Shown: positions 1 through 52,314 of the stretch, piece by piece | Layout: the number at the start of each line of letters is the position of its first letter | Numbering within the stretch: the first letter of the stretch is position 1 | Origin: a virus | Taxonomy: Duplodnaviria > Heunggongvirae > Uroviricota > Caudoviricetes | Reading direction: 5' to 3' (one strand) | Virus record (IMG/VR): IMGVR_UViG_3300047472_000248 | Coordinates: 1-52,314 of that record | DNA length: 52,314 nt | Program-made: the position numbers and the translations under genes | Notes under the pieces: model-generated | Told to the model about the DNA's origin: nothing | The model's database searches: none | What the model saw: only the letters and a program-made list of their open reading frames with translations

Positions 1-175
1 CGCGAGAGCACCCGGAGCGCAAGGCAACGGGCCCACGTGCACCGCTGGAATCCTGGCGGCCGCGCACCAGACCCTCTGCCTTATACAGACCCCTAGTTTC
101 GTGCCTCGCCTACCGGCGCGGGGCGGGCTTGCGCCCGCCCCAGTGCGGTAAGCTCGCCACGTCGAGGGAACACAA

Positions 176-403
176 TTGGTGACGACTATGACGACCTGGA
201 ACAAGGCCGACTGGGAGATGAAGTTCGTCGCCGAGCTCGAGCGGCTCCGCCCCCACCTGGCCAACACCCGCGTCTCGTTTCGCTATGCCAACGGCGCCTG
301 GCACCGCCAGGGCGTGAAGGGGGTCGAGCCGGCGATCGCCGCGCGCAACCTGAACACCGAGCTGTGCGCCGCCGACGCGAAGATCAAGCGACCGGGGAGC
401 TGA
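176..403 (+). CDS. Small hypothetical protein
   Basis: 75-aa ORF with phage-like codon use; converges on the leftward block across a hairpin-rich spacer. Confidence 0.55.
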   Translation: MVTTMTTWNKADWEMKFVAELERLRPHLANTRVSFRYANGAWHRQGVKGVEPAIAARNLNTELCAADAKIKRPGS

Positions 404-420
404 CCGCCAGAAACGACGAA

Positions 421-436
421 GCCCGCTTGCGCGGGC
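421..436 (-). terminator. Hairpin GCCCGC-4nt-GCGGGC, possible terminator for leftward transcription
   Basis: 6-bp GC stem followed on the minus strand by TTCGTCGTTTC; lies between convergent genes. Confidence 0.35.
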
Positions 437-485
437 TCCGAAGGGCCGCCCCACACCACTGGGGCACTGTCTAAGTGGTCCGGGG

Positions 486-586
486 ACCACCGTCAGGGAC
501 TCGAACCCTGTCCTTCCATCGATCTCGGCCAACGAGCGGGAGTCGCACCCGCCTGATCTTTACGCGCCCTCCCTGAGCGCGGTGAT
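486..586 (-). ncRNA. Candidate tRNA-like structured RNA with two T-loop hairpins
   Basis: Minus strand has CAGGG-TTCGAGT-CCCTG (494-510) and GCGGG-TGCGACT-CCCGC (536-552); the flanks ATCACCG and CGGTGGT can form a 7-bp acceptor-like stem; no anticodon arm or CCA. Confidence 0.35.
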
Positions 587-1077
587 CATAGTTCCTTCAG
601 GTGCTCGAGCTGCCGCGGGTCTGCCACGATGAACTCGGGCTTCGACGGCACGTCTGCCATGCGGACGAGCGCTTCCAACAAGCCCTCGATCGTCAGGGGA
701 GGGGTGTGGCGACGCCGGCGCATCTTCGCGTAGAACGCGGCCCGCCGGGCACGCTTGCCCTTCGGGCCGCGGGTGTGCCAGCGGACTGAATTCGTCCAGG
801 TGATCACGTCTCGCGGCTCGGTCACCAGGAAGTCGTCGGCATTGAAGGGCGCGTAGGGCGGGATGGACTTCGAAAAGAGCTCTACGGCCGCATCCGTGAA
901 GCCGATGGCACCATTCACCTTCCAATCACCCGGGGCGAGGGTGATCGTCGACCCGTTGGCCAGCTTGACGATCTCGTCGTCGGGCGTGACCAGCACGCGC
1001 GGGTCCCAGGTCGACTCGGTAGCCGGCCGCACCAGGCCGTCCATGACGCTGTCGCAGCGGTTGATCAGCGAGTCCAT
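586..1077 (-). CDS. Hypothetical protein
   Basis: ORF track 586..1236; likely start is the ATG at 1077 (MDSLINRC), which avoids a long overlap with the upstream gene. Confidence 0.55.
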   Translation of the reverse strand: MDSLINRCDSVMDGLVRPATESTWDPRVLVTPDDEIVKLANGSTITLAPGDWKVNGAIGFTDAAVELFSKSIPPYAPFNADDFLVTEPRDVITWTNSVRWHTRGPKGKRARRAAFYAKMRRRRHTPPLTIEGLLEALVRMADVPSKPEFIVADPRQLEHLKEL

Positions 1078-1340
1078 ATGGGGTGCACCTTGGCGAGCAA
1101 GCAGGTCAGAAACCACCACCCCAAGAGACCGCACGCGGTGCCCCACGCCGTGCCGATCACCGAAGAGAGTAGAAGGGGGAAGACGAACCATCCAATCGCG
1201 ACCGAAGCCCACCAGCCAATGACCAGCACGACCCAAAGTGGCGCGAAAAACAGGTCGAGGAAGTCGGATATGGCCGCGAAGGACTTGTCGTCCAGCCAGG
1301 CGATCATGTCGTCGTCGCGGTAGTAGTTCTCTTCACTCAC
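1065..1340 (-). CDS. Small membrane protein
   Basis: Two long hydrophobic stretches; GTG start overlaps the upstream stop (GTGA). Confidence 0.6.
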   Translation of the reverse strand: MSEENYYRDDDMIAWLDDKSFAAISDFLDLFFAPLWVVLVIGWWASVAIGWFVFPLLLSSVIGTAWGTACGLLGWWFLTCLLAKVHPIWTR

Positions 1341-2134
1341 CAGGACCCCCAGTTGTTGTTGGCCGTGCGCTCCGCATCGGCGATGACCTCCTCGAGGTCG
1401 GCCTGCGCCTTGGCGATCGCCGCCTGGCGCTCCTCCTCGATCTGCTCGCTGTCGTCGATGCCCATCACGGCCCGGGTGAGCTTGTCGATGTTCAGCGTGG
1501 TGCCCGCCAGCACGTCTTCGAGGGTCGTGAGGGTGTCCATCGAGCGCACGAGTGCGTCGTGGTGCACGTCGCCCCAGCCGCGCACCAGGTCGCGCACCCG
1601 ACCAACGTATGCGCCTTGCGACTCGGTGCGCCGCTTCTCGAACTGGCTGCCAGCCAGCAAGGCGCTGGTCAAGACCTCTTCCTGCTGGGTGTGGTTCAGC
1701 CTATCGAAGTTGACGGCACGCTCTCCGCCGGTGAGTAGCCAGCCGGTGCGCGTCTTGATCAGGTCAAGCGATCGCTGGACCGTCGATACCGCGACTGGAA
1801 GCGTGAATGTGCCCATCATCTCCCTCTCAAAGTCTCTTTTGGTGAGGGACTTCAGCCCGTCCCATACCTTGGGATCGATATTGGCAATTTCGTCCAGCCA
1901 GACCTTGCTGGGTTCGAACTTAGGTTCGGCCTTCGGTGCGGGCGCGCTCCCATGCGTGCGCACGTAGTCGTGCCACGAGGCGGCGAACGTCGACTTGCCA
2001 AACCTCCTCGCCGCGACCACCGCCGGCGCCCCTGCTCCGGAGCACATCGTGGAAGTCAACGCCCGACGCATCTCCTCGAGCCGATCGAGCGCTTGCCTTT
2101 CATCCGCTGAGATCTTCAGCGGGATGGTAGCCAT
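1337..2134 (-). CDS. Hypothetical protein with terminase-like motif remnants
   Basis: AARRFGKST, VWLDEIANIDPKVW and DFEREMMGTF motifs; TATAAT box upstream (2166-2161, minus). Confidence 0.65.
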   Translation of the reverse strand: MATIPLKISADERQALDRLEEMRRALTSTMCSGAGAPAVVAARRFGKSTFAASWHDYVRTHGSAPAPKAEPKFEPSKVWLDEIANIDPKVWDGLKSLTKRDFEREMMGTFTLPVAVSTVQRSLDLIKTRTGWLLTGGERAVNFDRLNHTQQEEVLTSALLAGSQFEKRRTESQGAYVGRVRDLVRGWGDVHHDALVRSMDTLTTLEDVLAGTTLNIDKLTRAVMGIDDSEQIEEERQAAIAKAQADLEEVIADAERTANNNWGSW

Positions 2135-2174
2135 GAGGGTGCGCCCTTATACATGGGCGCATTATAGTAAAGCG

Positions 2175-2186
2175 GTCAGTGCTGAC
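2175..2186. promoter_or_regulatory. Operator GTCAG-NN-CTGAC (#1)
   Basis: GTCAGtgCTGAC, upstream of TATAAT on the minus strand. Confidence 0.8.
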
Positions 2187-2198
2187 TGACCTTTCGAC

Positions 2199-2405
2199 CT
2201 AGTCGCGTTCGACGTGAAAGCCGATGGGCGAGCCCGGCGGGTCTTCGTCGTCATCGTTTCCGAACCGGCCGACCATGTGCTGCAGGGTGGCCAGCGCCAG
2301 CACGAACACGACGACGTTGCCGCTCACGAAGGTGATGGCAGCCGCTATCAGCAGGACCAGGACGTTGAAGATCAGCGAGTAGTGGATCGGTTGCACGGGT
2401 GCCAT
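2199..2405 (-). CDS. Small membrane protein
   Basis: 68 aa, two hydrophobic segments, acidic C-terminus. Confidence 0.6.
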   Translation of the reverse strand: MAPVQPIHYSLIFNVLVLLIAAAITFVSGNVVVFVLALATLQHMVGRFGNDDDEDPPGSPIGFHVERD

Positions 2406-2436
2406 CCTGGAAAGTCAGTGATGGCTGATTGTCCGG

Positions 2437-3960
2437 CTACGCAGCGAGCCGCGTCAAACCCAGGCCGGCATAGTCGAAGTCGTTCACGATGCCCTCGACG
2501 AAGCCCGGCGTCGCCCGGATGATGGCCTGACGCTCGCGGGCGTGCGTCACCAGGTGCGTGTTGAAGTCGTCGTCGACGTCCACGATGAACGCGACGTTGG
2601 GCAGGCCGTTCTTCTTCTCGCGCAGCCCGCGGCCGATGCGCTGGCGCAGCCCCGTCTCGTCCTTCCCGCCGCCGGCGATCGCGATCATCCCGACGGCCGG
2701 GCAGTCGACGCCGACGTCCATGATGGTGGAGCCGATCAGCACGTCCAGCTCACCGGTGCCGAGCCGGGCGATCTCGCGGTCGCGCTCCTTCTGGTTGCTC
2801 TCGCCCCAGACGAACGCGGCCCGGACACCCACGCGCGTGAGCATGTCCCTCAGGATCTTCCCGTGGTCCTTCTGCTTCACCAGGGCCATGCCCGTCAGGC
2901 CGTAGCGCACCGCGCGTGCCAGCTCGGCGACGAGCAGCTTGTTCCGATACTCGTTCTCGACGATGCCGTAGCGGTAGGCGCCCTGCCAGGGCGTGGAGCG
3001 GTAGAGCCGCTTCGGGCGGTGCTGCTCGGGCACCTTCAAGAACTTGAAGTAGGGCCGCGCCAGGATGCCGCTGTCGATCAGCTGCTTTTCGGTGACGCGA
3101 ATGCCGATCGGGCCGCCGCAGGCCATCAACCGCATGTTCGCTTCGGCATCGTCCTTCATGAAGGACGTCGCGGTCAGCGCCAGGCGGTAGGCGGCGTTCT
3201 TGCACGCATCCATCACCTCGAAGTAGCTGTCGCCGCTGGCCTCGTGCGCCTCTTCTGCGACGACGAACTCGAACATCTCGAGAACCTGGCGGGTCTTGGC
3301 GGCCGTCTCGGGATCGCGCAGCCGAGCGGCCAGCGTCTGCACCATGCCGACGCTGAATTGGGTAATGCGACGGCGCTTTTCGCCGTCCAGGGTGTATTCG
3401 ATTCCCCATTCGCCGTCACCGAGCACCGCGACCGGGGCGCCCGTCAGCGCTTCCATCGCGCGGTGCATCTGATACATCAGAATGCCCCGCGTCGTCAGGA
3501 AGAGCGTGCGCCGGCCGATGCGGGTGTAGGCGAGCCGGGCGATGCGGCTCTTGCCGCCGCCGGTCGCGATCTGCGCGGTGATCTGCCCGTGGCGCACCAG
3601 CTGATCGACGGTGCGCATATGGAAGGCATAGCGCTCCGTCTCGGGGAAGTCGTCGACCTTGGGGCGCTCCGGGCCCAGCGGGGGCGGTAGGGGCTTTTTC
3701 ACCAGCTGGATCTCGTAGCCCGCAGCGCGCAGCCCCTTGGTGACGTGCTGGACGAAGCCCGCGTGAAAGCGCGCGCTGTCGTAGTCGAAGAAGCTCGCGC
3801 GGCCATCCCAGCCCGACCCCGACGCCGAGTAGCCCGGCATGTGCTCGGCGCCCTCGACGCGGTAGCTCAGCAGGCGGTGTGCCTCGAGCAGCGCCGGCTT
3901 GTCGGCATCAAAGATTCGCGCGGTTGTCGCGTTCGCCGCTATTCGGAGGATCTTGGCCAT
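2437..3960 (-). CDS. Superfamily 2 (DEAD/DEAH-like) helicase
   Basis: ATGGGKS Walker A, VAEEAH Walker B variant, LTAT motif III, STIMDVGVD motif V, QRIGRGLR motif VI. Confidence 0.9.
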   Translation of the reverse strand: MAKILRIAANATTARIFDADKPALLEAHRLLSYRVEGAEHMPGYSASGSGWDGRASFFDYDSARFHAGFVQHVTKGLRAAGYEIQLVKKPLPPPLGPERPKVDDFPETERYAFHMRTVDQLVRHGQITAQIATGGGKSRIARLAYTRIGRRTLFLTTRGILMYQMHRAMEALTGAPVAVLGDGEWGIEYTLDGEKRRRITQFSVGMVQTLAARLRDPETAAKTRQVLEMFEFVVAEEAHEASGDSYFEVMDACKNAAYRLALTATSFMKDDAEANMRLMACGGPIGIRVTEKQLIDSGILARPYFKFLKVPEQHRPKRLYRSTPWQGAYRYGIVENEYRNKLLVAELARAVRYGLTGMALVKQKDHGKILRDMLTRVGVRAAFVWGESNQKERDREIARLGTGELDVLIGSTIMDVGVDCPAVGMIAIAGGGKDETGLRQRIGRGLREKKNGLPNVAFIVDVDDDFNTHLVTHARERQAIIRATPGFVEGIVNDFDYAGLGLTRLAA

Positions 3961-4001
3961 TCGGTGTGCAAATTTGCCTTATGGATGGTTCGTCGGATAC
4001 A

Positions 4002-4013
4002 GTCAGCCCTGAC
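4002..4013. promoter_or_regulatory. Operator (#2)
   Basis: AGTCAGccCTGACTTA in the divergent helicase/ParB spacer. Confidence 0.85.
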
Positions 4014-4015
4014 TT

Positions 4016-4045
4016 ATTATCGCCTTACACGTAGCCCGATGACAA
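4016..4045 (-). promoter_or_regulatory. Sigma70-like promoter for the helicase operon
   Basis: TTGTCA (4045-4040), 18-bp spacer, GATAAT (4021-4016), then 1 nt and the palindromic operator. Confidence 0.55.
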
Positions 4046-4701
4046 CCCTTCGCGTGGTCGACATGCCCCCGGGCAGCTTGAGCCCCAACCCTTGGAACAG
4101 CAACGTGCTGTCGCCCGAGGCGGAAATCAAGCTCGAGAACAGCATCAAGAAGTTCGGCATCTATCGCCCGATCACGTGTCGTGAGCTGGCGGACGGCACG
4201 CTGCAGATCCTCGGTGGCGAGCACACCGCGCAGGCCGCGGTGCGTCTCGGAATTGAACTGGTGCCGGTCGCCAACCTCGGGCGCGTGCCCGACAAGAAGG
4301 CCAAGGCGCTCGGGCTGGCCGACAACGGCCGCTACGGCGAAGAAGACGTGCTCCGCCTGTCGGAGATCTTGAAGGACCTGGCGGGCGAGGACCTCGCCTC
4401 GTTCCTGCCCATGACCGACGAAGACGTCGCGTCGATGTTCGCAATCAGCAATATAGGTCTCGACGACCTCGACTTGCCCGCGGACGACGAAAGATCCGAG
4501 GATCTGCCTGACCTCTCGCGTGGCGCGCCCGAGACGCACACCCTGATGCGCTTCAAGGTGCCGCTCGAGTCGGCCGCCGCCATCAAGCGCGTCATCGACC
4601 ACTTCATGAAGCGGTCGGGCTACGACCGCGACAAGGACGCGCTGGCCGGCGCCGGCATGGCGCTCGCCGACCTCTGCACCCAGATGGAGGCCGGCAAGTG
4701 A
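4039..4701 (+). CDS. ParB/Srx-like nuclease-domain protein 1
   Basis: LSPNPWNSN...SIKKFG...ILGGEH...ADN pattern of ParB N-terminal domains; start at ATG 4039. Confidence 0.85.
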   Translation: MTTLRVVDMPPGSLSPNPWNSNVLSPEAEIKLENSIKKFGIYRPITCRELADGTLQILGGEHTAQAAVRLGIELVPVANLGRVPDKKAKALGLADNGRYGEEDVLRLSEILKDLAGEDLASFLPMTDEDVASMFAISNIGLDDLDLPADDERSEDLPDLSRGAPETHTLMRFKVPLESAAAIKRVIDHFMKRSGYDRDKDALAGAGMALADLCTQMEAGK

Positions 4702-4901
4702 GCTTCAGCCTCTACGACGAAGGCGACGACTGGAAGTTCGGCTGCTGCAGCGTCTGCAACTACCGCGGCGCGGTGGACTGCGACCGCTGCGAGGACGCCG
4801 ACTGCTTCGAGCTCGATCCGGAGGTCCTCGAGAACATGGACCCGGACCAGCAGCGCCAGATCAAGCGCCACATCCCGATTCGCGCCCTGGAGCCCGCATG
4901 A
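4698..4901 (+). CDS. Small Cys-rich (Zn-binding) protein
   Basis: CCSVC...CDRC...C; overlaps both neighbours by 4 nt. Confidence 0.6.
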   Translation: MSFSLYDEGDDWKFGCCSVCNYRGAVDCDRCEDADCFELDPEVLENMDPDQQRQIKRHIPIRALEPA

Positions 4902-5101
4902 GCGACTTCACGCATGAATCGGTGCACCCCGATGCGTTCAAGCGCCTGGTCGGCGCGACCGTGACGGGGCTGGGTGCGCGCATCACCGAAGACAACCACG
5001 TCGAGATCCTGCTGATGACCGACCGCGGCAGGTGGCTCATCGCTGCCGACGAATCGGGCGAGCCCGACATCTACGAAATCACGGAGCACAAGCCCGAATG
5101 A
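4898..5101 (+). CDS. Hypothetical protein
   Basis: 67 aa, translationally coupled (ATGA overlaps). Confidence 0.6.
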   Translation: MSDFTHESVHPDAFKRLVGATVTGLGARITEDNHVEILLMTDRGRWLIAADESGEPDIYEITEHKPE

Positions 5102-5748
5102 AGCCGCTGAAGATCGAACTCTGGGACCCGAAGGACCTGATCCCCTACGAGCACAACTCGAAGAAGCACCCCGACGAGCAGATCGCCAAGATCGCCGAGT
5201 CGACGCAGAAGTTCGGCTGGGACCAGCCGATCGTCGTCGACAAGCACGGGGTCATCATCAAGGGCCACGGCCGGCGCCTGGCCGCGCTGAAGCTGGGCCT
5301 GGCCAAGGTGCCCGTGCTGATCCGTGCGGACCTCACGCCCGACCAGGTGAAGGCCGCGCGCCTGGCCGACAACCGTGCCGCGCTCTCCGACATCGACGCG
5401 AACATGCTGCGCATCGAGATGGCCGAGATCACGGGCATCGACGAGCTGCTGGGCGGCATCTTCGACGACAAGGAACTCGACTTCCTGACGGCCGACCTGG
5501 GCGAGATGAACTCCGGCGCGTTCGTCACCGACATGGACCTCGTGGTCTCCGAGCAGAAGGCAGACCTCGACGGCCGAATCGCCGAAGCAACCCAGAAGCG
5601 CGTCCCGGTGGCCAAGGCCATGGGCGTGAAGGACGTGCCGGCCACTGCCAGCCTGGCGCTTGCCGCCTTCATGGTGCGCATCGAAGCCGAGACCGGCCTG
5701 AAGGGCGGCGACGCGCTCGCGAAGTGGGCCGAGAAGGAAATCGCATGA
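5098..5748 (+). CDS. ParB/Srx-like nuclease-domain protein 2
   Basis: LIPYEHNSKKH...FGWDQPIVVD...IIKGHGR...RLADN; start at ATG 5098. Confidence 0.9.
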   Translation: MKPLKIELWDPKDLIPYEHNSKKHPDEQIAKIAESTQKFGWDQPIVVDKHGVIIKGHGRRLAALKLGLAKVPVLIRADLTPDQVKAARLADNRAALSDIDANMLRIEMAEITGIDELLGGIFDDKELDFLTADLGEMNSGAFVTDMDLVVSEQKADLDGRIAEATQKRVPVAKAMGVKDVPATASLALAAFMVRIEAETGLKGGDALAKWAEKEIA

Positions 5749-6137
5749 GCGATTTGGCAGGTCCGGAGGCGCCCGTCAGTGCTGACTTTCGCGGTCTGCC
5801 GCGGCGCATCCACATCGGGCACTTCACGTTCCGGATCTACCTCCGGGACGAGACGGGCAACGCAATCCTGGCCGATGCCTGGGGCAACTGCGACTGCCAG
5901 AAGGCCGTCATCGACATCCACAAGGAAACGCCGGCCTGGCTGGCTGCCAACACGGTCCAGCACGAGATCACGCACGCGATCAACTTCGTCTACGGCATCA
6001 CTGACGAGACGACCGAAGAGCAGTTCACCACGCAGCACACGAACGGCCTGATCGAAGTCCTGCTGAAGAACCCGCGCTACGCGACCTGGCTGGCCCGCCA
6101 GCTGCGCGCAATGCGAAAGGAAGCCTCCCATGACTGA
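5745..6137 (+). CDS. HExxH-motif putative Zn metallopeptidase-like protein
   Basis: QHEITHAI motif; ATGA-coupled start at 5745. Confidence 0.6.
   Translation: MSDLAGPEAPVSADFRGLPRRIHIGHFTFRIYLRDETGNAILADAWGNCDCQKAVIDIHKETPAWLAANTVQHEITHAINFVYGITDETTEEQFTTQHTNGLIEVLLKNPRYATWLARQLRAMRKEASHD
5775..5786. promoter_or_regulatory. Operator (#3, intragenic)
   Basis: GTCAGtgCTGACTT near the 5' end of the 5745 gene. Confidence 0.65.
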
Positions 6138-6312
6138 CCTCCTGCTCAAGGCCCGTCTCGGGCTCGCGCTGCTCATGCCCAAGTGGCTGATCCGCCTGTG
6201 CCTGATCAAGGCCATCGCGATCGCCTCGACCGGCCGCTGGAAGGGCGAGCTCACCGACATCCTCCAACCCCTCACTGCCGACGAGCTGCTCGCTCGCGTC
6301 ATCGCATCATGA
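6130..6312 (+). CDS. Hypothetical protein
   Basis: 60-aa ORF coupled to both neighbours. Confidence 0.5.
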   Translation: MTDLLLKARLGLALLMPKWLIRLCLIKAIAIASTGRWKGELTDILQPLTADELLARVIAS

Positions 6313-6665
6313 ACCATCGAATCACCTCTAGCCCCTATTGGAACAACGAGACCGACACTCTCGTGTTGCCTTCGGCCGCGCAGGACCCAACGAAGCTGAA
6401 GCACCCCCTCCCTGACACGATCGGAGGCAGTATCGCGGCGATCCACACAGCACTGGCCACCTACGATGCCTCGAAGCTGAAGCACCCGGAGCGCTCGCGG
6501 ACCTACATCTATGCCGATGGCACGACGTTCCGCGTCGACAACGTCACGCACGTCAAGGTCAGTGCCGGCGGTAACCACCGCCTGAAGACTGCTGGCGGCC
6601 ACCTGCACATCGTCGTGCCTGGCTGGCGCGCGATCACGATCGACGCGGACGACTGGTCGTTCTGA
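6309..6665 (+). CDS. Hypothetical phage protein
   Basis: Start at ATG 6309; beta-rich C-terminus (RTYIYADG...HRL...GW..I.ID..DWSF). Confidence 0.6.
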   Translation: MNHRITSSPYWNNETDTLVLPSAAQDPTKLKHPLPDTIGGSIAAIHTALATYDASKLKHPERSRTYIYADGTTFRVDNVTHVKVSAGGNHRLKTAGGHLHIVVPGWRAITIDADDWSF

Positions 6666-7375
6666 TGACCACCTACACCATCAGCAAGCGGTTCAAGACC
6701 CGCGTGCAGCGCTCCGACCGCGTGCTCGAGATCGCCGAGGCCTTCGGGATCGGGCTCGAGGACAAGGAATTCGTCGTCTTCGACGACCTGAAGCTCGAAG
6801 TCGAGAAGGGCGATGTCGTCTACATCACCGGCCAGTCGGGCGGGGGCAAGTCCGTGCTGCTGCGCGAGCTTTCCTCGCAGATGGCCGCTGAGGGCAAGTC
6901 GGTCGTGAACCTGGATCATGTCGAACTGCTCGACAAGCCGCTCATCGACCAGATCGGCACCGACACGAACGACGCGATCCGCATCCTGTCGATCGCCGGC
7001 ATCAACGACGCCTACCTCTACGTGCGCCGGCCGAGCGAGCTGTCGGACGGCCAGCGCTACCGCTTCCGCCTGGCCAAGGCCATCGAGACCAAGGCCGACG
7101 TCTGGGTCGCCGACGAGTTCCTGGCCGTGCTGGACCGCACCGCGGCGCGCGTCATCGCCTTCAGCCTGCAGAAGACGGCACGGCGCGCCGGCGCGACTGT
7201 GATCGTCGCTACCACCCACACCGACATGGTAGACGACCTGGCGCCCACCATCTACATCGAGAAGCGCTTCCGCGAGAAGGTGCGCATCGAAGCGGGCGGC
7301 GAGCTGCGGAAGCTCCTGGACGCGGGCCCCGTGACGCGCGACCAGGCTTACAGCCTGATCCTGGCGAGCGTCTGA
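6665..7375 (+). CDS. Stand-alone ABC-type ATPase
   Basis: GQSGGGKS Walker A, LSDGQ signature, VADEF Walker B, ATTH H-loop; no permease gene nearby. Confidence 0.9.
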   Translation: MTTYTISKRFKTRVQRSDRVLEIAEAFGIGLEDKEFVVFDDLKLEVEKGDVVYITGQSGGGKSVLLRELSSQMAAEGKSVVNLDHVELLDKPLIDQIGTDTNDAIRILSIAGINDAYLYVRRPSELSDGQRYRFRLAKAIETKADVWVADEFLAVLDRTAARVIAFSLQKTARRAGATVIVATTHTDMVDDLAPTIYIEKRFREKVRIEAGGELRKLLDAGPVTRDQAYSLILASV

Positions 7376-7587
7376 TGATGAAAGCCTTCTTCATTGCCGC
7401 GGTGCTGGCCCTTGCCGGTTGTGCCGTCGAGCCCACGCGGCCGAACGGCATGCCGGCGCACCACGTCGACCCGCGCTACCTGGTCGGCTGCAAGGACCAA
7501 AAGATCACCGTGCTGATCGATGCCGATATGGCCGGCCGGCTCGAGCTTGCCATCGACCCTGACTTCTGCAGCGAGAAGGACATCTGA
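7375..7587 (+). CDS. Small lipoprotein
   Basis: Signal peptide ending in the LAGC lipobox. Confidence 0.7.
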   Translation: MMKAFFIAAVLALAGCAVEPTRPNGMPAHHVDPRYLVGCKDQKITVLIDADMAGRLELAIDPDFCSEKDI

Positions 7588-7808
7588 TGATGAAGGTCTA
7601 CCTCGCGGCCTGTCTGGTCATCCTACTGCTGGTGGTCTTCCTGGCCACTCTCGATGTCCCGCCGCTGCCCGCCGGCCCGACCGAGCAGGTGCCGGCTATC
7701 TCCATGCCCGAGATCGAGCAGCACCTGCGCCGGCGCGTCAACTGCGGCCCCGATATCGGCTCCCTCTTCAACGCAGACCTCTGCATTCAACAAGGACACC
7801 TCCGATGA
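7587..7808 (+). CDS. Small membrane-anchored protein
   Basis: N-terminal hydrophobic helix; TGATG coupling. Confidence 0.55.
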   Translation: MMKVYLAACLVILLLVVFLATLDVPPLPAGPTEQVPAISMPEIEQHLRRRVNCGPDIGSLFNADLCIQQGHLR

Positions 7809-8260
7809 CTGTCGTCGCGTGGGATGGCAAGACCCTGGCGGCCGATCGCCAGCTGACGTGCGGCACGCGCCGCCAGACGACCCTGAAGGTCTTCAAGCTA
7901 CCTGGGGCTGCCCTGATCGGCTGCAGCGGCTCTGGGCCGCTGATTGCGCTCTTCATGGCATGGTTCAACAACGGGGCTCTGCTCGACCAGTGGCCGAGCC
8001 AGCTGAAGGACGACGATGGTGGGTTTGCAGCCGTCGTGATCAAGCCGAACGACCCCGTCGTCTACACCTACTTCAACACGCCCGTTCCGAGCCAGTGCCG
8101 GGATCGCTACTACGTCATCGGCAGCGGTTCGGACTTCGCCTATGCGGCGATGCTGATGGGCAAGACGGCGGCCGAAGCGGTGGCGTTCACCAACGAGATC
8201 GACGTCTACTGCGGCGGCGGCGTGGACACGGTGAGCTTCGAGGACGAGGTGCCGGCATGA
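7805..8260 (+). CDS. Ntn-hydrolase / proteasome beta-subunit (HslV-like) protein
   Basis: M-T-V-V-A...LAADRQ...LKVF...IGCSG...IGSG; Thr follows the initiator Met. Confidence 0.7.
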   Translation: MTVVAWDGKTLAADRQLTCGTRRQTTLKVFKLPGAALIGCSGSGPLIALFMAWFNNGALLDQWPSQLKDDDGGFAAVVIKPNDPVVYTYFNTPVPSQCRDRYYVIGSGSDFAYAAMLMGKTAAEAVAFTNEIDVYCGGGVDTVSFEDEVPA

Positions 8261-8550
8261 CCTACGACGAGATCGTCGCGGCGTCGAAGGCCGAACCCCA
8301 GCTGATCCTCTTCTACGGCCAGGACTGCGCGCCCTGCGACCAGCTGAAGGCCTCGATGGCGGTGCTGCGCGTCGAGCGCCACATGGACGTGCACGAGCTG
8401 GCCGTTGCCGACCACCTGGCGGAGGCCCGCGCGCTCGGCCTGCGCTCGGTTCCCACGCTCGTGCTGCACGACGCCGGCGTGACCCGCCAGTCGAGCGGCG
8501 CAAAGTCCGTCTGGGAACTCGACGCGCTGCTGAAGAGCTGGGGCGTCTGA
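8257..8550 (+). CDS. Thioredoxin-like protein
   Basis: LILFYGQDCAPC and GLRSVPTL (cis-Pro) motifs; start at ATG 8257. Confidence 0.85.
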   Translation: MTYDEIVAASKAEPQLILFYGQDCAPCDQLKASMAVLRVERHMDVHELAVADHLAEARALGLRSVPTLVLHDAGVTRQSSGAKSVWELDALLKSWGV

Positions 8551-8960
8551 TGGACTACGACCGCATCCAGGCCAGCATGCTTGCCATGATCGAAGAGGCA
8601 GAGCGACGCGAACCGCCTCTGGCGAAAAGCGCACTGCCGGGCCACATCTTCGCGCTCACCTTTCAAACGGTCGCGATCAACCCTGGCCGGCGCACCGGCA
8701 AGACCGAGTTCATTCAGCGCTGCCTGCAGAGCGATGCGAATGCGATCGCGGTCGTGCCGCTCTCGAGCTGGCGCTCGCAGGTCTATCGCTATCGTCGCAA
8801 CGTCTTCACGCCCAACGAGCTGTCGAATCTGCGCGGCCGCAGGCTGAGCCGGGTGTTCATCGACGAGCCGAGCGCGGTGTTCAAGGCAATGTCCTGGCAC
8901 AAGGTCCATGACGCGCTCTGGACGACCCGTCCGAGCCTCTACGTGCTCCTGGGGGAATGA
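8550..8960 (+). CDS. Small P-loop protein resembling a terminase ATPase fragment
   Basis: PGRRTGKT and LRGRR...VFIDEP motifs within 136 aa. Confidence 0.6.
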   Translation: MDYDRIQASMLAMIEEAERREPPLAKSALPGHIFALTFQTVAINPGRRTGKTEFIQRCLQSDANAIAVVPLSSWRSQVYRYRRNVFTPNELSNLRGRRLSRVFIDEPSAVFKAMSWHKVHDALWTTRPSLYVLLGE

Positions 8961-9880
8961 TGAACGAAGACCTCGTCATCGAGCGCCGCCAGGTGCCCAA
9001 GAACCACACGCTGAGCCTGCTGCAGGACATCCGCGTGGAGTGGGGCACCAAGGCCGACTGGGGCGCGCTGTGCGAGCTGCACTACAAGGGCCACACCCTG
9101 GCGGCTGGATCGCGCTTCATGCGCTGCGTGCTCGACACGGGCACCGGCGCGCCGCAGCTGATCGGCGTGATGGTCTTCGCCAACCCGCAGATCCTCGACA
9201 GCGGGCGCAACGAGGTCTTCCCGCGCCTGAAGCCCAACGTCAATGGCCGGGACAACCGCACGATCAACCAGTCGCGCGTGGCATGGATCAACAAGAACAT
9301 GACCTGGAACAACCGCACGGTGCTCGACACCATGTATCGGTCGGCCGGGATCGCGTATCGCTTCAAGAATCTGGCTTACCGCCTCTACTGCTGCCGGCAC
9401 AAGCTGCGCTATGTCGAGAGTCGCAGCTCGATGGGCCGCTTCAACCCCTTCAGTTCGCGCTCGGGCATGCGGTTCATCAAGCCCAAGGCCGCCAATGCGC
9501 TGGGCAAGGGCGTGCAATTCATGACCGCGAACTTCAAATCCGCGCCCTACGACGTGGTTGCGATCCGCGACGAGATCGAATCGACGCCACCCGAGCAGCA
9601 AGCGCTGCTGGTGCAGCGGCTTCGCGAGTTCTACTGGAAGAACTCGAGCATGGAGAAGAGCGGCGACAAGATGGACCTGGGCATGAGCCGGGTCAACGAG
9701 CTGCCGCTCGACTACATCCTCAAGCAGACCATGCAGCTGGTCTTCTCCGCGACGATCTACTGGATCTGGGAGAACCCCGACCGCGGCCGCACGCTGCCCG
9801 AGACGCTGCCAATCCTGGCCTTCGATCGCCAGGGCCTCTACGAACCCCTGAACCTGGAGGGTCTGGCATGCGCCGACTGA
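8957..9880 (+). CDS. GNAT-fold acetyltransferase-like protein
   Basis: RTVLDTMYRSAGIA resembles the GNAT acetyl-CoA-binding motif A; ESRSSMGRFNPF...GMRFI follows. Confidence 0.6.
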   Translation: MMNEDLVIERRQVPKNHTLSLLQDIRVEWGTKADWGALCELHYKGHTLAAGSRFMRCVLDTGTGAPQLIGVMVFANPQILDSGRNEVFPRLKPNVNGRDNRTINQSRVAWINKNMTWNNRTVLDTMYRSAGIAYRFKNLAYRLYCCRHKLRYVESRSSMGRFNPFSSRSGMRFIKPKAANALGKGVQFMTANFKSAPYDVVAIRDEIESTPPEQQALLVQRLREFYWKNSSMEKSGDKMDLGMSRVNELPLDYILKQTMQLVFSATIYWIWENPDRGRTLPETLPILAFDRQGLYEPLNLEGLACAD

Positions 9881-10227
9881 CCGCCAACCAGGTCGAGCTG
9901 CTGAGCTTCGTGCGCGCGCCCGCGCCGGCCACGGCCGCCGACCACGGGCACATCGACTTCGACCAGATGCTGGACGCCATGTCCTGGCAGCCGTCGAAGC
10001 AGGCCGCCCACTTCTCGATCCGGGCGCTGCAGAAGCGCGGGCTGCTGGAAAAGCTCCCAGGCCTGCAGCTTCGACGTGGACGTCACCGGGTCTGCTTCCG
10101 GGTCACCGAGGCCGGCCTGAAGGCTCTGAACGGTTCCGTTCCGGAGCCCTCCGAACCGTCTCTGGTGGACCAAAGTCAGCCGGAACTTCCCGACCCGGGT
10201 GTCTCCCTGGAGGTGTTCGAAGACTGA
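9868..10227 (+). CDS. Winged helix-turn-helix DNA-binding protein
   Basis: Start at ATG 9868; LTANQVELL...SIRALQKRGLLEK...FRVTEAG is a MarR/PadR-like wHTH pattern. Confidence 0.65.
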   Translation: MRRLTANQVELLSFVRAPAPATAADHGHIDFDQMLDAMSWQPSKQAAHFSIRALQKRGLLEKLPGLQLRRGRHRVCFRVTEAGLKALNGSVPEPSEPSLVDQSQPELPDPGVSLEVFED

Positions 10228-10275
10228 AAAACACCCGCTTTTGGGGCTTTTTCTCGTCCCGGGGCTTCCTCTCGC

Positions 10276-10288
10276 TAACTCGTTGATT
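10276..10288 (-). promoter_or_regulatory. IHF consensus site
   Basis: Minus strand AATCAACGAGTTA matches WATCAANNNNTTR, inside the AT-rich island upstream of terS. Confidence 0.45.
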
Positions 10289-10306
10289 TCATTGAGAAAA
10301 ACACGA

Positions 10307-10333
10307 AGTTAATGAAAAGTGGGTTTTCACAGT
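10307..10333 (+). repeat. 27-bp direct repeat, copy 1 (contains TGAAAA-N5-TTTTCA)
   Basis: AGTTAATGAAAAGTGGGTTTTCACAGT, identical to 49103-49129. Confidence 0.9.
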
Positions 10334-10379
10334 ATTAAGACACTTTTAAAGACTAAGAACTAACAACCAATTAAGGCAA

Positions 10380-10395
10380 GTTAGTGATCACTAAC
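10380..10395. repeat. Perfect 16-bp palindrome GTTAGTGATCACTAAC
   Basis: Read directly from the sequence. Confidence 0.85.
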
Positions 10396-10412
10396 ATCGT
10401 TCGCAATCGTAA

Positions 10413-10424
10413 GTCAGCGCTGAT
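10413..10424. promoter_or_regulatory. Operator (#4, one mismatch)
   Basis: TAAGTCAGcgCTGATT upstream of terS. Confidence 0.7.
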
Positions 10425-10483
10425 TGACGATCTGGCAGTCCGGATCGACAATCGAGCCTGCTCTGCACCGATCTCCTCCGACC

Positions 10484-10516
10484 GGCCGCACCCGTTCGCG
10501 GGGCGGCCACTTTTTT
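10484..10516 (+). terminator. Intrinsic terminator immediately upstream of the terS RBS
   Basis: GGCCGC-A-CCCG-TTCG-CGGG-GCGGCC hairpin followed by AC and T6. Confidence 0.75.
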
Positions 10517-10529
10517 GTCTGGAGGCCGC

Positions 10530-11192
10530 ATGAGCGAGACCACCGACAAGAAGCCCGCGTCGAAGTCCCGGGTCGGCCAGAAGGGCTACGGCGGTCGCAA
10601 GAAAGGCTCCCGCTCCCTGACCCCGGCAGAGAAGGCCGCAGCAGCCGCTGCATGGCGCGCCGGCGAGGTCACCCTGGCCCAGCTCTCGGAGAAATACAAA
10701 AAGCGCCCTGAGACCTTCTCGCGGCTCTTCGGGAAGATGGGCATCAAGAAGGGCGAGGCTGCCGAAGAGGTCGGTCGCAAGGTGACCGCCCAGATCGAAG
10801 CGCGCGCAGTCACGGACGTCGAGCAAACGCTGCAGCAGATAGCCGAGACGAAGAAGACGTTCGTGGGCATGCACAACGCCCTGGCGCGTCTCGCGTTCAC
10901 CGAGATCAAGAAGGCGGTCGAGGCCAAGGTGCCCCTGTCGCAGCTGCGCTTGGCCATGCAGACGCTCCAATCGGCCAGCGCGGTCATCAGCAAGTCCCGG
11001 GAGGAGATCTACACCCTCCTGCAGATCGAGAAGCACGACGACAACCTTGGCGATGACGACCTGCCGGAGCTGCTCGTGCGCGAGCTGACCGCCGGCGAGG
11101 TGAAGCAGCTGGCAGAGCAGGACGACGAAGAGAAGGCCCTCACCGACGAGCTCAATGCCGATGGCATGAACCTGGACGAGGCGCCGGAGTGA
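10530..11192 (+). CDS. terS: Terminase small subunit
   Basis: GGAGG RBS; N-terminal HTH-like segment; directly upstream of and overlapping terL. Confidence 0.75.
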   Translation: MSETTDKKPASKSRVGQKGYGGRKKGSRSLTPAEKAAAAAAWRAGEVTLAQLSEKYKKRPETFSRLFGKMGIKKGEAAEEVGRKVTAQIEARAVTDVEQTLQQIAETKKTFVGMHNALARLAFTEIKKAVEAKVPLSQLRLAMQTLQSASAVISKSREEIYTLLQIEKHDDNLGDDDLPELLVRELTAGEVKQLAEQDDEEKALTDELNADGMNLDEAPE

Positions 11193-12514
11193 AGGTTCGG
11201 CCCCCAGAGGAGCTGGTCGGCACCGAGCTGGCCAGTTCGATCGCCGCTGCCACGGACGAGATCCGGGAGCAGTTTCGCGCGCCGAAGAACACGCTCTTCC
11301 TGCACCAGAAGCAGATGGAGGTCTACCAGACCCCGAAGCGCTTCCGGGTGGTGTGCGCCGGCCGCCGGTGGGGGAAGACGCAGCTCGCGAAGGTTTCGAT
11401 CATCCGCTTCGCCCGGGTGAAGAAGCGGCTGATCTGGTATGTGGCGCCGAGCTACCGCATGGCGCGCCAGATCATGTGGCCGGAGCTGCTCGAGGCGATC
11501 CCCAAGCGCTGGATCTACAAGGTCAACGAGACCATGTTGACGATCCGGCTGATCAACGGCACGCGGATCGAGCTCAAGGGCGCCGACAACCCCGACGCGC
11601 TGCGCGGGGTGGGCATCCACTTCCTGGTGATGGACGAGGTCCAGGACATCCACCCCGAGGCCTGGACGAAGGTGCTGCGCCCGACGCTGGCATCGACCGG
11701 CGGCCACGCGCTCTTCATTGGCTCGCCGAAGTCCTACAACTTCCTCTACGACCTCTACCAGCTCGGCCAGCGCGACGACATGCCGGCGTGGGAGTCGTGG
11801 CAGTTTCCGACCATCACCTCGCCCTTCATCCCGAAGCACGAGATCGACGCCGCGCGCGGCGACATGGACGAGAAGAGCTTCCGGCAGGAGTTCGAGGCCT
11901 CGTTCGAGTCGATGTCCGGGCGCGTCTACTATCCCTTCGACCGGCACATCCACGCGGCCAAGCCGCGGCCGTTCAACCCGAACCTGCCGCTGCTCATCGG
12001 GCAAGACTTCAACATCGACCCGATGTCGGCCTGCGTCTTCCAGAGACAGGACAACGGCGAGATCTGGGCGGTCGACGAGATCAGCCTGCCGGCGTCGAAC
12101 ACCGACGAGATGTGCGACGAGCTGGAGCGCCGCTACTGGCGCTTCATCGACCGCATCACGAACTACCCCGACCCGGCCGGCGCGACGCGCGGGCACCAGC
12201 GGGGCGAGTCCGACATCGACATCATGCGGGAGCGCGGTTTCAAGCGGAACGTGTATCACAGGAAGCACCCGCCGGTGGCTGACCGCGTGAATGCCGTCAA
12301 CCGCATGCTGAAGACTGCGGACGGCCAGATCCGCCTCTACGTCGACCCGCGCTGCAAGAAGCTGATCGAGTCCTTCGAGCAAACGCTCTACGTGCCCGGC
12401 GGCCGCGAGGTCGACAAGAGCGCCAGCATCGAGCACATGGCCGATGCTGCCGGCTACTTCATCCAATACGCATACCCGACCCGCAAGTTGGAGCTGTTGG
12501 GCGTCTCCCTGTGA
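11189..12514 (+). CDS. terL: Terminase large subunit
   Basis: AGRRWGKT Walker A, LRGVG, VMDE Walker B, IGSP coupling motif, GQDFN nuclease Asp, HMADA. Confidence 0.97.
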   Translation: MKVRPPEELVGTELASSIAAATDEIREQFRAPKNTLFLHQKQMEVYQTPKRFRVVCAGRRWGKTQLAKVSIIRFARVKKRLIWYVAPSYRMARQIMWPELLEAIPKRWIYKVNETMLTIRLINGTRIELKGADNPDALRGVGIHFLVMDEVQDIHPEAWTKVLRPTLASTGGHALFIGSPKSYNFLYDLYQLGQRDDMPAWESWQFPTITSPFIPKHEIDAARGDMDEKSFRQEFEASFESMSGRVYYPFDRHIHAAKPRPFNPNLPLLIGQDFNIDPMSACVFQRQDNGEIWAVDEISLPASNTDEMCDELERRYWRFIDRITNYPDPAGATRGHQRGESDIDIMRERGFKRNVYHRKHPPVADRVNAVNRMLKTADGQIRLYVDPRCKKLIESFEQTLYVPGGREVDKSASIEHMADAAGYFIQYAYPTRKLELLGVSL

Positions 12515-12520
12515 GCGTTT

Positions 12521-12550
12521 TTGACAGTCAGGACTGACTTACCACATACT
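12521..12550 (+). promoter_or_regulatory. Sigma70-like promoter for the portal gene with the operator in its spacer
   Basis: TTGACA (12521-12526), 18 bp, CATACT (12545-12550); the operator core fills 12527-12538. Confidence 0.6.
12527..12538. promoter_or_regulatory. Operator (#5)
   Basis: AGTCAGgaCTGACTTAC upstream of the portal gene. Confidence 0.85.
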
Positions 12551-12562
12551 CCACGGACTTAT

Positions 12563-14122
12563 ATGGACGATCCACTCAAGCGGCTGATCGAACGGCGACA
12601 TCCCGAATACGCGGCGATGAAGCCGCACTGGGACTTCGTGGGCGCGACCTACGAGGGCGGGCGCGCCTGGTTTGACGGCAACATCTTCCGCTACTTCAAG
12701 GAAGGCGACGAGGAATACGCCGACCGCGTGCTGCGCGCGCACCGGTTCAACCACACCCGCGAGGTCGTGGACCTGGTCGACAAATACCTCTTCAAGGTCG
12801 ACATCACGCGGCGCGAAGACGACGCCCCGTCGTCGGTGAAGAACTTCTGGAAGAAGGCGACCCGCAACGGCCTGGACATGCAGGCCTACGTGCGCCGAAT
12901 CTCGAACAAGACCTCGACCTACGGCCGGGTCTGGATCGTCGTCGATTCGAACGCACCGGCAGTGTCGGAGGGTGGCGCGAAGAAGGCCGACCTGCCGACC
13001 GTGGCTGACGAGAAGGCCGGCGCGGTGCAGATCTACTCCTACATCGTGCTGCCGCAGCAGGTGCTGGACATGAGCTATGCCGACGATGGCTCGCTCAACT
13101 GGATTCTGATCCACGAAGTCGCACGGGACGACCAGGACCCGATGGCCTCCAGCGGCACGCAGCTCAACCGCTTCCGTCTCTGGACGCGCGACGAGTGGAA
13201 GCTCTACGAGGTCAAGAAGGAAGGGCGCAAGCTCAAGGTCATGTTGCTCAACCAGGGCGTCCACGGCCTGGGCGAGGTTCCGGTCTTCCCCGCCGACCAC
13301 ACGACCAGCGACGAGCTCTACTGCTCCGAGGGGCTGATCGACGACATCGCCTACATGGACCGGGCGATCGCGAACTACCTCTCCAACCTCGACGCGATCA
13401 TCCAGGACCAGACCTTCAGCCAGCTCGCGATGCCGGCACAGGGCCTGATGCCGGGCGACGAGGGCGAAGCGAAGATGAAGGAGGTCGGCACCAAGCGGAT
13501 CTTCACCTACGACGGCTCGACCACGCACGCGCCGGAGTTCATCAGCCCGGACCCGAAACAGGCACAGCTCATTCTCTCGGCGATCGCCAAGATCACCTCG
13601 GGCATCTACCAGTCGGTGGGTCTTTCGGCCGAACGCAACAACAACGACGGCGGCACCTCGCAGGGCGACAGCGCGGCCTCGGGCGTCGCCAAGGCCTACG
13701 ACTTCGAGCGCGTCAACTCGCTGCTCTCCAGCAAGGCCGCGAGCCTGCGCAAGACCGAAGAGCGCGTCGCGCGCCTGGTCGCGCTCTGGGCCGGCCAGTT
13801 GAACGAGTTCCTGCAGCACGAGGAGCACGTCGAATACCCCGACAACTTCGACGTGCGCGGCCTCTACGACGAGTTCGAGATCGCCGCCCGTCTGACCCTG
13901 CTGAACGCACCGGAAGCGGTGCGCCGGGCGCAGATGAAGCTGGTGATCAACAAGCTCTTCCCGCTCCTGCCCGAAGACGAGCTGAACGAGATGCTCGCTG
14001 ACCTCAAAGACTGGCCGCCCGAGGACCTTCTGGCCCTCGGCGCGTCCGGCAAACCGACAGGCGCCGGCGGCCCCATCAAGGCTGCCAGCGCCCAGAAGAC
14101 CGCCAAGGAATTGACGGCCTGA
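12563..14122 (+). CDS. Portal protein
   Basis: Follows terL; about 519 aa from ATG 12563; SPP1/DUF4055-like features (RHPEY...YEGG, SGVAKAYDF). Confidence 0.88.
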   Translation: MDDPLKRLIERRHPEYAAMKPHWDFVGATYEGGRAWFDGNIFRYFKEGDEEYADRVLRAHRFNHTREVVDLVDKYLFKVDITRREDDAPSSVKNFWKKATRNGLDMQAYVRRISNKTSTYGRVWIVVDSNAPAVSEGGAKKADLPTVADEKAGAVQIYSYIVLPQQVLDMSYADDGSLNWILIHEVARDDQDPMASSGTQLNRFRLWTRDEWKLYEVKKEGRKLKVMLLNQGVHGLGEVPVFPADHTTSDELYCSEGLIDDIAYMDRAIANYLSNLDAIIQDQTFSQLAMPAQGLMPGDEGEAKMKEVGTKRIFTYDGSTTHAPEFISPDPKQAQLILSAIAKITSGIYQSVGLSAERNNNDGGTSQGDSAASGVAKAYDFERVNSLLSSKAASLRKTEERVARLVALWAGQLNEFLQHEEHVEYPDNFDVRGLYDEFEIAARLTLLNAPEAVRRAQMKLVINKLFPLLPEDELNEMLADLKDWPPEDLLALGASGKPTGAGGPIKAASAQKTAKELTA

Positions 14123-14195
14123 CCCAGAGCGCGCCCAAGAGACCGCGGCGCATCAAGACCAACCACGGCCGAGCGACTGGCCACATAGGTGAGAA

Positions 14196-15119
14196 ATGAA
14201 CGGAAACCTCTCGATCTTCAAGCTCCTGCAATCGCTGCTGTTCTCGAACTTCCTGCGCACGCACATCGACGACCCCGAAGGTGGCGGCGGTGGCAACGTG
14301 GACGATCCGGACGCGCCGAGCGCTGAAGAGCTGGAAGCCACGCGCCTGGAACAGGAAGCTGCCGCTGCAAAGACGGCCGCCGACGAAGCCAAGGCACGGG
14401 CTGCTGCAGCCAAGAGCGGCGTCAAGCCGACCGATGGCGAGGCCAAGCTGCTTAAGGAGCAGATGAAGACCAAGGACGCGCTGAAGGCAGCGCAGGCGGC
14501 ACTCGAGCAAGCGAACGCTCGGCTGGCCGACTATGACGGACTCGACGCCGCCACCGCGAAGAAGCTGAAGGCCGACGCTGCCGAGAAGGAGCGCAAGGAA
14601 GCCGAAGCGCGGGGCGAATACGACCGCATCCTGAAGCAGATGGCCGATCAGCACCAGGCTGAAAAGGACCGCCTGCAGAAGGAGCGGGACGACGAATCCA
14701 GCGAGAAGGCAGCGCTGCGCCAGCAGATCGCCGACCTGACGGTGGGCACGTCGTTCACGGGCTCCGAGTTCCTGAAGAAGGAAACCAACCTCACCCCGAC
14801 CAAGGCACGTGTCATCTATGGCGCGCACTTCGAGTTCAAGGATGGGCATGTCGTCGGCTACGACAAGCCGGCGGGCGCGGCAGACCGCACCCCGCTGGTG
14901 GACTCGGCCGGCAACCCCCGCTCGTTCGAAGACGCGATGAAGGCAATCATCGAGGCAGATCCGGACCGCGACGCGATCCTGCTGTCGAAGGTGAAGCCCG
15001 GCGCCGGCAGTGGCTCGCAAGGTCGCCCGCCCAAGGAAATCGTGCAGGACCCGAGCACGATGTCCTCGATCCAGAAGATCTCCGCCGGACTGGCCAAGCT
15101 CAAGCAGTCCAAACCCTGA
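14196..15119 (+). CDS. Capsid scaffolding protein
   Basis: Acidic, Ala-rich coiled coil between portal and capsid genes; ends in a GSGS linker and short helix. Confidence 0.75.
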   Translation: MNGNLSIFKLLQSLLFSNFLRTHIDDPEGGGGGNVDDPDAPSAEELEATRLEQEAAAAKTAADEAKARAAAAKSGVKPTDGEAKLLKEQMKTKDALKAAQAALEQANARLADYDGLDAATAKKLKADAAEKERKEAEARGEYDRILKQMADQHQAEKDRLQKERDDESSEKAALRQQIADLTVGTSFTGSEFLKKETNLTPTKARVIYGAHFEFKDGHVVGYDKPAGAADRTPLVDSAGNPRSFEDAMKAIIEADPDRDAILLSKVKPGAGSGSQGRPPKEIVQDPSTMSSIQKISAGLAKLKQSKP

Positions 15120-15154
15120 CCCGCGCGCCGCGCTGCATCGACCGATAGCGGAAT

Positions 15155-15183
15155 TTGCAGTGCAGAGGCGCGCCAAATAGAAT
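15155..15183 (+). promoter_or_regulatory. Sigma70-like promoter for the major capsid gene
   Basis: TTGCAG, 17 bp, TAGAAT, then 1 nt and the operator. Confidence 0.65.
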
Positions 15184-15185
15184 CA

Positions 15186-15197
15186 GTCAGTCCTGAC
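15186..15197. promoter_or_regulatory. Operator (#6)
   Basis: AGTCAGtcCTGACTTAC upstream of the capsid gene. Confidence 0.85.
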
Positions 15198-15237
15198 TTA
15201 CGTCTGGCTGGTTCCCACCCTCTCAAGGAAGCATTCA

Positions 15238-16140
15238 ATGGCATTGCTCAAGTCCGAAGCCCAGAAGCTGTCGCAAGACGACGTGGTGACTGGCATCATC
15301 GAAGAAATCATCACCGTCAACGAGATGTTCGAGACGCTGCCGTTCACGGGCGTCAACGGCAAGTCGTATCTCTACAAGCGCGAGAACACGCTCGCGTCGG
15401 CGACCTACCTCGATCCGAACGACACCGTCACGGAAGAGGCGTCGACCTTCACCCAGGTCACGACCTATCTGCGCATCCTCGCGGGTGACGTGGACGTGGA
15501 CAAGTTCCTCGAAGAGACGATGTCCGACACCGAGGACCAGCTGGCCACCCAGATCGCCCTGAAGGCGAAGGGCATGGCTCGCGTGTTCCAGAACTCGGTC
15601 GTGAACGGCAACAACGGCACGAACGCCAAGGAATTCGACGGCATGACCGCAATGGTCACCGGCGGCCAGACCATCGTCGCCGGCACCAACGGCGCCGCGA
15701 TGACCCTGACGATGCTCGACCAGCTCGTCGACCAGGTGCCGAACAAGCCCGACTTCCTCGTGATGCGCTCCGGCACCCGCCGGGCCTACATGAGCCTCGT
15801 GCGCGCGACCGGCGGCACGAACGCGGTGATGGTCCAGCTGCCGAACTTCGGCAAGCCGGTCCTGACCCACAACGGCGTGCCGATCCTGATCAACGACTTC
15901 CTGCCGGGCACGGAAACCACGGGTTCGAGCTCGGCGACGTGCTCGGTCTACGCGGTGCGCGCGAACGAGCTGGACGGTCTGCACGGCCTCTACGGCGGCA
16001 GCAAGGCCGGTATCCGCGTCGAGAACATCGGCACGGTCCAGAACAAGGACGCAACCCGCACCCGCCTGAAGTGGTATTGCGGCATGGCCCTGAAGAGCAC
16101 GAAGTCGCTGGCTCGCCTGTCGGGTATCACCAACATTTAA
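15238..16140 (+). CDS. Major capsid protein (HK97 fold)
   Basis: 300 aa after the scaffold gene; AAGGA RBS; IEEII...LPF, DVDKF and KWYCG motifs; followed by a terminator. Confidence 0.92.
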   Translation: MALLKSEAQKLSQDDVVTGIIEEIITVNEMFETLPFTGVNGKSYLYKRENTLASATYLDPNDTVTEEASTFTQVTTYLRILAGDVDVDKFLEETMSDTEDQLATQIALKAKGMARVFQNSVVNGNNGTNAKEFDGMTAMVTGGQTIVAGTNGAAMTLTMLDQLVDQVPNKPDFLVMRSGTRRAYMSLVRATGGTNAVMVQLPNFGKPVLTHNGVPILINDFLPGTETTGSSSATCSVYAVRANELDGLHGLYGGSKAGIRVENIGTVQNKDATRTRLKWYCGMALKSTKSLARLSGITNI

Positions 16141-16152
16141 CCGTGTTGGTAA

Positions 16153-16164
16153 GTCAGACCTGAC
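16153..16164. promoter_or_regulatory. Operator (#7)
   Basis: GTAAGTCAGacCTGACTTAC with perfect 9-bp arms. Confidence 0.88.
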
Positions 16165-16178
16165 TTACGGTATAAGGG

Positions 16179-16204
16179 CGGGGGCACTTGTTGCCCCCGT
16201 TTTT
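16179..16204 (+). terminator. Intrinsic terminator after the capsid gene
   Basis: CGGGGGCA-cttgt-TGCCCCCG followed by T5. Confidence 0.8.
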
Positions 16205-16230
16205 CATCTTCATCCACACAGAGGACCCTC

Positions 16231-16836
16231 ATGCCGAAAATCCGCATGATCCAGCCGGGCTACGAAGGCTTCAACGGCCAGTTCGGTATCCATGAATTCG
16301 TCGACGGCGTGTCCGTCGAGACCATCAGCCCGCTCGAAGCCACGGTGCTCGCCGGCCTGATCCAGTTCGAAACCGTGCCCGAGGTCGAGGGCGAAGTCCC
16401 CGTCAATCCGAGCTACGCGCAGAAGGTGCTCGACGAGCGCGACACGCAGCTCGCGGCCGGGTCGTTCCCGACGGCCGACGAGCAAGAAGTGGCGGTGGCC
16501 GAGTTCGGGCCGGCCGACACGAAGGTCTACACCGAAGCCGAGCTCGAAGCCATCGCCGACGCCGGCGGCATCAAGGCCGTGCGCAAGATCAGCGACCCGC
16601 TGGGCCTGAAGGCGACCTCGATCGCCGCGCTGATCGCCGGCATCCTGAAGCTGCAGCCGAAGCCCGAAGTGGCCGAGTCGGGCGCCGAGATCCTGTCCGA
16701 AGCCGAGCCGGAGCAGCCGAAGCCGCTCGACGTGCCGGTCGACACCTCGGAAGTCGAAGCACCGCCGGTGCCGGAAGACACCCCGGCCGAGACGCCGGCG
16801 CCCGAAGCACCCGCCGAAGGCGACGCGCAGGAGTAG
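16231..16836 (+). CDS. Virion-associated protein (acidic, Pro/Glu-rich tail)
   Basis: Position after the capsid gene; GAGGA RBS. Confidence 0.65.
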   Translation: MPKIRMIQPGYEGFNGQFGIHEFVDGVSVETISPLEATVLAGLIQFETVPEVEGEVPVNPSYAQKVLDERDTQLAAGSFPTADEQEVAVAEFGPADTKVYTEAELEAIADAGGIKAVRKISDPLGLKATSIAALIAGILKLQPKPEVAESGAEILSEAEPEQPKPLDVPVDTSEVEAPPVPEDTPAETPAPEAPAEGDAQE

Positions 16837-16839
16837 GCC

Positions 16840-17634
16840 ATGCTGATGGCGTTCTCGCCCGGCTCTGCCATCGGCGTCGACATCCCCCTCATCGACACAA
16901 CGGGCAATCCGCTGGTGCCGGTGGGGTTGCGGTGGCGGCTGGTCGACGAGAGCGAAACCGAGCTGCAGGCCTGGACCGACATCGAGATCGACGCTGTGCC
17001 GCCGGTCTTGGTCTCGGTCACGGTCGATTCGACCCTCAACCTGCTGCCGGCCGGCGCCGCCCGCGGCATCCGCACCGTCTACCTGGAGGTCTCGACCGAG
17101 AACGGCGTCGTCGATCTCAGCTACTCGTTCATGCTGCAGGCGGTCACGACGCTGATCGTGCCGAGCAACAGCTTCGTGACCTACAACGAGGCCCTCCTGA
17201 TCGGGGCGGACTTCTCGAACCTGACGGCCTGGGCCGCGGCGACGCGCCCGGCAGCCGAGACGGCGCTGATCGAAGCCCGCCGCCGGCTGGTGCGTCTGAA
17301 CATCGACCCGAACATCCTCGACGCCCAGGACCGGCTGACGTCGGACGTGGTGGTCTCGATCACCTACCGGCTCGAAGACCTGACGCTCGACCAATTTCGC
17401 GGCCTCGAGTCGCACCTGGCGGTGCGTCTGAAGCGCGCGCAGATCATCGAGGCCAACGAGATCCTGAAGGGCGACCCGCTGCGCTCGGGCAACAGCGACG
17501 GCCTGTCCTCGCTCACCGTGGGCGAGAGCACGCAGTTCTATCGTGAGAGCCGCCCGGTGAACATGGGCCTCTGTCGCGATGCCTACATCGAGATCGCGCG
17601 CTTCGTGCGCGGCGTGAGGCTCGGCCGGCGATGA
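16840..17634 (+). CDS. Head-tail adaptor-like protein
   Basis: NSFVTYNEA motif and SLTVGES C-terminal motif typical of adaptor/DnaT-like connector proteins; position. Confidence 0.65.
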   Translation: MLMAFSPGSAIGVDIPLIDTTGNPLVPVGLRWRLVDESETELQAWTDIEIDAVPPVLVSVTVDSTLNLLPAGAARGIRTVYLEVSTENGVVDLSYSFMLQAVTTLIVPSNSFVTYNEALLIGADFSNLTAWAAATRPAAETALIEARRRLVRLNIDPNILDAQDRLTSDVVVSITYRLEDLTLDQFRGLESHLAVRLKRAQIIEANEILKGDPLRSGNSDGLSSLTVGESTQFYRESRPVNMGLCRDAYIEIARFVRGVRLGRR

Positions 17635-18335
17635 ACGCGCCCGACCTCTTCGACCGCCTGGCCGACGAGACGGCCACGCACTACGAGGCCTACGTCGGGA
17701 TGCTGGCTGGCAGCTACCACGCGGCCGTCGAGGGCCTGGCCGGCGGCGCGCTGCATGCGACCCATGTGGGTGCTGCCGTGGCATCGCGCGCCATCCGCGC
17801 GGTCTTCACGGCCATCGTGCTGCCTGGCGTGCATGCCGGCGTCGCCCGGGCTGCGAAGGAGGGCGCGATCGCCGCCGGCGCAGTCGACGTTCCGTCCGAG
17901 ACCCGCCAGGTCTACCAGGAGGCGGCCACTGCCGCGCTCGGGCACTTTGCCCGGCACGACGCCAACACCGCCCAGCGGAAGATCCGCGAGCTTTCGATGC
18001 GCTACGAGCTGGCACGCCGCACGATGGCGCCGCCGGCGGCGCAGCTCGCCGCCACCGGCCAGCTGAAGACCGACGCCTTCTCGCTGCTCGACCGCGCCGG
18101 CCGCGCCTACAAGTCGGTCGACTTCGTCCGCCAGGCCATGCGTGGCTGGATGGTGCTCGCCTACGCCGACGGCTTCGTCGAGACGCTGATGCAAGACCAC
18201 TTCCAGATCGTCGATGGTGACGAGACCACCGAGGTGTCGGTGCTGGGCGACGGCGAGCACAGCTGGGGAGCCCTGCGCGATTCCCTGCACCCGAACACCC
18301 GCGCGACGCTGCGCCCGGTCCCGAAGGAGGACTGA
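17631..18335 (+). CDS. Head morphogenesis-like protein
   Basis: DRAGRAY...HPNTR motifs reminiscent of MuF/gp7-type proteins; coupled to its neighbours. Confidence 0.5.
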   Translation: MNAPDLFDRLADETATHYEAYVGMLAGSYHAAVEGLAGGALHATHVGAAVASRAIRAVFTAIVLPGVHAGVARAAKEGAIAAGAVDVPSETRQVYQEAATAALGHFARHDANTAQRKIRELSMRYELARRTMAPPAAQLAATGQLKTDAFSLLDRAGRAYKSVDFVRQAMRGWMVLAYADGFVETLMQDHFQIVDGDETTEVSVLGDGEHSWGALRDSLHPNTRATLRPVPKED

Positions 18336-18676
18336 TGCTGCGCCCGACGCTTTCGATGAGCATTCTGCGCAAGGTCGGCAACGACTTGCGCGGCCAGCCC
18401 AGGCTGTGCCCGATCGGCAGCGAGCTGTTCGCGCCGGTGAAGCTCGAGTTCAGCTCGACCCATTCCACGGTGCGCACCGACTCCTCCGGGTCGCGCGGCG
18501 CGGCCGACGAGGCAATGGGCAACGTCATCATTCTGTGCGTGCCGGCGACCAAGGTCCGCCTGGACGACCAGCTCGTGATCGATGGCCACCAGCTGCGCGT
18601 CACGAAGACCCACAAGCGCTACACGCCCACCGGCGTTCTCGACCACGTCCAGGTCTGGTGCGAACTATGGGCATGA
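18335..18676 (+). CDS. Head closure (stopper) protein
   Basis: 113 aa, beta-rich; position. Confidence 0.65.
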   Translation: MLRPTLSMSILRKVGNDLRGQPRLCPIGSELFAPVKLEFSSTHSTVRTDSSGSRGAADEAMGNVIILCVPATKVRLDDQLVIDGHQLRVTKTHKRYTPTGVLDHVQVWCELWA

Positions 18677-19182
18677 CCTGGAACTTCAATCCGGGCGCGC
18701 TCGAGGCATCGATCAGCCAGACCGGAGACCGCGCCGTCAAGGGCATGAGCGAGCGCATGCAGAGGGTGGCACTGAAGGTGCGCGACCTGGCACGTGCCTA
18801 CGCCCCGCGCAAGACCGGCGCCCTCGAAGACGCGATCGACTACGAGAAGTTGCGCGACGGCGCGAACCGCAACTCCTTCGTCGTCTACGTCGACACCTCG
18901 CACCCCTCGGGCGACCACCTGGTGGGCGACTACGCCTTCATCATGGAAGAGGAGCTGCACCCCTTCGGCCGCAAAGCCCCGGGCGGCCGCTACTACAACC
19001 TCGGGCCGGGCTCGCGCGCCAAGGGCGGCGCCGTGGGTGGCAAGTTCCTCGAGCGGGCGGTCGCCGAGGGCATCGCCGGCCTGGGCGCGGGTCTCCTAGA
19101 CGACGTGCGCCGGGCCGTGCGCGGCTCGAGCCTCATCAACACCGTGCTGCGGCCAACCCCGATCGGCGGAGCTGACGAATGA
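18673..19182 (+). CDS. HK97 gp10-like tail completion protein
   Basis: ARAYAPRKTGALED...FLERA motifs; ATGA-coupled start. Confidence 0.8.
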   Translation: MTWNFNPGALEASISQTGDRAVKGMSERMQRVALKVRDLARAYAPRKTGALEDAIDYEKLRDGANRNSFVVYVDTSHPSGDHLVGDYAFIMEEELHPFGRKAPGGRYYNLGPGSRAKGGAVGGKFLERAVAEGIAGLGAGLLDDVRRAVRGSSLINTVLRPTPIGGADE

Positions 19183-19565
19183 AACTCGACCCCCTGGTTG
19201 ACCTTCTCGAGGCAGCCGACTGCGGCACCTCCGGCGAAACGATCTTCACCTACAAGATGCCGGTTGAATGCGTCGAAGGCATCCTGCTGCAGGACAGCTA
19301 CTTCGGCACACCCATCGACTGGGATCTGCCGGGCTACCGGCGCGGCCAGTTCCGTCTCGTCACGCGCTCGCGCGACTGGGACGCCGGCAACGCGCTGGCG
19401 CAGGCCGCGAGCGATGCCTTGACGATGCAGCAGCCCGTTCAGCTGGACGGCATGCTGATGAAGCAGTGCCTGCCGCAGAACGACCCGCGCAGCTATCACC
19501 GCAGCGCCGGCAACTACTGGGAATTCGAGGTGGACTTCAACGCCACCCACGTGCTGACGCCCTGA
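19179..19565 (+). CDS. Tail terminator protein
   Basis: 128 aa; directly precedes the tail tube gene. Confidence 0.7.
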   Translation: MKLDPLVDLLEAADCGTSGETIFTYKMPVECVEGILLQDSYFGTPIDWDLPGYRRGQFRLVTRSRDWDAGNALAQAASDALTMQQPVQLDGMLMKQCLPQNDPRSYHRSAGNYWEFEVDFNATHVLTP

Positions 19566-19567
19566 AT

Positions 19568-19597
19568 TTGGTCCTTTCCCTGGGCGGATAGTAGACT
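19568..19597 (+). promoter_or_regulatory. Sigma70-like promoter for the tail tube gene
   Basis: TTGGTC, 18 bp, TAGACT, then 1 nt and the operator. Confidence 0.55.
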
Positions 19598-19599
19598 CA

Positions 19600-19611
19600 G
19601 TCAGTCCTGAC
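19600..19611. promoter_or_regulatory. Operator (#8)
   Basis: AGTCAGtcCTGACTTAC upstream of the tail tube gene. Confidence 0.85.
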
Positions 19612-19637
19612 TTACTAATCCGCTCACAGGAGAACAG

Positions 19638-20498
19638 ATGACCTCTAGCACCAAGAACGTGAAGCTCGGCGTCTGCCAGGTCTTTTACGACAACCGCGAC
19701 CAGGGCTACACCCAGGGTGGCGTGGAGGTCACCGTTTCGACGGACACCTACCAGGTCGTGATCGACCAGTTCGGCAAGACCCCGATCAACGAATACATCC
19801 AAGGCCGTCAGGTGTCCGTCAAGGTCCCGCTGGCCGAAACCACGCTGCGCACCCTGATCCAGACGATGCCGGGCGCCACGCTCGTGACCGACGGCGTCCA
19901 AGCCAGCGGCACGGTGACCGCGGCGTCGAACCCGACGGCTGCGAACAAGGTGACGGTCGCCGGCCAGGACTTCTCGTTCCAGGCGGGCAACCCGACCACG
20001 GTCTACCAGGTGAAGCTCGGCGCGACCACGGCCCTGTCCATGCAGGCGATGTGCGACGCGATCAACCTGTCGCCGGTGGCGAATACGCAGGGCGGCGTCT
20101 CGGCCTCGCTGAACACGGCCGGCACGGTCCTGACGATCGCCTGCGACGACCCGGGCACGGGTGGCAACACGATCACCCTGGGCGTGACCGGCTCCGGCCT
20201 GACGGCTTCGGGCGCGAACCTCGCGGGTGGCGTTGTCGAGACGAAGGCGCGCGTCGACGTGCCGACCGGCGTGGGCATCGACATGCTGACGATCGCCAAG
20301 CAGCTTCGTCTGCACCCGATCGCCAACGCCCCGACCGACTACTCCGAGGACTTCATCGTCTACAAGACGGCGACCCCGGGCGCGCTCAGCTTCGCCTACA
20401 AGACCGATGCCGAGCGGATCTACAACTGCGAGTTCAAGGCCTACCCGGACCCGACGAGCTCGAAGCTGTTCTCGATCGGCGATCCGCTCGCCGCCTGA
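19638..20498 (+). CDS. Major tail (tube) protein with an inserted beta domain
   Basis: LGVC..F...G.TQGGVEV...DQFG and FKAYPD motifs; Thr/Gly/Ala-rich insert in the middle. Confidence 0.88.
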   Translation: MTSSTKNVKLGVCQVFYDNRDQGYTQGGVEVTVSTDTYQVVIDQFGKTPINEYIQGRQVSVKVPLAETTLRTLIQTMPGATLVTDGVQASGTVTAASNPTAANKVTVAGQDFSFQAGNPTTVYQVKLGATTALSMQAMCDAINLSPVANTQGGVSASLNTAGTVLTIACDDPGTGGNTITLGVTGSGLTASGANLAGGVVETKARVDVPTGVGIDMLTIAKQLRLHPIANAPTDYSEDFIVYKTATPGALSFAYKTDAERIYNCEFKAYPDPTSSKLFSIGDPLAA

Positions 20499-20503
20499 CG
20501 TAA

Positions 20504-20515
20504 GTCAGCTCTGAC
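20504..20515. promoter_or_regulatory. Operator (#9)
   Basis: GTAAGTCAGctCTGACT upstream of the tail chaperone gene. Confidence 0.85.
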
Positions 20516-20587
20516 TCTGCGCCGGCCCTGTGTGGCCGGCGCACGTCCCACAACTCGCACCCCATTTATCGGCCTGGAGGCACCCCC

Positions 20588-20944
20588 ATGAAGATCCTGA
20601 ATCTCGACGCATTCGCTGCGCCCAAGCGCTCGTTCACCTTCGGTGGCAAGGACTACCTGATCCGCGACATCAGCGTCGACGACTTCATCCAGAACATGAA
20701 CCTCGTCGAAGAGATCGAGGCCGCCGGCAAGACCGACCACGCCAAGGCGAAGGTCGAGCTGGCCAAGCAGATGGTCAAGAGCGCCGTGCCCGACCTGTCG
20801 GACGCAGTCCTGGCGACGATGGGCATCGAGCAGATCGGCGTGCTGATGCGCTTCATTCGTGGCGAGTTCGACCCCCAAGCGATTGCTGACGGCATTGCCG
20901 AAGGCATGCAACCGGAGGGCGACGCCGAAAAAAAGTCAGTCTGA
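20588..20944 (+). CDS. Tail assembly chaperone (G-like)
   Basis: Lies between tail tube and tape measure genes; ends in a slippery A-run. Confidence 0.85.
   Translation: MKILNLDAFAAPKRSFTFGGKDYLIRDISVDDFIQNMNLVEEIEAAGKTDHAKAKVELAKQMVKSAVPDLSDAVLATMGIEQIGVLMRFIRGEFDPQAIADGIAEGMQPEGDAEKKSV
20929..20935 (+). other. -1 programmed ribosomal frameshift site (A AAA AAG)
   Basis: GAA AAA AAG precedes the stop; the -1 frame is open to 21258. Confidence 0.85.
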
Positions 20945-21258
20945 TCCAGGAGATCGACCTGGGCTACCTGATCGCCCGGGTCATGAGGGTCTACCACATG
21001 CCGCTGCGCGCGGTGCTGGACACCCCCATGAAGACCTTCTGGTTCCTCTCCGGTTCGGTGCGGCGCCTGCTCGCTGAAGAGCGGCGCGACCAGCTTGAGG
21101 TGCTCGTCAGCGCGAACCACGGCGAGTCTGCCGCCGCGCTCTTCACTCGCCTGGACGAGGAAGCACCCCAGGCCGTAACGCTGACCACGGCTGCTCAGAT
21201 CGCCGCGACCAGCAAGCCTGACCCGGGAGCTGCGGACACGCTGCGCGCGCTCATGTAA
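20929..21258 (+). CDS. Tail assembly chaperone T portion (frameshifted GT product)
   Basis: -1 frame reads VSLIQEIDLGYLIARVMRVYHM...; no convincing independent start. Confidence 0.8.
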   Translation, partial: KKVSLIQEIDLGYLIARVMRVYHMPLRAVLDTPMKTFWFLSGSVRRLLAEERRDQLEVLVSANHGESAAALFTRLDEEAPQAVTLTTAAQIAATSKPDPGAADTLRALM

Positions 21259-21281
21259 CCCATCACGACCACGACACCAGC

Positions 21282-24200
21282 ATGAGCGGCCAAAACGACA
21301 TCGTCATCAACCTGACCCTCGACAACAAGGACTTCGCGGTCCGGGTCAAGGATTCGTCGGGGTTGCTCAAGCAGATGGGGTCCGACCTGCAGAAGACCGC
21401 AGCGTCTGCCAAGTCGCTCGACAACAACTCGGTCTCGCTCGGGAAGCGCTTCCGGGACATGGTCGTCACCGCCGGCGGCCTGCGCTTCGCGTTGATGGAC
21501 ATCAACGATGTCTTCCTGCGGCTGCCGGCGTCGATCCTGAAGACCGCCGGTGAGCTGGAGCAGACGCAGGTGCTGCTCGCGGGTCTCTCGACCCAGGCCA
21601 CGAAGTCTGCCCGCGAGATCGAGGCGGCCACCAACTTCAAGTTCATCACCGACCTGGCCAAGCGCGCGCCGTTCGAGGTCAGCGCGCTCAGCGATGCCTT
21701 CGTCAAGCTGAAGTCGGCCGGCATCGACCCGACGAAGGGCTCGCTGCAGACGCTCGTCAATTCGGTTGCGCAGTTCGGGGGCGACTCCGAGACGCTCAAG
21801 CGCGCGACCGTCGCGATTCAGCAGATGGCGGGCAAGGGCGTCGTCTCGATGGAAGAGCTTCGCCAGCAGCTCGGCGAGGCGGTGCCCACGGCAATGCAGG
21901 CCATGGCCACCGGCATGGGCCTCTCGATGGCCGACCTCACCAAGGCGGTCAGCAAGGGCACGGTCGAAGCGCAGGACGCCATCAACAAGATGTTCGTCGT
22001 GCTGGACCTGCAGAGCCGCGGCAGCGCCGACGAGCTGATGGGGACCTGGAAGGGCACGCTCGCTCAGCTGAAGACGGACTGGGACCTGGCCGCGCTCGAC
22101 ATCGGCAAGGCAGGCTTCTCCGACGCGGTGAAGGACGTCGCCAAGCAGCTGGGCGCGCTGCTCAACAACAACGAATTCAAGCGCTTCGCCGTCGACCTCG
22201 GACAAGACCTAGCATCGGTCGTGCGCGCCGGCGCCGATGTCGTGAAGTTCATGAGCGACTATGCCGACATCCTGAAGGTCGTCGCGACCGGGGTGTTGAT
22301 CTACAAGGCATCGTCCAACTTCCTCGCCCCCTCGCTGGTTGCGCTGAAGCAGGGCGTCGGCGATCTGGTCGCGGTCTACAAGACGCAATCGGCCGCCGCA
22401 ACCTCTGCGGCACTGGAAACCCAGCAGGCCGCGATCACCACCGTGCGCGCCAACCAGACGCGCCTGGAGTCCGAGCGCACGACCGCTGCCGGCATCGTTG
22501 CGAGCAAGCAGCAGGAGCTCGAGTTCCTTCGCGCGATCGGCGCGCAACAGATCGCCCAGGCCAATGCAATGGCGGCGGCCTACCAGGAAGCGGTGAACCG
22601 CGGGCAGGGCGTCAAGGGTGCCGCCTTCGGTGAGAAGGGCGTCATCAGCCAGGCCGCAGCGCGCGATCAGCTTGCCGCCATCGAGCAGGTCTCTGCTGCG
22701 AACACCCGGGCGCGCCTGCAAGTGCAAGCCGACATGGCCGCGGCCGCTGCTGCCCAGAAGGCTGCGGGGGCTGCAGCGGCCGAGCATGCCGCCCAGATCG
22801 TCAAGATCGAGGCCGCCGGCGTGAGTGCCGGCCGCGGCATCTCGGCGATGAAGACGGCCGCCGCCGGCGCCGCGCTCGCGTTCAACGCGCTGGGCGGCTG
22901 GCTGACCGTGCTGAACCTGGCGATCACCGCGGGCATCTACCTGTGGTCGACCTGGACATCCGAAGCCGACAAGGCAACGGCGGCGACTGAGCGTGCGAAG
23001 CGTGCCAAGCAGGGGCTCAGCAACGCAGCGGACGAAGCAGACGCGCAGAACACCGCTGACCAGGCGCGGGCTCGCAAGGCGGCCTCTCAGGCGGCGTTCG
23101 ACCGCGAACAGGCACTGCTCGATGCCTCCAACGGCAAGAACCCCGGTATCGACGACAAGCGCCGGCAGCGCCTGGCAGCGATCAAGCAGTCGATGGACGA
23201 AGACCAGGCCACGATCGACAAGTTCCAGGCCGAGGCGCTCAGCCACAAGAAGGTCATCGCCGACCGGTCTGCGAAGGAAGAGGCCGACATCTACCTGCGC
23301 CAGGCCGACGACGAGGTCAAGGCCATCGAGAACGCCGCGGCCGTCAAGCGCTTCGCGCTGGACAAGACGTTCAAGGACGAGGATGCTGCCGCAGGCAACG
23401 ACGACGCCAAGCGCAAGGCTGCCGCGCTCAAGCACGGCAACGCGATCAAGGGCCTCAGTTCCGACACATCGAAGCAGACGAAGGACCTTCTGCAGTCCAA
23501 GCTCGACGCGCTGGACCTGTCCGGCACGGGCGACAAGGCCAACGTTGCCGCTGCCGAGGCCGCCGGCCTGCAGCAGCGCTTCGACGACGTCCAGAACCGC
23601 CTGGACAACGTCGCGAAGGCCTTCGAGCCGAACAAGGTCCTGAACACCAAGGGCAACAAGGGCGACAAGACGCCGGTCGAGAGCAAGATCGATGCCTTCA
23701 TCGGCAACCTGAAAGAGCAGCAGGCCAAGATGGAGGCCGAGCTCCCGAGCCTGCTCAGCACGTTCGGGAAGATCGATGCGGCCGCCGGCGCGATCGCCGA
23801 GGTGCAGGCCAAGTTCGAGAGCGGCGACTTCACCGAGCGCGTGAAGGGCGCCGACGGCTCGACGTCCAAGGTCAAGCCGTCTTCCGGCCAGCTCGACATC
23901 GCGAAGAAGCAGGCCGCCTACAACGCCCAGCTCTCTGAGGTTTTCACTGGCATCAAAGCGCTGTCGGACCGCGCGAATGACCTGGAGCCCGACTACCAGC
24001 ACGCGCTCGCGGTGCTCGCCAATCCGCTCACGGCCGACCAGGACAAGCGTTCGAACCAGTTCGACGAGTTCATCGCCAAGCTGAAGCAGACGCCCGAAGC
24101 GCTGCAGGACGTCGCGAACAAGGTCGGGATTTCGTCCGATGCAGTGCTCAGCAAGCTGCAGGCCGGCTCGCGCAAGGCCGCGACGATCGACTATGCCGCA

Positions 24201-25052
24201 GGCTACAAGGACCTGGCAGACCAGGTTGACAAATACGGCACGCAGATCCTCGACACCGAGCGCGACCGCACGGCCGCGTCGATCGCGCTCGACAACAAGC
24301 TCTTCCAGATCCGGATGGATCACCTGCGGCAGCTCGCGATCGCGGCCGGCGCGTCGCCCGAGCAGCAACAGCAGCTCGAGGACCTGATCGCCAAGGCACA
24401 GTCCGATAAGGCCGTGCTCGACGCGCGCCAGCTCGAGACGCCGATGCAGAAGATGCTGCGCGACTGGCAGGACACCACCAAGCAGATGCAGGATGCCTCT
24501 GCCCAGTGGGGCCAGGAGACGATCGACACCTTCGTGAATGCGGCCAAGACCGGCAAGTTTGAATGGAAGAGCCTGATCGAGGACATCCTGGCGGGCTACC
24601 TGAAGATCCAGGCACAGAAGGCACTGGGGCCCGCGCTCGACTCGGGCTTCAGCGCGGCCGGCAGCTTCTTCACCAACCTCATGAGCAGCTTCGCCGGCGG
24701 CTTTGCCACGGGCGGCGTGCTGTCGTCGATGGGGTCTGTGCCGCTGAAGAAGTATGCGGCCGGCGGCATCGCCAACAGCCCGCAGATGGCGCTGATCGGG
24801 GAGGGCGACGACAACGAGGCCTACGTGCCGCTGCCCGACGGCCGGCGCATCCCGGTCGCGCTGCAGGGGGCGGGCGCCGCTGCTGCGCCCAACGTGCAGG
24901 TCAACGTCATCAACCAGTCTGGCACGCCCGTCTCGGCCCAGCAGAGCCAGCCGCGGTTCGACGGCAAGCAAATGATCCTCGACGTCGTGCTGTCGGCTGC
25001 GTCGACGCCCGGCACGTTCCGTGATCAGCTCCGACAAGTCAGTAAGTCCTAA
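21282..25052 (+). CDS. Tape measure protein
   Basis: 1256 aa, Ala/Gln-rich helical; N-terminal APFEV...GKGVVSMEELRQQL and C-terminal FATGG...GEGD.EAYVPL motifs. Confidence 0.95.
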   Translation: MSGQNDIVINLTLDNKDFAVRVKDSSGLLKQMGSDLQKTAASAKSLDNNSVSLGKRFRDMVVTAGGLRFALMDINDVFLRLPASILKTAGELEQTQVLLAGLSTQATKSAREIEAATNFKFITDLAKRAPFEVSALSDAFVKLKSAGIDPTKGSLQTLVNSVAQFGGDSETLKRATVAIQQMAGKGVVSMEELRQQLGEAVPTAMQAMATGMGLSMADLTKAVSKGTVEAQDAINKMFVVLDLQSRGSADELMGTWKGTLAQLKTDWDLAALDIGKAGFSDAVKDVAKQLGALLNNNEFKRFAVDLGQDLASVVRAGADVVKFMSDYADILKVVATGVLIYKASSNFLAPSLVALKQGVGDLVAVYKTQSAAATSAALETQQAAITTVRANQTRLESERTTAAGIVASKQQELEFLRAIGAQQIAQANAMAAAYQEAVNRGQGVKGAAFGEKGVISQAAARDQLAAIEQVSAANTRARLQVQADMAAAAAAQKAAGAAAAEHAAQIVKIEAAGVSAGRGISAMKTAAAGAALAFNALGGWLTVLNLAITAGIYLWSTWTSEADKATAATERAKRAKQGLSNAADEADAQNTADQARARKAASQAAFDREQALLDASNGKNPGIDDKRRQRLAAIKQSMDEDQATIDKFQAEALSHKKVIADRSAKEEADIYLRQADDEVKAIENAAAVKRFALDKTFKDEDAAAGNDDAKRKAAALKHGNAIKGLSSDTSKQTKDLLQSKLDALDLSGTGDKANVAAAEAAGLQQRFDDVQNRLDNVAKAFEPNKVLNTKGNKGDKTPVESKIDAFIGNLKEQQAKMEAELPSLLSTFGKIDAAAGAIAEVQAKFESGDFTERVKGADGSTSKVKPSSGQLDIAKKQAAYNAQLSEVFTGIKALSDRANDLEPDYQHALAVLANPLTADQDKRSNQFDEFIAKLKQTPEALQDVANKVGISSDAVLSKLQAGSRKAATIDYAAGYKDLADQVDKYGTQILDTERDRTAASIALDNKLFQIRMDHLRQLAIAAGASPEQQQQLEDLIAKAQSDKAVLDARQLETPMQKMLRDWQDTTKQMQDASAQWGQETIDTFVNAAKTGKFEWKSLIEDILAGYLKIQAQKALGPALDSGFSAAGSFFTNLMSSFAGGFATGGVLSSMGSVPLKKYAAGGIANSPQMALIGEGDDNEAYVPLPDGRRIPVALQGAGAAAAPNVQVNVINQSGTPVSAQQSQPRFDGKQMILDVVLSAASTPGTFRDQLRQVSKS

Positions 25053-25055
25053 CCT

Positions 25056-25421
25056 ATGTCCGATCCCAACTTTCCCATCCTGCATGACAACTGGCTGCCC
25101 GACAGCGCGCAGCACGGCGAGACCCCTGAGGACCCGACGCTGCGCTCCGACATCGAGGGTGGCTACGTCATCACGCGCCCCAAGCACACGCGCAAGCCGC
25201 GGCGCACCTGGAAGGGCGGCTACAAGGACCTCATCAGCCAGGACAAGACGCTGCTGGACGACTTCTGGGACGCGGTGACCGGCGCGGTCATCTTCAACTG
25301 GACGAACCCTGAGAGCAGCGTCGTCTACCAGGTTCGTTTCACCAAGCCGATCGAGTGGTCCTACACCGGCATCGGGCCGACGCGGCGCTGGAGTTGCTCG
25401 TTCGAAGTCATGCAAGCATAA
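25056..25421 (+). CDS. Distal tail protein (lambda gpM-like)
   Basis: First gene after the tape measure; GAVIFNWTNP...VRF motif. Confidence 0.75.
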   Translation: MSDPNFPILHDNWLPDSAQHGETPEDPTLRSDIEGGYVITRPKHTRKPRRTWKGGYKDLISQDKTLLDDFWDAVTGAVIFNWTNPESSVVYQVRFTKPIEWSYTGIGPTRRWSCSFEVMQA

Positions 25422-25433
25422 TCGGCGCCATAA

Positions 25434-25445
25434 GTCAGAGCTGAC
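25434..25445. promoter_or_regulatory. Operator (#10)
   Basis: CATAAGTCAGagCTGACTTATG with perfect 10-bp arms. Confidence 0.88.
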
Positions 25446-25473
25446 TTATGCCTTTATCCGTCGGAGATCGTAA

Positions 25474-25485
25474 GTCAGGACTGAC
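25474..25485. promoter_or_regulatory. Operator (#11)
   Basis: GTAAGTCAGgaCTGACT, 40 bp from #10 and 3 nt before the gpL-like ATG. Confidence 0.85.
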
Positions 25486-25488
25486 TGA

Positions 25489-26121
25489 ATGCCTCAATCC
25501 CTCTCCCTCGCCACTGCCATCGAGAAGAACCGGCTGTCTTCGGACGTGCCGTTCCTGCTCTTGGTGGACATCGAGGTGGTGGACCCCGCGACCGGTGTGA
25601 TCGTGCAAGTGCTCCACGTCGCGCGAAACCCCGAGCAGGTTGTCTTCGGCGGGAACACCTACGAGGCGGGCACCTTCGACGTGTCGGTCACGACCTCGTC
25701 GGGCGAGCAGCCGGATGTGTCGCTCTCGGTCAACGACTACACCCAGACGCTGCAGTTCTACATGCAGGCCTATGGCGGCGGCGTGGGCTCTAACGTCACG
25801 CTCTACGTCGTCAACGGCAGCGCGCTCGACGACCCGCCCGAGGTGATGGAGTTCTTCCAGATCACCGGGGCCACGTCGCAGAACTACGTCTCGCAGTTCA
25901 CGCTCGGCGCCGAGAACACGCTGATGCGCACCTTCCCGGCGCGCGCCCAGAACCGCGACTTCTGCAGCTGGCGCTACAAGAGCGCCGAGTGTGGCTACAC
26001 GGGGTCGATGACCTCGTGCGACCTGACGCTGCAGGGCGACAACGGCTGCGCGGCACACGCCAACTCGATCAACTTCGGCGGCTTCCCCGGGCTGAACGCC
26101 AATGACGTTCGCTACGGCTGA
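25489..26121 (+). CDS. Tail tip protein (gpL-like)
   Basis: C-terminal Cys cluster (C.WRY...ECGY...C......C...NFGGFPG). Confidence 0.85.
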   Translation: MPQSLSLATAIEKNRLSSDVPFLLLVDIEVVDPATGVIVQVLHVARNPEQVVFGGNTYEAGTFDVSVTTSSGEQPDVSLSVNDYTQTLQFYMQAYGGGVGSNVTLYVVNGSALDDPPEVMEFFQITGATSQNYVSQFTLGAENTLMRTFPARAQNRDFCSWRYKSAECGYTGSMTSCDLTLQGDNGCAAHANSINFGGFPGLNANDVRYG

Positions 26122-26530
26122 TCTACCGCCGTCGCACGGCGTCTGCCCGCCCTGGGCAGACCTGATCGGCGTTCCCTTCGAGAAGAAGGCACGCGGTCCG
26201 AAGTCGTTCGACTGCTTCGGCCTGGTCGCAGAGATGCGCCGGCGCGCTGGGCTCGTCACGCCCGACTACATCCATCCGGCCGACCTGCAGGTGATCGCTG
26301 ACGCCATGGAGGCCGCCGAGCCCATGTGGACGCGGTGCAAGCCAGGGAAGGGCGCGCTCATCGCCATCCGCCTGCCGCTGGTGGGCGGCGGCCGCGTGAC
26401 GCACGTCGCCTTTCAGGTCTCGCCCCACGACTTCATTCACACCTGGGAGGGCACACGCAGCGTCGTGAAGGAACGCCTCTCCGATTGGACCCACCGCATC
26501 GCGGGCTTCTACCGCTACGACCCGCAATGA
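26102..26530 (+). CDS. NlpC/P60 tail assembly protein (gpK-like)
   Basis: FDCFGLV (catalytic Cys), THVA and FIHT motifs. Confidence 0.9.
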   Translation: MTFATADLPPSHGVCPPWADLIGVPFEKKARGPKSFDCFGLVAEMRRRAGLVTPDYIHPADLQVIADAMEAAEPMWTRCKPGKGALIAIRLPLVGGGRVTHVAFQVSPHDFIHTWEGTRSVVKERLSDWTHRIAGFYRYDPQ

Positions 26531-29500
26531 CCGCCCAGTTCACCCGCGTCGAGATCCTCGACAGCTTCAATCCGCAGGACCGTCGCATCAGCCAAGAGTC
26601 CTGGCGGGCCGGCCTATCCGTCGCTGACGTAGTCCCCATGCCGATGGGCATGACCTACGAGCTGATGGTCGCGGTCAACGGCAAGGTGCTCGAGCGCGAG
26701 GACCATGCGCTGACGATCATCGAGGCGGGCGACTTTGTGACCTCGACCCCGATCCCGCAGGGCGGCGGTGGGGGCGGTGCCAAGTCGATCCTGCGCATCG
26801 CCGCGATGATCGCGCTGGTGGTCGTTGCGCCGGAGCTGGGTGCTTTCTTGGGCCCGGGCATGTTCGGCGCCGGCGTGCTGGGGCTGAGCGCGGCCACCTG
26901 GACGGCCGGAATCATGATTGCCGGGACGATGGTGATCAATGCGTTGCTGCCGCCGGCCAAGCCGACGCAGGCCGCATCGAACAGCGATTCGTCCCCCACC
27001 TACGGCATCGACGGCGCCAAAAACACCTCGCTCGAGGGCGTGCCGACGCCGCTCTGCTACGGGCAGTTCCGCACCGGCGGCAACCTGATCGACAACTACG
27101 TCGTCAACGACGGCGACACGCAGTGGTTCTACGTCCTGATCAATGCCGGCGAGGGCCCGATCGCGGGCATCTCCGACATCCAGATCAACGACCAGCCGAT
27201 CGAGAACTTCAAGGACTACGAAGTCCAGACACGGCTTGGCACGAGCGATCAGCAGCCGATCGACTGGTTTGCCACGACGATCACGCCCGAGTCGGTGCAG
27301 TCGCAGCTCACGACCGACTGGACGACCTTCACCACGACGAGCGAGGTCGACGCAGTTCGCCTCGATCTGGTTGCGCCCCAGTTCTTCAAGGCCAACGACG
27401 ACGGCAGCTACAGCGATGTCTCGGTCACGCTGAAGGTGCAATACCGGCGCGCGGGCAGCACCGATGCGTTCGTCGACATGCCGATGCAGGGCACCGTCGC
27501 GGGCTACACCGAGCAGACCACCTGGATCACGATCCCGCAGCTCGACGAAAACGGCAACTTCGTCAGCAATGCCGTCTACGTGCCGGACGGCAGCGAGACG
27601 CGCATCGGGGACATCTGGCATGACCCCGAGGGCAACGTCGTCGGGACCGTGCATCAGGTTGCCATACCGAGCACTGGCGGCAGCGTCGTCATCAATGGCA
27701 ACACCCGCAGCGCGCTGCGCCGCTCGCTCACCAGCGCCCCGCTGGCCGAGAGCGCCTACGACATCCGGATGTCGCGCACGACGCCCGCCTCGACGGACGA
27801 CAAGACCTTCGACCAGATCGTCTGGACGGACTGCAACCAGATCATCAACGAGGCAGTTGCCTACCGCAACACCGCGCTGCTCGGCATCAAGATCCGCCTG
27901 TCGGACCAGCTGAGCTCGCAGCCGACGATCACCTACCTGCACGGCGGCAAGCTCGTGCCGGTCTACAACGCCGACACGCAGTCCTGGCTGTCGCAGGCTT
28001 CGAACAGCCCGGCCTGGATCTCGCTCGACATCCTGACGAACACCCGCTACGGCGGCGGCGCGGCGCGCTCGCGCTTCGACATCCCGCGCTGGAGCGACTG
28101 GGCGGACTACTGCGCGACCAGCGGACTGACCTTCGACGGCGTCTTCGATGTCCAGACCAACGTCTGGGATGCCAACCAGACCGTCATGCGCTGCGGCCAC
28201 GCGCAGATCGTGCCAATGGGCACGCGCTACACCGTCACGGTCGAGAAGGCATCCGACCCGGTGATGATGTTCTCGGTCGCCAACATGGTCGACGGCTCGT
28301 TCAAGCAGAACTGGCTTTCGATGGGCGACCGCGCGAACCAGGTCGAAGTCACCTTCTTCGACAAGAACGACAGCTACAAGCCGCGAAAGCTGAAGGCGGT
28401 CGACACCTCGCCGGGCGCCCTTGCGCAGAGCGTGCGCGGCGCAGCGGTGACGCTGACCGGCGTGACCGACCTCGACCAGGCCTGGAAAGAGGCCTGGATT
28501 CTGCTGAACATCAACAAGTATCTCCAGCAGAGCGTCGAGTTCTCGGCCCCGATCGAAGCGCTTGCCTGCACGGTGGGCGATGTCGTCCTGGTGCAGCACG
28601 ACATGCCGCAGTGGGGCTATGCCGGCCGGACCGATGCGGGTAGCACGACGAGCGTCATCCAGCTCGACCGCCCGATCACGATGGAGTTCGGGAAGACCTA
28701 CCAGGCGATGATCAACGTGGATACGCTGCAGCGCTACCACGGCAGCGTCACCTCGGTGGTTGGGGGCATCCTCTTCCTGCAGGGCTACGACGGCGGCACG
28801 AAGATCCGCCGTATCCAGGTCGCTGGCAAGGATCTCGAGGTCGCCTCGATTCAGGAATCGGGCGGCACCTGGGGCGTCCAGGTCTACGACACCGTGGGCA
28901 TCAACGCGGGCGCGGCCTACACGCTCTGGGACACGGACGTTCTCGAGCTCCACGACGTGGTGAACCCAACGGTCTCGAGCGCCGCGGACTACACCGGCAC
29001 GGCCATCACCTTCGTGACGCCCACGGGCGCTGCGCCGGCGCAGTTCACGAAGTGGCTCTTCGGGCCGACCAGCAAGGTTGCCAAGCCGTTCCGGATCAAG
29101 AAGATCACCGGCACGCATGAGCTGACGCGCGACATCACCGCGCTCGAATACAACCAGTCCGTCTACGACGAGCTGCACCCGGCACCGCCGATCAACTATT
29201 CGGACCTGCCGCAGAACGAGGTCAACCACGTCACGATCGACGGCGTCGACGAAGAGCTGCAGCTGGTCGGCACCGTCTACCAGTCGCGCGTGACGGTCAA
29301 CTACCACAGCAACCAGTCGACCTACAAGGACGCAGAGGTCTTCCTATCGCGTAATGGCGCCGGCTGGGCGTCCCTCGGCTTCGCGCGCTCCGCGATGAGC
29401 ACCACGTCCGTGCGCGGGGAAGTGCTCGTCTTCAAGATCGTCGCGCGCAACACCAAGCTGGTGTCGGCGCCGGATTCGAGCGCGCCGGTCGTCAGCTACA

Positions 29501-31596
29501 CCACGCAGGGCAACACCAACGCCCCGGGCGCGGTCTCGAACCTGGCGATCGCCTACATCCAGACGGGCATCCAGGTCACCTGGGACAAGCCGCCCGAGCC
29601 GGACTGGGTCGACACCACGATCAAGAAGGCGACGTCGCCCACGGGCTGGGATGCGGGCCTCTTCGAGTTCGAGGGCAAGCTCACCCTCTGCAACATCCCG
29701 CCACAGGTCGCGGGCACCTTCTACCTGCTCGCGCGACACAACATCCCGCACCTGGCATCGACCACGAGCGCGCTGTCGGTCACGGTGCACCCGCCGAAGC
29801 AAGCGGCCACGCTGAGCGCTCAGCTGCAGCTCGGCGGCGTCGCGCAGGTCTTCTGGGAGGATCTGCGGACCGACCAATACCTGTCGAACTACTTCCTGCG
29901 CGTGGGCCCGTCGGGCGGCACCTTCGCGGCCGCGACGCCCTACAGCCAGATCGCCGGCGACCAGCTGACCGCGACCATCAAGTTCGACACGCCCGGGCTG
30001 CACACGATCTGGCTCCAGGCGGTCGACATCGGGGGCAACGCCGGCGCGCCGGCCTCGCTCACGGTCGACGTGCCGGCCGATGCGTCGCTGATCATCTCGA
30101 CGCTCACCAACCAGATCACCCGCAGCCAGCTCTTCGTCGATCTCGGCACGAGCATCGACCGCATCCAGTCGCTGTTCGACGACCAGGCCAGCGCCGCCGG
30201 CAGCGCGCTGAAGGCCATGATCGCGGCCCACGAAGCGCGCAAGACGGGCGGCCAGCAGTTGGCGATCGCCAAGCGTGACCTGACCACGACGATCGTTGAC
30301 GGCCTCTCGTCCGAGGCGAGCGAGCGGCTGTCCCTCGAGGCGGCCCTCACGTTGCAGGACCAGCAGCTGGCCGCCAGCATCGAGCAGGAAAGCACCGCTC
30401 GGGTCGATGCGGACGGCGCGCTTGCGACGCAGATTTCCGCCATCGTCGCGTCGTCGGGCGACAACGAGGCGGCGATCACGGCAGAAGCCACCGCCCGCGC
30501 GAATGCCGACAGTGCCCTGGCGTCGCAGATCACGAATCTGCAGGCGACGGTCAACACCAACAACACGAACGTCTTCGCGGCCATCCACACCGAGCAGACG
30601 GCGCGCGCCGATGCCGACAGCGCGATGGCCACCGACATCACGACCTTGCAGTCGTCCTACGGTGGGTTCTCGGCCCTGGTGTCGACCGAGGCATCGACGC
30701 GGGCGAGCGCCGACGGCGCGCTGCAGGCGCAATACACCGTCAAGGTCGACGTCAACAACTTCGTGAGTGGCTTCGGGCTGGCCAGCACCGCCAAGAACGC
30801 GACCCCGTTCAGCGAGTTCGCGGTGCGTGCGGACAGCTTCTACATCGCGAGCCCGACCGGGCCGGGCATCACCCCGGTCGTGCCCTTCATCGTGCGCACG
30901 ACCCCGACCACCGTCAACGGCGTGGCGATCCCGATCGGGATCTACATGACCAACGCGATGATCGAGACCGTCTCGGTGGACAAGCTGACCGCCGGTTCGA
31001 TCGTCACGTCGAGCTACATCCAGAGCGCGAACTTCTCTGCCGGCACGACGGGATGGCAGATCAAGGGCGACGGCACGGCCGAGCTGAACAACGTGGTCGT
31101 TCGGGGCGACCTGAAGGCGGGCCGCATCTCGGTCGGCTCCGGTTCGGCCGGCACGGCGTTCTACGACGCATCGCAGCCGTCCATCACGCTGCAGTCGACG
31201 GCACAGGGCGTCATGGCCTATGACGGCACGCCTGGCACCGCGGTCGTCACGTCGAGCAACGTCCTGTTCAAAAACAACGACGCGACTGTGGCGATCGCGA
31301 ACCGTATCGGCACGGGTTCGACCTTCTTCACCGCGACCGCGACGGCCACAGTCGATGACCAGATCTCCATCTGGTATCGGGTCAACGGCGGCAGCTGGAT
31401 CTGGCTGTCTGGCACACAAGAGCCAGGCGATGGGGATGGCGTGGGCGCGACGGCATCGGGCATCACCTTGACGATTGCCGCCGGCAACACCGTGCAGTTT
31501 GGCGTGACCTGCACCGACGCATCGCTCAACTCGGCCGACCCCCACAAGCTCTATCTGCACTTTCTGACGCTGATCGTGACCGCGAGGAATTTCTGA
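26527..31596 (+). CDS. Central tail tip / host-specificity protein (gpI+gpJ-like fusion)
   Basis: N-terminal gpI-like segment (VNG...PIPQGGGGG.KSILRI), J-like core, FN3-like domains, coiled coil and DUF1983-like QYTVKVD...SEFAVRADSF; start at ATG 26527. Confidence 0.92.
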   Translation: MTAQFTRVEILDSFNPQDRRISQESWRAGLSVADVVPMPMGMTYELMVAVNGKVLEREDHALTIIEAGDFVTSTPIPQGGGGGGAKSILRIAAMIALVVVAPELGAFLGPGMFGAGVLGLSAATWTAGIMIAGTMVINALLPPAKPTQAASNSDSSPTYGIDGAKNTSLEGVPTPLCYGQFRTGGNLIDNYVVNDGDTQWFYVLINAGEGPIAGISDIQINDQPIENFKDYEVQTRLGTSDQQPIDWFATTITPESVQSQLTTDWTTFTTTSEVDAVRLDLVAPQFFKANDDGSYSDVSVTLKVQYRRAGSTDAFVDMPMQGTVAGYTEQTTWITIPQLDENGNFVSNAVYVPDGSETRIGDIWHDPEGNVVGTVHQVAIPSTGGSVVINGNTRSALRRSLTSAPLAESAYDIRMSRTTPASTDDKTFDQIVWTDCNQIINEAVAYRNTALLGIKIRLSDQLSSQPTITYLHGGKLVPVYNADTQSWLSQASNSPAWISLDILTNTRYGGGAARSRFDIPRWSDWADYCATSGLTFDGVFDVQTNVWDANQTVMRCGHAQIVPMGTRYTVTVEKASDPVMMFSVANMVDGSFKQNWLSMGDRANQVEVTFFDKNDSYKPRKLKAVDTSPGALAQSVRGAAVTLTGVTDLDQAWKEAWILLNINKYLQQSVEFSAPIEALACTVGDVVLVQHDMPQWGYAGRTDAGSTTSVIQLDRPITMEFGKTYQAMINVDTLQRYHGSVTSVVGGILFLQGYDGGTKIRRIQVAGKDLEVASIQESGGTWGVQVYDTVGINAGAAYTLWDTDVLELHDVVNPTVSSAADYTGTAITFVTPTGAAPAQFTKWLFGPTSKVAKPFRIKKITGTHELTRDITALEYNQSVYDELHPAPPINYSDLPQNEVNHVTIDGVDEELQLVGTVYQSRVTVNYHSNQSTYKDAEVFLSRNGAGWASLGFARSAMSTTSVRGEVLVFKIVARNTKLVSAPDSSAPVVSYTTQGNTNAPGAVSNLAIAYIQTGIQVTWDKPPEPDWVDTTIKKATSPTGWDAGLFEFEGKLTLCNIPPQVAGTFYLLARHNIPHLASTTSALSVTVHPPKQAATLSAQLQLGGVAQVFWEDLRTDQYLSNYFLRVGPSGGTFAAATPYSQIAGDQLTATIKFDTPGLHTIWLQAVDIGGNAGAPASLTVDVPADASLIISTLTNQITRSQLFVDLGTSIDRIQSLFDDQASAAGSALKAMIAAHEARKTGGQQLAIAKRDLTTTIVDGLSSEASERLSLEAALTLQDQQLAASIEQESTARVDADGALATQISAIVASSGDNEAAITAEATARANADSALASQITNLQATVNTNNTNVFAAIHTEQTARADADSAMATDITTLQSSYGGFSALVSTEASTRASADGALQAQYTVKVDVNNFVSGFGLASTAKNATPFSEFAVRADSFYIASPTGPGITPVVPFIVRTTPTTVNGVAIPIGIYMTNAMIETVSVDKLTAGSIVTSSYIQSANFSAGTTGWQIKGDGTAELNNVVVRGDLKAGRISVGSGSAGTAFYDASQPSITLQSTAQGVMAYDGTPGTAVVTSSNVLFKNNDATVAIANRIGTGSTFFTATATATVDDQISIWYRVNGGSWIWLSGTQEPGDGDGVGATASGITLTIAAGNTVQFGVTCTDASLNSADPHKLYLHFLTLIVTARNF

Positions 31597-32108
31597 TGCC
31601 TACGCCCGCCACCCTCATCGTTCAGGCAGACGGCACTGCCATCATCGAATCGACCGGCCTTCCCATGCCGGCGCAGCCCGACGACAAGCACGTCTTCGAC
31701 TGGACGAGCCACACCTGGGTCGACCCGCGCACCCTCGACGACCTGAAGTCCGATCAGTGGGAGCTGATGAAGGCAGCGCGCGAGACGGCTGAGTTTGGCG
31801 GCTTCACCTGGGATGGGTCCGACTTCGACAGCGACAGCGAGTCGCAGCGAAAGATCCAGGGTGCCGTGCAGATGGCACTCATTGCCGCGGCCGCCAGCCA
31901 GCCTTTCAGCATCGACTGGACGCTGGCGGACAACACGGTGCGCACGCTCAGCGGCGCCGACATGATCAACGTCGGCCTGGCCATGGGCACCTTCGTCAGC
32001 GGCATCTACGAACAGGGCAGGGCGCTGCGCGAGCAGATCGACGCGGCCACCACCCCCGAACAAGTCCAGGCGATTGCCTGGTCGTCCATCAGCGTAAGTC
32101 AGTCCTGA
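31596..32108 (+). CDS. DUF4376-like tail fibre assembly protein
   Basis: FDSD.ESQ.KIQGA...IDWTLADN motif. Confidence 0.75.
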   Translation: MPTPATLIVQADGTAIIESTGLPMPAQPDDKHVFDWTSHTWVDPRTLDDLKSDQWELMKAARETAEFGGFTWDGSDFDSDSESQRKIQGAVQMALIAAAASQPFSIDWTLADNTVRTLSGADMINVGLAMGTFVSGIYEQGRALREQIDAATTPEQVQAIAWSSISVSQS

Positions 32109-32109
32109 C
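32098..32109. promoter_or_regulatory. Operator (#12)
   Basis: GTAAGTCAGtcCTGACT spanning the DUF4376 stop, upstream of fibre A. Confidence 0.85.
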
Positions 32110-32127
32110 TCTCACATAGGAACCCTC

Positions 32128-33072
32128 ATGGCTTGGTATAAGGAAGGCACCTGCAGCGTCGTCAACGGCAGCCCGATCGTCACCGGCGTCATCACCCCGA
32201 TGGGTGACGACGAGTCGGTGCAGCCCTACTGGGTGGCCAACGCAAGCGCCGGCTCGATCTTCCGCGGGCCCGACCGCCAGATCTACGAGATCTTGAGCGT
32301 CAACTCGGACCTGCAGCTCACGCTGGCCGAGCCCTACCTCGGCACGACCGCGAACGATCAGCTCTACGCAATCGCGCCCACGCAGAGCTTCGTGAAGGAG
32401 CTTGCCGACCAGGTGACGAACATGGTCAGCGACTACGCCGGCCTGCTGCCCTACGACCCCGATGGCGTCTACCCCGACGGCTCGATTCAGGACACGATCC
32501 AGCAGCTGCAGGAAGACGACCGCGAGTCCCTCCCGACGGCCAACCAGATCGCGATCGCGGCGAACGATGACGACACCGGCCTGATCTACTCGCTCCCCGC
32601 AGTCCTGATCGCGCCGGGCAGCGTGCAGGCCACGGGCAAGCTGAGCGGCCTGGGCACTGCCACCAATGACAACGCGACCGCCGGCCAGATCGGCGAGTTC
32701 ATGATCGACACGGTGGCCGCGCCAGGCGTTGCGCTGACGACGGTCACCAACACCGATGTCAGCGTGGCGATCACCCTGACCCCGGGCGACTGGATGGTGG
32801 GCGGTGGCATTGCCTTCACGGGGAACGCCACCGCGGTGGTCTACGCCGGCGGCTGGGTGGGCAACTCGAGTGCCAGTGTGACCGCGAACCGGGCAGTCAA
32901 CTGGCTCGGGCGCAGTGCGAACCTTCCGGTCGATATCGGCTTCGCGGTCCCGACGCGGCGCTTCCAGGTCGCGGCTGGCCAGACCGCCGTGCTGCACCTC
33001 GTTGCGAAGGCGAGCTTCAGCGGCGGCACGCTGAGCGCCTATGGCGAGGTCTGGGCCCGGAGGATGCGCTGA
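32128..33072 (+). CDS. Tail fibre / adaptor protein A
   Basis: N-terminal anchor (MAWYKEGT..V.NGS.IVTG...YEI.SV.SD..LTL..PY.G); C-terminal GTATNDNA.AGQIGE...ARRMR domain. Confidence 0.8.
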   Translation: MAWYKEGTCSVVNGSPIVTGVITPMGDDESVQPYWVANASAGSIFRGPDRQIYEILSVNSDLQLTLAEPYLGTTANDQLYAIAPTQSFVKELADQVTNMVSDYAGLLPYDPDGVYPDGSIQDTIQQLQEDDRESLPTANQIAIAANDDDTGLIYSLPAVLIAPGSVQATGKLSGLGTATNDNATAGQIGEFMIDTVAAPGVALTTVTNTDVSVAITLTPGDWMVGGGIAFTGNATAVVYAGGWVGNSSASVTANRAVNWLGRSANLPVDIGFAVPTRRFQVAAGQTAVLHLVAKASFSGGTLSAYGEVWARRMR

Positions 33073-34148
33073 TGCCCGCAATGCACCGCCTACAGCGCGT
33101 GCCGCCGGGCACCGTGATCTATGACCTCCAGGTCCCCGACACGTCCGGCCTGGCCGAGCCGCTGCATCGCCACAAGATGGACGTCTACATCCCGTCGGGC
33201 ACGGTCACCCGCTGCCTGGTCGGGCTGGGCGGGGCAGGATCGGACAAGTGGCGATTCGCACGCAAGCTGAAGATCGGCCTCGACAAGCCGAAGACCCCGC
33301 AGCGCATTCCCGTGCGCAGCGTGAACTGGAGCCTTCTCACGAAGATGAAGGCGATGATCATCATCCCCCAGGCGCAGGCGCCCATCGGCGTCGATCCGTT
33401 CTGGGGCGCCGGCAACAACCCCTACAACCCCGACGACGTCGACACGCGGAGCACGAAGAATCCGAACGGTGTCACGACCTGGCGCAACCAATACATGATC
33501 TCGGGGGTCGATGACCTCCAGATGCTGAAGAACCTCAGCTCCTACATCGATGACCATTGGGACGTCCAGAAGGTCCTCTTCGGCCATTCCAACGGCGCGA
33601 TGATGACCAATCGCGTCTGGTGGGAGGCACCCAATGCCTTTGCCGCCTACGCGGCCGCCGCGGGCAATCTTGCGGCGCACTATGACGACCCGGGCGTCGT
33701 CGCGAACGCGGCCTGGAAGCCGATGTTCACCCGCACCGGCCGGAAGGACACCATCATCGACGTGCTGGGCGGCCCGCAGGCCAACAGCCCGATGACGGAC
33801 CACACCTTCGACGCGAACTACCTTCAGAACCAGACCCAGCTTTCGAAGGCACACGTCAGCTTCCCGACCTTGAGCTACATCTGGGGCTCGTGCCGCGAAT
33901 ACCAGTTCCGACGCGCGGGCATCGGCGCGCCGCTCTCGGCACCGATCACGTCGACCAGCTCCGCCGGCGGCGTCACGACCGCGGTGCACGTCGGCACGCA
34001 GACCCGCTGGGACAGCCCGAACAAGCAGCAGCGTCTCGAGTTCCTGTCGGACGCGGACCACAACACCGTGAAGGATCGCTCGGTGTCCGGCCGCTTCTAC
34101 ATCGCCGATGTCGTGCAGTGGTGCCAGGACTGGCAGCAAATGCTCTGA
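33072..34148 (+). CDS. Alpha/beta-hydrolase esterase A (LpqC/PHB-depolymerase-like)
   Basis: GHSNG nucleophile elbow, TGRKD Asp and DADH His; TGATG-coupled to fibre A. Confidence 0.75.
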   Translation: MPAMHRLQRVPPGTVIYDLQVPDTSGLAEPLHRHKMDVYIPSGTVTRCLVGLGGAGSDKWRFARKLKIGLDKPKTPQRIPVRSVNWSLLTKMKAMIIIPQAQAPIGVDPFWGAGNNPYNPDDVDTRSTKNPNGVTTWRNQYMISGVDDLQMLKNLSSYIDDHWDVQKVLFGHSNGAMMTNRVWWEAPNAFAAYAAAAGNLAAHYDDPGVVANAAWKPMFTRTGRKDTIIDVLGGPQANSPMTDHTFDANYLQNQTQLSKAHVSFPTLSYIWGSCREYQFRRAGIGAPLSAPITSTSSAGGVTTAVHVGTQTRWDSPNKQQRLEFLSDADHNTVKDRSVSGRFYIADVVQWCQDWQQML

Positions 34149-34156
34149 TTTGGTAA

Positions 34157-34168
34157 GTCAGGCCTGAC
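34157..34168. promoter_or_regulatory. Operator (#13)
   Basis: GTAAGTCAGgcCTGACT. Confidence 0.85.
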
Positions 34169-34185
34169 TATGGGAAACTCGCGCC

Positions 34186-34542
34186 ATGTCCGCAATGAAG
34201 TTCAACTTCTCCATCGAGCAGGCCGCGACCTTTCTGCTTGTCGTCTACTGGAAGGAGAAGACTGGCCGGGGTGTTGACACCCGCGGCTACAGCTTCCGCC
34301 TACAGGCGCGCTCGACGCCCGACGACTCGGTAGCGCTGCTCGACCTCTCCACGGCGAACGGCCACATCACGACCGACCTGGCGCAGGGCGCGATCAACAT
34401 CACGGTCCCTGACGACGAGGATGCCAGCTACGCCTGGCGGACTGCCGTCTACGACCTCTACGCCTACGCCCCCGATGGCACGTCCGAACGGATGCTGCAG
34501 GGGGTCGTTCGGGTTTCACCGGCGGTCACGCGCCCCTCTTAG
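34186..34542 (+). CDS. BppU-like beta-sandwich structural protein
   Basis: F.IEQ.ATF...YDL......RMLQG.V.VSPAVTR pattern. Confidence 0.65.
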   Translation: MSAMKFNFSIEQAATFLLVVYWKEKTGRGVDTRGYSFRLQARSTPDDSVALLDLSTANGHITTDLAQGAINITVPDDEDASYAWRTAVYDLYAYAPDGTSERMLQGVVRVSPAVTRPS

Positions 34543-34545
34543 TTA

Positions 34546-34557
34546 GTCAGTGCTGAC
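34546..34557. promoter_or_regulatory. Operator (#14)
   Basis: TTAGTCAGtgCTGACTT. Confidence 0.85.
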
Positions 34558-34583
34558 TTTCACCAACTGCAAAAGGAACTGAA

Positions 34584-35057
34584 ATGACCGCAGGCGCATG
34601 GATCGTCCCCGACAAGGCCTTCCTCAACTTCTTCAATGCCACCGACTTGCTCGGCCAGGCATCCGGCTACAAGGCGGCACTCGTGGGCTCGGGCTGGACG
34701 CCGGCCAAGACCACCGACGAAGTCTGGGCCGACGTATCGGCCAACGAGATCGCCAACGGCAACGGCTATACGACCGGCGGCCTGGCACTGTCGAGCGTCG
34801 CCCTCTCGGTTTCGGGCAACACCCTCAAGTGGACCTCCGGTGCGATGGTCTGGACGGCCAGCGGCTCGGGAATCCCGGCCTGGCGGCGCATCGTCATCTA
34901 CTACAACGGCACGCTCAACGGCAAGGTCAACCCGATCGTCTGCCACATGCTGGGTGACAGCACCGGGATCGATGTCCCGCTGGTGACGTCGCCGAACACG
35001 ATCACGAACACGCCGGACGCGACCGACGGGATCGTCAAAGCCACGAAGCCGGCGTAA
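34584..35057 (+). CDS. Virion structural protein (fibre/appendage base)
   Basis: ANEIANGNGYTTGG.AL...W motif seen in minor phage structural proteins; AAGGA RBS. Confidence 0.6.
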   Translation: MTAGAWIVPDKAFLNFFNATDLLGQASGYKAALVGSGWTPAKTTDEVWADVSANEIANGNGYTTGGLALSSVALSVSGNTLKWTSGAMVWTASGSGIPAWRRIVIYYNGTLNGKVNPIVCHMLGDSTGIDVPLVTSPNTITNTPDATDGIVKATKPA

Positions 35058-38000
35058 TGGCCTCGCCGGTCAACAAGCGCTACAGCGTCGCAAGCGGCCA
35101 GCCGATTTACGCCGGCCGCTTCGTCCTGCCTGCCTCGAACTCGGGGCTTGCGATGTTGACCATCTCCTCGTCGACGAGCGGCACCAAGCCGTTCAGCGTC
35201 GGCCACGCCTTCAAGCAGGGCGATGTCCCAGCCGGGCTGGATGTGGTGCTCTCGGGCGTCACCTCCGGCCAGGTCACGGTGAAGAACCGCTGGCCGGACG
35301 GCTCGGTCAAGTTCGCGATCGCTGCCGGCCGCGTGGCACTTTCCGCCGGCGTTCCGCTCCTGGTCGCCGTCGGTAGCGGCACGGCCCCCTCCGGCACGCC
35401 GCTGTCGACCTCCGCGCTGCAGCTCGTGATGACGAGCCCGGCTGTGATCGATGTCGGCAGCTACGGCACGGTCAGCTGGTCCGGCACCGATTGGGCAAGC
35501 CCCTTCATGACGGTGTGCACCGGCCCCGTGATGTCGCAATGGGTCTATCGCAAGCCCGTGGGCAGCGACCCGCACCTCGTGGCCTGGTTGCGCGTGCGCC
35601 TCTACTCGTCGGGCGAAGTCGATGCGCTCCCGTGGGTGGAGAACAGCAAGCTGCTCGTCGCATCACCCACCAGCAAGGCCGGCACCTACGCCTTCACGAT
35701 GGGCGGCACGGTCCGCTACACCGGCACGATTGACCTGCCGGCGCAGTGCCGCACACCGCTTCTGAGTGGCACGGGTCTGTCTCACTGGCTCGGCACCGAC
35801 CCGGACGTCGACGTCCTCCACGACACCGACTACCTGCAGGCCACCGGGCTCTTCTCGCAGTATTTCGCACGCACGCCTTCGAATGCAGCCGTCGTCACCA
35901 GCCTGCCGTCGAGCTGGGCGCCGCTGCAGCAGGGGAAGTTCCCGAGCGCGCTCGGTGGCGTGGGCGGCAATGGCTACGTCGGCCTGCTGCCGGACTGGGA
36001 CGTGGTCTACCTGACCTGCCCGCAGGCATCGACCTTCAAGGGCGTCGTGCGCCAGGCATACAGCGCTGGCCGCTACCCGATCCATTACCGCGACGAGACC
36101 GACAGCAACCGCTGGGCGCGCGTCTCGCAACATCCGACCCTCGACTATCAGACGATCCCGGGGGTCTCGCCCGGCGGCACCGCCGCGCCTCCGTGGTCGG
36201 GCGATCACCCGCCGAGCGTGGGCTACATGGCCCACCTCATCACCGGGGATGCCTACCACCTCGACACGGTGCTCGCGGCAACCTCCTTCGACTCGTTCAT
36301 CGCGATCTCGGCCGGCAACCGTCAGAACGGCAGCGGCATTACCTGCGCGTCGCAGTTCGCCGGCAGCACCCGGCGTGCTGCCTGGGTCTGGCGCAACCTC
36401 GCGCATGCACTGACGCTCGCGCCGGACACGACCTATGCGACCGAATATCGGACGCAGCTGACAAACAACGTCAACTACTACTGGACGCGCTACGTCGGCG
36501 CCGGCGGTTGGCAGAACCCGGTCGGGAACAAGCAGGGCTTCGTGCAGCCCTTCGGCTCCTACAACCTCAACGTCAACGGGGCGGTCACGGCATCCACGAC
36601 GACCACCGCGTCTTCGGCAGATCCCGCGTTCACCTACTACCACAACGTGCAGGACGGCCAGTATGTGGGCCTAACGCTGCATGCCATCGGGGTCGGCGAA
36701 TCGCGCACGATCACCGCCTTCGATGCGGCATCGTGCATGTTCACGGTGTCGCCTGCCTTCTCGAGCGCTCCGGCCATCGGCTCGCCCATCGAGGTCATCT
36801 ACGGGACGCTCTTCGACGCGCCCTGGATGCACGACTACCTCACCGGCACGATGGGCTGGACCCTCGACCTGGGCTGCGGCTTCGACTCGACCACCCAAGC
36901 GCGGATGGAAGAGCTCTTCAAGTGGAAGGCGCAGTCGATCATTGGCCGTCTGGGCTTCACGGGCTCGACCGAATTCCTCTACCGGGACTTCGCGCCCTAC
37001 GCCCTGCCGATTGCCAAGTTCGACTACCCGAACGACAACGCCTGGGCGACGGGCGCCGGCCCGTGGTTCGACGACTGGGGCCAGATCTACGACAAGACCT
37101 ACAGCGGCACCGCGGTCAACGACAACCTCTCCTACTGGCCGTGGGCTTCGCGCGGTGCGAGGGCCGAGGGCGACCTGCGCAACGATGGCTTGATGGACCC
37201 GCAGGGCTCGCCGGCAGCAGCACTGCCCGCGATCGCGTATGCGGTCAAGCACGGTGTGCCGGGCGCAGAAGACGCGCTGATGCGCATGCAGTCGGCCGGC
37301 AACTACTCAGCCTTCGCAGCGCTGTTTGATACCAGCCCGACCTGGGGTGTCTCGCACATGGCTCTGCCGGCCTGGCGCCGCAACCAAGCCATCGGCGAGA
37401 TCCGCGAGATCTCGGGCACGAAGATGAATCCGTCGTTGCCCAACGTCAACATCGTCGAAGACCTTGTCGGCTGGGACCACGACATCGCCAACCCGATCGG
37501 CGGCCGCTACTCGAACCGCCTCGACGGTTACTGCGGCTGGACGTTCGACGAGCGGCGCTCGACCGGCTGGACGGCTGCAGCTGGCGGGCACGGCGACTAC
37601 TGGGGCAACGAGATGGCCAACATCGACTTGCGCAAGGACCGGCCGACCTGGTTTCTGTATCACCCGGGCAGCAACGGCCCGGTGCTCGACTACGCATCGT
37701 CGAACGAACCCGCTCCGGCCTGGCGCACGCGATATGCCGATGGCTTGCCGGCCTCGCGTCACACCTATGCCATGACGCAGTTTCTGGGGCGTCACAACCG
37801 CGCGGTCACGACCGGCGGCTCGATCTCCTCGCCGGGGACGCCGTTCCAAGACACGGATGGCTTCGACGTTGATGCCGGCGTCGGCGTCAATGGCTGGTCA
37901 GAGCTCTACGCCTATCCGGGCGGGCAGGGCGGTGTAGGTCCGGCAACATGGTCGGGTGGCGGCGCCATCATTGCCGCGACCTGCGTGAAAGACCCGCGCA

Positions 38001-38575
38001 CCGAGAAGATCTACACCTTCTCGCACACCCGGCTGCACATCTTGACGCCGTCGGTGACAGGGCCGATCCCTGGCGTGGCTGGCTCGGGCGCGACCTACAG
38101 CTACCTGCCGCTTTCCTGGGATAGCGCCTACAGCTACGCCGAAGGCGCCGCTGCCGTCGACACCAAGCGGAACAAGATCCTCTGGACGCACGGTTACGGC
38201 CTCAATTCCAAGTCCAAGCCCTACACCTTCGACCTCACGTCGGGCACGCTGGACGCGCAGCACACCTACACGGGTTCGGCCGCCGCGGCACTGGCGACCG
38301 TGCCTTCGTCTTGCGGGGTCGTCTACGAGCCATTCCTGGACCGATATCTGCTGCGTGGGCCTGACGCTGGCGCTGCGATCTACGTGATCCATCCGGAGAC
38401 GTTCGACGTCAGCCTTCTGACCACGTCGGGCGCAACCGACATCCCGGCGCAGGCTGGGTCCGGTGCCGAGGGCTACACGGGCGTCTACAACAAGTGGGCC
38501 TATGTGCCGCACCTGCGGGGTGTGGTCTATGTGGTCGGCGCTGGCTTCAACCTGCGCTTCATTCGGACGCACTGA
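35057..38575 (+). CDS. Large multidomain protein: PcRGLX/YetA-like N-terminal region and probable beta-propeller C-terminus
   Basis: PFSVGHAFKQGDVP...VKNRWPDGSVKFA resembles the RIFT-barrel start of PcRGLX-like lyases; C-terminal blade-like repeats (YDP/VDT...). Confidence 0.55.
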   Translation: MASPVNKRYSVASGQPIYAGRFVLPASNSGLAMLTISSSTSGTKPFSVGHAFKQGDVPAGLDVVLSGVTSGQVTVKNRWPDGSVKFAIAAGRVALSAGVPLLVAVGSGTAPSGTPLSTSALQLVMTSPAVIDVGSYGTVSWSGTDWASPFMTVCTGPVMSQWVYRKPVGSDPHLVAWLRVRLYSSGEVDALPWVENSKLLVASPTSKAGTYAFTMGGTVRYTGTIDLPAQCRTPLLSGTGLSHWLGTDPDVDVLHDTDYLQATGLFSQYFARTPSNAAVVTSLPSSWAPLQQGKFPSALGGVGGNGYVGLLPDWDVVYLTCPQASTFKGVVRQAYSAGRYPIHYRDETDSNRWARVSQHPTLDYQTIPGVSPGGTAAPPWSGDHPPSVGYMAHLITGDAYHLDTVLAATSFDSFIAISAGNRQNGSGITCASQFAGSTRRAAWVWRNLAHALTLAPDTTYATEYRTQLTNNVNYYWTRYVGAGGWQNPVGNKQGFVQPFGSYNLNVNGAVTASTTTTASSADPAFTYYHNVQDGQYVGLTLHAIGVGESRTITAFDAASCMFTVSPAFSSAPAIGSPIEVIYGTLFDAPWMHDYLTGTMGWTLDLGCGFDSTTQARMEELFKWKAQSIIGRLGFTGSTEFLYRDFAPYALPIAKFDYPNDNAWATGAGPWFDDWGQIYDKTYSGTAVNDNLSYWPWASRGARAEGDLRNDGLMDPQGSPAAALPAIAYAVKHGVPGAEDALMRMQSAGNYSAFAALFDTSPTWGVSHMALPAWRRNQAIGEIREISGTKMNPSLPNVNIVEDLVGWDHDIANPIGGRYSNRLDGYCGWTFDERRSTGWTAAAGGHGDYWGNEMANIDLRKDRPTWFLYHPGSNGPVLDYASSNEPAPAWRTRYADGLPASRHTYAMTQFLGRHNRAVTTGGSISSPGTPFQDTDGFDVDAGVGVNGWSELYAYPGGQGGVGPATWSGGGAIIAATCVKDPRTEKIYTFSHTRLHILTPSVTGPIPGVAGSGATYSYLPLSWDSAYSYAEGAAAVDTKRNKILWTHGYGLNSKSKPYTFDLTSGTLDAQHTYTGSAAAALATVPSSCGVVYEPFLDRYLLRGPDAGAAIYVIHPETFDVSLLTTSGATDIPAQAGSGAEGYTGVYNKWAYVPHLRGVVYVVGAGFNLRFIRTH

Positions 38576-38922
38576 TGAGCACGCTCGAGCCCAACAGCGT
38601 GCCATGCGGGACGTGTCGCGCCTGCTGCAAGAAGGACGTGATCGTTCTCGGCCCGAACGACGACCTGAATGCCTTCAAGTGGCACAGCGAGTTCGGCCGG
38701 GCAGTGCTCGATCGCAAACCCAACGGCGAATGCACCTACCTCGGCCCGCAAGGCTGCACGGTGCACGGCGCTGCGCCAGAGATCTGCCGTGCGTTTGATT
38801 GCCGAGTCCTCTTTCTGAAGACCCCGAAGGACCAGCGTCGCATCCGCATCACCACGAACCCCTCGATGCGCGCCGTCTATGACGCCGGCCGCAGCCGTCT
38901 GAAGACCTTGGAAAAAGCATGA
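38575..38922 (+). CDS. YkgJ-family Cys-cluster (Fe-S) protein
   Basis: CGTCRACC...C.YL....C.VH...PE.CRAFDC; start at ATG 38575. Confidence 0.85.
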   Translation: MSTLEPNSVPCGTCRACCKKDVIVLGPNDDLNAFKWHSEFGRAVLDRKPNGECTYLGPQGCTVHGAAPEICRAFDCRVLFLKTPKDQRRIRITTNPSMRAVYDAGRSRLKTLEKA

Positions 38923-39890
38923 CCATCGCCCTCGTAGCCTCTGCGGCCGGCTCCGGCATCACCGCCGGTATGAACGACGCCGGTGCCAATCTCATCGTCG
39001 GCGGCATCGGCACGGCCGGCGGTTCGATTGCGCCCAGCAGTCCGACCGACAGCAAGGGCAACACCTGGACGAACGGCAACGAGCTGATCGACAACGTTGC
39101 CCCGTTTCACGCGGGCATGTTCTGGTGCGCGGCACCGACGACCGACAGCTCGCACACCGTCAGCGCGTCGGTCTTTTACGAAGGCATCGTCGCGATGGCC
39201 TTCTCGGGCCTGGCATCGTCCCCCTTTGACCAGCAAAACGGAGCGATCTCGGGCAGCAGCTCGTCGACGAGCCTAGCACCCGGCAGCATCACGCCGAGCG
39301 TCGACGGCTGCCTGATCGTCACCTACATCTCGTGGGACTCGAACGCCCCGCTGCCGACCGTGACCGTGCCGAGCGGCTTCACGGCCGGCCCGGAGACCGT
39401 GAGCATCTCGGGTGCGATTCGCACTGCAATGGCATGGAAGATCCAGACCACTGCCGCGCCGATCAATCCGACCTGGAACTACACTCCGGCCGGCCGCACT
39501 GGTGCCATGATCATGTCGTTCAAGCCGGCCAGTGGCGGTGGCGGAGGTGGCGGCAGTTCGATCTCTCTGGCGCCGGCCGCGGGCACGATCACGATCGCGA
39601 GCGTTTCGCCGATCCTGTCGATCTCGTCGACCAGCACGCCGGGCGCGATCACGATCCCGGCACTTGCAAACGACACCGCGACCCTCGTGGCCTCGCGCGG
39701 CAGCTTGCAGGTGAAGATCTACAACGCTGCCACCGGCGCGTCGGTCCTGAACGTCACGGCCGCGACCGCGACTGACGGCACGATCTCGATCACGAACGCG
39801 GCCCTGGTGCAGGGCAGCAGCTACGTCGGCTTCATCTACGACCAGACGACGGGCGAGGTCGGCGCCTTCACTCCGGTGCAGGCGGTGTAA
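38919..39890 (+). CDS. Beta-rich virion structural protein
   Basis: Ser/Thr/Gly/Ala-rich, poly-Gly linker, no signal peptide. Confidence 0.6.
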   Translation: MTIALVASAAGSGITAGMNDAGANLIVGGIGTAGGSIAPSSPTDSKGNTWTNGNELIDNVAPFHAGMFWCAAPTTDSSHTVSASVFYEGIVAMAFSGLASSPFDQQNGAISGSSSSTSLAPGSITPSVDGCLIVTYISWDSNAPLPTVTVPSGFTAGPETVSISGAIRTAMAWKIQTTAAPINPTWNYTPAGRTGAMIMSFKPASGGGGGGGSSISLAPAAGTITIASVSPILSISSTSTPGAITIPALANDTATLVASRGSLQVKIYNAATGASVLNVTAATATDGTISITNAALVQGSSYVGFIYDQTTGEVGAFTPVQAV

Positions 39891-39891
39891 G

Positions 39892-40776
39892 GTGGCACAT
39901 ACCCGCTTCGGACACGGCGGTTGGCTCTCCGGCAAGACCCTGTTCGGGAATGCCGGGTTCGGCGTGCGCGGCGATGCACTGGCTGCCTCGGGCGATGCCG
40001 GCGCCGGCTACCTCTTCGATGACATCAGCCTGCCGGCCGATGCGGCGAAGGAAATTGCCGGCCGCATCCTGACCTGGCCGAGCGCCGGCACGCTTGCAGC
40101 CAACGAAGACGGCTCGTTCTCGTTCCTGGGCGCGCCCGACGGCATCTACACCTTCACCTACCAGCTCTACGTCGACGGCATCGCGACGGGCTCGCCGGCC
40201 ACGGTGACGCTGCAGATTGGCATCGTCGACACGACCTTGACGCCGGCGGCGGCCATCCTGACCTTCGCAAACCCGACGGCCAGTCTCACGCGCACCGGGC
40301 ACCTAGCGCTCGCGCCCGCCGCGGCAAACCTGGTGGTGACGACGACGGCCGCAGTGCTGACTCGTTCGGGTGCCTTGATCCTCACGCCGGCGGCAGCGGT
40401 GCTCACGATTGCCACGACCACCGCCGCGCTGTCGCGCTCGGGGGTTGTCGACCTGGCGCCCGCAGCAGCCGTGCTGACGCTCACGAGCACGCCGGCAGTC
40501 CTCTCGATCTCGGCCATTCAGCCGCAGAACGTCGTGCTGACTCCGGCGGCCTCGGTGCTGACATTCGTGAGCACGCCGGCCGCTCTCCGGGTCGACGGGC
40601 CTGTCTCGCTGTCGCCGGCGGCCGCCGTCCTGACTGTCACGACGCATGCCTCGGTCGTGACGATCTTCACGCCGCTCGTCATCCCGTCGGTCACTTTGGC
40701 CGTGCAGTTGACCCGGCAGGGTCCGCTCGAGGTCACTGTTGTGCGATTGCCACGCTTGACCGTGCTTCGGGGATAG
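39892..40776 (+). CDS. Ig/cadherin-like domain followed by six LxPAAA repeats (structural)
   Basis: GTLAANEDGSFSF...TFTYQL domain, then LTPAAAILT, LAPAAANLV, LTPAAAVLT, LAPAAAVLT, LTPAASVLT, LSPAAAVLT. Confidence 0.65.
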   Translation: MAHTRFGHGGWLSGKTLFGNAGFGVRGDALAASGDAGAGYLFDDISLPADAAKEIAGRILTWPSAGTLAANEDGSFSFLGAPDGIYTFTYQLYVDGIATGSPATVTLQIGIVDTTLTPAAAILTFANPTASLTRTGHLALAPAAANLVVTTTAAVLTRSGALILTPAAAVLTIATTTAALSRSGVVDLAPAAAVLTLTSTPAVLSISAIQPQNVVLTPAASVLTFVSTPAALRVDGPVSLSPAAAVLTVTTHASVVTIFTPLVIPSVTLAVQLTRQGPLEVTVVRLPRLTVLRG

Positions 40777-40809
40777 ACGGTCGATTCGCGGCAGCGCTAG
40801 GGCCGTCGC

Positions 40810-40815
40810 TATAAT
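40810..40815 (+). promoter_or_regulatory. -10 box (TATAAT) upstream of the lysis cassette
   Basis: Perfect TATAAT with the operator core 11 bp downstream; no clear -35. Confidence 0.45.
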
Positions 40816-40826
40816 GCAGAAAGTAA

Positions 40827-40838
40827 GTCAGTGCTGAC
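40827..40838. promoter_or_regulatory. Operator (#15)
   Basis: GTAAGTCAGtgCTGACT upstream of the lysis cassette, with an extra CTGACT half-site after it. Confidence 0.85.
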
Positions 40839-40861
40839 TGAAACTGACTGATGAGGATTGC

Positions 40862-41260
40862 ATGGCCGAGGATCAAGTTTCCCCTGGAGAGTTTCAAGGA
40901 CTGCGCCGCGATGTGGGGGAGGTGAAGGACACCATGAAGGCGCTGGTGCAGGCCTTCAACCGACTCGATCTGCTGGCGCAAAGCCTCGAGACCCATGCCA
41001 GCCAGGTCACCAAGCACGACAACCGCCTGGACTCCATCGAGCATCTGCTGCACCAGAGCGAACTCCGGGAGGCCCAGCGTGCCAGCTTCGAGCAGCGTAT
41101 CCAGGCGCTCGAAGAGGCCGCCAAGGAAGACCACCTGAAGATGGCCACTGCCGAAGCCCGCTTTCACACCCTGATGTGGGGCGTTCGCTCGATCTGGAGC
41201 GTGCTCGGCATCGGTGGGATCGCCGCCGTGCTGCGCTACCTGTCGCACGGCGCCCTGTAA
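40862..41260 (+). CDS. Holin/antiholin-like protein (coiled coil plus C-terminal TM helix)
   Basis: Precedes the endolysin; one C-terminal hydrophobic segment. Confidence 0.55.
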   Translation: MAEDQVSPGEFQGLRRDVGEVKDTMKALVQAFNRLDLLAQSLETHASQVTKHDNRLDSIEHLLHQSELREAQRASFEQRIQALEEAAKEDHLKMATAEARFHTLMWGVRSIWSVLGIGGIAAVLRYLSHGAL

Positions 41261-41283
41261 GCCAACCCACCGGAGGAGACCGG

Positions 41284-41739
41284 ATGAGTTCCATCCAACT
41301 GTCGAAGAACTTCTTCCTCGACGAGTTCATCAAGAGCGACACCGCGGTCCGCAAGGGCATCCCGAACAACCCGGACCCGATCGTCATCCAGGCCCTCACG
41401 AAGCAGGCCACGATGATGGAGACGATCCGAAAGCTCCTCGGGAACAACAAGATCACCGTCCTCTCGGGCTACCGCTGCCCGCAGCTCAACAAGGCCGTCG
41501 GCGGCGCCGCGAACAGCGAGCACATCACCGGTGAGGCCTGCGACTTCATCGTGCCGGCCTACGGCAACCCCGTCGAAGTGGCCCACGCAATCGCCAAGTC
41601 CGAGCTCGACTTCGGCCAGCTGATCTACGAGGGCACCTGGGTGCACATCAGCCAGCCTGGCCGCTTCAAGCGCCAGATTCTCACGGCCACCTTCATCCCG
41701 GGCGAGAAGGTTCGATACACGCCCGGCCTGCCCACCTGA
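41284..41739 (+). CDS. Endolysin, peptidase M15 family (Zn D-Ala-D-Ala peptidase fold)
   Basis: LSKNF.LDEF, SGYRC..LN.AVGG..NSEH..G.ACD and WVHIS motifs; GGAG RBS. Confidence 0.93.
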   Translation: MSSIQLSKNFFLDEFIKSDTAVRKGIPNNPDPIVIQALTKQATMMETIRKLLGNNKITVLSGYRCPQLNKAVGGAANSEHITGEACDFIVPAYGNPVEVAHAIAKSELDFGQLIYEGTWVHISQPGRFKRQILTATFIPGEKVRYTPGLPT

Positions 41740-41755
41740 CCAAACGGAGATCTCC

Positions 41756-42007
41756 ATGAGCACCAAGCAACTCGCCGAAGTCCAAGCCGAGCGCGACTAC
41801 CAGACCGGCAAGTGGGGCACGTCTTTCGACGACCAGAACACGCCGCACCAGTGGATGGCCTACATCTCCAGCTACGGCAGCCGCCACCTTGCCGGCAACC
41901 CGGCGCTCGTCGACCGTGCTGCCTTCCGTGAGGACATGAAGAAGGTTGCCGCCCTGGCCGTCGCCGCCATGGAAGCCTTCGACCGCGCGAACACCGTCCC
42001 GGCGTGA
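41756..42007 (+). CDS. MazG-like helical protein (degenerate)
   Basis: EVQAER..Q..KWG...W...FREDMKKVAALAVAAME. Confidence 0.5.
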   Translation: MSTKQLAEVQAERDYQTGKWGTSFDDQNTPHQWMAYISSYGSRHLAGNPALVDRAAFREDMKKVAALAVAAMEAFDRANTVPA

Positions 42008-42225
42008 TGGCCTTCATCGACAAGCTGCTCGCGCTGATCGACCGCGCGCAGCGCTCCTTCATCCTATGCCTGGGCGCCGGCATCGTCTGCTCCGCGCTGC
42101 TGCTGCTGGGCAAGCTCGACTCGGGTGCCTACACCGCGATCATCATGGGCACCGTCGCCACCTTCGTTGCCGGCGAGACCACGCACCGCGTGAAGTCGAT
42201 CGGGCAGGGCGGGGAAGGCCAGTGA
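42007..42225 (+). CDS. Holin
   Basis: About 72 aa, two TM segments, immediately before the spanins. Confidence 0.65.
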   Translation: MAFIDKLLALIDRAQRSFILCLGAGIVCSALLLLGKLDSGAYTAIIMGTVATFVAGETTHRVKSIGQGGEGQ

Positions 42226-42794
42226 TCGCCGTATTGCTGTCGCTTCTGCAGCGCTTCGCCGGCCCCCTGGTGATCTTCGCGTCGATCGCGCTGTCACTCT
42301 GGATGGGCTACGAGTTTTCCTACGAGCGTGGGTATCACGCACGGGACCAGCTCGTGCAGCAGCAGGTCGCCGCCCAGCGCGAAGCCGACGCTGCAGCTGC
42401 CGTCGCCGCGGCCGCCGAAGACCAGCGCCTGGTCGCCCGGGTCGCCGCCAACGACGTGCATGCCCGAGACGTCCAGACCCAGCTGAAGGCCCATCTCGCG
42501 GTCCAGGCCACTTTTACCTGTTCGGAGACCACCGATGCTCTATCGAAACGTCCTTCTCTTGGCGCTGCTCTTCTCGATGCTGACACTGTGCGCCTGCTCA
42601 ACGACGCCCGCGGTCTGCCCGTCGTTCCAGCCGCCAGCCAGCAGCCTGATCAAGTCGGAGCCGCTACCCCGGTTGGGGGCGCCGACCTCGCTCTGAGCGA
42701 CGCAGATCTCGCCAAGCGCTACCAGGACCTGGCCACACGCCACGACGCCCTGGTGGACTACGTCAACGCATACAAGAAGCGGCTGCCGCAATGA
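42222..42794 (+). CDS. Inner-membrane spanin (Rz-like)
   Basis: GTG start, N-terminal TM helix, Ala/Gln coiled coil, hosts an embedded lipoprotein gene. Confidence 0.85.
   Translation: MIAVLLSLLQRFAGPLVIFASIALSLWMGYEFSYERGYHARDQLVQQQVAAQREADAAAAVAAAAEDQRLVARVAANDVHARDVQTQLKAHLAVQATFTCSETTDALSKRPSLGAALLDADTVRLLNDARGLPVVPAASQQPDQVGAATPVGGADLALSDADLAKRYQDLATRHDALVDYVNAYKKRLPQ
42535..42696 (+). CDS. Outer-membrane spanin (Rz1-like lipoprotein), embedded in the +1 frame
   Basis: Translated by hand: MLYRNVLLLALLFSMLTLCACSTTPAVCPSFQPPASSLIKSEPLPRLGAPTSL; LCAC lipobox, Pro-rich mature part. Confidence 0.85.
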   Translation: MLYRNVLLLALLFSMLTLCACSTTPAVCPSFQPPASSLIKSEPLPRLGAPTSL

Positions 42795-44101
42795 CCCTGA
42801 ACAAAGACGAGAAGGCCTTCCTGAAGGTCTACAACGACCGCACCACCTTCCCGACGACCGAAGCCGTCGCGGCCCATTTCGGGGTGGCACTGCAGACCGT
42901 CAAGAACAAGGCCGTGCAGCTGCGCAAGAAGGCGCCGGACGCCGTCATCAGCCGCGTGCACTACTCGGTGCCCATGAGCGAGGATGCCAGTCGCTTCCGT
43001 GAAGACTGGACGGCCGAGGACTGCATCGAAGAACTGCGCCGCGTGGCCTCGCTCGACGAGGACCAGGTGGTCAGCCGGAACTACTTCCGCGTCCACAGCG
43101 AGATCTCCGAGTCGACCTGGAACCGCTACTTCGGCACCTTCGAGGAGTTCAAGCGCCAGGCCGGCCTGAAGCTGACCCGCCAGCAGCACGCCCTCGAGCG
43201 ACACATCGCCAAGCACGCCTCGGTCGACCACTACCGGGCGCTGAACCGCGAGCGTCAGGACTATGCCGGCCGCTACGTGCGCACCAAGCCCGGCCGCTTC
43301 AAGACCGTCATCATCGCGAGCGACCTGCACGACGAAGAGATGGACCCCTTCTTCCGCCGCGTGCTGATCGACACCATCAAGCGCGTGCAGCCCGACGCTT
43401 TCTGCATCGGCGGCGACGGCCTGGACCTGCCCGAGTTCGGCAAGTATTCGGTCGACCCGCGCGAGTGGGGCCCGACCCGCCGCATCCGTCACATGCACGC
43501 CTTCTGCAACGAGGTGCGCAACGTCGCGCCCGACGCGCAGTTCGACTGGCTCGAGGGCAACCACGAATTCCGCCTGCTGCGTCACCTGGGCGACGAGACG
43601 CCGGCCCTGAAGGCAGTGCTGGCCGAGCTGCACGGCATGACGATCCGCCAGCTGCTCGGGCTCGACCGGTTCGAGGTCAACTACATCGCCAAGGCCGACC
43701 TGGCGGCCTACCGCGAGCGCGACATCCAGAAGGAGCTGGGGCGCAACTACCACATCTACTTCGACAGCCTCCTGGTGCACCACTTCCCCGAAGGCCGCCA
43801 GATGGGCATGCCGGGCGTGAACGGCCACCACCACAAGCACATCAGCTGGCCGAGCTTCAGCCCGGTCTACGGCGCCTTCGAATGGCACCAGCTCGGCTGT
43901 GGCCACAAGCGCGACGCCAGCTACTGCGCCGGCGAGAAGTGGCACATGGGCTTCATGATCGCGAACATCGACACGCAGACGCGCCAGGTCAACTTCGACT
44001 ACGTGCCCGTGACCGACTTTGCCGTCTCGGGCGGCACGTTCTACCACCGTCAGGGCAACGAAGTCGTCGCGCCCGAAACGCGCATTCTGCTCGGGGCGTG
44101 A
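42791..44101 (+). CDS. Calcineurin-like metallophosphoesterase with N-terminal DNA-binding-like domains
   Basis: SDLH, GGDGLD, GNHE and GHHH motifs; N-terminal CIEELRRVA...TWNRYFGTF....QAGL resembles the homing-endonuclease-associated repeat. Confidence 0.85.
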   Translation: MTLNKDEKAFLKVYNDRTTFPTTEAVAAHFGVALQTVKNKAVQLRKKAPDAVISRVHYSVPMSEDASRFREDWTAEDCIEELRRVASLDEDQVVSRNYFRVHSEISESTWNRYFGTFEEFKRQAGLKLTRQQHALERHIAKHASVDHYRALNRERQDYAGRYVRTKPGRFKTVIIASDLHDEEMDPFFRRVLIDTIKRVQPDAFCIGGDGLDLPEFGKYSVDPREWGPTRRIRHMHAFCNEVRNVAPDAQFDWLEGNHEFRLLRHLGDETPALKAVLAELHGMTIRQLLGLDRFEVNYIAKADLAAYRERDIQKELGRNYHIYFDSLLVHHFPEGRQMGMPGVNGHHHKHISWPSFSPVYGAFEWHQLGCGHKRDASYCAGEKWHMGFMIANIDTQTRQVNFDYVPVTDFAVSGGTFYHRQGNEVVAPETRILLGA

Positions 44102-44102
44102 G

Positions 44103-44291
44103 ATGGCTGGGCCGGTCCCGCTGCTCGATGCCGACGAGCTCCTGATCGTGGCCCGCGACTACTTCGCGGGCCCTGGACTGGTGCGAGCGGACGCCGTTGC
44201 CATCCTGATCGACGAGCTGACCAGGCTGCAGCAGAAGGTCGCGGACCTGATCCGGCGTGTGGACGACCTCGAGGTAGAGCGTGTGATTTGA
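44103..44291 (+). CDS. Small coiled-coil protein
   Basis: 62 aa from ATG 44103. Confidence 0.5.
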   Translation: MAGPVPLLDADELLIVARDYFAGPGLVRADAVAILIDELTRLQQKVADLIRRVDDLEVERVI

Positions 44292-44316
44292 CGCACCATC
44301 GCCTTCACTGGAGAAT
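44288..44316 (+). promoter_or_regulatory. Sigma70-like promoter for the second receptor-binding cassette
   Basis: TTGACG, 17 bp, GAGAAT, then 1 nt and the operator. Confidence 0.55.
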
Positions 44317-44318
44317 TA

Positions 44319-44330
44319 GTCAGTTCTGAC
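44319..44330. promoter_or_regulatory. Operator (#16)
   Basis: TTAGTCAGttCTGACTTA. Confidence 0.85.
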
Positions 44331-44350
44331 TTATTTTCTATAAGGTAGCC

Positions 44351-44761
44351 ATGCGTCACACCACCCACCAGAAGACCACTGTCGCCCTGACGTCGACGCT
44401 GGCACAGATCCGGTCGATCGACGTTGCGACTCATTCGGTCCTGTCGCTGGTGATCGTCAACACCGGCGCAAATCCGGTGACTGCCTTTGCACTCGAAGGC
44501 AAGGTGACGCGCTACGAACAGGCCGGCACGACGACCGAGGGCTTGCCGGACGAATACGTCACGCTCAAGAACTCGTCCTTCTCCACGGCTGACTTCAACG
44601 TCGTTGCTTCCACCGGTGAGCTGACCAACCTGGCCGCCGGCGCGTCCGTGATGGTCCACCTGAACGTCGCGCTGCTCGACCACATTCACCTGAAGGCCGC
44701 GTCGACTCTGGGCACCACGCTCTCGATCCACGCTGTCGGTTCGCAAGGCCCGGAGCAGTAA
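44351..44761 (+). CDS. Beta-rich structural/adaptor protein
   Basis: 136 aa with an alternating beta-strand pattern; first gene of the cassette. Confidence 0.55.
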   Translation: MRHTTHQKTTVALTSTLAQIRSIDVATHSVLSLVIVNTGANPVTAFALEGKVTRYEQAGTTTEGLPDEYVTLKNSSFSTADFNVVASTGELTNLAAGASVMVHLNVALLDHIHLKAASTLGTTLSIHAVGSQGPEQ

Positions 44762-44764
44762 TCC

Positions 44765-46426
44765 ATGCGCCAAGCACTGAACCTTGGAGGGGGCATCGTC
44801 GTCGACACGACGACCGCAACGGCATCTGGCGGTGGCCTGCTGGATTTCGCGCTGAACTACGTCGCGCGAATTGCCAACTTCGGCTCGTCGGCCGCCGACT
44901 CGCGCGTCGGCACGGCTCGCATGTTCTGGCGTGCCAGCACGCTCTACAAGCTCAATGCCATTCGCAGCAATGGCGGCAACCTCTACCAGGCAACGCAGGC
45001 GGGGACTTCTGCTGTCTCTGGCGGCCCGACGGGCACGACCACTGCGAACGATGGCACGGTGGTGTGGACCTACATCGGCGCGGACCCCGATCGGTGGCAG
45101 GCAAGCCACGACTATTCGGCAGCAGCTGCCGGCACGGTGGTCACCAACCTGGGCGCCCAGTATCGCCTAGTGACGCCCGGCACGAGTGCCGCAAGTGGCG
45201 GACCGAACGCGAACAACACGAACATCACGGATAACACCTGTGTCTGGGCGCGCATCAGCCAGTATTTCGTCGACACGGTCAACGGCAGCGATGCGAATGC
45301 CGGCACAGACAGCATGCTGTCCAAGAAGACGCTGCCGACGGCGCCAACCCAACTGACGCCCAATGTCAAATACTGGATTGCCGCAGGTTCCGAGCTGCCC
45401 CTTAGCTCGCTGAATCGCACCGGTGGGCTTTACTACGCCCAGCCGTGGAGCATCGTCACCGTCTACGACACCGCGACTGGAAACGAGGTGCGCACGCACC
45501 CAAACTACTACCTGCGCCACCTCAACTCGGGCACCGCCGGTGGGCCGACGGCTGCAGAGTTGAAGTCGAAATACTTCACGATCAGGGGTGACGCGAACAG
45601 CACACTCGGTTCGGCAATTGCCGCTGCGGGCACGCCGACGGCCGGCGCGGGTGGCACTGCTGGTGGTGGGTCTGCGCTGCTGCGCGGCGCTTACATCACG
45701 GGCTGCCCGATCGGTGTGAACTGCCAGGGCACCACGAATGCCATCTGGCGTGTCGAGGACTGCGTGCTGGTGAACAACGGGTCGCAGCACGAGGCTTTCA
45801 CTGGGGCGCCCGCTGGCGGCTCTAACTTGCGTCTGGAGGGTGCAGGCATCGGCAGCTCGTTCGCTCGTCTCTACATCCAGGCAGACGGCTACGGAGAAGA
45901 CAGTATCTGGATGTCCGTCGCGACCCAGCCAAAGAACTGGACCTTTACGGACGTCGTGATCCGTCACCGGCCAGCCCAGGTCATGAACTCGGCACACAGC
46001 GACGGCATCCAGTTTGGCCGCTACCCTGGTAATGCGACGCTGCGCCGGGTGATCATCGAGCACGTCATGCCTGAAACCGACCTGTTTGATTCAGGTCTCG
46101 GCGTCGACCCTGTTGGCGCAGCACTGATCATGGATGGCTCTGGCACTGCCGGAACCAATGGACTCGTCATCGAGGACTGCATCTTCGCGAGCAACCTGCT
46201 CGCGCTCAACATGCAGGACACATTCACGATGCGCCGCAGTCTGAACTACGTGCGCAAGCTCGCTCGTGATCAGACCGCTCGGGTCGGAGCTCTTAACAAT
46301 GCCAATCCGACGATGGATGGCTGTCTGAACGTTCTGGTGAATGCGAACAGCGATGCCGACGCGCTCTATCTTGGCGCGGGCCCCACAGCGACCGGAGCTG
46401 GTTTCATCGAAGCGCTGACGAGCTGA
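44765..46426 (+). CDS. Tailspike/depolymerase-like protein (two CBM-like repeats plus a right-handed beta-helix)
   Basis: Repeats W.AS..Y.........Y.....GTSA.SGGP.......D.T.VW; YFVDTVNGSDAN.G beta-helix cap; HSDGIQF. Confidence 0.7.
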   Translation: MRQALNLGGGIVVDTTTATASGGGLLDFALNYVARIANFGSSAADSRVGTARMFWRASTLYKLNAIRSNGGNLYQATQAGTSAVSGGPTGTTTANDGTVVWTYIGADPDRWQASHDYSAAAAGTVVTNLGAQYRLVTPGTSAASGGPNANNTNITDNTCVWARISQYFVDTVNGSDANAGTDSMLSKKTLPTAPTQLTPNVKYWIAAGSELPLSSLNRTGGLYYAQPWSIVTVYDTATGNEVRTHPNYYLRHLNSGTAGGPTAAELKSKYFTIRGDANSTLGSAIAAAGTPTAGAGGTAGGGSALLRGAYITGCPIGVNCQGTTNAIWRVEDCVLVNNGSQHEAFTGAPAGGSNLRLEGAGIGSSFARLYIQADGYGEDSIWMSVATQPKNWTFTDVVIRHRPAQVMNSAHSDGIQFGRYPGNATLRRVIIEHVMPETDLFDSGLGVDPVGAALIMDGSGTAGTNGLVIEDCIFASNLLALNMQDTFTMRRSLNYVRKLARDQTARVGALNNANPTMDGCLNVLVNANSDADALYLGAGPTATGAGFIEALTS

Positions 46427-46428
46427 CT

Positions 46429-47202
46429 ATGCGCCAAACAATCGATCTCGGCGCAGGTGTGAGCGTCGCTGTAAGCACCACCGAAACGGGCGGGGGTTCT
46501 GCACCTGCCAACACGGTGACCTATGCCGGCGGCCAGCTGCAGGCCAATGGTGCCGCGATCGACCTCGCCGGCACCATTGCCTTCGATGAAGACGGCACCT
46601 ACCCGGCGGGCTCGCTGCCGGACAAGGTGCAAGACCTCGACAGCTTCGCGCACGACGCCGTCGGGGCGAGCGGCCAGATCATGGTCTCGGACCCCGACGT
46701 CAATGGCGTGGTCACGCTCAGCCTATCGCCCACGATGGTCGCGCCCGGCAGCCTGAACGTCACCGGACAGCTGAGGGGCAAGGGCACTTCGACCAACGAC
46801 GATGCCGCTACCGGTGAGATCGGCGAATACTGGGAGCAAACCCTCGGGTCGGCTTCAGCGGTCGCCCTGACGACCGGCACGGCCGCCACGGTGGTCAGCA
46901 AGCTGCTGCCGGCAGGCGACTGGGACGTCTCCGGGATGATCGGCTTCTTTCCGGCCGGCACAACGACCGTGACGGCGGTCGCCGGCGGCATCAGCACCAA
47001 CGCAGCCCAGCTTCCGAACGAGCTCTACCAGACCCTGCAGTCGCGTCCGTCTGGCGTCGTGACGGGCAAGCCTTCGATGGCGGCCCCGACCCGCCGCGTC
47101 ACCTCGGACGGCACGGTCACGATCTACCTGACAGGGCAGAGCAACTTCGCCGTCAGCACCATGGGTGCCTTCGGCATTCTGCGCGGCCGCCGCGTGCGCT
47201 GA
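46429..47202 (+). CDS. Fibre/adaptor protein B, paralogue of the C-terminal part of fibre A
   Basis: DEDGTYP.GS...APGS..VTG.L.G.GT.TND.A..G.IGE...GDW...RRVR aligns by eye with 32128..33072. Confidence 0.75.
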   Translation: MRQTIDLGAGVSVAVSTTETGGGSAPANTVTYAGGQLQANGAAIDLAGTIAFDEDGTYPAGSLPDKVQDLDSFAHDAVGASGQIMVSDPDVNGVVTLSLSPTMVAPGSLNVTGQLRGKGTSTNDDAATGEIGEYWEQTLGSASAVALTTGTAATVVSKLLPAGDWDVSGMIGFFPAGTTTVTAVAGGISTNAAQLPNELYQTLQSRPSGVVTGKPSMAAPTRRVTSDGTVTIYLTGQSNFAVSTMGAFGILRGRRVR

Positions 47203-48305
47203 TGGCCCGCATGCTCTGGCGGCCGAAGCCGTCCGCACTTGCCACGTTGCTGCGCAACCAGTTGCTGCCGCAGGCTGCGGCTCCTGGCTCGACCTGGAGT
47301 GCCAATCCCTACGACCTGATCGTGCCCGATGTGCCGATCCAGAACGTCATTGCGATGTTCCACGGCGCGGGCGGCACGAAGGAGATCTACTCGCACCAGT
47401 GGCTGATCTGGAACGGCGGCTCGGTGCCGACGATGAACAACATCTACTGGGCCTTGCTGCGCGCAACCGGCACGGCGGTGATCATCTTTCAGGGCAGCTA
47501 CTGCAACCCGGACAACTACGGCAACCCCAAGGTTGCCAACACCGCGAGCGACAACCTCCGGAATCCCTGGAACGTCACCGCGATCGCACAAGGTCCGCAG
47601 AACACCACGACCTGGCAGAACGGGGCGATGAACTGCGGCTCCGACACCGTGGGCATGCTGAACGACCTGGTGCCCTGGCTGCGCACGCGCTTCCCTGGCG
47701 CCAAGCTGATCCATGCCGGCCAGAGCAACGGCGGCATGCTGGGCTCGCAGCAGTATCTGCTTCAGACCGAGGCATGCCACTTCGACCTCATCGCACCCAC
47801 GAGCGGCCCGACTGCCATCTCGCACATCGACAAGACGCCCATCTACCCGGTGCCGTTCGTGTCGATGATCGGCGGCAAGGATGGCACGCTCGACGTCGCC
47901 GGCGGTCACTTCCGGGACGACCTCTGGACCGGCAACACCCGCAGCGTCGCAGATGTGGCATACGTGCCCAACAGCGGCCTCTGGCCACTGCAGCAGTGGA
48001 TCGGTGAGTGGAAGCGCTTCGGGCAGCGCGTGAACTGGTATCGCGCTGCCAAGGGCCTGTCGCCCCAGACGATTGCCTTCGAAGACGGCGTGACGAAGAA
48101 CGTCGTCACGGGCGCGCCGGCGGCATTCGACAGCACGGGTTCGTGGACGGTCTGGCAAGACAGCAGCGGCATGAACCAGCTCGTCTACTGGCCGGACTCC
48201 GACCACGGCGAGGCGGCGATGCAGACCTCGCTTGCCACAGCACCGGGGCAGCCCGCAACCCTCCTCGAATACTACACGCGGTTCGCCGCCACGCTGCCCG
48301 CCTGA
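47202..48305 (+). CDS. Alpha/beta-hydrolase esterase B (LpqC/PHB-depolymerase-like)
   Basis: MFHGAGG oxyanion segment, GQSNG elbow, IGGKD and DSDH; TGATG-coupled to fibre B. Confidence 0.78.
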   Translation: MARMLWRPKPSALATLLRNQLLPQAAAPGSTWSANPYDLIVPDVPIQNVIAMFHGAGGTKEIYSHQWLIWNGGSVPTMNNIYWALLRATGTAVIIFQGSYCNPDNYGNPKVANTASDNLRNPWNVTAIAQGPQNTTTWQNGAMNCGSDTVGMLNDLVPWLRTRFPGAKLIHAGQSNGGMLGSQQYLLQTEACHFDLIAPTSGPTAISHIDKTPIYPVPFVSMIGGKDGTLDVAGGHFRDDLWTGNTRSVADVAYVPNSGLWPLQQWIGEWKRFGQRVNWYRAAKGLSPQTIAFEDGVTKNVVTGAPAAFDSTGSWTVWQDSSGMNQLVYWPDSDHGEAAMQTSLATAPGQPATLLEYYTRFAATLPA

Positions 48306-48311
48306 TGGTAA

Positions 48312-48323
48312 GTCAGCGCTGAC
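48312..48323. promoter_or_regulatory. Operator (#17)
   Basis: GTAAGTCAGcgCTGACT upstream of phoH. Confidence 0.85.
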
Positions 48324-48365
48324 TGTGCCAGAATGGGATGACGACCTCACAAGGACCATCCCTTC

Positions 48366-49094
48366 ATGGCAAAGCGCAAGCAAGTGGCTCCCCGTGGTAG
48401 AACTTCCCGGCACGAGGTCGACGCCGGCACCGAAGCTCTCCTGACCCCCATGTCCCGCGCACCCGCGCGACAGCCCCTCGAGGCACGCTCTGAGACCCAG
48501 AAGCGCTACATCAGCGCGATCAAGTCCCACGACGTGATCTTCGGGATCGGCCCCGCCGGCGGCGGCAAGACCTACGTGCCGACCGCCCTGGCTGCCGAAG
48601 CCCTCATGGACAAGCGCATCGAGCGCATCGTGATCACCCGCCCCGCGGTGGAGTGCGACGAGCAGTTCGGCTTCATCCCTGGCGAGATCGAGGACAAATA
48701 CGAGCCCTACCTGCAGCCGTTCCGGCAGACCTTCATCGAGCGCATGGGCAAGGGCCCGTTCGAATACGCCCTGAAGGCCGGCCGCATCGCGCCCATGCCG
48801 CTGGCCTTCATGCGCGGCATCACCTTCAACGACTGCTGGGTCCTGCTGGACGAGGCACAGAACCTGACCCACAAGCAGTTCAAGATGTTCCTCACCCGCA
48901 TCGGGGAGAACTGCAAGGTCATCATCTCTGGCGATCCGGACCAGGACGACATCGGTGGTGGGGGCCTCCCTGATGCAGTGCGTCGCACCAGCTCGATCCG
49001 GGGTTTCAAGGTGGTGGAGTTCACGGTGAAAGACGTGGTCCGCTCCGGGATCTGCATGGAGGTCTTGAAGGCCTACGAGACGCCTCGCGGGTGA
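48366..49094 (+). CDS. phoH: PhoH-family ATPase
   Basis: GPAGGGKT, TRPAVE...GFIPG, PLAFMRG.TF, LDEAQN and SGDPDQ.D motifs. Confidence 0.95.
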   Translation: MAKRKQVAPRGRTSRHEVDAGTEALLTPMSRAPARQPLEARSETQKRYISAIKSHDVIFGIGPAGGGKTYVPTALAAEALMDKRIERIVITRPAVECDEQFGFIPGEIEDKYEPYLQPFRQTFIERMGKGPFEYALKAGRIAPMPLAFMRGITFNDCWVLLDEAQNLTHKQFKMFLTRIGENCKVIISGDPDQDDIGGGGLPDAVRRTSSIRGFKVVEFTVKDVVRSGICMEVLKAYETPRG

Positions 49095-49102
49095 TGTGGC
49101 TG

Positions 49103-49129
49103 AGTTAATGAAAAGTGGGTTTTCACAGT
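49103..49129 (+). repeat. 27-bp direct repeat, copy 2
   Basis: Identical to 10307-10333; lies in an AT-rich island. Confidence 0.9.
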
Positions 49130-49176
49130 TAAACCCCTTTCAATAATTCAGAACACCTAAACCCATAAACGCGCGC

Positions 49177-49851
49177 ATGAGGCACACAACCGAGGAGCTG
49201 GAGACCCTGGCGCTGCAGATCCATCCCGACCACCGGGCCGGCGAAGCAGCGCTCCTTCGAACGCGGTGGTTCGACTACCACCAGATGCACCCCGTAGAGG
49301 CCACCTACCACTACGCGGCCGCATACGTCGAGCAGACCCGGCTGTGGGTCGAGAAGACGATCGACGCCGGCGAGCCCGAGCGCCCCCGGCCGTTCACGCC
49401 AGACGACATCTTCAAGTCTCGCGACCTGACCTCGATGTGGCTCGCGCGCAGGGCTGCTGACGCGCTGGGCATCCCCTACAACTTCGTGATGCAGTTCACG
49501 GCAGACCGCGCCCTGGTGCGCTACTTCTCGCGCTTCCCGCGGCCCAACATGCTCTACGGCGAGGAGTTCGAGGGCGACCTGGCCGATGCGTGGAAGCTCC
49601 GGCTGAGCCAGAGCATGGTGTGGGGCACGCACCCCAACCTGCACGCCTCGAAGTTCGCCTTCCAGGCCGAGCAAGAGCGCCACCTCGGCTTCGTCGTCGA
49701 CCAGGTGCGCACCCGGCCGGCCCCGCAGCACCGTCTGCTGGCTCGCCTGCTGCACGAGGACGTTCTGAACGAGACCCAGGTTGCCATGCACTTCGGCGAC
49801 CGGATGCTGGACGATGCCCGGCGGTATGCAGGCACCCTTGTCGCGGCGTAA
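49177..49851 (+). CDS. Hypothetical protein upstream of the replication genes
   Basis: 224 aa, normal codon use, first gene after the AT-rich island. Confidence 0.75.
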   Translation: MRHTTEELETLALQIHPDHRAGEAALLRTRWFDYHQMHPVEATYHYAAAYVEQTRLWVEKTIDAGEPERPRPFTPDDIFKSRDLTSMWLARRAADALGIPYNFVMQFTADRALVRYFSRFPRPNMLYGEEFEGDLADAWKLRLSQSMVWGTHPNLHASKFAFQAEQERHLGFVVDQVRTRPAPQHRLLARLLHEDVLNETQVAMHFGDRMLDDARRYAGTLVAA

Positions 49852-49859
49852 TGCAGTAA

Positions 49860-49871
49860 GTCAGCCCTGAC
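49860..49871. promoter_or_regulatory. Operator (#18)
   Basis: GTAAGTCAGccCTGACT, directly followed by TATAAT (49872-49877), upstream of the hfq-like gene and dnaB. Confidence 0.85.
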
Positions 49872-49922
49872 TATAATCGACCCGAGGGCAGCGATGCCCA
49901 GTGCCACCTCCCAGGAGCTTTT

Positions 49923-50255
49923 ATGAACCGAGAAACACTCACGCTGCCCGATGCAGCCGTCCGCCAGGACCAGGCCCGATACGCGCAGCGCGCAGACGAA
50001 CGTCCGGCTGAGCGCCCCAAGAAGAAGTTCAAGGCCGTGGGCCACGACATCCAGCTGGAGCAGGCGCAATTCAACAAGTTCCCCACGACGATCTACGTCG
50101 AGGGCGAGGACTTCACCGGGGTCATCACGCGGCGTGACAAGTTCACGATCACGCTGGCCTACGAGACGATCACCGGCAGCCCGGTCGAAGAGATCTTCTA
50201 CAAGCACGCCATCGAGCGCGTGCGCATCGAACGGAACACGCAAGGGGCGAACTGA
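49923..50255 (+). CDS. hfq: Hfq-like Sm/LSm-fold RNA-binding protein
   Basis: TIYVEG...FTGVITRRDKFTITL (Sm1) and IFYKHAI (Sm2; the YKHAI signature of Hfq); AGGAG RBS. Confidence 0.75.
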   Translation: MNRETLTLPDAAVRQDQARYAQRADERPAERPKKKFKAVGHDIQLEQAQFNKFPTTIYVEGEDFTGVITRRDKFTITLAYETITGSPVEEIFYKHAIERVRIERNTQGAN

Positions 50256-51628
50256 TGTCGGCAGTTGCAGCGGTGCCGGCAACCCTGCCGGCGGGCGTAG
50301 CGTTGCCGGAGGAAGAGCCAGTCGCATACGACTTCGACGAGGCCTTCCAGACGAAGATCGCGGCGCTCTTGATGCGCGACACCAAGTTCGCGCAGATGAC
50401 GGACGGACTCGTTCACGAGTCCTACTTCGAGAACACGGCAACCGGCGCCGTCGTCAAGGTGGTCAACCGCTACTTCGAGAAGTGGCGCAAGGCCCCGGGC
50501 GACAAGGTCACCATGAAGAAGGTGATGGGCGATGCGATCCGCGATCGCATGCTCCCGCCCGAGATCGCCAAGATGGCCATCGCGGTCATCCCGGGCCTCT
50601 ACGAGACGGACGTCTCCGACCGCGACTACGTGGCCGACGAGGTCGCGACCTTCGCCCGCCACCAGGCCACCGCGAAGGCCATTCTCGAGGCCGTGGAGCT
50701 GATCGAGAAGCGCGACTTCGCGTCCATCGGCACGCTGGTGCGCAAGGCCCTGGACACGGGCGTGCAGGTCAGCCACGGCGCCTACAACTACGGCGAGATG
50801 GTGGCCGCGCGGACGCTGGAGCGCAAGGAACGCGCCGCCGGCACCCTCGCGCCCACCGGGATCACGAGCGGCTATGCGGCGCTCGACGACTACCTGTATC
50901 ACAAGGGCTGGGGCCGCGGCGAGCTGGGCGTGCTGATGGGCGCCGCGAAGGCAGGCAAGTCCATGTCGCTGCTGACCTTCGGGGTCAACGCGATCGCCGC
51001 CGGCTACCGCACGCTCTACATCACGCTGGAGGTGTCGAGCAAGATCCTCGCGGACCGCCTCGACGCGAACGTCTCCGAGCGGGCCATGTTCGAGCTGGGC
51101 AGCCACCCGCACGAGGTCGAGGAGAAGGTCAGCGCCTTCATGGCGAAGGCAGCGCCCTTCATCATCCACGAGTTCCCGACGGGGACGATGAAGGCGTCGG
51201 ACCTGCGCCGGCTGATCGAGCACTACAAGTCGCAGGGCATGGTGTTCGACCTGGTCCTGGTGGACTATGCCGACCTGATGGCGCCGGAGCGGGTGACCGA
51301 CAACATCCAGGAGAACAGCAAGTCCGTCTACGTCAACCTGCGCGGCCTGGCCATGCAGGAAGGCTTCGCGATGCTGACTGCGACGCAGACGAACCGCGAG
51401 GGTGCCAAGAAGGCCGTCGCGACCATGACCGACGTGGCGGAGGACTTCAACAAGATCCGCATCGCCGACGTCGTCATCTCCATCAACAAGACCGAAGAAG
51501 AGGCCAGGCTCAAACAGGCACGCCTCTACTTCGCCGCGTGCCGCAACCAGCGGTCGGGCTTCACCGTGCGCATCGAGCAGGACATCGATCGGGCGCGCTT
51601 CATCAGCAAGATCCTCGGAGAAGAATGA
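50255..51628 (+). CDS. dnaB: DnaB-family replicative helicase
   Basis: GAAKAGKS Walker A, YITLE, VLVDYADL Walker B, TATQTNR and ACRNQ motifs. Confidence 0.93.
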   Translation: MSAVAAVPATLPAGVALPEEEPVAYDFDEAFQTKIAALLMRDTKFAQMTDGLVHESYFENTATGAVVKVVNRYFEKWRKAPGDKVTMKKVMGDAIRDRMLPPEIAKMAIAVIPGLYETDVSDRDYVADEVATFARHQATAKAILEAVELIEKRDFASIGTLVRKALDTGVQVSHGAYNYGEMVAARTLERKERAAGTLAPTGITSGYAALDDYLYHKGWGRGELGVLMGAAKAGKSMSLLTFGVNAIAAGYRTLYITLEVSSKILADRLDANVSERAMFELGSHPHEVEEKVSAFMAKAAPFIIHEFPTGTMKASDLRRLIEHYKSQGMVFDLVLVDYADLMAPERVTDNIQENSKSVYVNLRGLAMQEGFAMLTATQTNREGAKKAVATMTDVAEDFNKIRIADVVISINKTEEEARLKQARLYFAACRNQRSGFTVRIEQDIDRARFISKILGEE

Positions 51629-51967
51629 ATGTCGCAAAAACCTCACAAGGCGCTGGTGCAGTTCACCCGCGTCTATGGCACCTACGGTGGCGGTGACGAT
51701 CGTCGCGCGCCCGACGTCTTGGAAGGCTACGCGTCGACTCGTGGCGCTGCAGAGGAGGCCGGCAGGGGCCGCGGTTGGTATGGCGGCCCAGGACGGGTCA
51801 CCGAGGAAGAGGCAGTCGTCATCGATGGCAAGGTTTTCGTTCTTCGGTATGCCGACCCCATCGACCTGGACAGCACAAAGAAGGCCGCCGATGCAAAGCT
51901 GCGCGAGGAGACTATCGCGTCGCTCACAGCCGAACAGAAACGTGTTCTCGGACTATTGGAGAAGTGA
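51629..51967 (+). CDS. Hypothetical protein
   Basis: 112 aa, abutting dnaB. Confidence 0.55.
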   Translation: MSQKPHKALVQFTRVYGTYGGGDDRRAPDVLEGYASTRGAAEEAGRGRGWYGGPGRVTEEEAVVIDGKVFVLRYADPIDLDSTKKAADAKLREETIASLTAEQKRVLGLLEK

Positions 51968-52290
51968 TGGAAGACCAGAAGCAAGACGACCAGATGGTCA
52001 ACGTTCGCGTGCCCGACGCCGGCCCAGTGATCGGCTACGTGAGCGTGCGAGGCCTGCAGGCTCTCGTCAAGGGCACGCCGTGCACCCTGGCGGCGCGCCA
52101 GGCCGGCATCAACGTCGTCCCGATCGTGGGCAAGCGCATCGCCGACCAGGTGGTGGCCAACCACTTCGCGGCCGCCATGAAGCTGGGCGAGGCCGTCGTC
52201 GCGATCCGTAAGGCCTGTGAAGAGGTCGCGCCGGGCGAAGCGATGGATGCGATCACTCGCATCCGCGAGCTGGCCAAGCTGGGGGCGTGA
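51967..52290 (+). CDS. Hypothetical protein
   Basis: TGATG-coupled start at 51967; another ATG at 52290 starts a gene that runs off the window. Confidence 0.55.
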   Translation: MEDQKQDDQMVNVRVPDAGPVIGYVSVRGLQALVKGTPCTLAARQAGINVVPIVGKRIADQVVANHFAAAMKLGEAVVAIRKACEEVAPGEAMDAITRIRELAKLGA

Positions 52291-52314
52291 TGCAAGTCAC
52301 CAAAAGCGAATCGA

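What the first reader, a model, noticed from the sequence alone, without database searches (positions are those of the whole stretch)
2175..49871. Window-wide palindromic operator network (AAGTCAG-NN-CTGACTT) marking most operon junctions
Seen: 17 exact GTCAG-NN-CTGAC cores plus one 1-mismatch copy (2175, 4002, 5775, 10413, 12527, 15186, 16153, 19600, 20504, 25434, 25474, 32098, 34157, 34546, 40827, 44319, 48312, 49860), often extended to GTAAGTCAG..CTGACTTAC. My rough chance expectation at about 66% GC is under 0.1 copy per window. Nearly all lie in short intergenic gaps before helicase, terminase, portal, capsid, tail, fibre, lysis, phoH and hfq/dnaB genes. The central 2 bp vary freely, as expected for a dimeric protein site. 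Inference: one master regulator controls both replication and virion genes, which suits a phage kept silent as a plasmid. I recall an AT-rich analogue (AAGTAAG-NN-CTTACTT) in enterobacterial SSU5-like genomes, but this is unverified; if true, the site and its regulator co-evolved across the group.
Basis: partly seen in the sequence, partly recalled or inferred. Interest (0 to 1): 0.85.

Follow-up and report, generated by a model that had tools for sequence, protein, structure and literature searches.

The report
Dispersed repressor operators of a phage-plasmid
A 14-20 bp DNA palindrome repeated about 40 times between the genes of this 116-kb plasmid-like phage is most likely where the phage's own repressor binds to keep most of its promoters silent; this style of control is known, but I found no description of it for this large, SSU5-related family.

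Summary
The window has 17 exact GTCAG-NN-CTGAC copies (0.15 expected) plus the 1-mismatch copy at 10413. The complete 116,314-bp virus genome has 34. The real unit is (G)T(A/C)-AGTCA-N4-TGACT-(T/G)A(C). With one mismatch allowed there are 45 sites, 40 of them intergenic in a genome that is 86% coding.

The sites sit on sigma-70-like promoters at varying offsets (about -26, -18, and +2 to +11). That placement fits a repressor, not an activator or an RNA hairpin.

The best candidate regulator lies outside the window at genome 62782-63291. It is a 169-aa Xre-type HTH protein beside the TrfA/ParA plasmid cassette. Four sites cluster in its divergent control region, and it is modelled as a dimer.

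Homologues occur in about 900 SSU5-like plasmids, including pHCM2 and pMT1. Each temperate relative tested has its own over-represented palindrome (AGTCA, ARTCA or GTAAG/TAAGTA types), and the type tracks the recognition helix. The syntenic lytic phage nickie has neither the regulator nor a palindrome.

No binding experiment exists. The design resembles P1 C1 and mycobacteriophage L5. I found no paper on it for the SSU5 family. This scan had already reached the same reading on the other half of this genome and on several relatives.

The parts
2174..2187 (.). Site GGTCAGTGCTGACT (exact 12-bp core, 1 mismatch in the 14-mer). On the minus strand it lies 8 nt upstream of a TATAAT box, ahead of the leftward ORF 1337-2134.
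   Evidence: the minus-strand box is my own reading of the sequence
4001..4014 (.). Site in the divergent gap between the helicase gene (2437-3960, minus) and the ParB-like gene (4054-4701, plus)
5774..5787 (.). Site CGTCAGTGCTGACT inside the 5' end of ORF 5745-6137. It is one of the few sites within coding sequence.
10412..10425 (.). One-mismatch site AGTCAGCGCTGATT. It overlaps the -35 of a promoter-like TTGACG-17-GACAAT, ahead of the terS-like gene at 10530.
12526..12539 (.). Site in the spacer of TTGACA-18-CATACT, ahead of the portal gene at 12563
15185..15198 (.). Site 2 nt after the -10 of TTTGCA-18-TAGAAT, ahead of the major head gene at 15238
16152..16165 (.). Site 12 nt after the major head gene stop, followed by TATAAG and a G+C hairpin with a T run. 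pAMS5a and Rhizobium phage RHph_N1_10 have the same layout.
19599..19612 (.). Site just after TAGACT/GATAGT -10-like boxes, ahead of the Ig-domain tail gene at 19638
20503..20516 (.). Site 5 nt after the stop of the tail gene, followed by a G+C hairpin. No sigma-70-like promoter is visible, so it may act as a roadblock.
25433..25446 (.). First of two sites 40 bp apart, 11 nt after CATAAT, ahead of the minor tail gene at 25489
25473..25486 (.). Second site of the pair, 3 nt before the start codon of the minor tail gene
32097..32110 (.). Site overlapping the end of ORF 31596-32108, 18 nt before the tail-fibre gene at 32128
34156..34169 (.). Site in the 37-nt gap before ORF 34186-34542 (TTGGTA on the left, TATGGG on the right)
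34545..34558 (.). Site in the 41-nt gap before ORF 34584-35057
40826..40839 (.). Site 11 nt downstream of an exact TATAAT, ahead of ORF 40913-41260
44318..44331 (.). Site 2 nt after the -10 of TTGACG-17-GAGAAT, ahead of ORF 44351-44761
48311..48324 (.). Site 6 nt after the previous stop codon (TGGTAA-17-CAGAAT around it), ahead of phoH at 48366
49859..49872 (.). Site fused to an exact TATAAT (AGTCAGCCCTGACT|TATAAT), ahead of hfq at 49923 and dnaB at 50273

Best explanation
The palindromes are operators: DNA sites for a dimeric, phage-encoded helix-turn-helix repressor that holds this SSU5-like phage-plasmid in its plasmid (lysogenic) state.

The functional unit is AGTCA-N4-TGACT, with the two half-site centres 9 bp apart and 3-bp flanks of the form GTA/TAC.

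The most likely binder is the 169-aa Xre-type protein encoded at genome 62782-63291 (minus strand), 10 kb beyond the window. Its N-terminal HTH would read one half-site, and its C-terminal helical domain would make the dimer.

Where a site overlaps the -35 box, the spacer, the -10 box or the start of a sigma-70-type promoter, bound repressor would block initiation. Where no promoter is visible, in short gaps after the capsid and tail genes, it may block read-through transcription, or it may cover a promoter of the phage's own sigma factor.

The plasmid replication and partition cassette carries no sites apart from the repressor's own control region, so it would stay expressed.

Shown here: the sites, their statistics, their position on promoter-like sequence, the conservation of the regulator, and the co-variation of motif and regulator. 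Inferred: binding, repression and roadblock action.
For: 1. Enrichment and placement.
- 17 copies against 0.15 expected in the window; 34 in the genome against 1 for the control pattern.
- 40 of 45 near-exact sites are intergenic in a genome that is 86% coding.

2. Link to promoters.
- 10 of the 13 plus-strand TATAAT hexamers in the whole genome lie within 35 nt of a site centre.
- 32% of sites, against 1% of random and 2% of other intergenic positions, have a promoter score of 9 or more out of 12.
- Site centres fall at about -26, -18, or +2 to +11 of the predicted start.
- The tool's own scan of 10000-29999 finds only three promoter-like sites, and all three touch a palindrome.

3. Candidate regulator.
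- It matches Pfam HTH_31 (E 1.3e-6) and lies next to TrfA and ParA.
- Four sites lie in its 560-bp divergent control region, one beside a minus-strand TATAAT.
- Its best solved relative is an 'Immunity repressor protein', 8bny (E 7e-6).
- It is the positional orthologue of CYRAN_45 (34% identity over 68 aa, E 4e-14). CYRAN_45 is annotated 'putative repressor' and is expressed 10-fold above background in the E. coli LF82 lysogen (PMC9928086).

4. Dimer model. ipSAE 0.51, best of 3 controls 0.00. That mark was reached by 20 of 30 proteins solved as pairs and by 1 of 23 solved as single chains. The runs agree in at least 89% of contacts, pLDDT is at least 75, and the interface is residues ~97-151. 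My own alignment was used, and likeness to solved repressor dimers may help the score.

5. Family-wide pattern.
- Regulator homologues occur in 917 PLSDB plasmids; portal homologues occur in 966.
- Five other complete ~115-kb relatives (pAMS5a and IMG/VR genomes G001-G004) have 28-40 AGTCA-N4-TGACT sites and one homologue each.
- Two A. baumannii plasmid types have different motifs (AGTCA against GTAAG) and different regulators. This argues against a host factor.
- All 9 AGTCA/ARTCA-type genomes have Met at regulator position 55. All 5 GTAAG/TAAGTA-type genomes have Phe or Leu there.
- The syntenic lytic phage nickie has no homologue and no enriched palindrome.

6. Sites occupy the same junctions in this genome, in pAMS5a and in Rhizobium phage RHph_N1_10: before the portal gene, before and after the capsid gene, before and after the tail protein gene, and before minor tail L.

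7. Near-sites carry single uncompensated mismatches, and the Rhizobium phage has many hybrid AATCA...TGACT sites. This fits half-site recognition rather than RNA pairing.
Against: - There are no binding or expression data for this genome or any relative.
- About half of the sites have no convincing sigma-70-like promoter (scores 6.5-8), so what they do is guesswork.
- A few sites lie inside genes: 5775, and 53430 and 66423 outside the window.
- In pAMS5a and Pararhizobium p5 the regulator gene points the same way as the early genes, which is a Cro-like position. The protein could therefore be a lytic-phase repressor or a dual regulator.
- The co-variation rests on 14 genomes that are not phylogenetically independent, and Met55 is common across the whole protein family.
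- The regulator has no LexA-type cleavage domain, so the route to induction is unknown.
- My gene calls are a home-made GC3 heuristic.
Confidence: 0.72

Rival explanations
1. The sites are operators of a phage-encoded DNA-binding protein, but not the Xre-type protein at 62782-63291. Candidates include another small regulator, a Cro-like partner, or the 60-aa ORF at 63583-63765. Alternatively that protein could be only one of two proteins sharing the sites, as CI and Cro do.
For: The genome has many small ORFs with no family match. In pAMS5a and Pararhizobium p5 the Xre gene sits in a Cro-like, co-directional position. I did not survey the whole genome for HTH proteins.
Against: The Xre protein is the only regulator I found that is present in every palindrome-bearing relative tested, absent from the lytic relative, and flanked by a cluster of sites. 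Its recognition helix also tracks the motif type. The small neighbouring ORFs are barely conserved and have no HTH match.
Confidence: 0.12
2. The palindrome is a site for a transcriptional activator, or a MerR-like spacer-binding switch, that turns on phage promoters during lytic growth.
For: Several sites lie exactly in the spacer next to a perfect TATAAT with a poor -35 box (49860 in the window; 72284, 73328 and 91352 outside it). MerR-type activators bind at that position (my own knowledge).
Against: Offsets vary from about -26 to +11, and many sites lie downstream of the -10 box, where a bound protein blocks RNA polymerase. Spacers are 16-18 nt rather than the 19-20 nt of MerR promoters. 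The regulator is Xre-type, not MerR-type. The lytic relative nickie runs the same gene set without the motif.
Confidence: 0.07
3. The element works as an RNA hairpin: an 8-9 bp stem that serves as an RNase processing site, a stabiliser, a terminator part, or a target of the phage Hfq.
For: Any perfect palindrome can fold once it is transcribed. All sites lie in the direction of transcription between genes, and some are followed by hairpins (16153, 20504). The phage encodes an Hfq.
Against: - The stem sequence itself is invariant while the centre varies.
- Imperfect copies carry single uncompensated changes, and hybrid AATCA...TGACT sites are common in the Rhizobium phage.
- Sites in promoter spacers are not transcribed from those promoters.
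- No T run follows the palindrome itself.
- The same half-site is kept in genomes of 42% to 66% GC.
- The motif type follows a DNA-binding protein, not the host.
Confidence: 0.04
4. The sites bind a host protein, or serve partition, packaging or DNA modification. Examples would be a ParB-type centromere or a methyltransferase/restriction target.
For: The window encodes two ParB/Srx-like proteins, and parS sites are palindromes (my own knowledge).
Against: - The lytic relative nickie also has ParB-like and methyltransferase genes but no palindrome.
- The sites are tied to promoters.
- Two plasmid types in the same host species use different motifs.
- The motif is nearly absent from bacterial chromosomes sampled: 2 of 60 genomes of one alphaproteobacterial order have a single copy each.
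Confidence: 0.05

Closest known systems
Phage-plasmid P1: C1 repressor with 22 operators dispersed over the genome (PMC8546580)
   Same: A phage kept as a low-copy plasmid. One master repressor has some tens of sites spread over the whole genome, and they control both replication and morphogenesis functions. The repressor gene has its own operators.
   Different: P1 operators are asymmetric 17-bp sites (ATTGCTCTAATAAATTT), whereas these are perfect palindromes. The candidate here is a 169-aa Xre/HTH_31 protein. I did not compare it directly with C1, and Pfam gave it only HTH-type matches. Homologues of the P1 accessory proteins Coi, Lxc and Ant were not looked for.
Cluster A mycobacteriophages (L5, Bxb1): immunity repressor with operators and 'stoperators' (PMC6550527)
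   Same: Some 20-30 repressor sites lie throughout the genome, many in short gaps that are not at promoters. Motif and repressor differ between related phages and co-vary, which defines immunity groups. Some members are extrachromosomal (parA-carrying).
   Different: Stoperators are asymmetric and oriented with transcription, and the repressor is reported to bind them to block elongation. Here the sites are symmetric, so orientation cannot be read, and at least a third sit on promoter cores.
Lambdoid/434-type CI-Cro switches (Xre/HTH_3 family)
   Same: An Xre-type HTH regulator. Palindromic operators with half-sites about one helical turn apart. A divergent control region with several operators next to the regulator gene. 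A weak profile match to 434 Cro and 434 repressor.
   Different: Lambdoid phages have about six operators in two clusters, not 35-45 spread over 116 kb. The candidate has no S24 (LexA-like) cleavage domain.
SSU5-like phage-plasmids (SSU5, pHCM2, pMT1, Cyrano/pLF82, Acinetobacter ~110-kb plasmids)
   Same: The portal protein is 51-55% identical. Gene order is the same from helicase and ParB through terminase, virion genes, phoH, hfq-dnaB and cobT-moxR to polIII. The regulator is homologous and sits in the same slot. Each has its own dispersed palindrome.
   Different: This genome is 65% GC, from an unknown host and probably alphaproteobacterial by its nearest relatives (Methylobacterium pAMS5a, Rhizobium phages). 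It has a TrfA-type replicon. Its motif is AGTCAG-NN-CTGACT, where the enterobacterial members have GTAAG/TAAGTA types.

Membership tests
Dispersed-operator master-repressor regulon (functional class: P1 C1, L5 gp71) | Tens of copies of one short motif spread over the whole phage genome, far above chance | tested here: met
   34 exact copies and 45 with one mismatch allowed in 116 kb. 0.15 expected per 52 kb; control pattern 1
Dispersed-operator master-repressor regulon (functional class: P1 C1, L5 gp71) | Sites overlap promoters or lie in intergenic gaps in the path of transcription | tested here: met
   40 of 45 sites intergenic. 10 of 13 TATAAT boxes within 35 nt of a site. All 3 tool-called promoters in 10-30 kb touch a site
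Dispersed-operator master-repressor regulon (functional class: P1 C1, L5 gp71) | A cognate repressor encoded by the element, which binds the sites and silences lytic genes | not testable with these tools
   A candidate was found by position, its own site cluster, presence/absence and co-variation. Binding and repression need experiments.
P1 C1 family proper | Asymmetric 17-bp operator | tested here: not met
   The sites here are perfect palindromes. The P1 consensus is given in PMC8546580.
L5-type stoperators | [quoted passage not shown] | tested here: not met
   The core is symmetric. The only asymmetry in the flanks is explained by overlapping -10 boxes.
Xre/Cro-CI-type HTH repressor with palindromic operator | Xre-type helix-turn-helix domain | tested here: met
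   Pfam HTH_31 E 1.3e-6, above the gathering score (29.0 against 27). Profile match to 8bny 'Immunity repressor protein' at 7e-6 and weak matches to 434 Cro.
Xre/Cro-CI-type HTH repressor with palindromic operator | Homodimer matching the two-fold symmetry of the site | tested here: met
   Model only: ipSAE 0.51 against best control 0.00. The mark was reached by 20 of 30 solved pairs and 1 of 23 single chains. Runs agree at least 89%, pLDDT at least 75. The pass may owe something to likeness to solved repressor dimers.
Xre/Cro-CI-type HTH repressor with palindromic operator | Autoregulatory control region with several operators next to the regulator gene | tested here: met
   Sites at genome 63376, 63458, 63553 and 63609 lie in the 560-bp gap between the regulator and the divergent early genes. 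Relatives likewise have sites there.
SSU5-like phage-plasmid | SSU5-type virion and replication gene set in conserved order | tested here: met
   Portal 50.8% identical to SSU5 and 52-55% to Klebsiella and Acinetobacter members. Synteny with Cyrano, nickie and pAMS5a.
SSU5-like phage-plasmid | Plasmid replication and partition genes | tested here: met
   TrfA (E 5.8e-39) and a ParA-type ATPase at genome 60285-62477

The most novel reading that the evidence does not exclude
The whole SSU5 supercommunity (about 900-1000 sequenced plasmids, including pHCM2 of Salmonella Typhi and pMT1 of Yersinia pestis) may share one undescribed lysis-lysogeny circuit. In it, a small Xre-type dimer would gate nearly every transcription unit through 30-45 palindromic sites. 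The family would be split into immunity groups by one- or two-base changes in the half-site (AGTCA, ARTCA, AGTAA, TAAGT), matched by changes in the recognition helix. Sites without promoters would act as symmetric roadblocks. The total site load (sites times plasmid copy number) would titrate the repressor and couple copy number to induction.
Probability: 0.3. Interest if true: 0.7.

Novelty: new member of a known kind. Interest (0 to 1): 0.5.

Why it matters
SSU5-like phage-plasmids are among the commonest large plasmids of Klebsiella, E. coli, Enterobacter, Acinetobacter, Salmonella Typhi and Yersinia pestis. I found no paper describing how they choose between plasmid life and lysis.

A defined operator and a named candidate repressor make that question directly testable by EMSA, ChIP and reporters.

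They also predict which elements should be immune to, or incompatible with, one another, according to motif type. This high-GC environmental member shows that the circuit is old and conserved across Alpha- and Gammaproteobacteria.

The principle itself, one repressor with many dispersed sites, is textbook for P1 and L5, so this fills a gap and is not a new mechanism.

Tried and rejected
- Word-index homologue search and a viral-contig scan with the regulator found nothing beyond the query. The exhaustive HMMER search and tblastn were needed.
- The viral-contig scan with the portal gave only 5 distant loci.
It did not reveal a host.
- The same scan of viral contigs also hit its limit, but it did pick out several ~115-kb relatives, which I then used.
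- The reversed pattern was a poor control for AGTCA-N4-TGACT, because TCAGT-N4-ACTGA is itself part of extended sites (5 exact). I rely on the shuffles instead.
- The small ORF next to the regulator has no family match and is barely conserved, so I could give it no role.
- The in-window candidates have no HTH-family match: the ORF at 9868 has no Pfam hit and only an unnamed PHROG.
- The 42-kb Roseobacter phage-plasmid of PMC10090143 is an unrelated element.
- Four literature searches found no description of operators in the SSU5 family. The library lacks most subscription journals, so this is not proof that none exists.
- I did not fold the sites as RNA. A perfect palindrome always folds, so the result would not discriminate.

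Full report
**The observation**

Dinucleotide-preserving shuffles give a mean of 0.15 and never more than 2. The copy at 10413 has one mismatch, GTCAGCGCTGAT.

The window is the first 52,314 nt of a 116,314-nt IMG/VR virus record rated 100% complete. The whole genome has 34 exact copies, against 1 for the reversed control pattern.

Aligning the 34 copies shows the conserved unit is wider than the 12-bp core: G(20)-T(25)-A/C(18/12)-A(32)-GTCAG-NN-CTGAC-T(33)-T/G/A-A/T-C/A. That is AGTCA-N4-TGACT with GTA/TAC-like flanks. The two central bases vary.

Allowing one mismatch in AGTCA-N4-TGACT gives 45 sites. Forty are intergenic, although 86% of the genome is coding by my GC3-based gene call.

**What kind of genome this is**

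- The portal protein is 51-55% identical to those of SSU5, Cyrano, Klebsiella and Acinetobacter phage-plasmids. It has homologues in 966 PLSDB plasmids.
- Gene order follows the SSU5 plan: helicase, ParB-like, ABC ATPases, small and large terminase, portal, capsid, tail, fibres, phoH, hfq, dnaB, then beyond the window cobT-like, MoxR-like, a sigma-70-region-2 protein and PolIII alpha.
- At genome 60285-62477 lie a TrfA replication initiator (E 5.8e-39) and a ParA ATPase.
- The nearest relatives by DNA are Rhizobium phages and the 117.7-kb Methylobacterium plasmid pAMS5a.

**Anatomy of the sites**

The palindromes are tied to sigma-70-like promoters, but at no fixed distance from them.

- Ten of the 13 plus-strand TATAAT hexamers in the whole genome lie within 35 nt of a site centre.
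- 32% of sites have a promoter score of 9 or more out of 12. The figure is 1% for random positions and 2% for other intergenic positions.
- Several arrangements recur:
  - the palindrome fused to the -10 box (AGTCAGCCCTGACT|TATAAT at 49859, and three more outside the window);
  - the palindrome in the spacer after a good -35 box (TTGACA at 12521);
  - the palindrome 2-11 nt after the -10 box (15185, 40826, 44318);
  - the palindrome 8-10 nt upstream of the -10 box.
- Site centres therefore fall at about -26, -18, or +2 to +11. These are positions where a bound protein hinders RNA polymerase, and none is at the -41 or upstream positions typical of activators.
- The tool's own scan of 10000-29999 calls only three promoter-like sites on either strand, and all three touch a palindrome.
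- About half of the sites have no convincing promoter, for example 20503, 32097, 34545 and 48311. They sit in gaps of 30-60 nt right after a stop codon.
- The site after the capsid gene (16152) is followed by a terminator-like hairpin. pAMS5a and Rhizobium phage RHph_N1_10 have the same layout.

**The candidate regulator**

No in-window protein has an HTH-family match. Ten kilobases beyond the window, at genome 62782-63291 on the minus strand, lies a 169-aa protein with a Pfam HTH_31 (Xre-type) domain. It sits next to the ParA/TrfA cassette and diverges from a 60-aa ORF and the cobT-like early operon.

- The 560-bp control region between them holds the densest cluster of sites in the genome: 63376, 63458, 63553 and 63609. 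One of them lies beside a minus-strand TATAAT that would serve the regulator gene itself.
- Apart from that region and one site at 57573, the stretch from 53.6 to 63.3 kb, which includes the plasmid cassette, is free of sites.
- The protein is the positional orthologue of Cyrano CYRAN_45 (34% identity over 68 aa, E 4e-14). CYRAN_45 is annotated as a putative repressor and is expressed 10-fold over background in the E. coli LF82 lysogen (PMC9928086).
- Its family has 1,167 representative clusters at E up to 1e-3. tblastn finds it in 917 PLSDB plasmids, almost the same set that carries the portal.
- The closest solved relative is an 'Immunity repressor protein', 8bny (E 7e-6), with weak matches to 434 Cro and 434 repressor.
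- A homodimer model passes the controls. ipSAE is 0.51 against 0.00 for the best of three controls. That mark was reached by 20 of 30 proteins solved as pairs and by 1 of 23 solved as single chains. The runs agree in at least 89% of contacts, and pLDDT is at least 75. The interface lies in the C-terminal residues ~97-151, which leaves the HTH free. This supports a dimer but does not show one.

**Comparison across relatives**

I looked for over-represented palindromes de novo in 40-118-kb stretches of relatives.

| Genome | Over-represented palindrome |
|---|---|
| pAMS5a | AGTCA-N4-TGACT, 40 exact |
| IMG/VR G001-G004 (complete, ~115 kb) | AGTCA-N4-TGACT, 28-37 exact each |
| A. baumannii CP115642 | AGTCA-N4-TGACT, 9 exact in 40 kb |
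| Pararhizobium p5, Rhizobium phage RHph_N1_10 | A(A/G)TCAATATTGA(C/T)T |
| A. baumannii ZW85p2 type | (A)GTAAG-NN-CTTAC(T), 11 exact |
| Klebsiella plasmid pSC7 | GTAAGTACTTAC, 6 exact |
| pHCM2 | GTAAG-NN-CTTAC, 3 exact |
| Cyrano | TAAGTA-NN-TACTTA, plus GGTAAGTGCTTACC in front of CYRAN_45 |

- Each of these genomes has one homologue of the regulator.
- Pseudomonas phage nickie is syntenic with the window gene for gene but has no plasmid cassette. It has no homologue in its whole genome and no enriched palindrome in the syntenic 50 kb that I examined.
- Two plasmid types of the same host species, A. baumannii, use different motifs and carry different regulators. This argues against a host factor.
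- In the recognition helix (own residues 46-58, GYATGNIMTMIETG), all nine AGTCA/ARTCA-type genomes have Met at position 55. The five GTAAG/TAAGTA-type genomes have Phe or Leu. The sample is small and not phylogenetically independent, so I treat this as suggestive.
- Sites occupy the same gene junctions in this genome, pAMS5a and RHph_N1_10, although the proteins are only about 50% identical.

**Rivals**

- RNA hairpin: unlikely. The stem sequence is fixed rather than co-varying. Imperfect copies carry single uncompensated changes, and hybrid half-sites are common. Spacer sites are not transcribed from their own promoter, and no T run follows the palindrome.
- Activator: fits poorly with sites downstream of the -10 box, and with the lytic relative doing without the motif.
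- ParB, packaging or modification targets: unlikely, because nickie keeps those genes without the palindrome.
- Generic bacterial repeat: unlikely. Of 60 evenly sampled genomes from the order of a Bradyrhizobium strain, only 2 had a single copy each. The true host is unknown, so this is only a proxy.
- A different phage regulator, or a second protein sharing the sites, is not excluded.

**Comparison with the known**

The design is that of P1, where C1 binds 22 dispersed operators (PMC8546580). It is also that of cluster A mycobacteriophages, where a repressor binds operators and 'stoperators' throughout the genome and motif and repressor co-vary between phages (PMC6550527).

It differs from both in using a perfect palindrome and an Xre-type dimer, which is closer to the 434/lambda type of protein-DNA recognition. 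So it works like P1 or L5 at the level of the network, and like a Cro/CI-type protein at the level of the site. It is not a member of the C1 or gp71 site types, because their asymmetric sites are not met here.

Four literature searches found no description of operators in the SSU5 family.

This scan had already reached the same reading for the other half of this genome (e1-1861139) and for Acinetobacter and enterobacterial relatives (e1-1684504, e1-1868169, e1-1840098). I used those notes as leads and re-derived the points above independently.

**Verdict**

It is a new member of a known kind of control system.

- Confidence that the sites are operators of a phage-encoded repressor is about 0.8.
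- Confidence that the binder is the Xre-type protein at 62782-63291 is about 0.65-0.7.
- Interest is moderate. The principle is ordinary, but I found no published account of it for this clinically widespread family.

Noticed in passing
window 16166-16210: Directly after the site at 16152 come TATAAG and a strong hairpin (GGGCGGGGGCAC...GCCCCCG) followed by TTTTT, just downstream of the major head gene. pAMS5a (around 40272) and Rhizobium phage RHph_N1_10 (L025:23641) have the same order: capsid stop, palindrome, terminator-like hairpin.
   Followed up: partly
window 20517-20550: A G+C-rich hairpin (GCGCCGGCC...GGCCGGCGC) without a T run follows the site after the Ig-domain tail gene. The next 480 nt hold only a small minus-strand ORF (20653-20856).
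   Followed up: no
window 44765-46426: This 553-aa ORF has clearly lower third-position GC (0.75) than its neighbours (about 0.9), and my GC3-based gene caller missed it. It may be a recently acquired gene.
   Followed up: no
window 25433-25486: Two palindromes lie 40 bp apart centre to centre, about four helical turns, ahead of the minor tail gene. Similar pairs occur outside the window at genome 91351/91435 and 103735/103831. Cooperative binding or looping is possible.
   Followed up: no
L016-L018 (pAMS5a), L020 (A. baumannii CP115642), L014 (Cyrano): Some relatives have a second spacing class 4 bp wider: AGTCA-N8-TGACT (8 exact copies in pAMS5a) and TAAGT-N8-ACTTA (in Cyrano). The half-site often reads as a 4-bp tandem (GTCAGTCA, GTAAGTAAG), so the palindrome can be read in two registers. 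I have no explanation for this.
   Followed up: partly
L014, L022, L024 (Cyrano, pHCM2, Klebsiella pSC7): A second, unrelated palindrome, AAACAA-N-TTGTTT, occurs three times in each enterobacterial relative and in none of the other genomes examined. It may be the site of another regulator.
   Followed up: no
genome 67403-68056 (L005:15403-16053): A phage-encoded protein with sigma-70 region 2 (Pfam E 3.1e-5) lies in the early operon downstream of the site at 66104. Palindromes without a sigma-70-like promoter might overlap promoters read by this factor.
   Followed up: partly
window 49923-50255: An Hfq homologue (Pfam Hfq E 3.5e-7) lies directly upstream of dnaB. An Hfq is annotated in the same slot in the A. 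baumannii plasmid CP115642.
   Followed up: no
window 2413-2426: A weak extra site, AGTCAGTGATGGCT (one mismatch in the 14-mer), lies in the gap between two minus-strand ORFs upstream of the helicase gene's 3' end.
   Followed up: no

Follow-up and report, generated by a model that had tools for sequence, protein, structure and literature searches.

What use would a phage have for an Hfq-like protein encoded immediately in front of its replicative helicase? The question is raised by a small open reading frame (ORF) in a 116,314-bp IMG/VR virus record (IMGVR_UViG_3300047472_000248) rated complete by CheckV, the first 52 kb of which (52,314 nucleotides) are hereafter called the window. Hfq is among the best-studied bacterial RNA regulators. 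A sequence-only reading of the window had described the ORF as a phage Hfq homologue that retains binding of 3′ U-tails, and had suggested that its product chaperones phage small RNAs (sRNAs) or disturbs host Hfq. Overall, the observation was confirmed, and the interpretation placed on it is partly supported.

Family membership and fold of the Hfq-like protein

The ORF was present exactly as quoted in the sequence-only reading, and both motifs given for it, TIYVEGEDFTGVITRRDKFTITL and IFYKHAI, were found as stated. The gene and its parts are as follows.

49913..49917, plus strand: Shine-Dalgarno sequence AGGAG, 5 nt (CTTTT) before the Hfq-like ATG, from sequence inspection
49923..50255, plus strand: Hfq-like ORF, 110 aa, read from the sequence
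49923..50039, plus strand: codons 1–39, predicted disordered basic N-terminal arm (net charge +4; pLDDT 56–72), ending in the K/R cluster PKKKFKAV
50040..50237, plus strand: codons 40–105, predicted Sm/Hfq core (helix 41–50 and five strands, with GHD, RRDKFTITL, and YKHAI), from Pfam, pLDDT, Foldseek, and hhalign

The GC content by codon position was 0.61/0.41/0.86, in agreement with the neighboring PhoH, phrog_2500, and DnaB genes, whereas the shifted frames gave values unlike those of the neighbors; we therefore regard the called frame as the coding frame. The spacing of the ribosome-binding site, GGAG-TTTTT-ATG, is kept in relatives of the gene.

Homology to Hfq was borne out by several comparisons. 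The protein matched the Pfam Hfq family (PF17209) over residues 42–105 with 30.2 bits (E 3.5e-7; 30.5 bits in a search of the whole genome), the curated gathering cut-off being 27 bits. An exhaustive phmmer search over 1.84 billion representatives (threshold E ≤ 1e-3) retrieved 102 proteins, of which 95 were small (81–151 aa) and had in common the motifs KKFVAKGHDAQL..AQ, G.I.RRDKFTITL, and (I/F)YKHAIE. The family alignment and profile were built from 96 small members; the seven long matches (766–2384 aa) were excluded, and the five of these that were scanned proved to be SH3-repeat cell-wall hydrolases. When compared with the PDB, the 96-member profile matched 36 sequences, the best 35 of which are named Hfq and the weakest Asl2047, with S. 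aureus Hfq as the best match (E 2.9e-11). The hhalign probability to E. coli Hfq was 97%, at a sequence identity to cellular Hfq of only ~30% over the core.

The predicted structure agreed with these matches. An AlphaFold2 model computed on the family alignment placed a helix at residues 41–50 and strands at 54–59, 62–71, 75–81, 87–93, and 99–102, with a core pLDDT of 94–97. All of the best 50 Foldseek matches of the model in the PDB were Hfq (TM by target ≤ 0.84); the top one was PDB 5uk7, Hfq bound to dsDNA. The helix and five strands of an Sm fold, which the sequence-only reading had offered as a check on its claim, are thus predicted here. As judged from the profiles and the model, the 110-aa protein is a genuine but divergent member of the Hfq family (Sm fold) and, by its alignment, falls into a separate phage subfamily that comprises ~100 sequence clusters. 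We infer that it forms an Hfq-type ring, from homology and the conserved β4/β5 interface strands only.

Other searches returned little. The protein matched no family in PHROGs, where E. coli Hfq itself weakly matches one unnamed phrog only, and tblastn against phage and plasmid collections gave no match. A scan with only two peptide patterns, covering one genome for each of 185,579 prokaryote species, yielded no relative.

RNA-binding surfaces and the basic arm

The residue register was taken from the hhalign alignment to E. coli Hfq, and conservation was counted by column over the 96 members. In this register, Y58 corresponds to Y25, E62/D63 to I30/K31, D72-K73-F74 to D40-Q41-F42, and Y93-K94-H95 to Y55-K56-H57. 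The Sm2 motif YKHAI (Y93-K94-H95-A96-I97) and the Sm1 residues G66, D72, and F74 are all present, as they are in bacterial Hfq (E. coli, P. aeruginosa, and S. aureus), with which the phage protein also shares the Sm fold and the proximal pocket. The claim that the proximal U-pocket is retained withstood this comparison, its counterparts being nearly invariant across the family: D72 was found in 95 of the 96 members and H95 in 90, and K94 in all of them, while the column of K73 was always K or R, that of F74 always aromatic, and that of Y93 always Y or F. The Sm1 glycine (G66) was Gly in 94/96. At the position of Gln8 of the proximal uridine pocket, the phage protein has H41, and His occupied this column in 96/96 members. 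Given the conservation of the pocket residues, the protein would be expected to bind U-rich RNA.

The remaining two surfaces of cellular Hfq fared differently. In E. coli Hfq, the rim arginine patch R16, R17, and R19 catalyzes RNA annealing, and a triple rim mutant shows no annealing activity (PMC3753642). This patch aligns with Q49, F50, and K52 of the phage protein; across the family, rim position 16 was Gln in 88/96 members, position 17 was variable, and position 19 was K or R in only 51/96. On the distal face, the sequence-only reading was right that Y25 has a counterpart in this protein (Y58), but the tyrosine is a chance feature specific to this one protein, and the family column reads T/V/R/I. 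The same reading had described the distal loop as altered, which holds and even understates the case: E62/D63, the counterparts of I30/K31, are variable, as are the distal-face residues across the subfamily. Of the three surfaces with which cellular Hfq binds RNA, the subfamily, by these alignments, keeps the proximal one and has lost the distal and the rim ones.

Further differences from bacterial Hfq lie outside these surfaces. An Arg pair, R70-R71, takes the place of S38-F39 (R71 in 92/96 members), in addition to the invariant His for Q8 and the Q/x/K for R16/R17/R19; the stretch between strands 3 and 4 carries an insertion that is variable in the family and 6 residues long in this protein; and the C-terminal tail is short. 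The core is slightly acidic. The N-terminal arm was found in all 96 members, with a median length of 39 aa and a net charge of +1 to +7, and at least three of its last eight residues were K or R in 82/96. In the mechanism that we propose, the basic arm and R70-R71 would supply the charge that the rim gives in cellular Hfq.

These comparisons bear directly on the view that the protein is a general phage RNA chaperone, the hexamer of which binds the 3′ U-tails of phage or host sRNAs and pairs them with mRNAs, as cellular Hfq does. Such a role would fit the conserved proximal pocket, the Hfq fold, and the name "RNA chaperone Hfq" that public pipelines give to homologues. It is weakened by the Gln at rim position 16 in most members, considering that the E. 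coli triple rim mutant lacks annealing (PMC3753642), and by the unconserved distal residues for A-rich RNA, with the positions of Y25, I30, and K31 varying freely. Moreover, Rfam found no known RNA family or sRNA in the window, and the strict coupling to dnaB described below would be left unexplained. We consider the general chaperone unlikely, and general sRNA-mRNA matchmaking is, on the residues just described, probably not what this protein does.

The dnaB operon, its leader, and its wider relatives

The surroundings of the gene in the window comprise the following features.

48366..49094, plus strand: PhoH-like ATPase gene (Pfam PhoH, 230 bits), also upstream in relatives
49177..49851, plus strand: phrog_2500 gene, 224 aa (phrog_2500 E 1.3e-36; synteny)
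49859..49872, no strand: palindrome AGTCAG-CC-CTGACT (AGTCAGCCCTGACT), candidate repressor operator, overlapping the −10 box
49872..49877, plus strand: perfect TATAAT −10 box, 46 nt before the ATG
49886..49899, plus strand: leader hairpin GGGCA-GCGA-TGCCC with a GCGA loop, close to where the transcript is predicted to begin, read from the sequence
50253..50257, plus strand: TGATG, in which the stop codon of the Hfq-like gene and the start codon of dnaB share one base, from sequence inspection
50255..51628, plus strand: DnaB-like replicative helicase gene (Pfam DnaB_C, 53.8 bits; phrog_19 E 2e-70)

The TGATG coupling to dnaB, already pointed out in the sequence-only reading, is real, and relatives are also coupled. 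We compared 13 metagenomic loci, namely seven IMG/VR loci found by family patterns and six contigs for five other members drawn from all over the family, the weakest matches included. In all 13, dnaB directly followed the Hfq-like gene, with −4 to +11 nt between the stop of the one and the start of the other, the overlaps being TGATG, TAATG, or ATGA. Wherever the upstream sequence sufficed, phrog_2500 and PhoH preceded the Hfq-like gene, giving the syntenic order PhoH - phrog_2500 - Hfq-like - DnaB, and primase and ligase genes lay further downstream in the operon of relatives. In the loci with a near-complete dnaB, the helicase was 54–71% identical to that of the window, as against 36–47% for the Hfq-like protein, from which we conclude that the Hfq-like gene drifts fast yet is retained. 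Linkage to dnaB is a defining, conserved trait of the whole subfamily, which the sequence-only reading had missed, and it suggests a tie to the replication module and not to host sRNA networks.

The operon position also distinguishes the gene from bacterial hfq, which is found at the locus miaA-hfq-hflX. Extra Hfq copies occur outside the core locus, such as Hfq3 of B. anthracis pXO1 and Hfq2 of Burkholderia. These copies are not known to be linked to a replicative helicase or to belong to the replication operon of a phage. A constant position in a replication operon would be unexpected if the gene served host takeover, with subunits mixing into host Hfq rings or competing for host RNAs and thereby disabling host sRNA regulation. 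The core strands EIFYKHAIE..V.I do resemble the inter-subunit interface of cellular Hfq, but the identity to cellular Hfq is low, and we give host takeover hardly any credence.

In the region between phrog_2500 and the Hfq-like gene, the sequence-only reading had assigned the gene its own operator and TATAAT. A promoter-like site with a palindrome is indeed there, and is also found in relatives, but the operator is one of many and a −35 hexamer is missing: none was recognizable at the TATAAT at 49872–49877, and a sigma-70 consensus scan did not call the site. The sequence AGTCAG-NN-CTGACT has 31 copies in the 116-kb genome, where well under one is expected by chance; 15 of these lie inside the window, between 4001 and 49872, and the fusion of palindrome and TATAAT exactly as at 49859–49877 occurs at 4 sites in the genome. 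Across the genome, the palindrome sits in intergenic regions and is often extended to TAAGTCAG-NN-CTGACTTA.

Ten related loci shared the same layout, with a palindrome variant, TATAAT (51–60 nt before the start codon), a small GC hairpin, and GGAG-TTTTT-ATG in that order. In 8/10 of these relatives, the hairpin was followed by a U4–7 tract, with the Shine-Dalgarno sequence 10–20 nt further on, so that the hairpin/U site lies just upstream of the ribosome-binding site of the Hfq-like gene itself. Leaders with hairpin and U4–7 were located at L007:4783-4844, L008:4836-4889, L011:4848-4910, L012:1265-1325, L013:4868-4925, and L014:4534-4590. The proximal face of Hfq binds sites of this kind, in which U's follow a hairpin, and the hairpin and U-tract of the relatives resemble either a terminator close to the promoter or a binding site of the Hfq type. 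The leader in the window keeps the hairpin and has no U-tract. Because RNAalifold found no consensus structure among the ten leaders, we treat the leader architecture as a lead only.

The leader raises the possibility that the protein is an autoregulator and nothing else, binding the hairpin and U-rich leader of its own mRNA and thereby setting how the Hfq-like - dnaB operon is translated or terminated. The conserved layout of promoter, small GC hairpin, U-tract (in 8/10 relatives), and Shine-Dalgarno sequence would suit this role, and E. coli Hfq similarly represses translation of its own mRNA. Nevertheless, the window's leader has the hairpin without the U-tract, the hairpins are short (4–6 bp), and RNAalifold found them to share no consensus structure. 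Pure autoregulation strikes us as improbable.

The nearest cultured relatives of the helicase are large siphophages and phage-plasmids, and in these the slot between phrog_2500 and dnaB is filled in several ways. Among the Nickievirus phages, Pseudomonas phage nickie encodes there an 89-aa protein, gp117 (motifs GHQ...FDNYTITI...YFKSSI), which hhalign relates to the family at 95% and for which BLASTP gave no match, so that the link is through profile comparison only. Its homologue in phage Nican01 was deposited as "hfq", although Hfq goes unmentioned in the paper on that phage. In two Cupriavidus metallidurans plasmids (106–107 kb), a 128-aa slot gene is annotated "RNA chaperone Hfq", and its product matches Pfam Hfq with 43.5 bits and the family at 99% in hhalign. 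The slot gene of 154 Acinetobacter plasmids encodes 143 aa (hhalign 93%); most are annotated as hypothetical, and the distant variants listed are annotated Hfq. A Methylobacterium plasmid has an 86-aa slot gene (hhalign 91%). The nickie and Methylobacterium forms lack the His of YKHAI. The slot proteins of nickie, Nican01, Cupriavidus, and Acinetobacter thus share the phrog_2500/dnaB position and hhalign probabilities of 93–99% with the family, and some share the Hfq label, but they are too divergent for a BLAST link to the protein of the window.

Among the ~110-kb Acinetobacter baumannii phage-plasmids, we observed two forms of the slot gene, a 143-aa hypothetical form in ~126 records and a more canonical form in 27, the latter labeled "RNA chaperone Hfq" in the two records listed. 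Homing-endonuclease genes were seen in the same module, namely a GIY-YIG gene in the Methylobacterium plasmid (L022:367-1086) and a LAGLIDADG gene next to PhoH in Stenotrophomonas phage BUCTxx99 (L005:1-1664). BUCTxx99 also has a 69-aa ORF in the slot, which overlaps the dnaB start (L005:3281-3490); similarity of this ORF to the family or to Pfam was undetectable, and it may represent either another, degenerate Sm-like gene or a replacement of unrelated origin.

In SSU5 and in the Rhizobium phages RHEph10 and B1VFA, the slot is empty. Since divergent lineages fill the slot while SSU5, RHEph10, and B1VFA leave it empty, the Sm/Hfq-like gene before dnaB is an old, often kept, and dispensable part of the replication module. 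The phrog_2500 gene lies directly upstream of the Hfq-like gene or, where the latter is absent, of dnaB. All relatives, among them SSU5 and the Rhizobium phages, have kept phrog_2500 ahead of dnaB. Its product matches no Pfam family, and its all-helical AlphaFold2 model (pLDDT 70) found no fold match in the PDB. Neither Pfam nor PHROGs revealed a recognizable helicase loader in the replication module, and GC skew indicated no clear replication origin. We regard the phrog_2500 protein as a candidate for an unrecognized replication initiator or helicase loader. Just after dnaB, a phrog_5370 gene (51629–51967) has a third-position GC content of 0.68, compared with 0.86–0.93 for its neighbors.

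A proposed role in lytic replication

The best explanation, which as a joint reading we hold at even chances, is that the Hfq-like gene heads the lytic replication operon of an SSU5-related phage-plasmid, and that its product is a divergent Hfq ring that binds U-rich RNA on its proximal face and serves this operon without being a general matchmaker. According to this proposal, a promoter overlapped by one of the dispersed palindromic operators would drive the Hfq-like - DnaB operon, and the protein would assemble into an Hfq-type ring with U-rich single-stranded RNA on the proximal face. The ring might then act on RNA as lytic replication begins, be it primer, origin, or leader transcripts; alternatively, it might set how far the dnaB operon is expressed, by way of its own leader with the hairpin.

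We place the function in the replication module on three grounds: the coupling to dnaB stays the same in members that otherwise diverge widely, the surfaces on which sRNA-mRNA matching depends have been lost, and Thermococcus plasmids have independently put Hfq-like genes beside helicase genes. The protein is not indispensable for the helicase, given that SSU5 and RHEph10-type Rhizobium phages use the same module with the slot empty. Several points count against this explanation. Q8 has been replaced by His, the rim patch is absent, and the leader in the window lacks the U-tract of its relatives; in addition, ring assembly by itself might explain why YKHAI is conserved, and operon position alone is insufficient to establish a replication role.

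A more direct part in replication can also be envisaged, with the ring itself or its N-terminal arm attaching to the DnaB hexamer or to ssDNA and helping to load or regulate the helicase. Translational coupling would favor matched synthesis of two ring-forming proteins, the slot is conserved over deep divergence, and the module has no recognizable helicase loader; E. coli Hfq can bind DNA, and the top fold match of the model was PDB 5uk7. A parallel exists in Thermococcus and Methanocaldococcus plasmids, in which a gene for a Zn-finger-Hfq-like protein adjoins a replicative helicase gene and is apparently co-transcribed with it, and for which the authors suspected a role in replication (PMC3543421). 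The archaeal case resembles the phage one in that it involves a mobile element, a helicase neighbor, and an extra N-terminal nucleic-acid-binding part, but the gene there is archaeal and immediately downstream of a different helicase gene, and the N-terminal part is a C2H2 zinc finger instead of a disordered basic arm (PMC3543421). However, the gene is missing from related phages that carry the same helicase, and the strongest constraint falls on the RNA uridine-pocket residues. A direct partnership with DnaB or ssDNA thus seems rather unlikely to us.

By weight, the general chaperone comes first among the alternatives to our preferred explanation, followed by the direct DnaB/ssDNA partner, the pure autoregulator, and last the poison of host Hfq. 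A broader reading would be that an Sm/Hfq ring was recruited as a dedicated accessory of DnaB-type helicases on mobile elements, aiding the start of lytic replication, and independently so in archaeal plasmids; the ring would, for example, present or anneal RNA at the origin, or dock on the helicase via its basic arm. We offer this reading as a speculation with a small chance of being correct.

Returning to the ring that serves the lytic replication operon, we consider the protein and its relatives best described, from their sequences, as a phage replication-operon subfamily of Hfq that has kept the uridine pocket, dropped the distal and rim surfaces, and gained a basic arm. Some homologues already bear an automatic Hfq annotation in public records. 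The conserved helicase linkage and its breadth, Acinetobacter phage-plasmids included, appear undescribed; literature searches for phage-encoded Hfq, including the slot genes of the cultured relatives, found no functional study.

The subfamily is a fixed component of the replication operon across a wide range of large siphophages and phage-plasmids, ~150 Acinetobacter baumannii plasmids among them, and is mostly annotated as hypothetical. With a uridine pocket and without the matchmaker surfaces, it could reveal of what use a minimal Sm ring is to a virus. Whether RNA chaperoning is linked to the onset of DNA replication, at which the archaeal plasmids hint as well, could also be tested with it, and the cultured relatives (phages nickie and Nican01, and the Cupriavidus plasmids) make the question directly testable.
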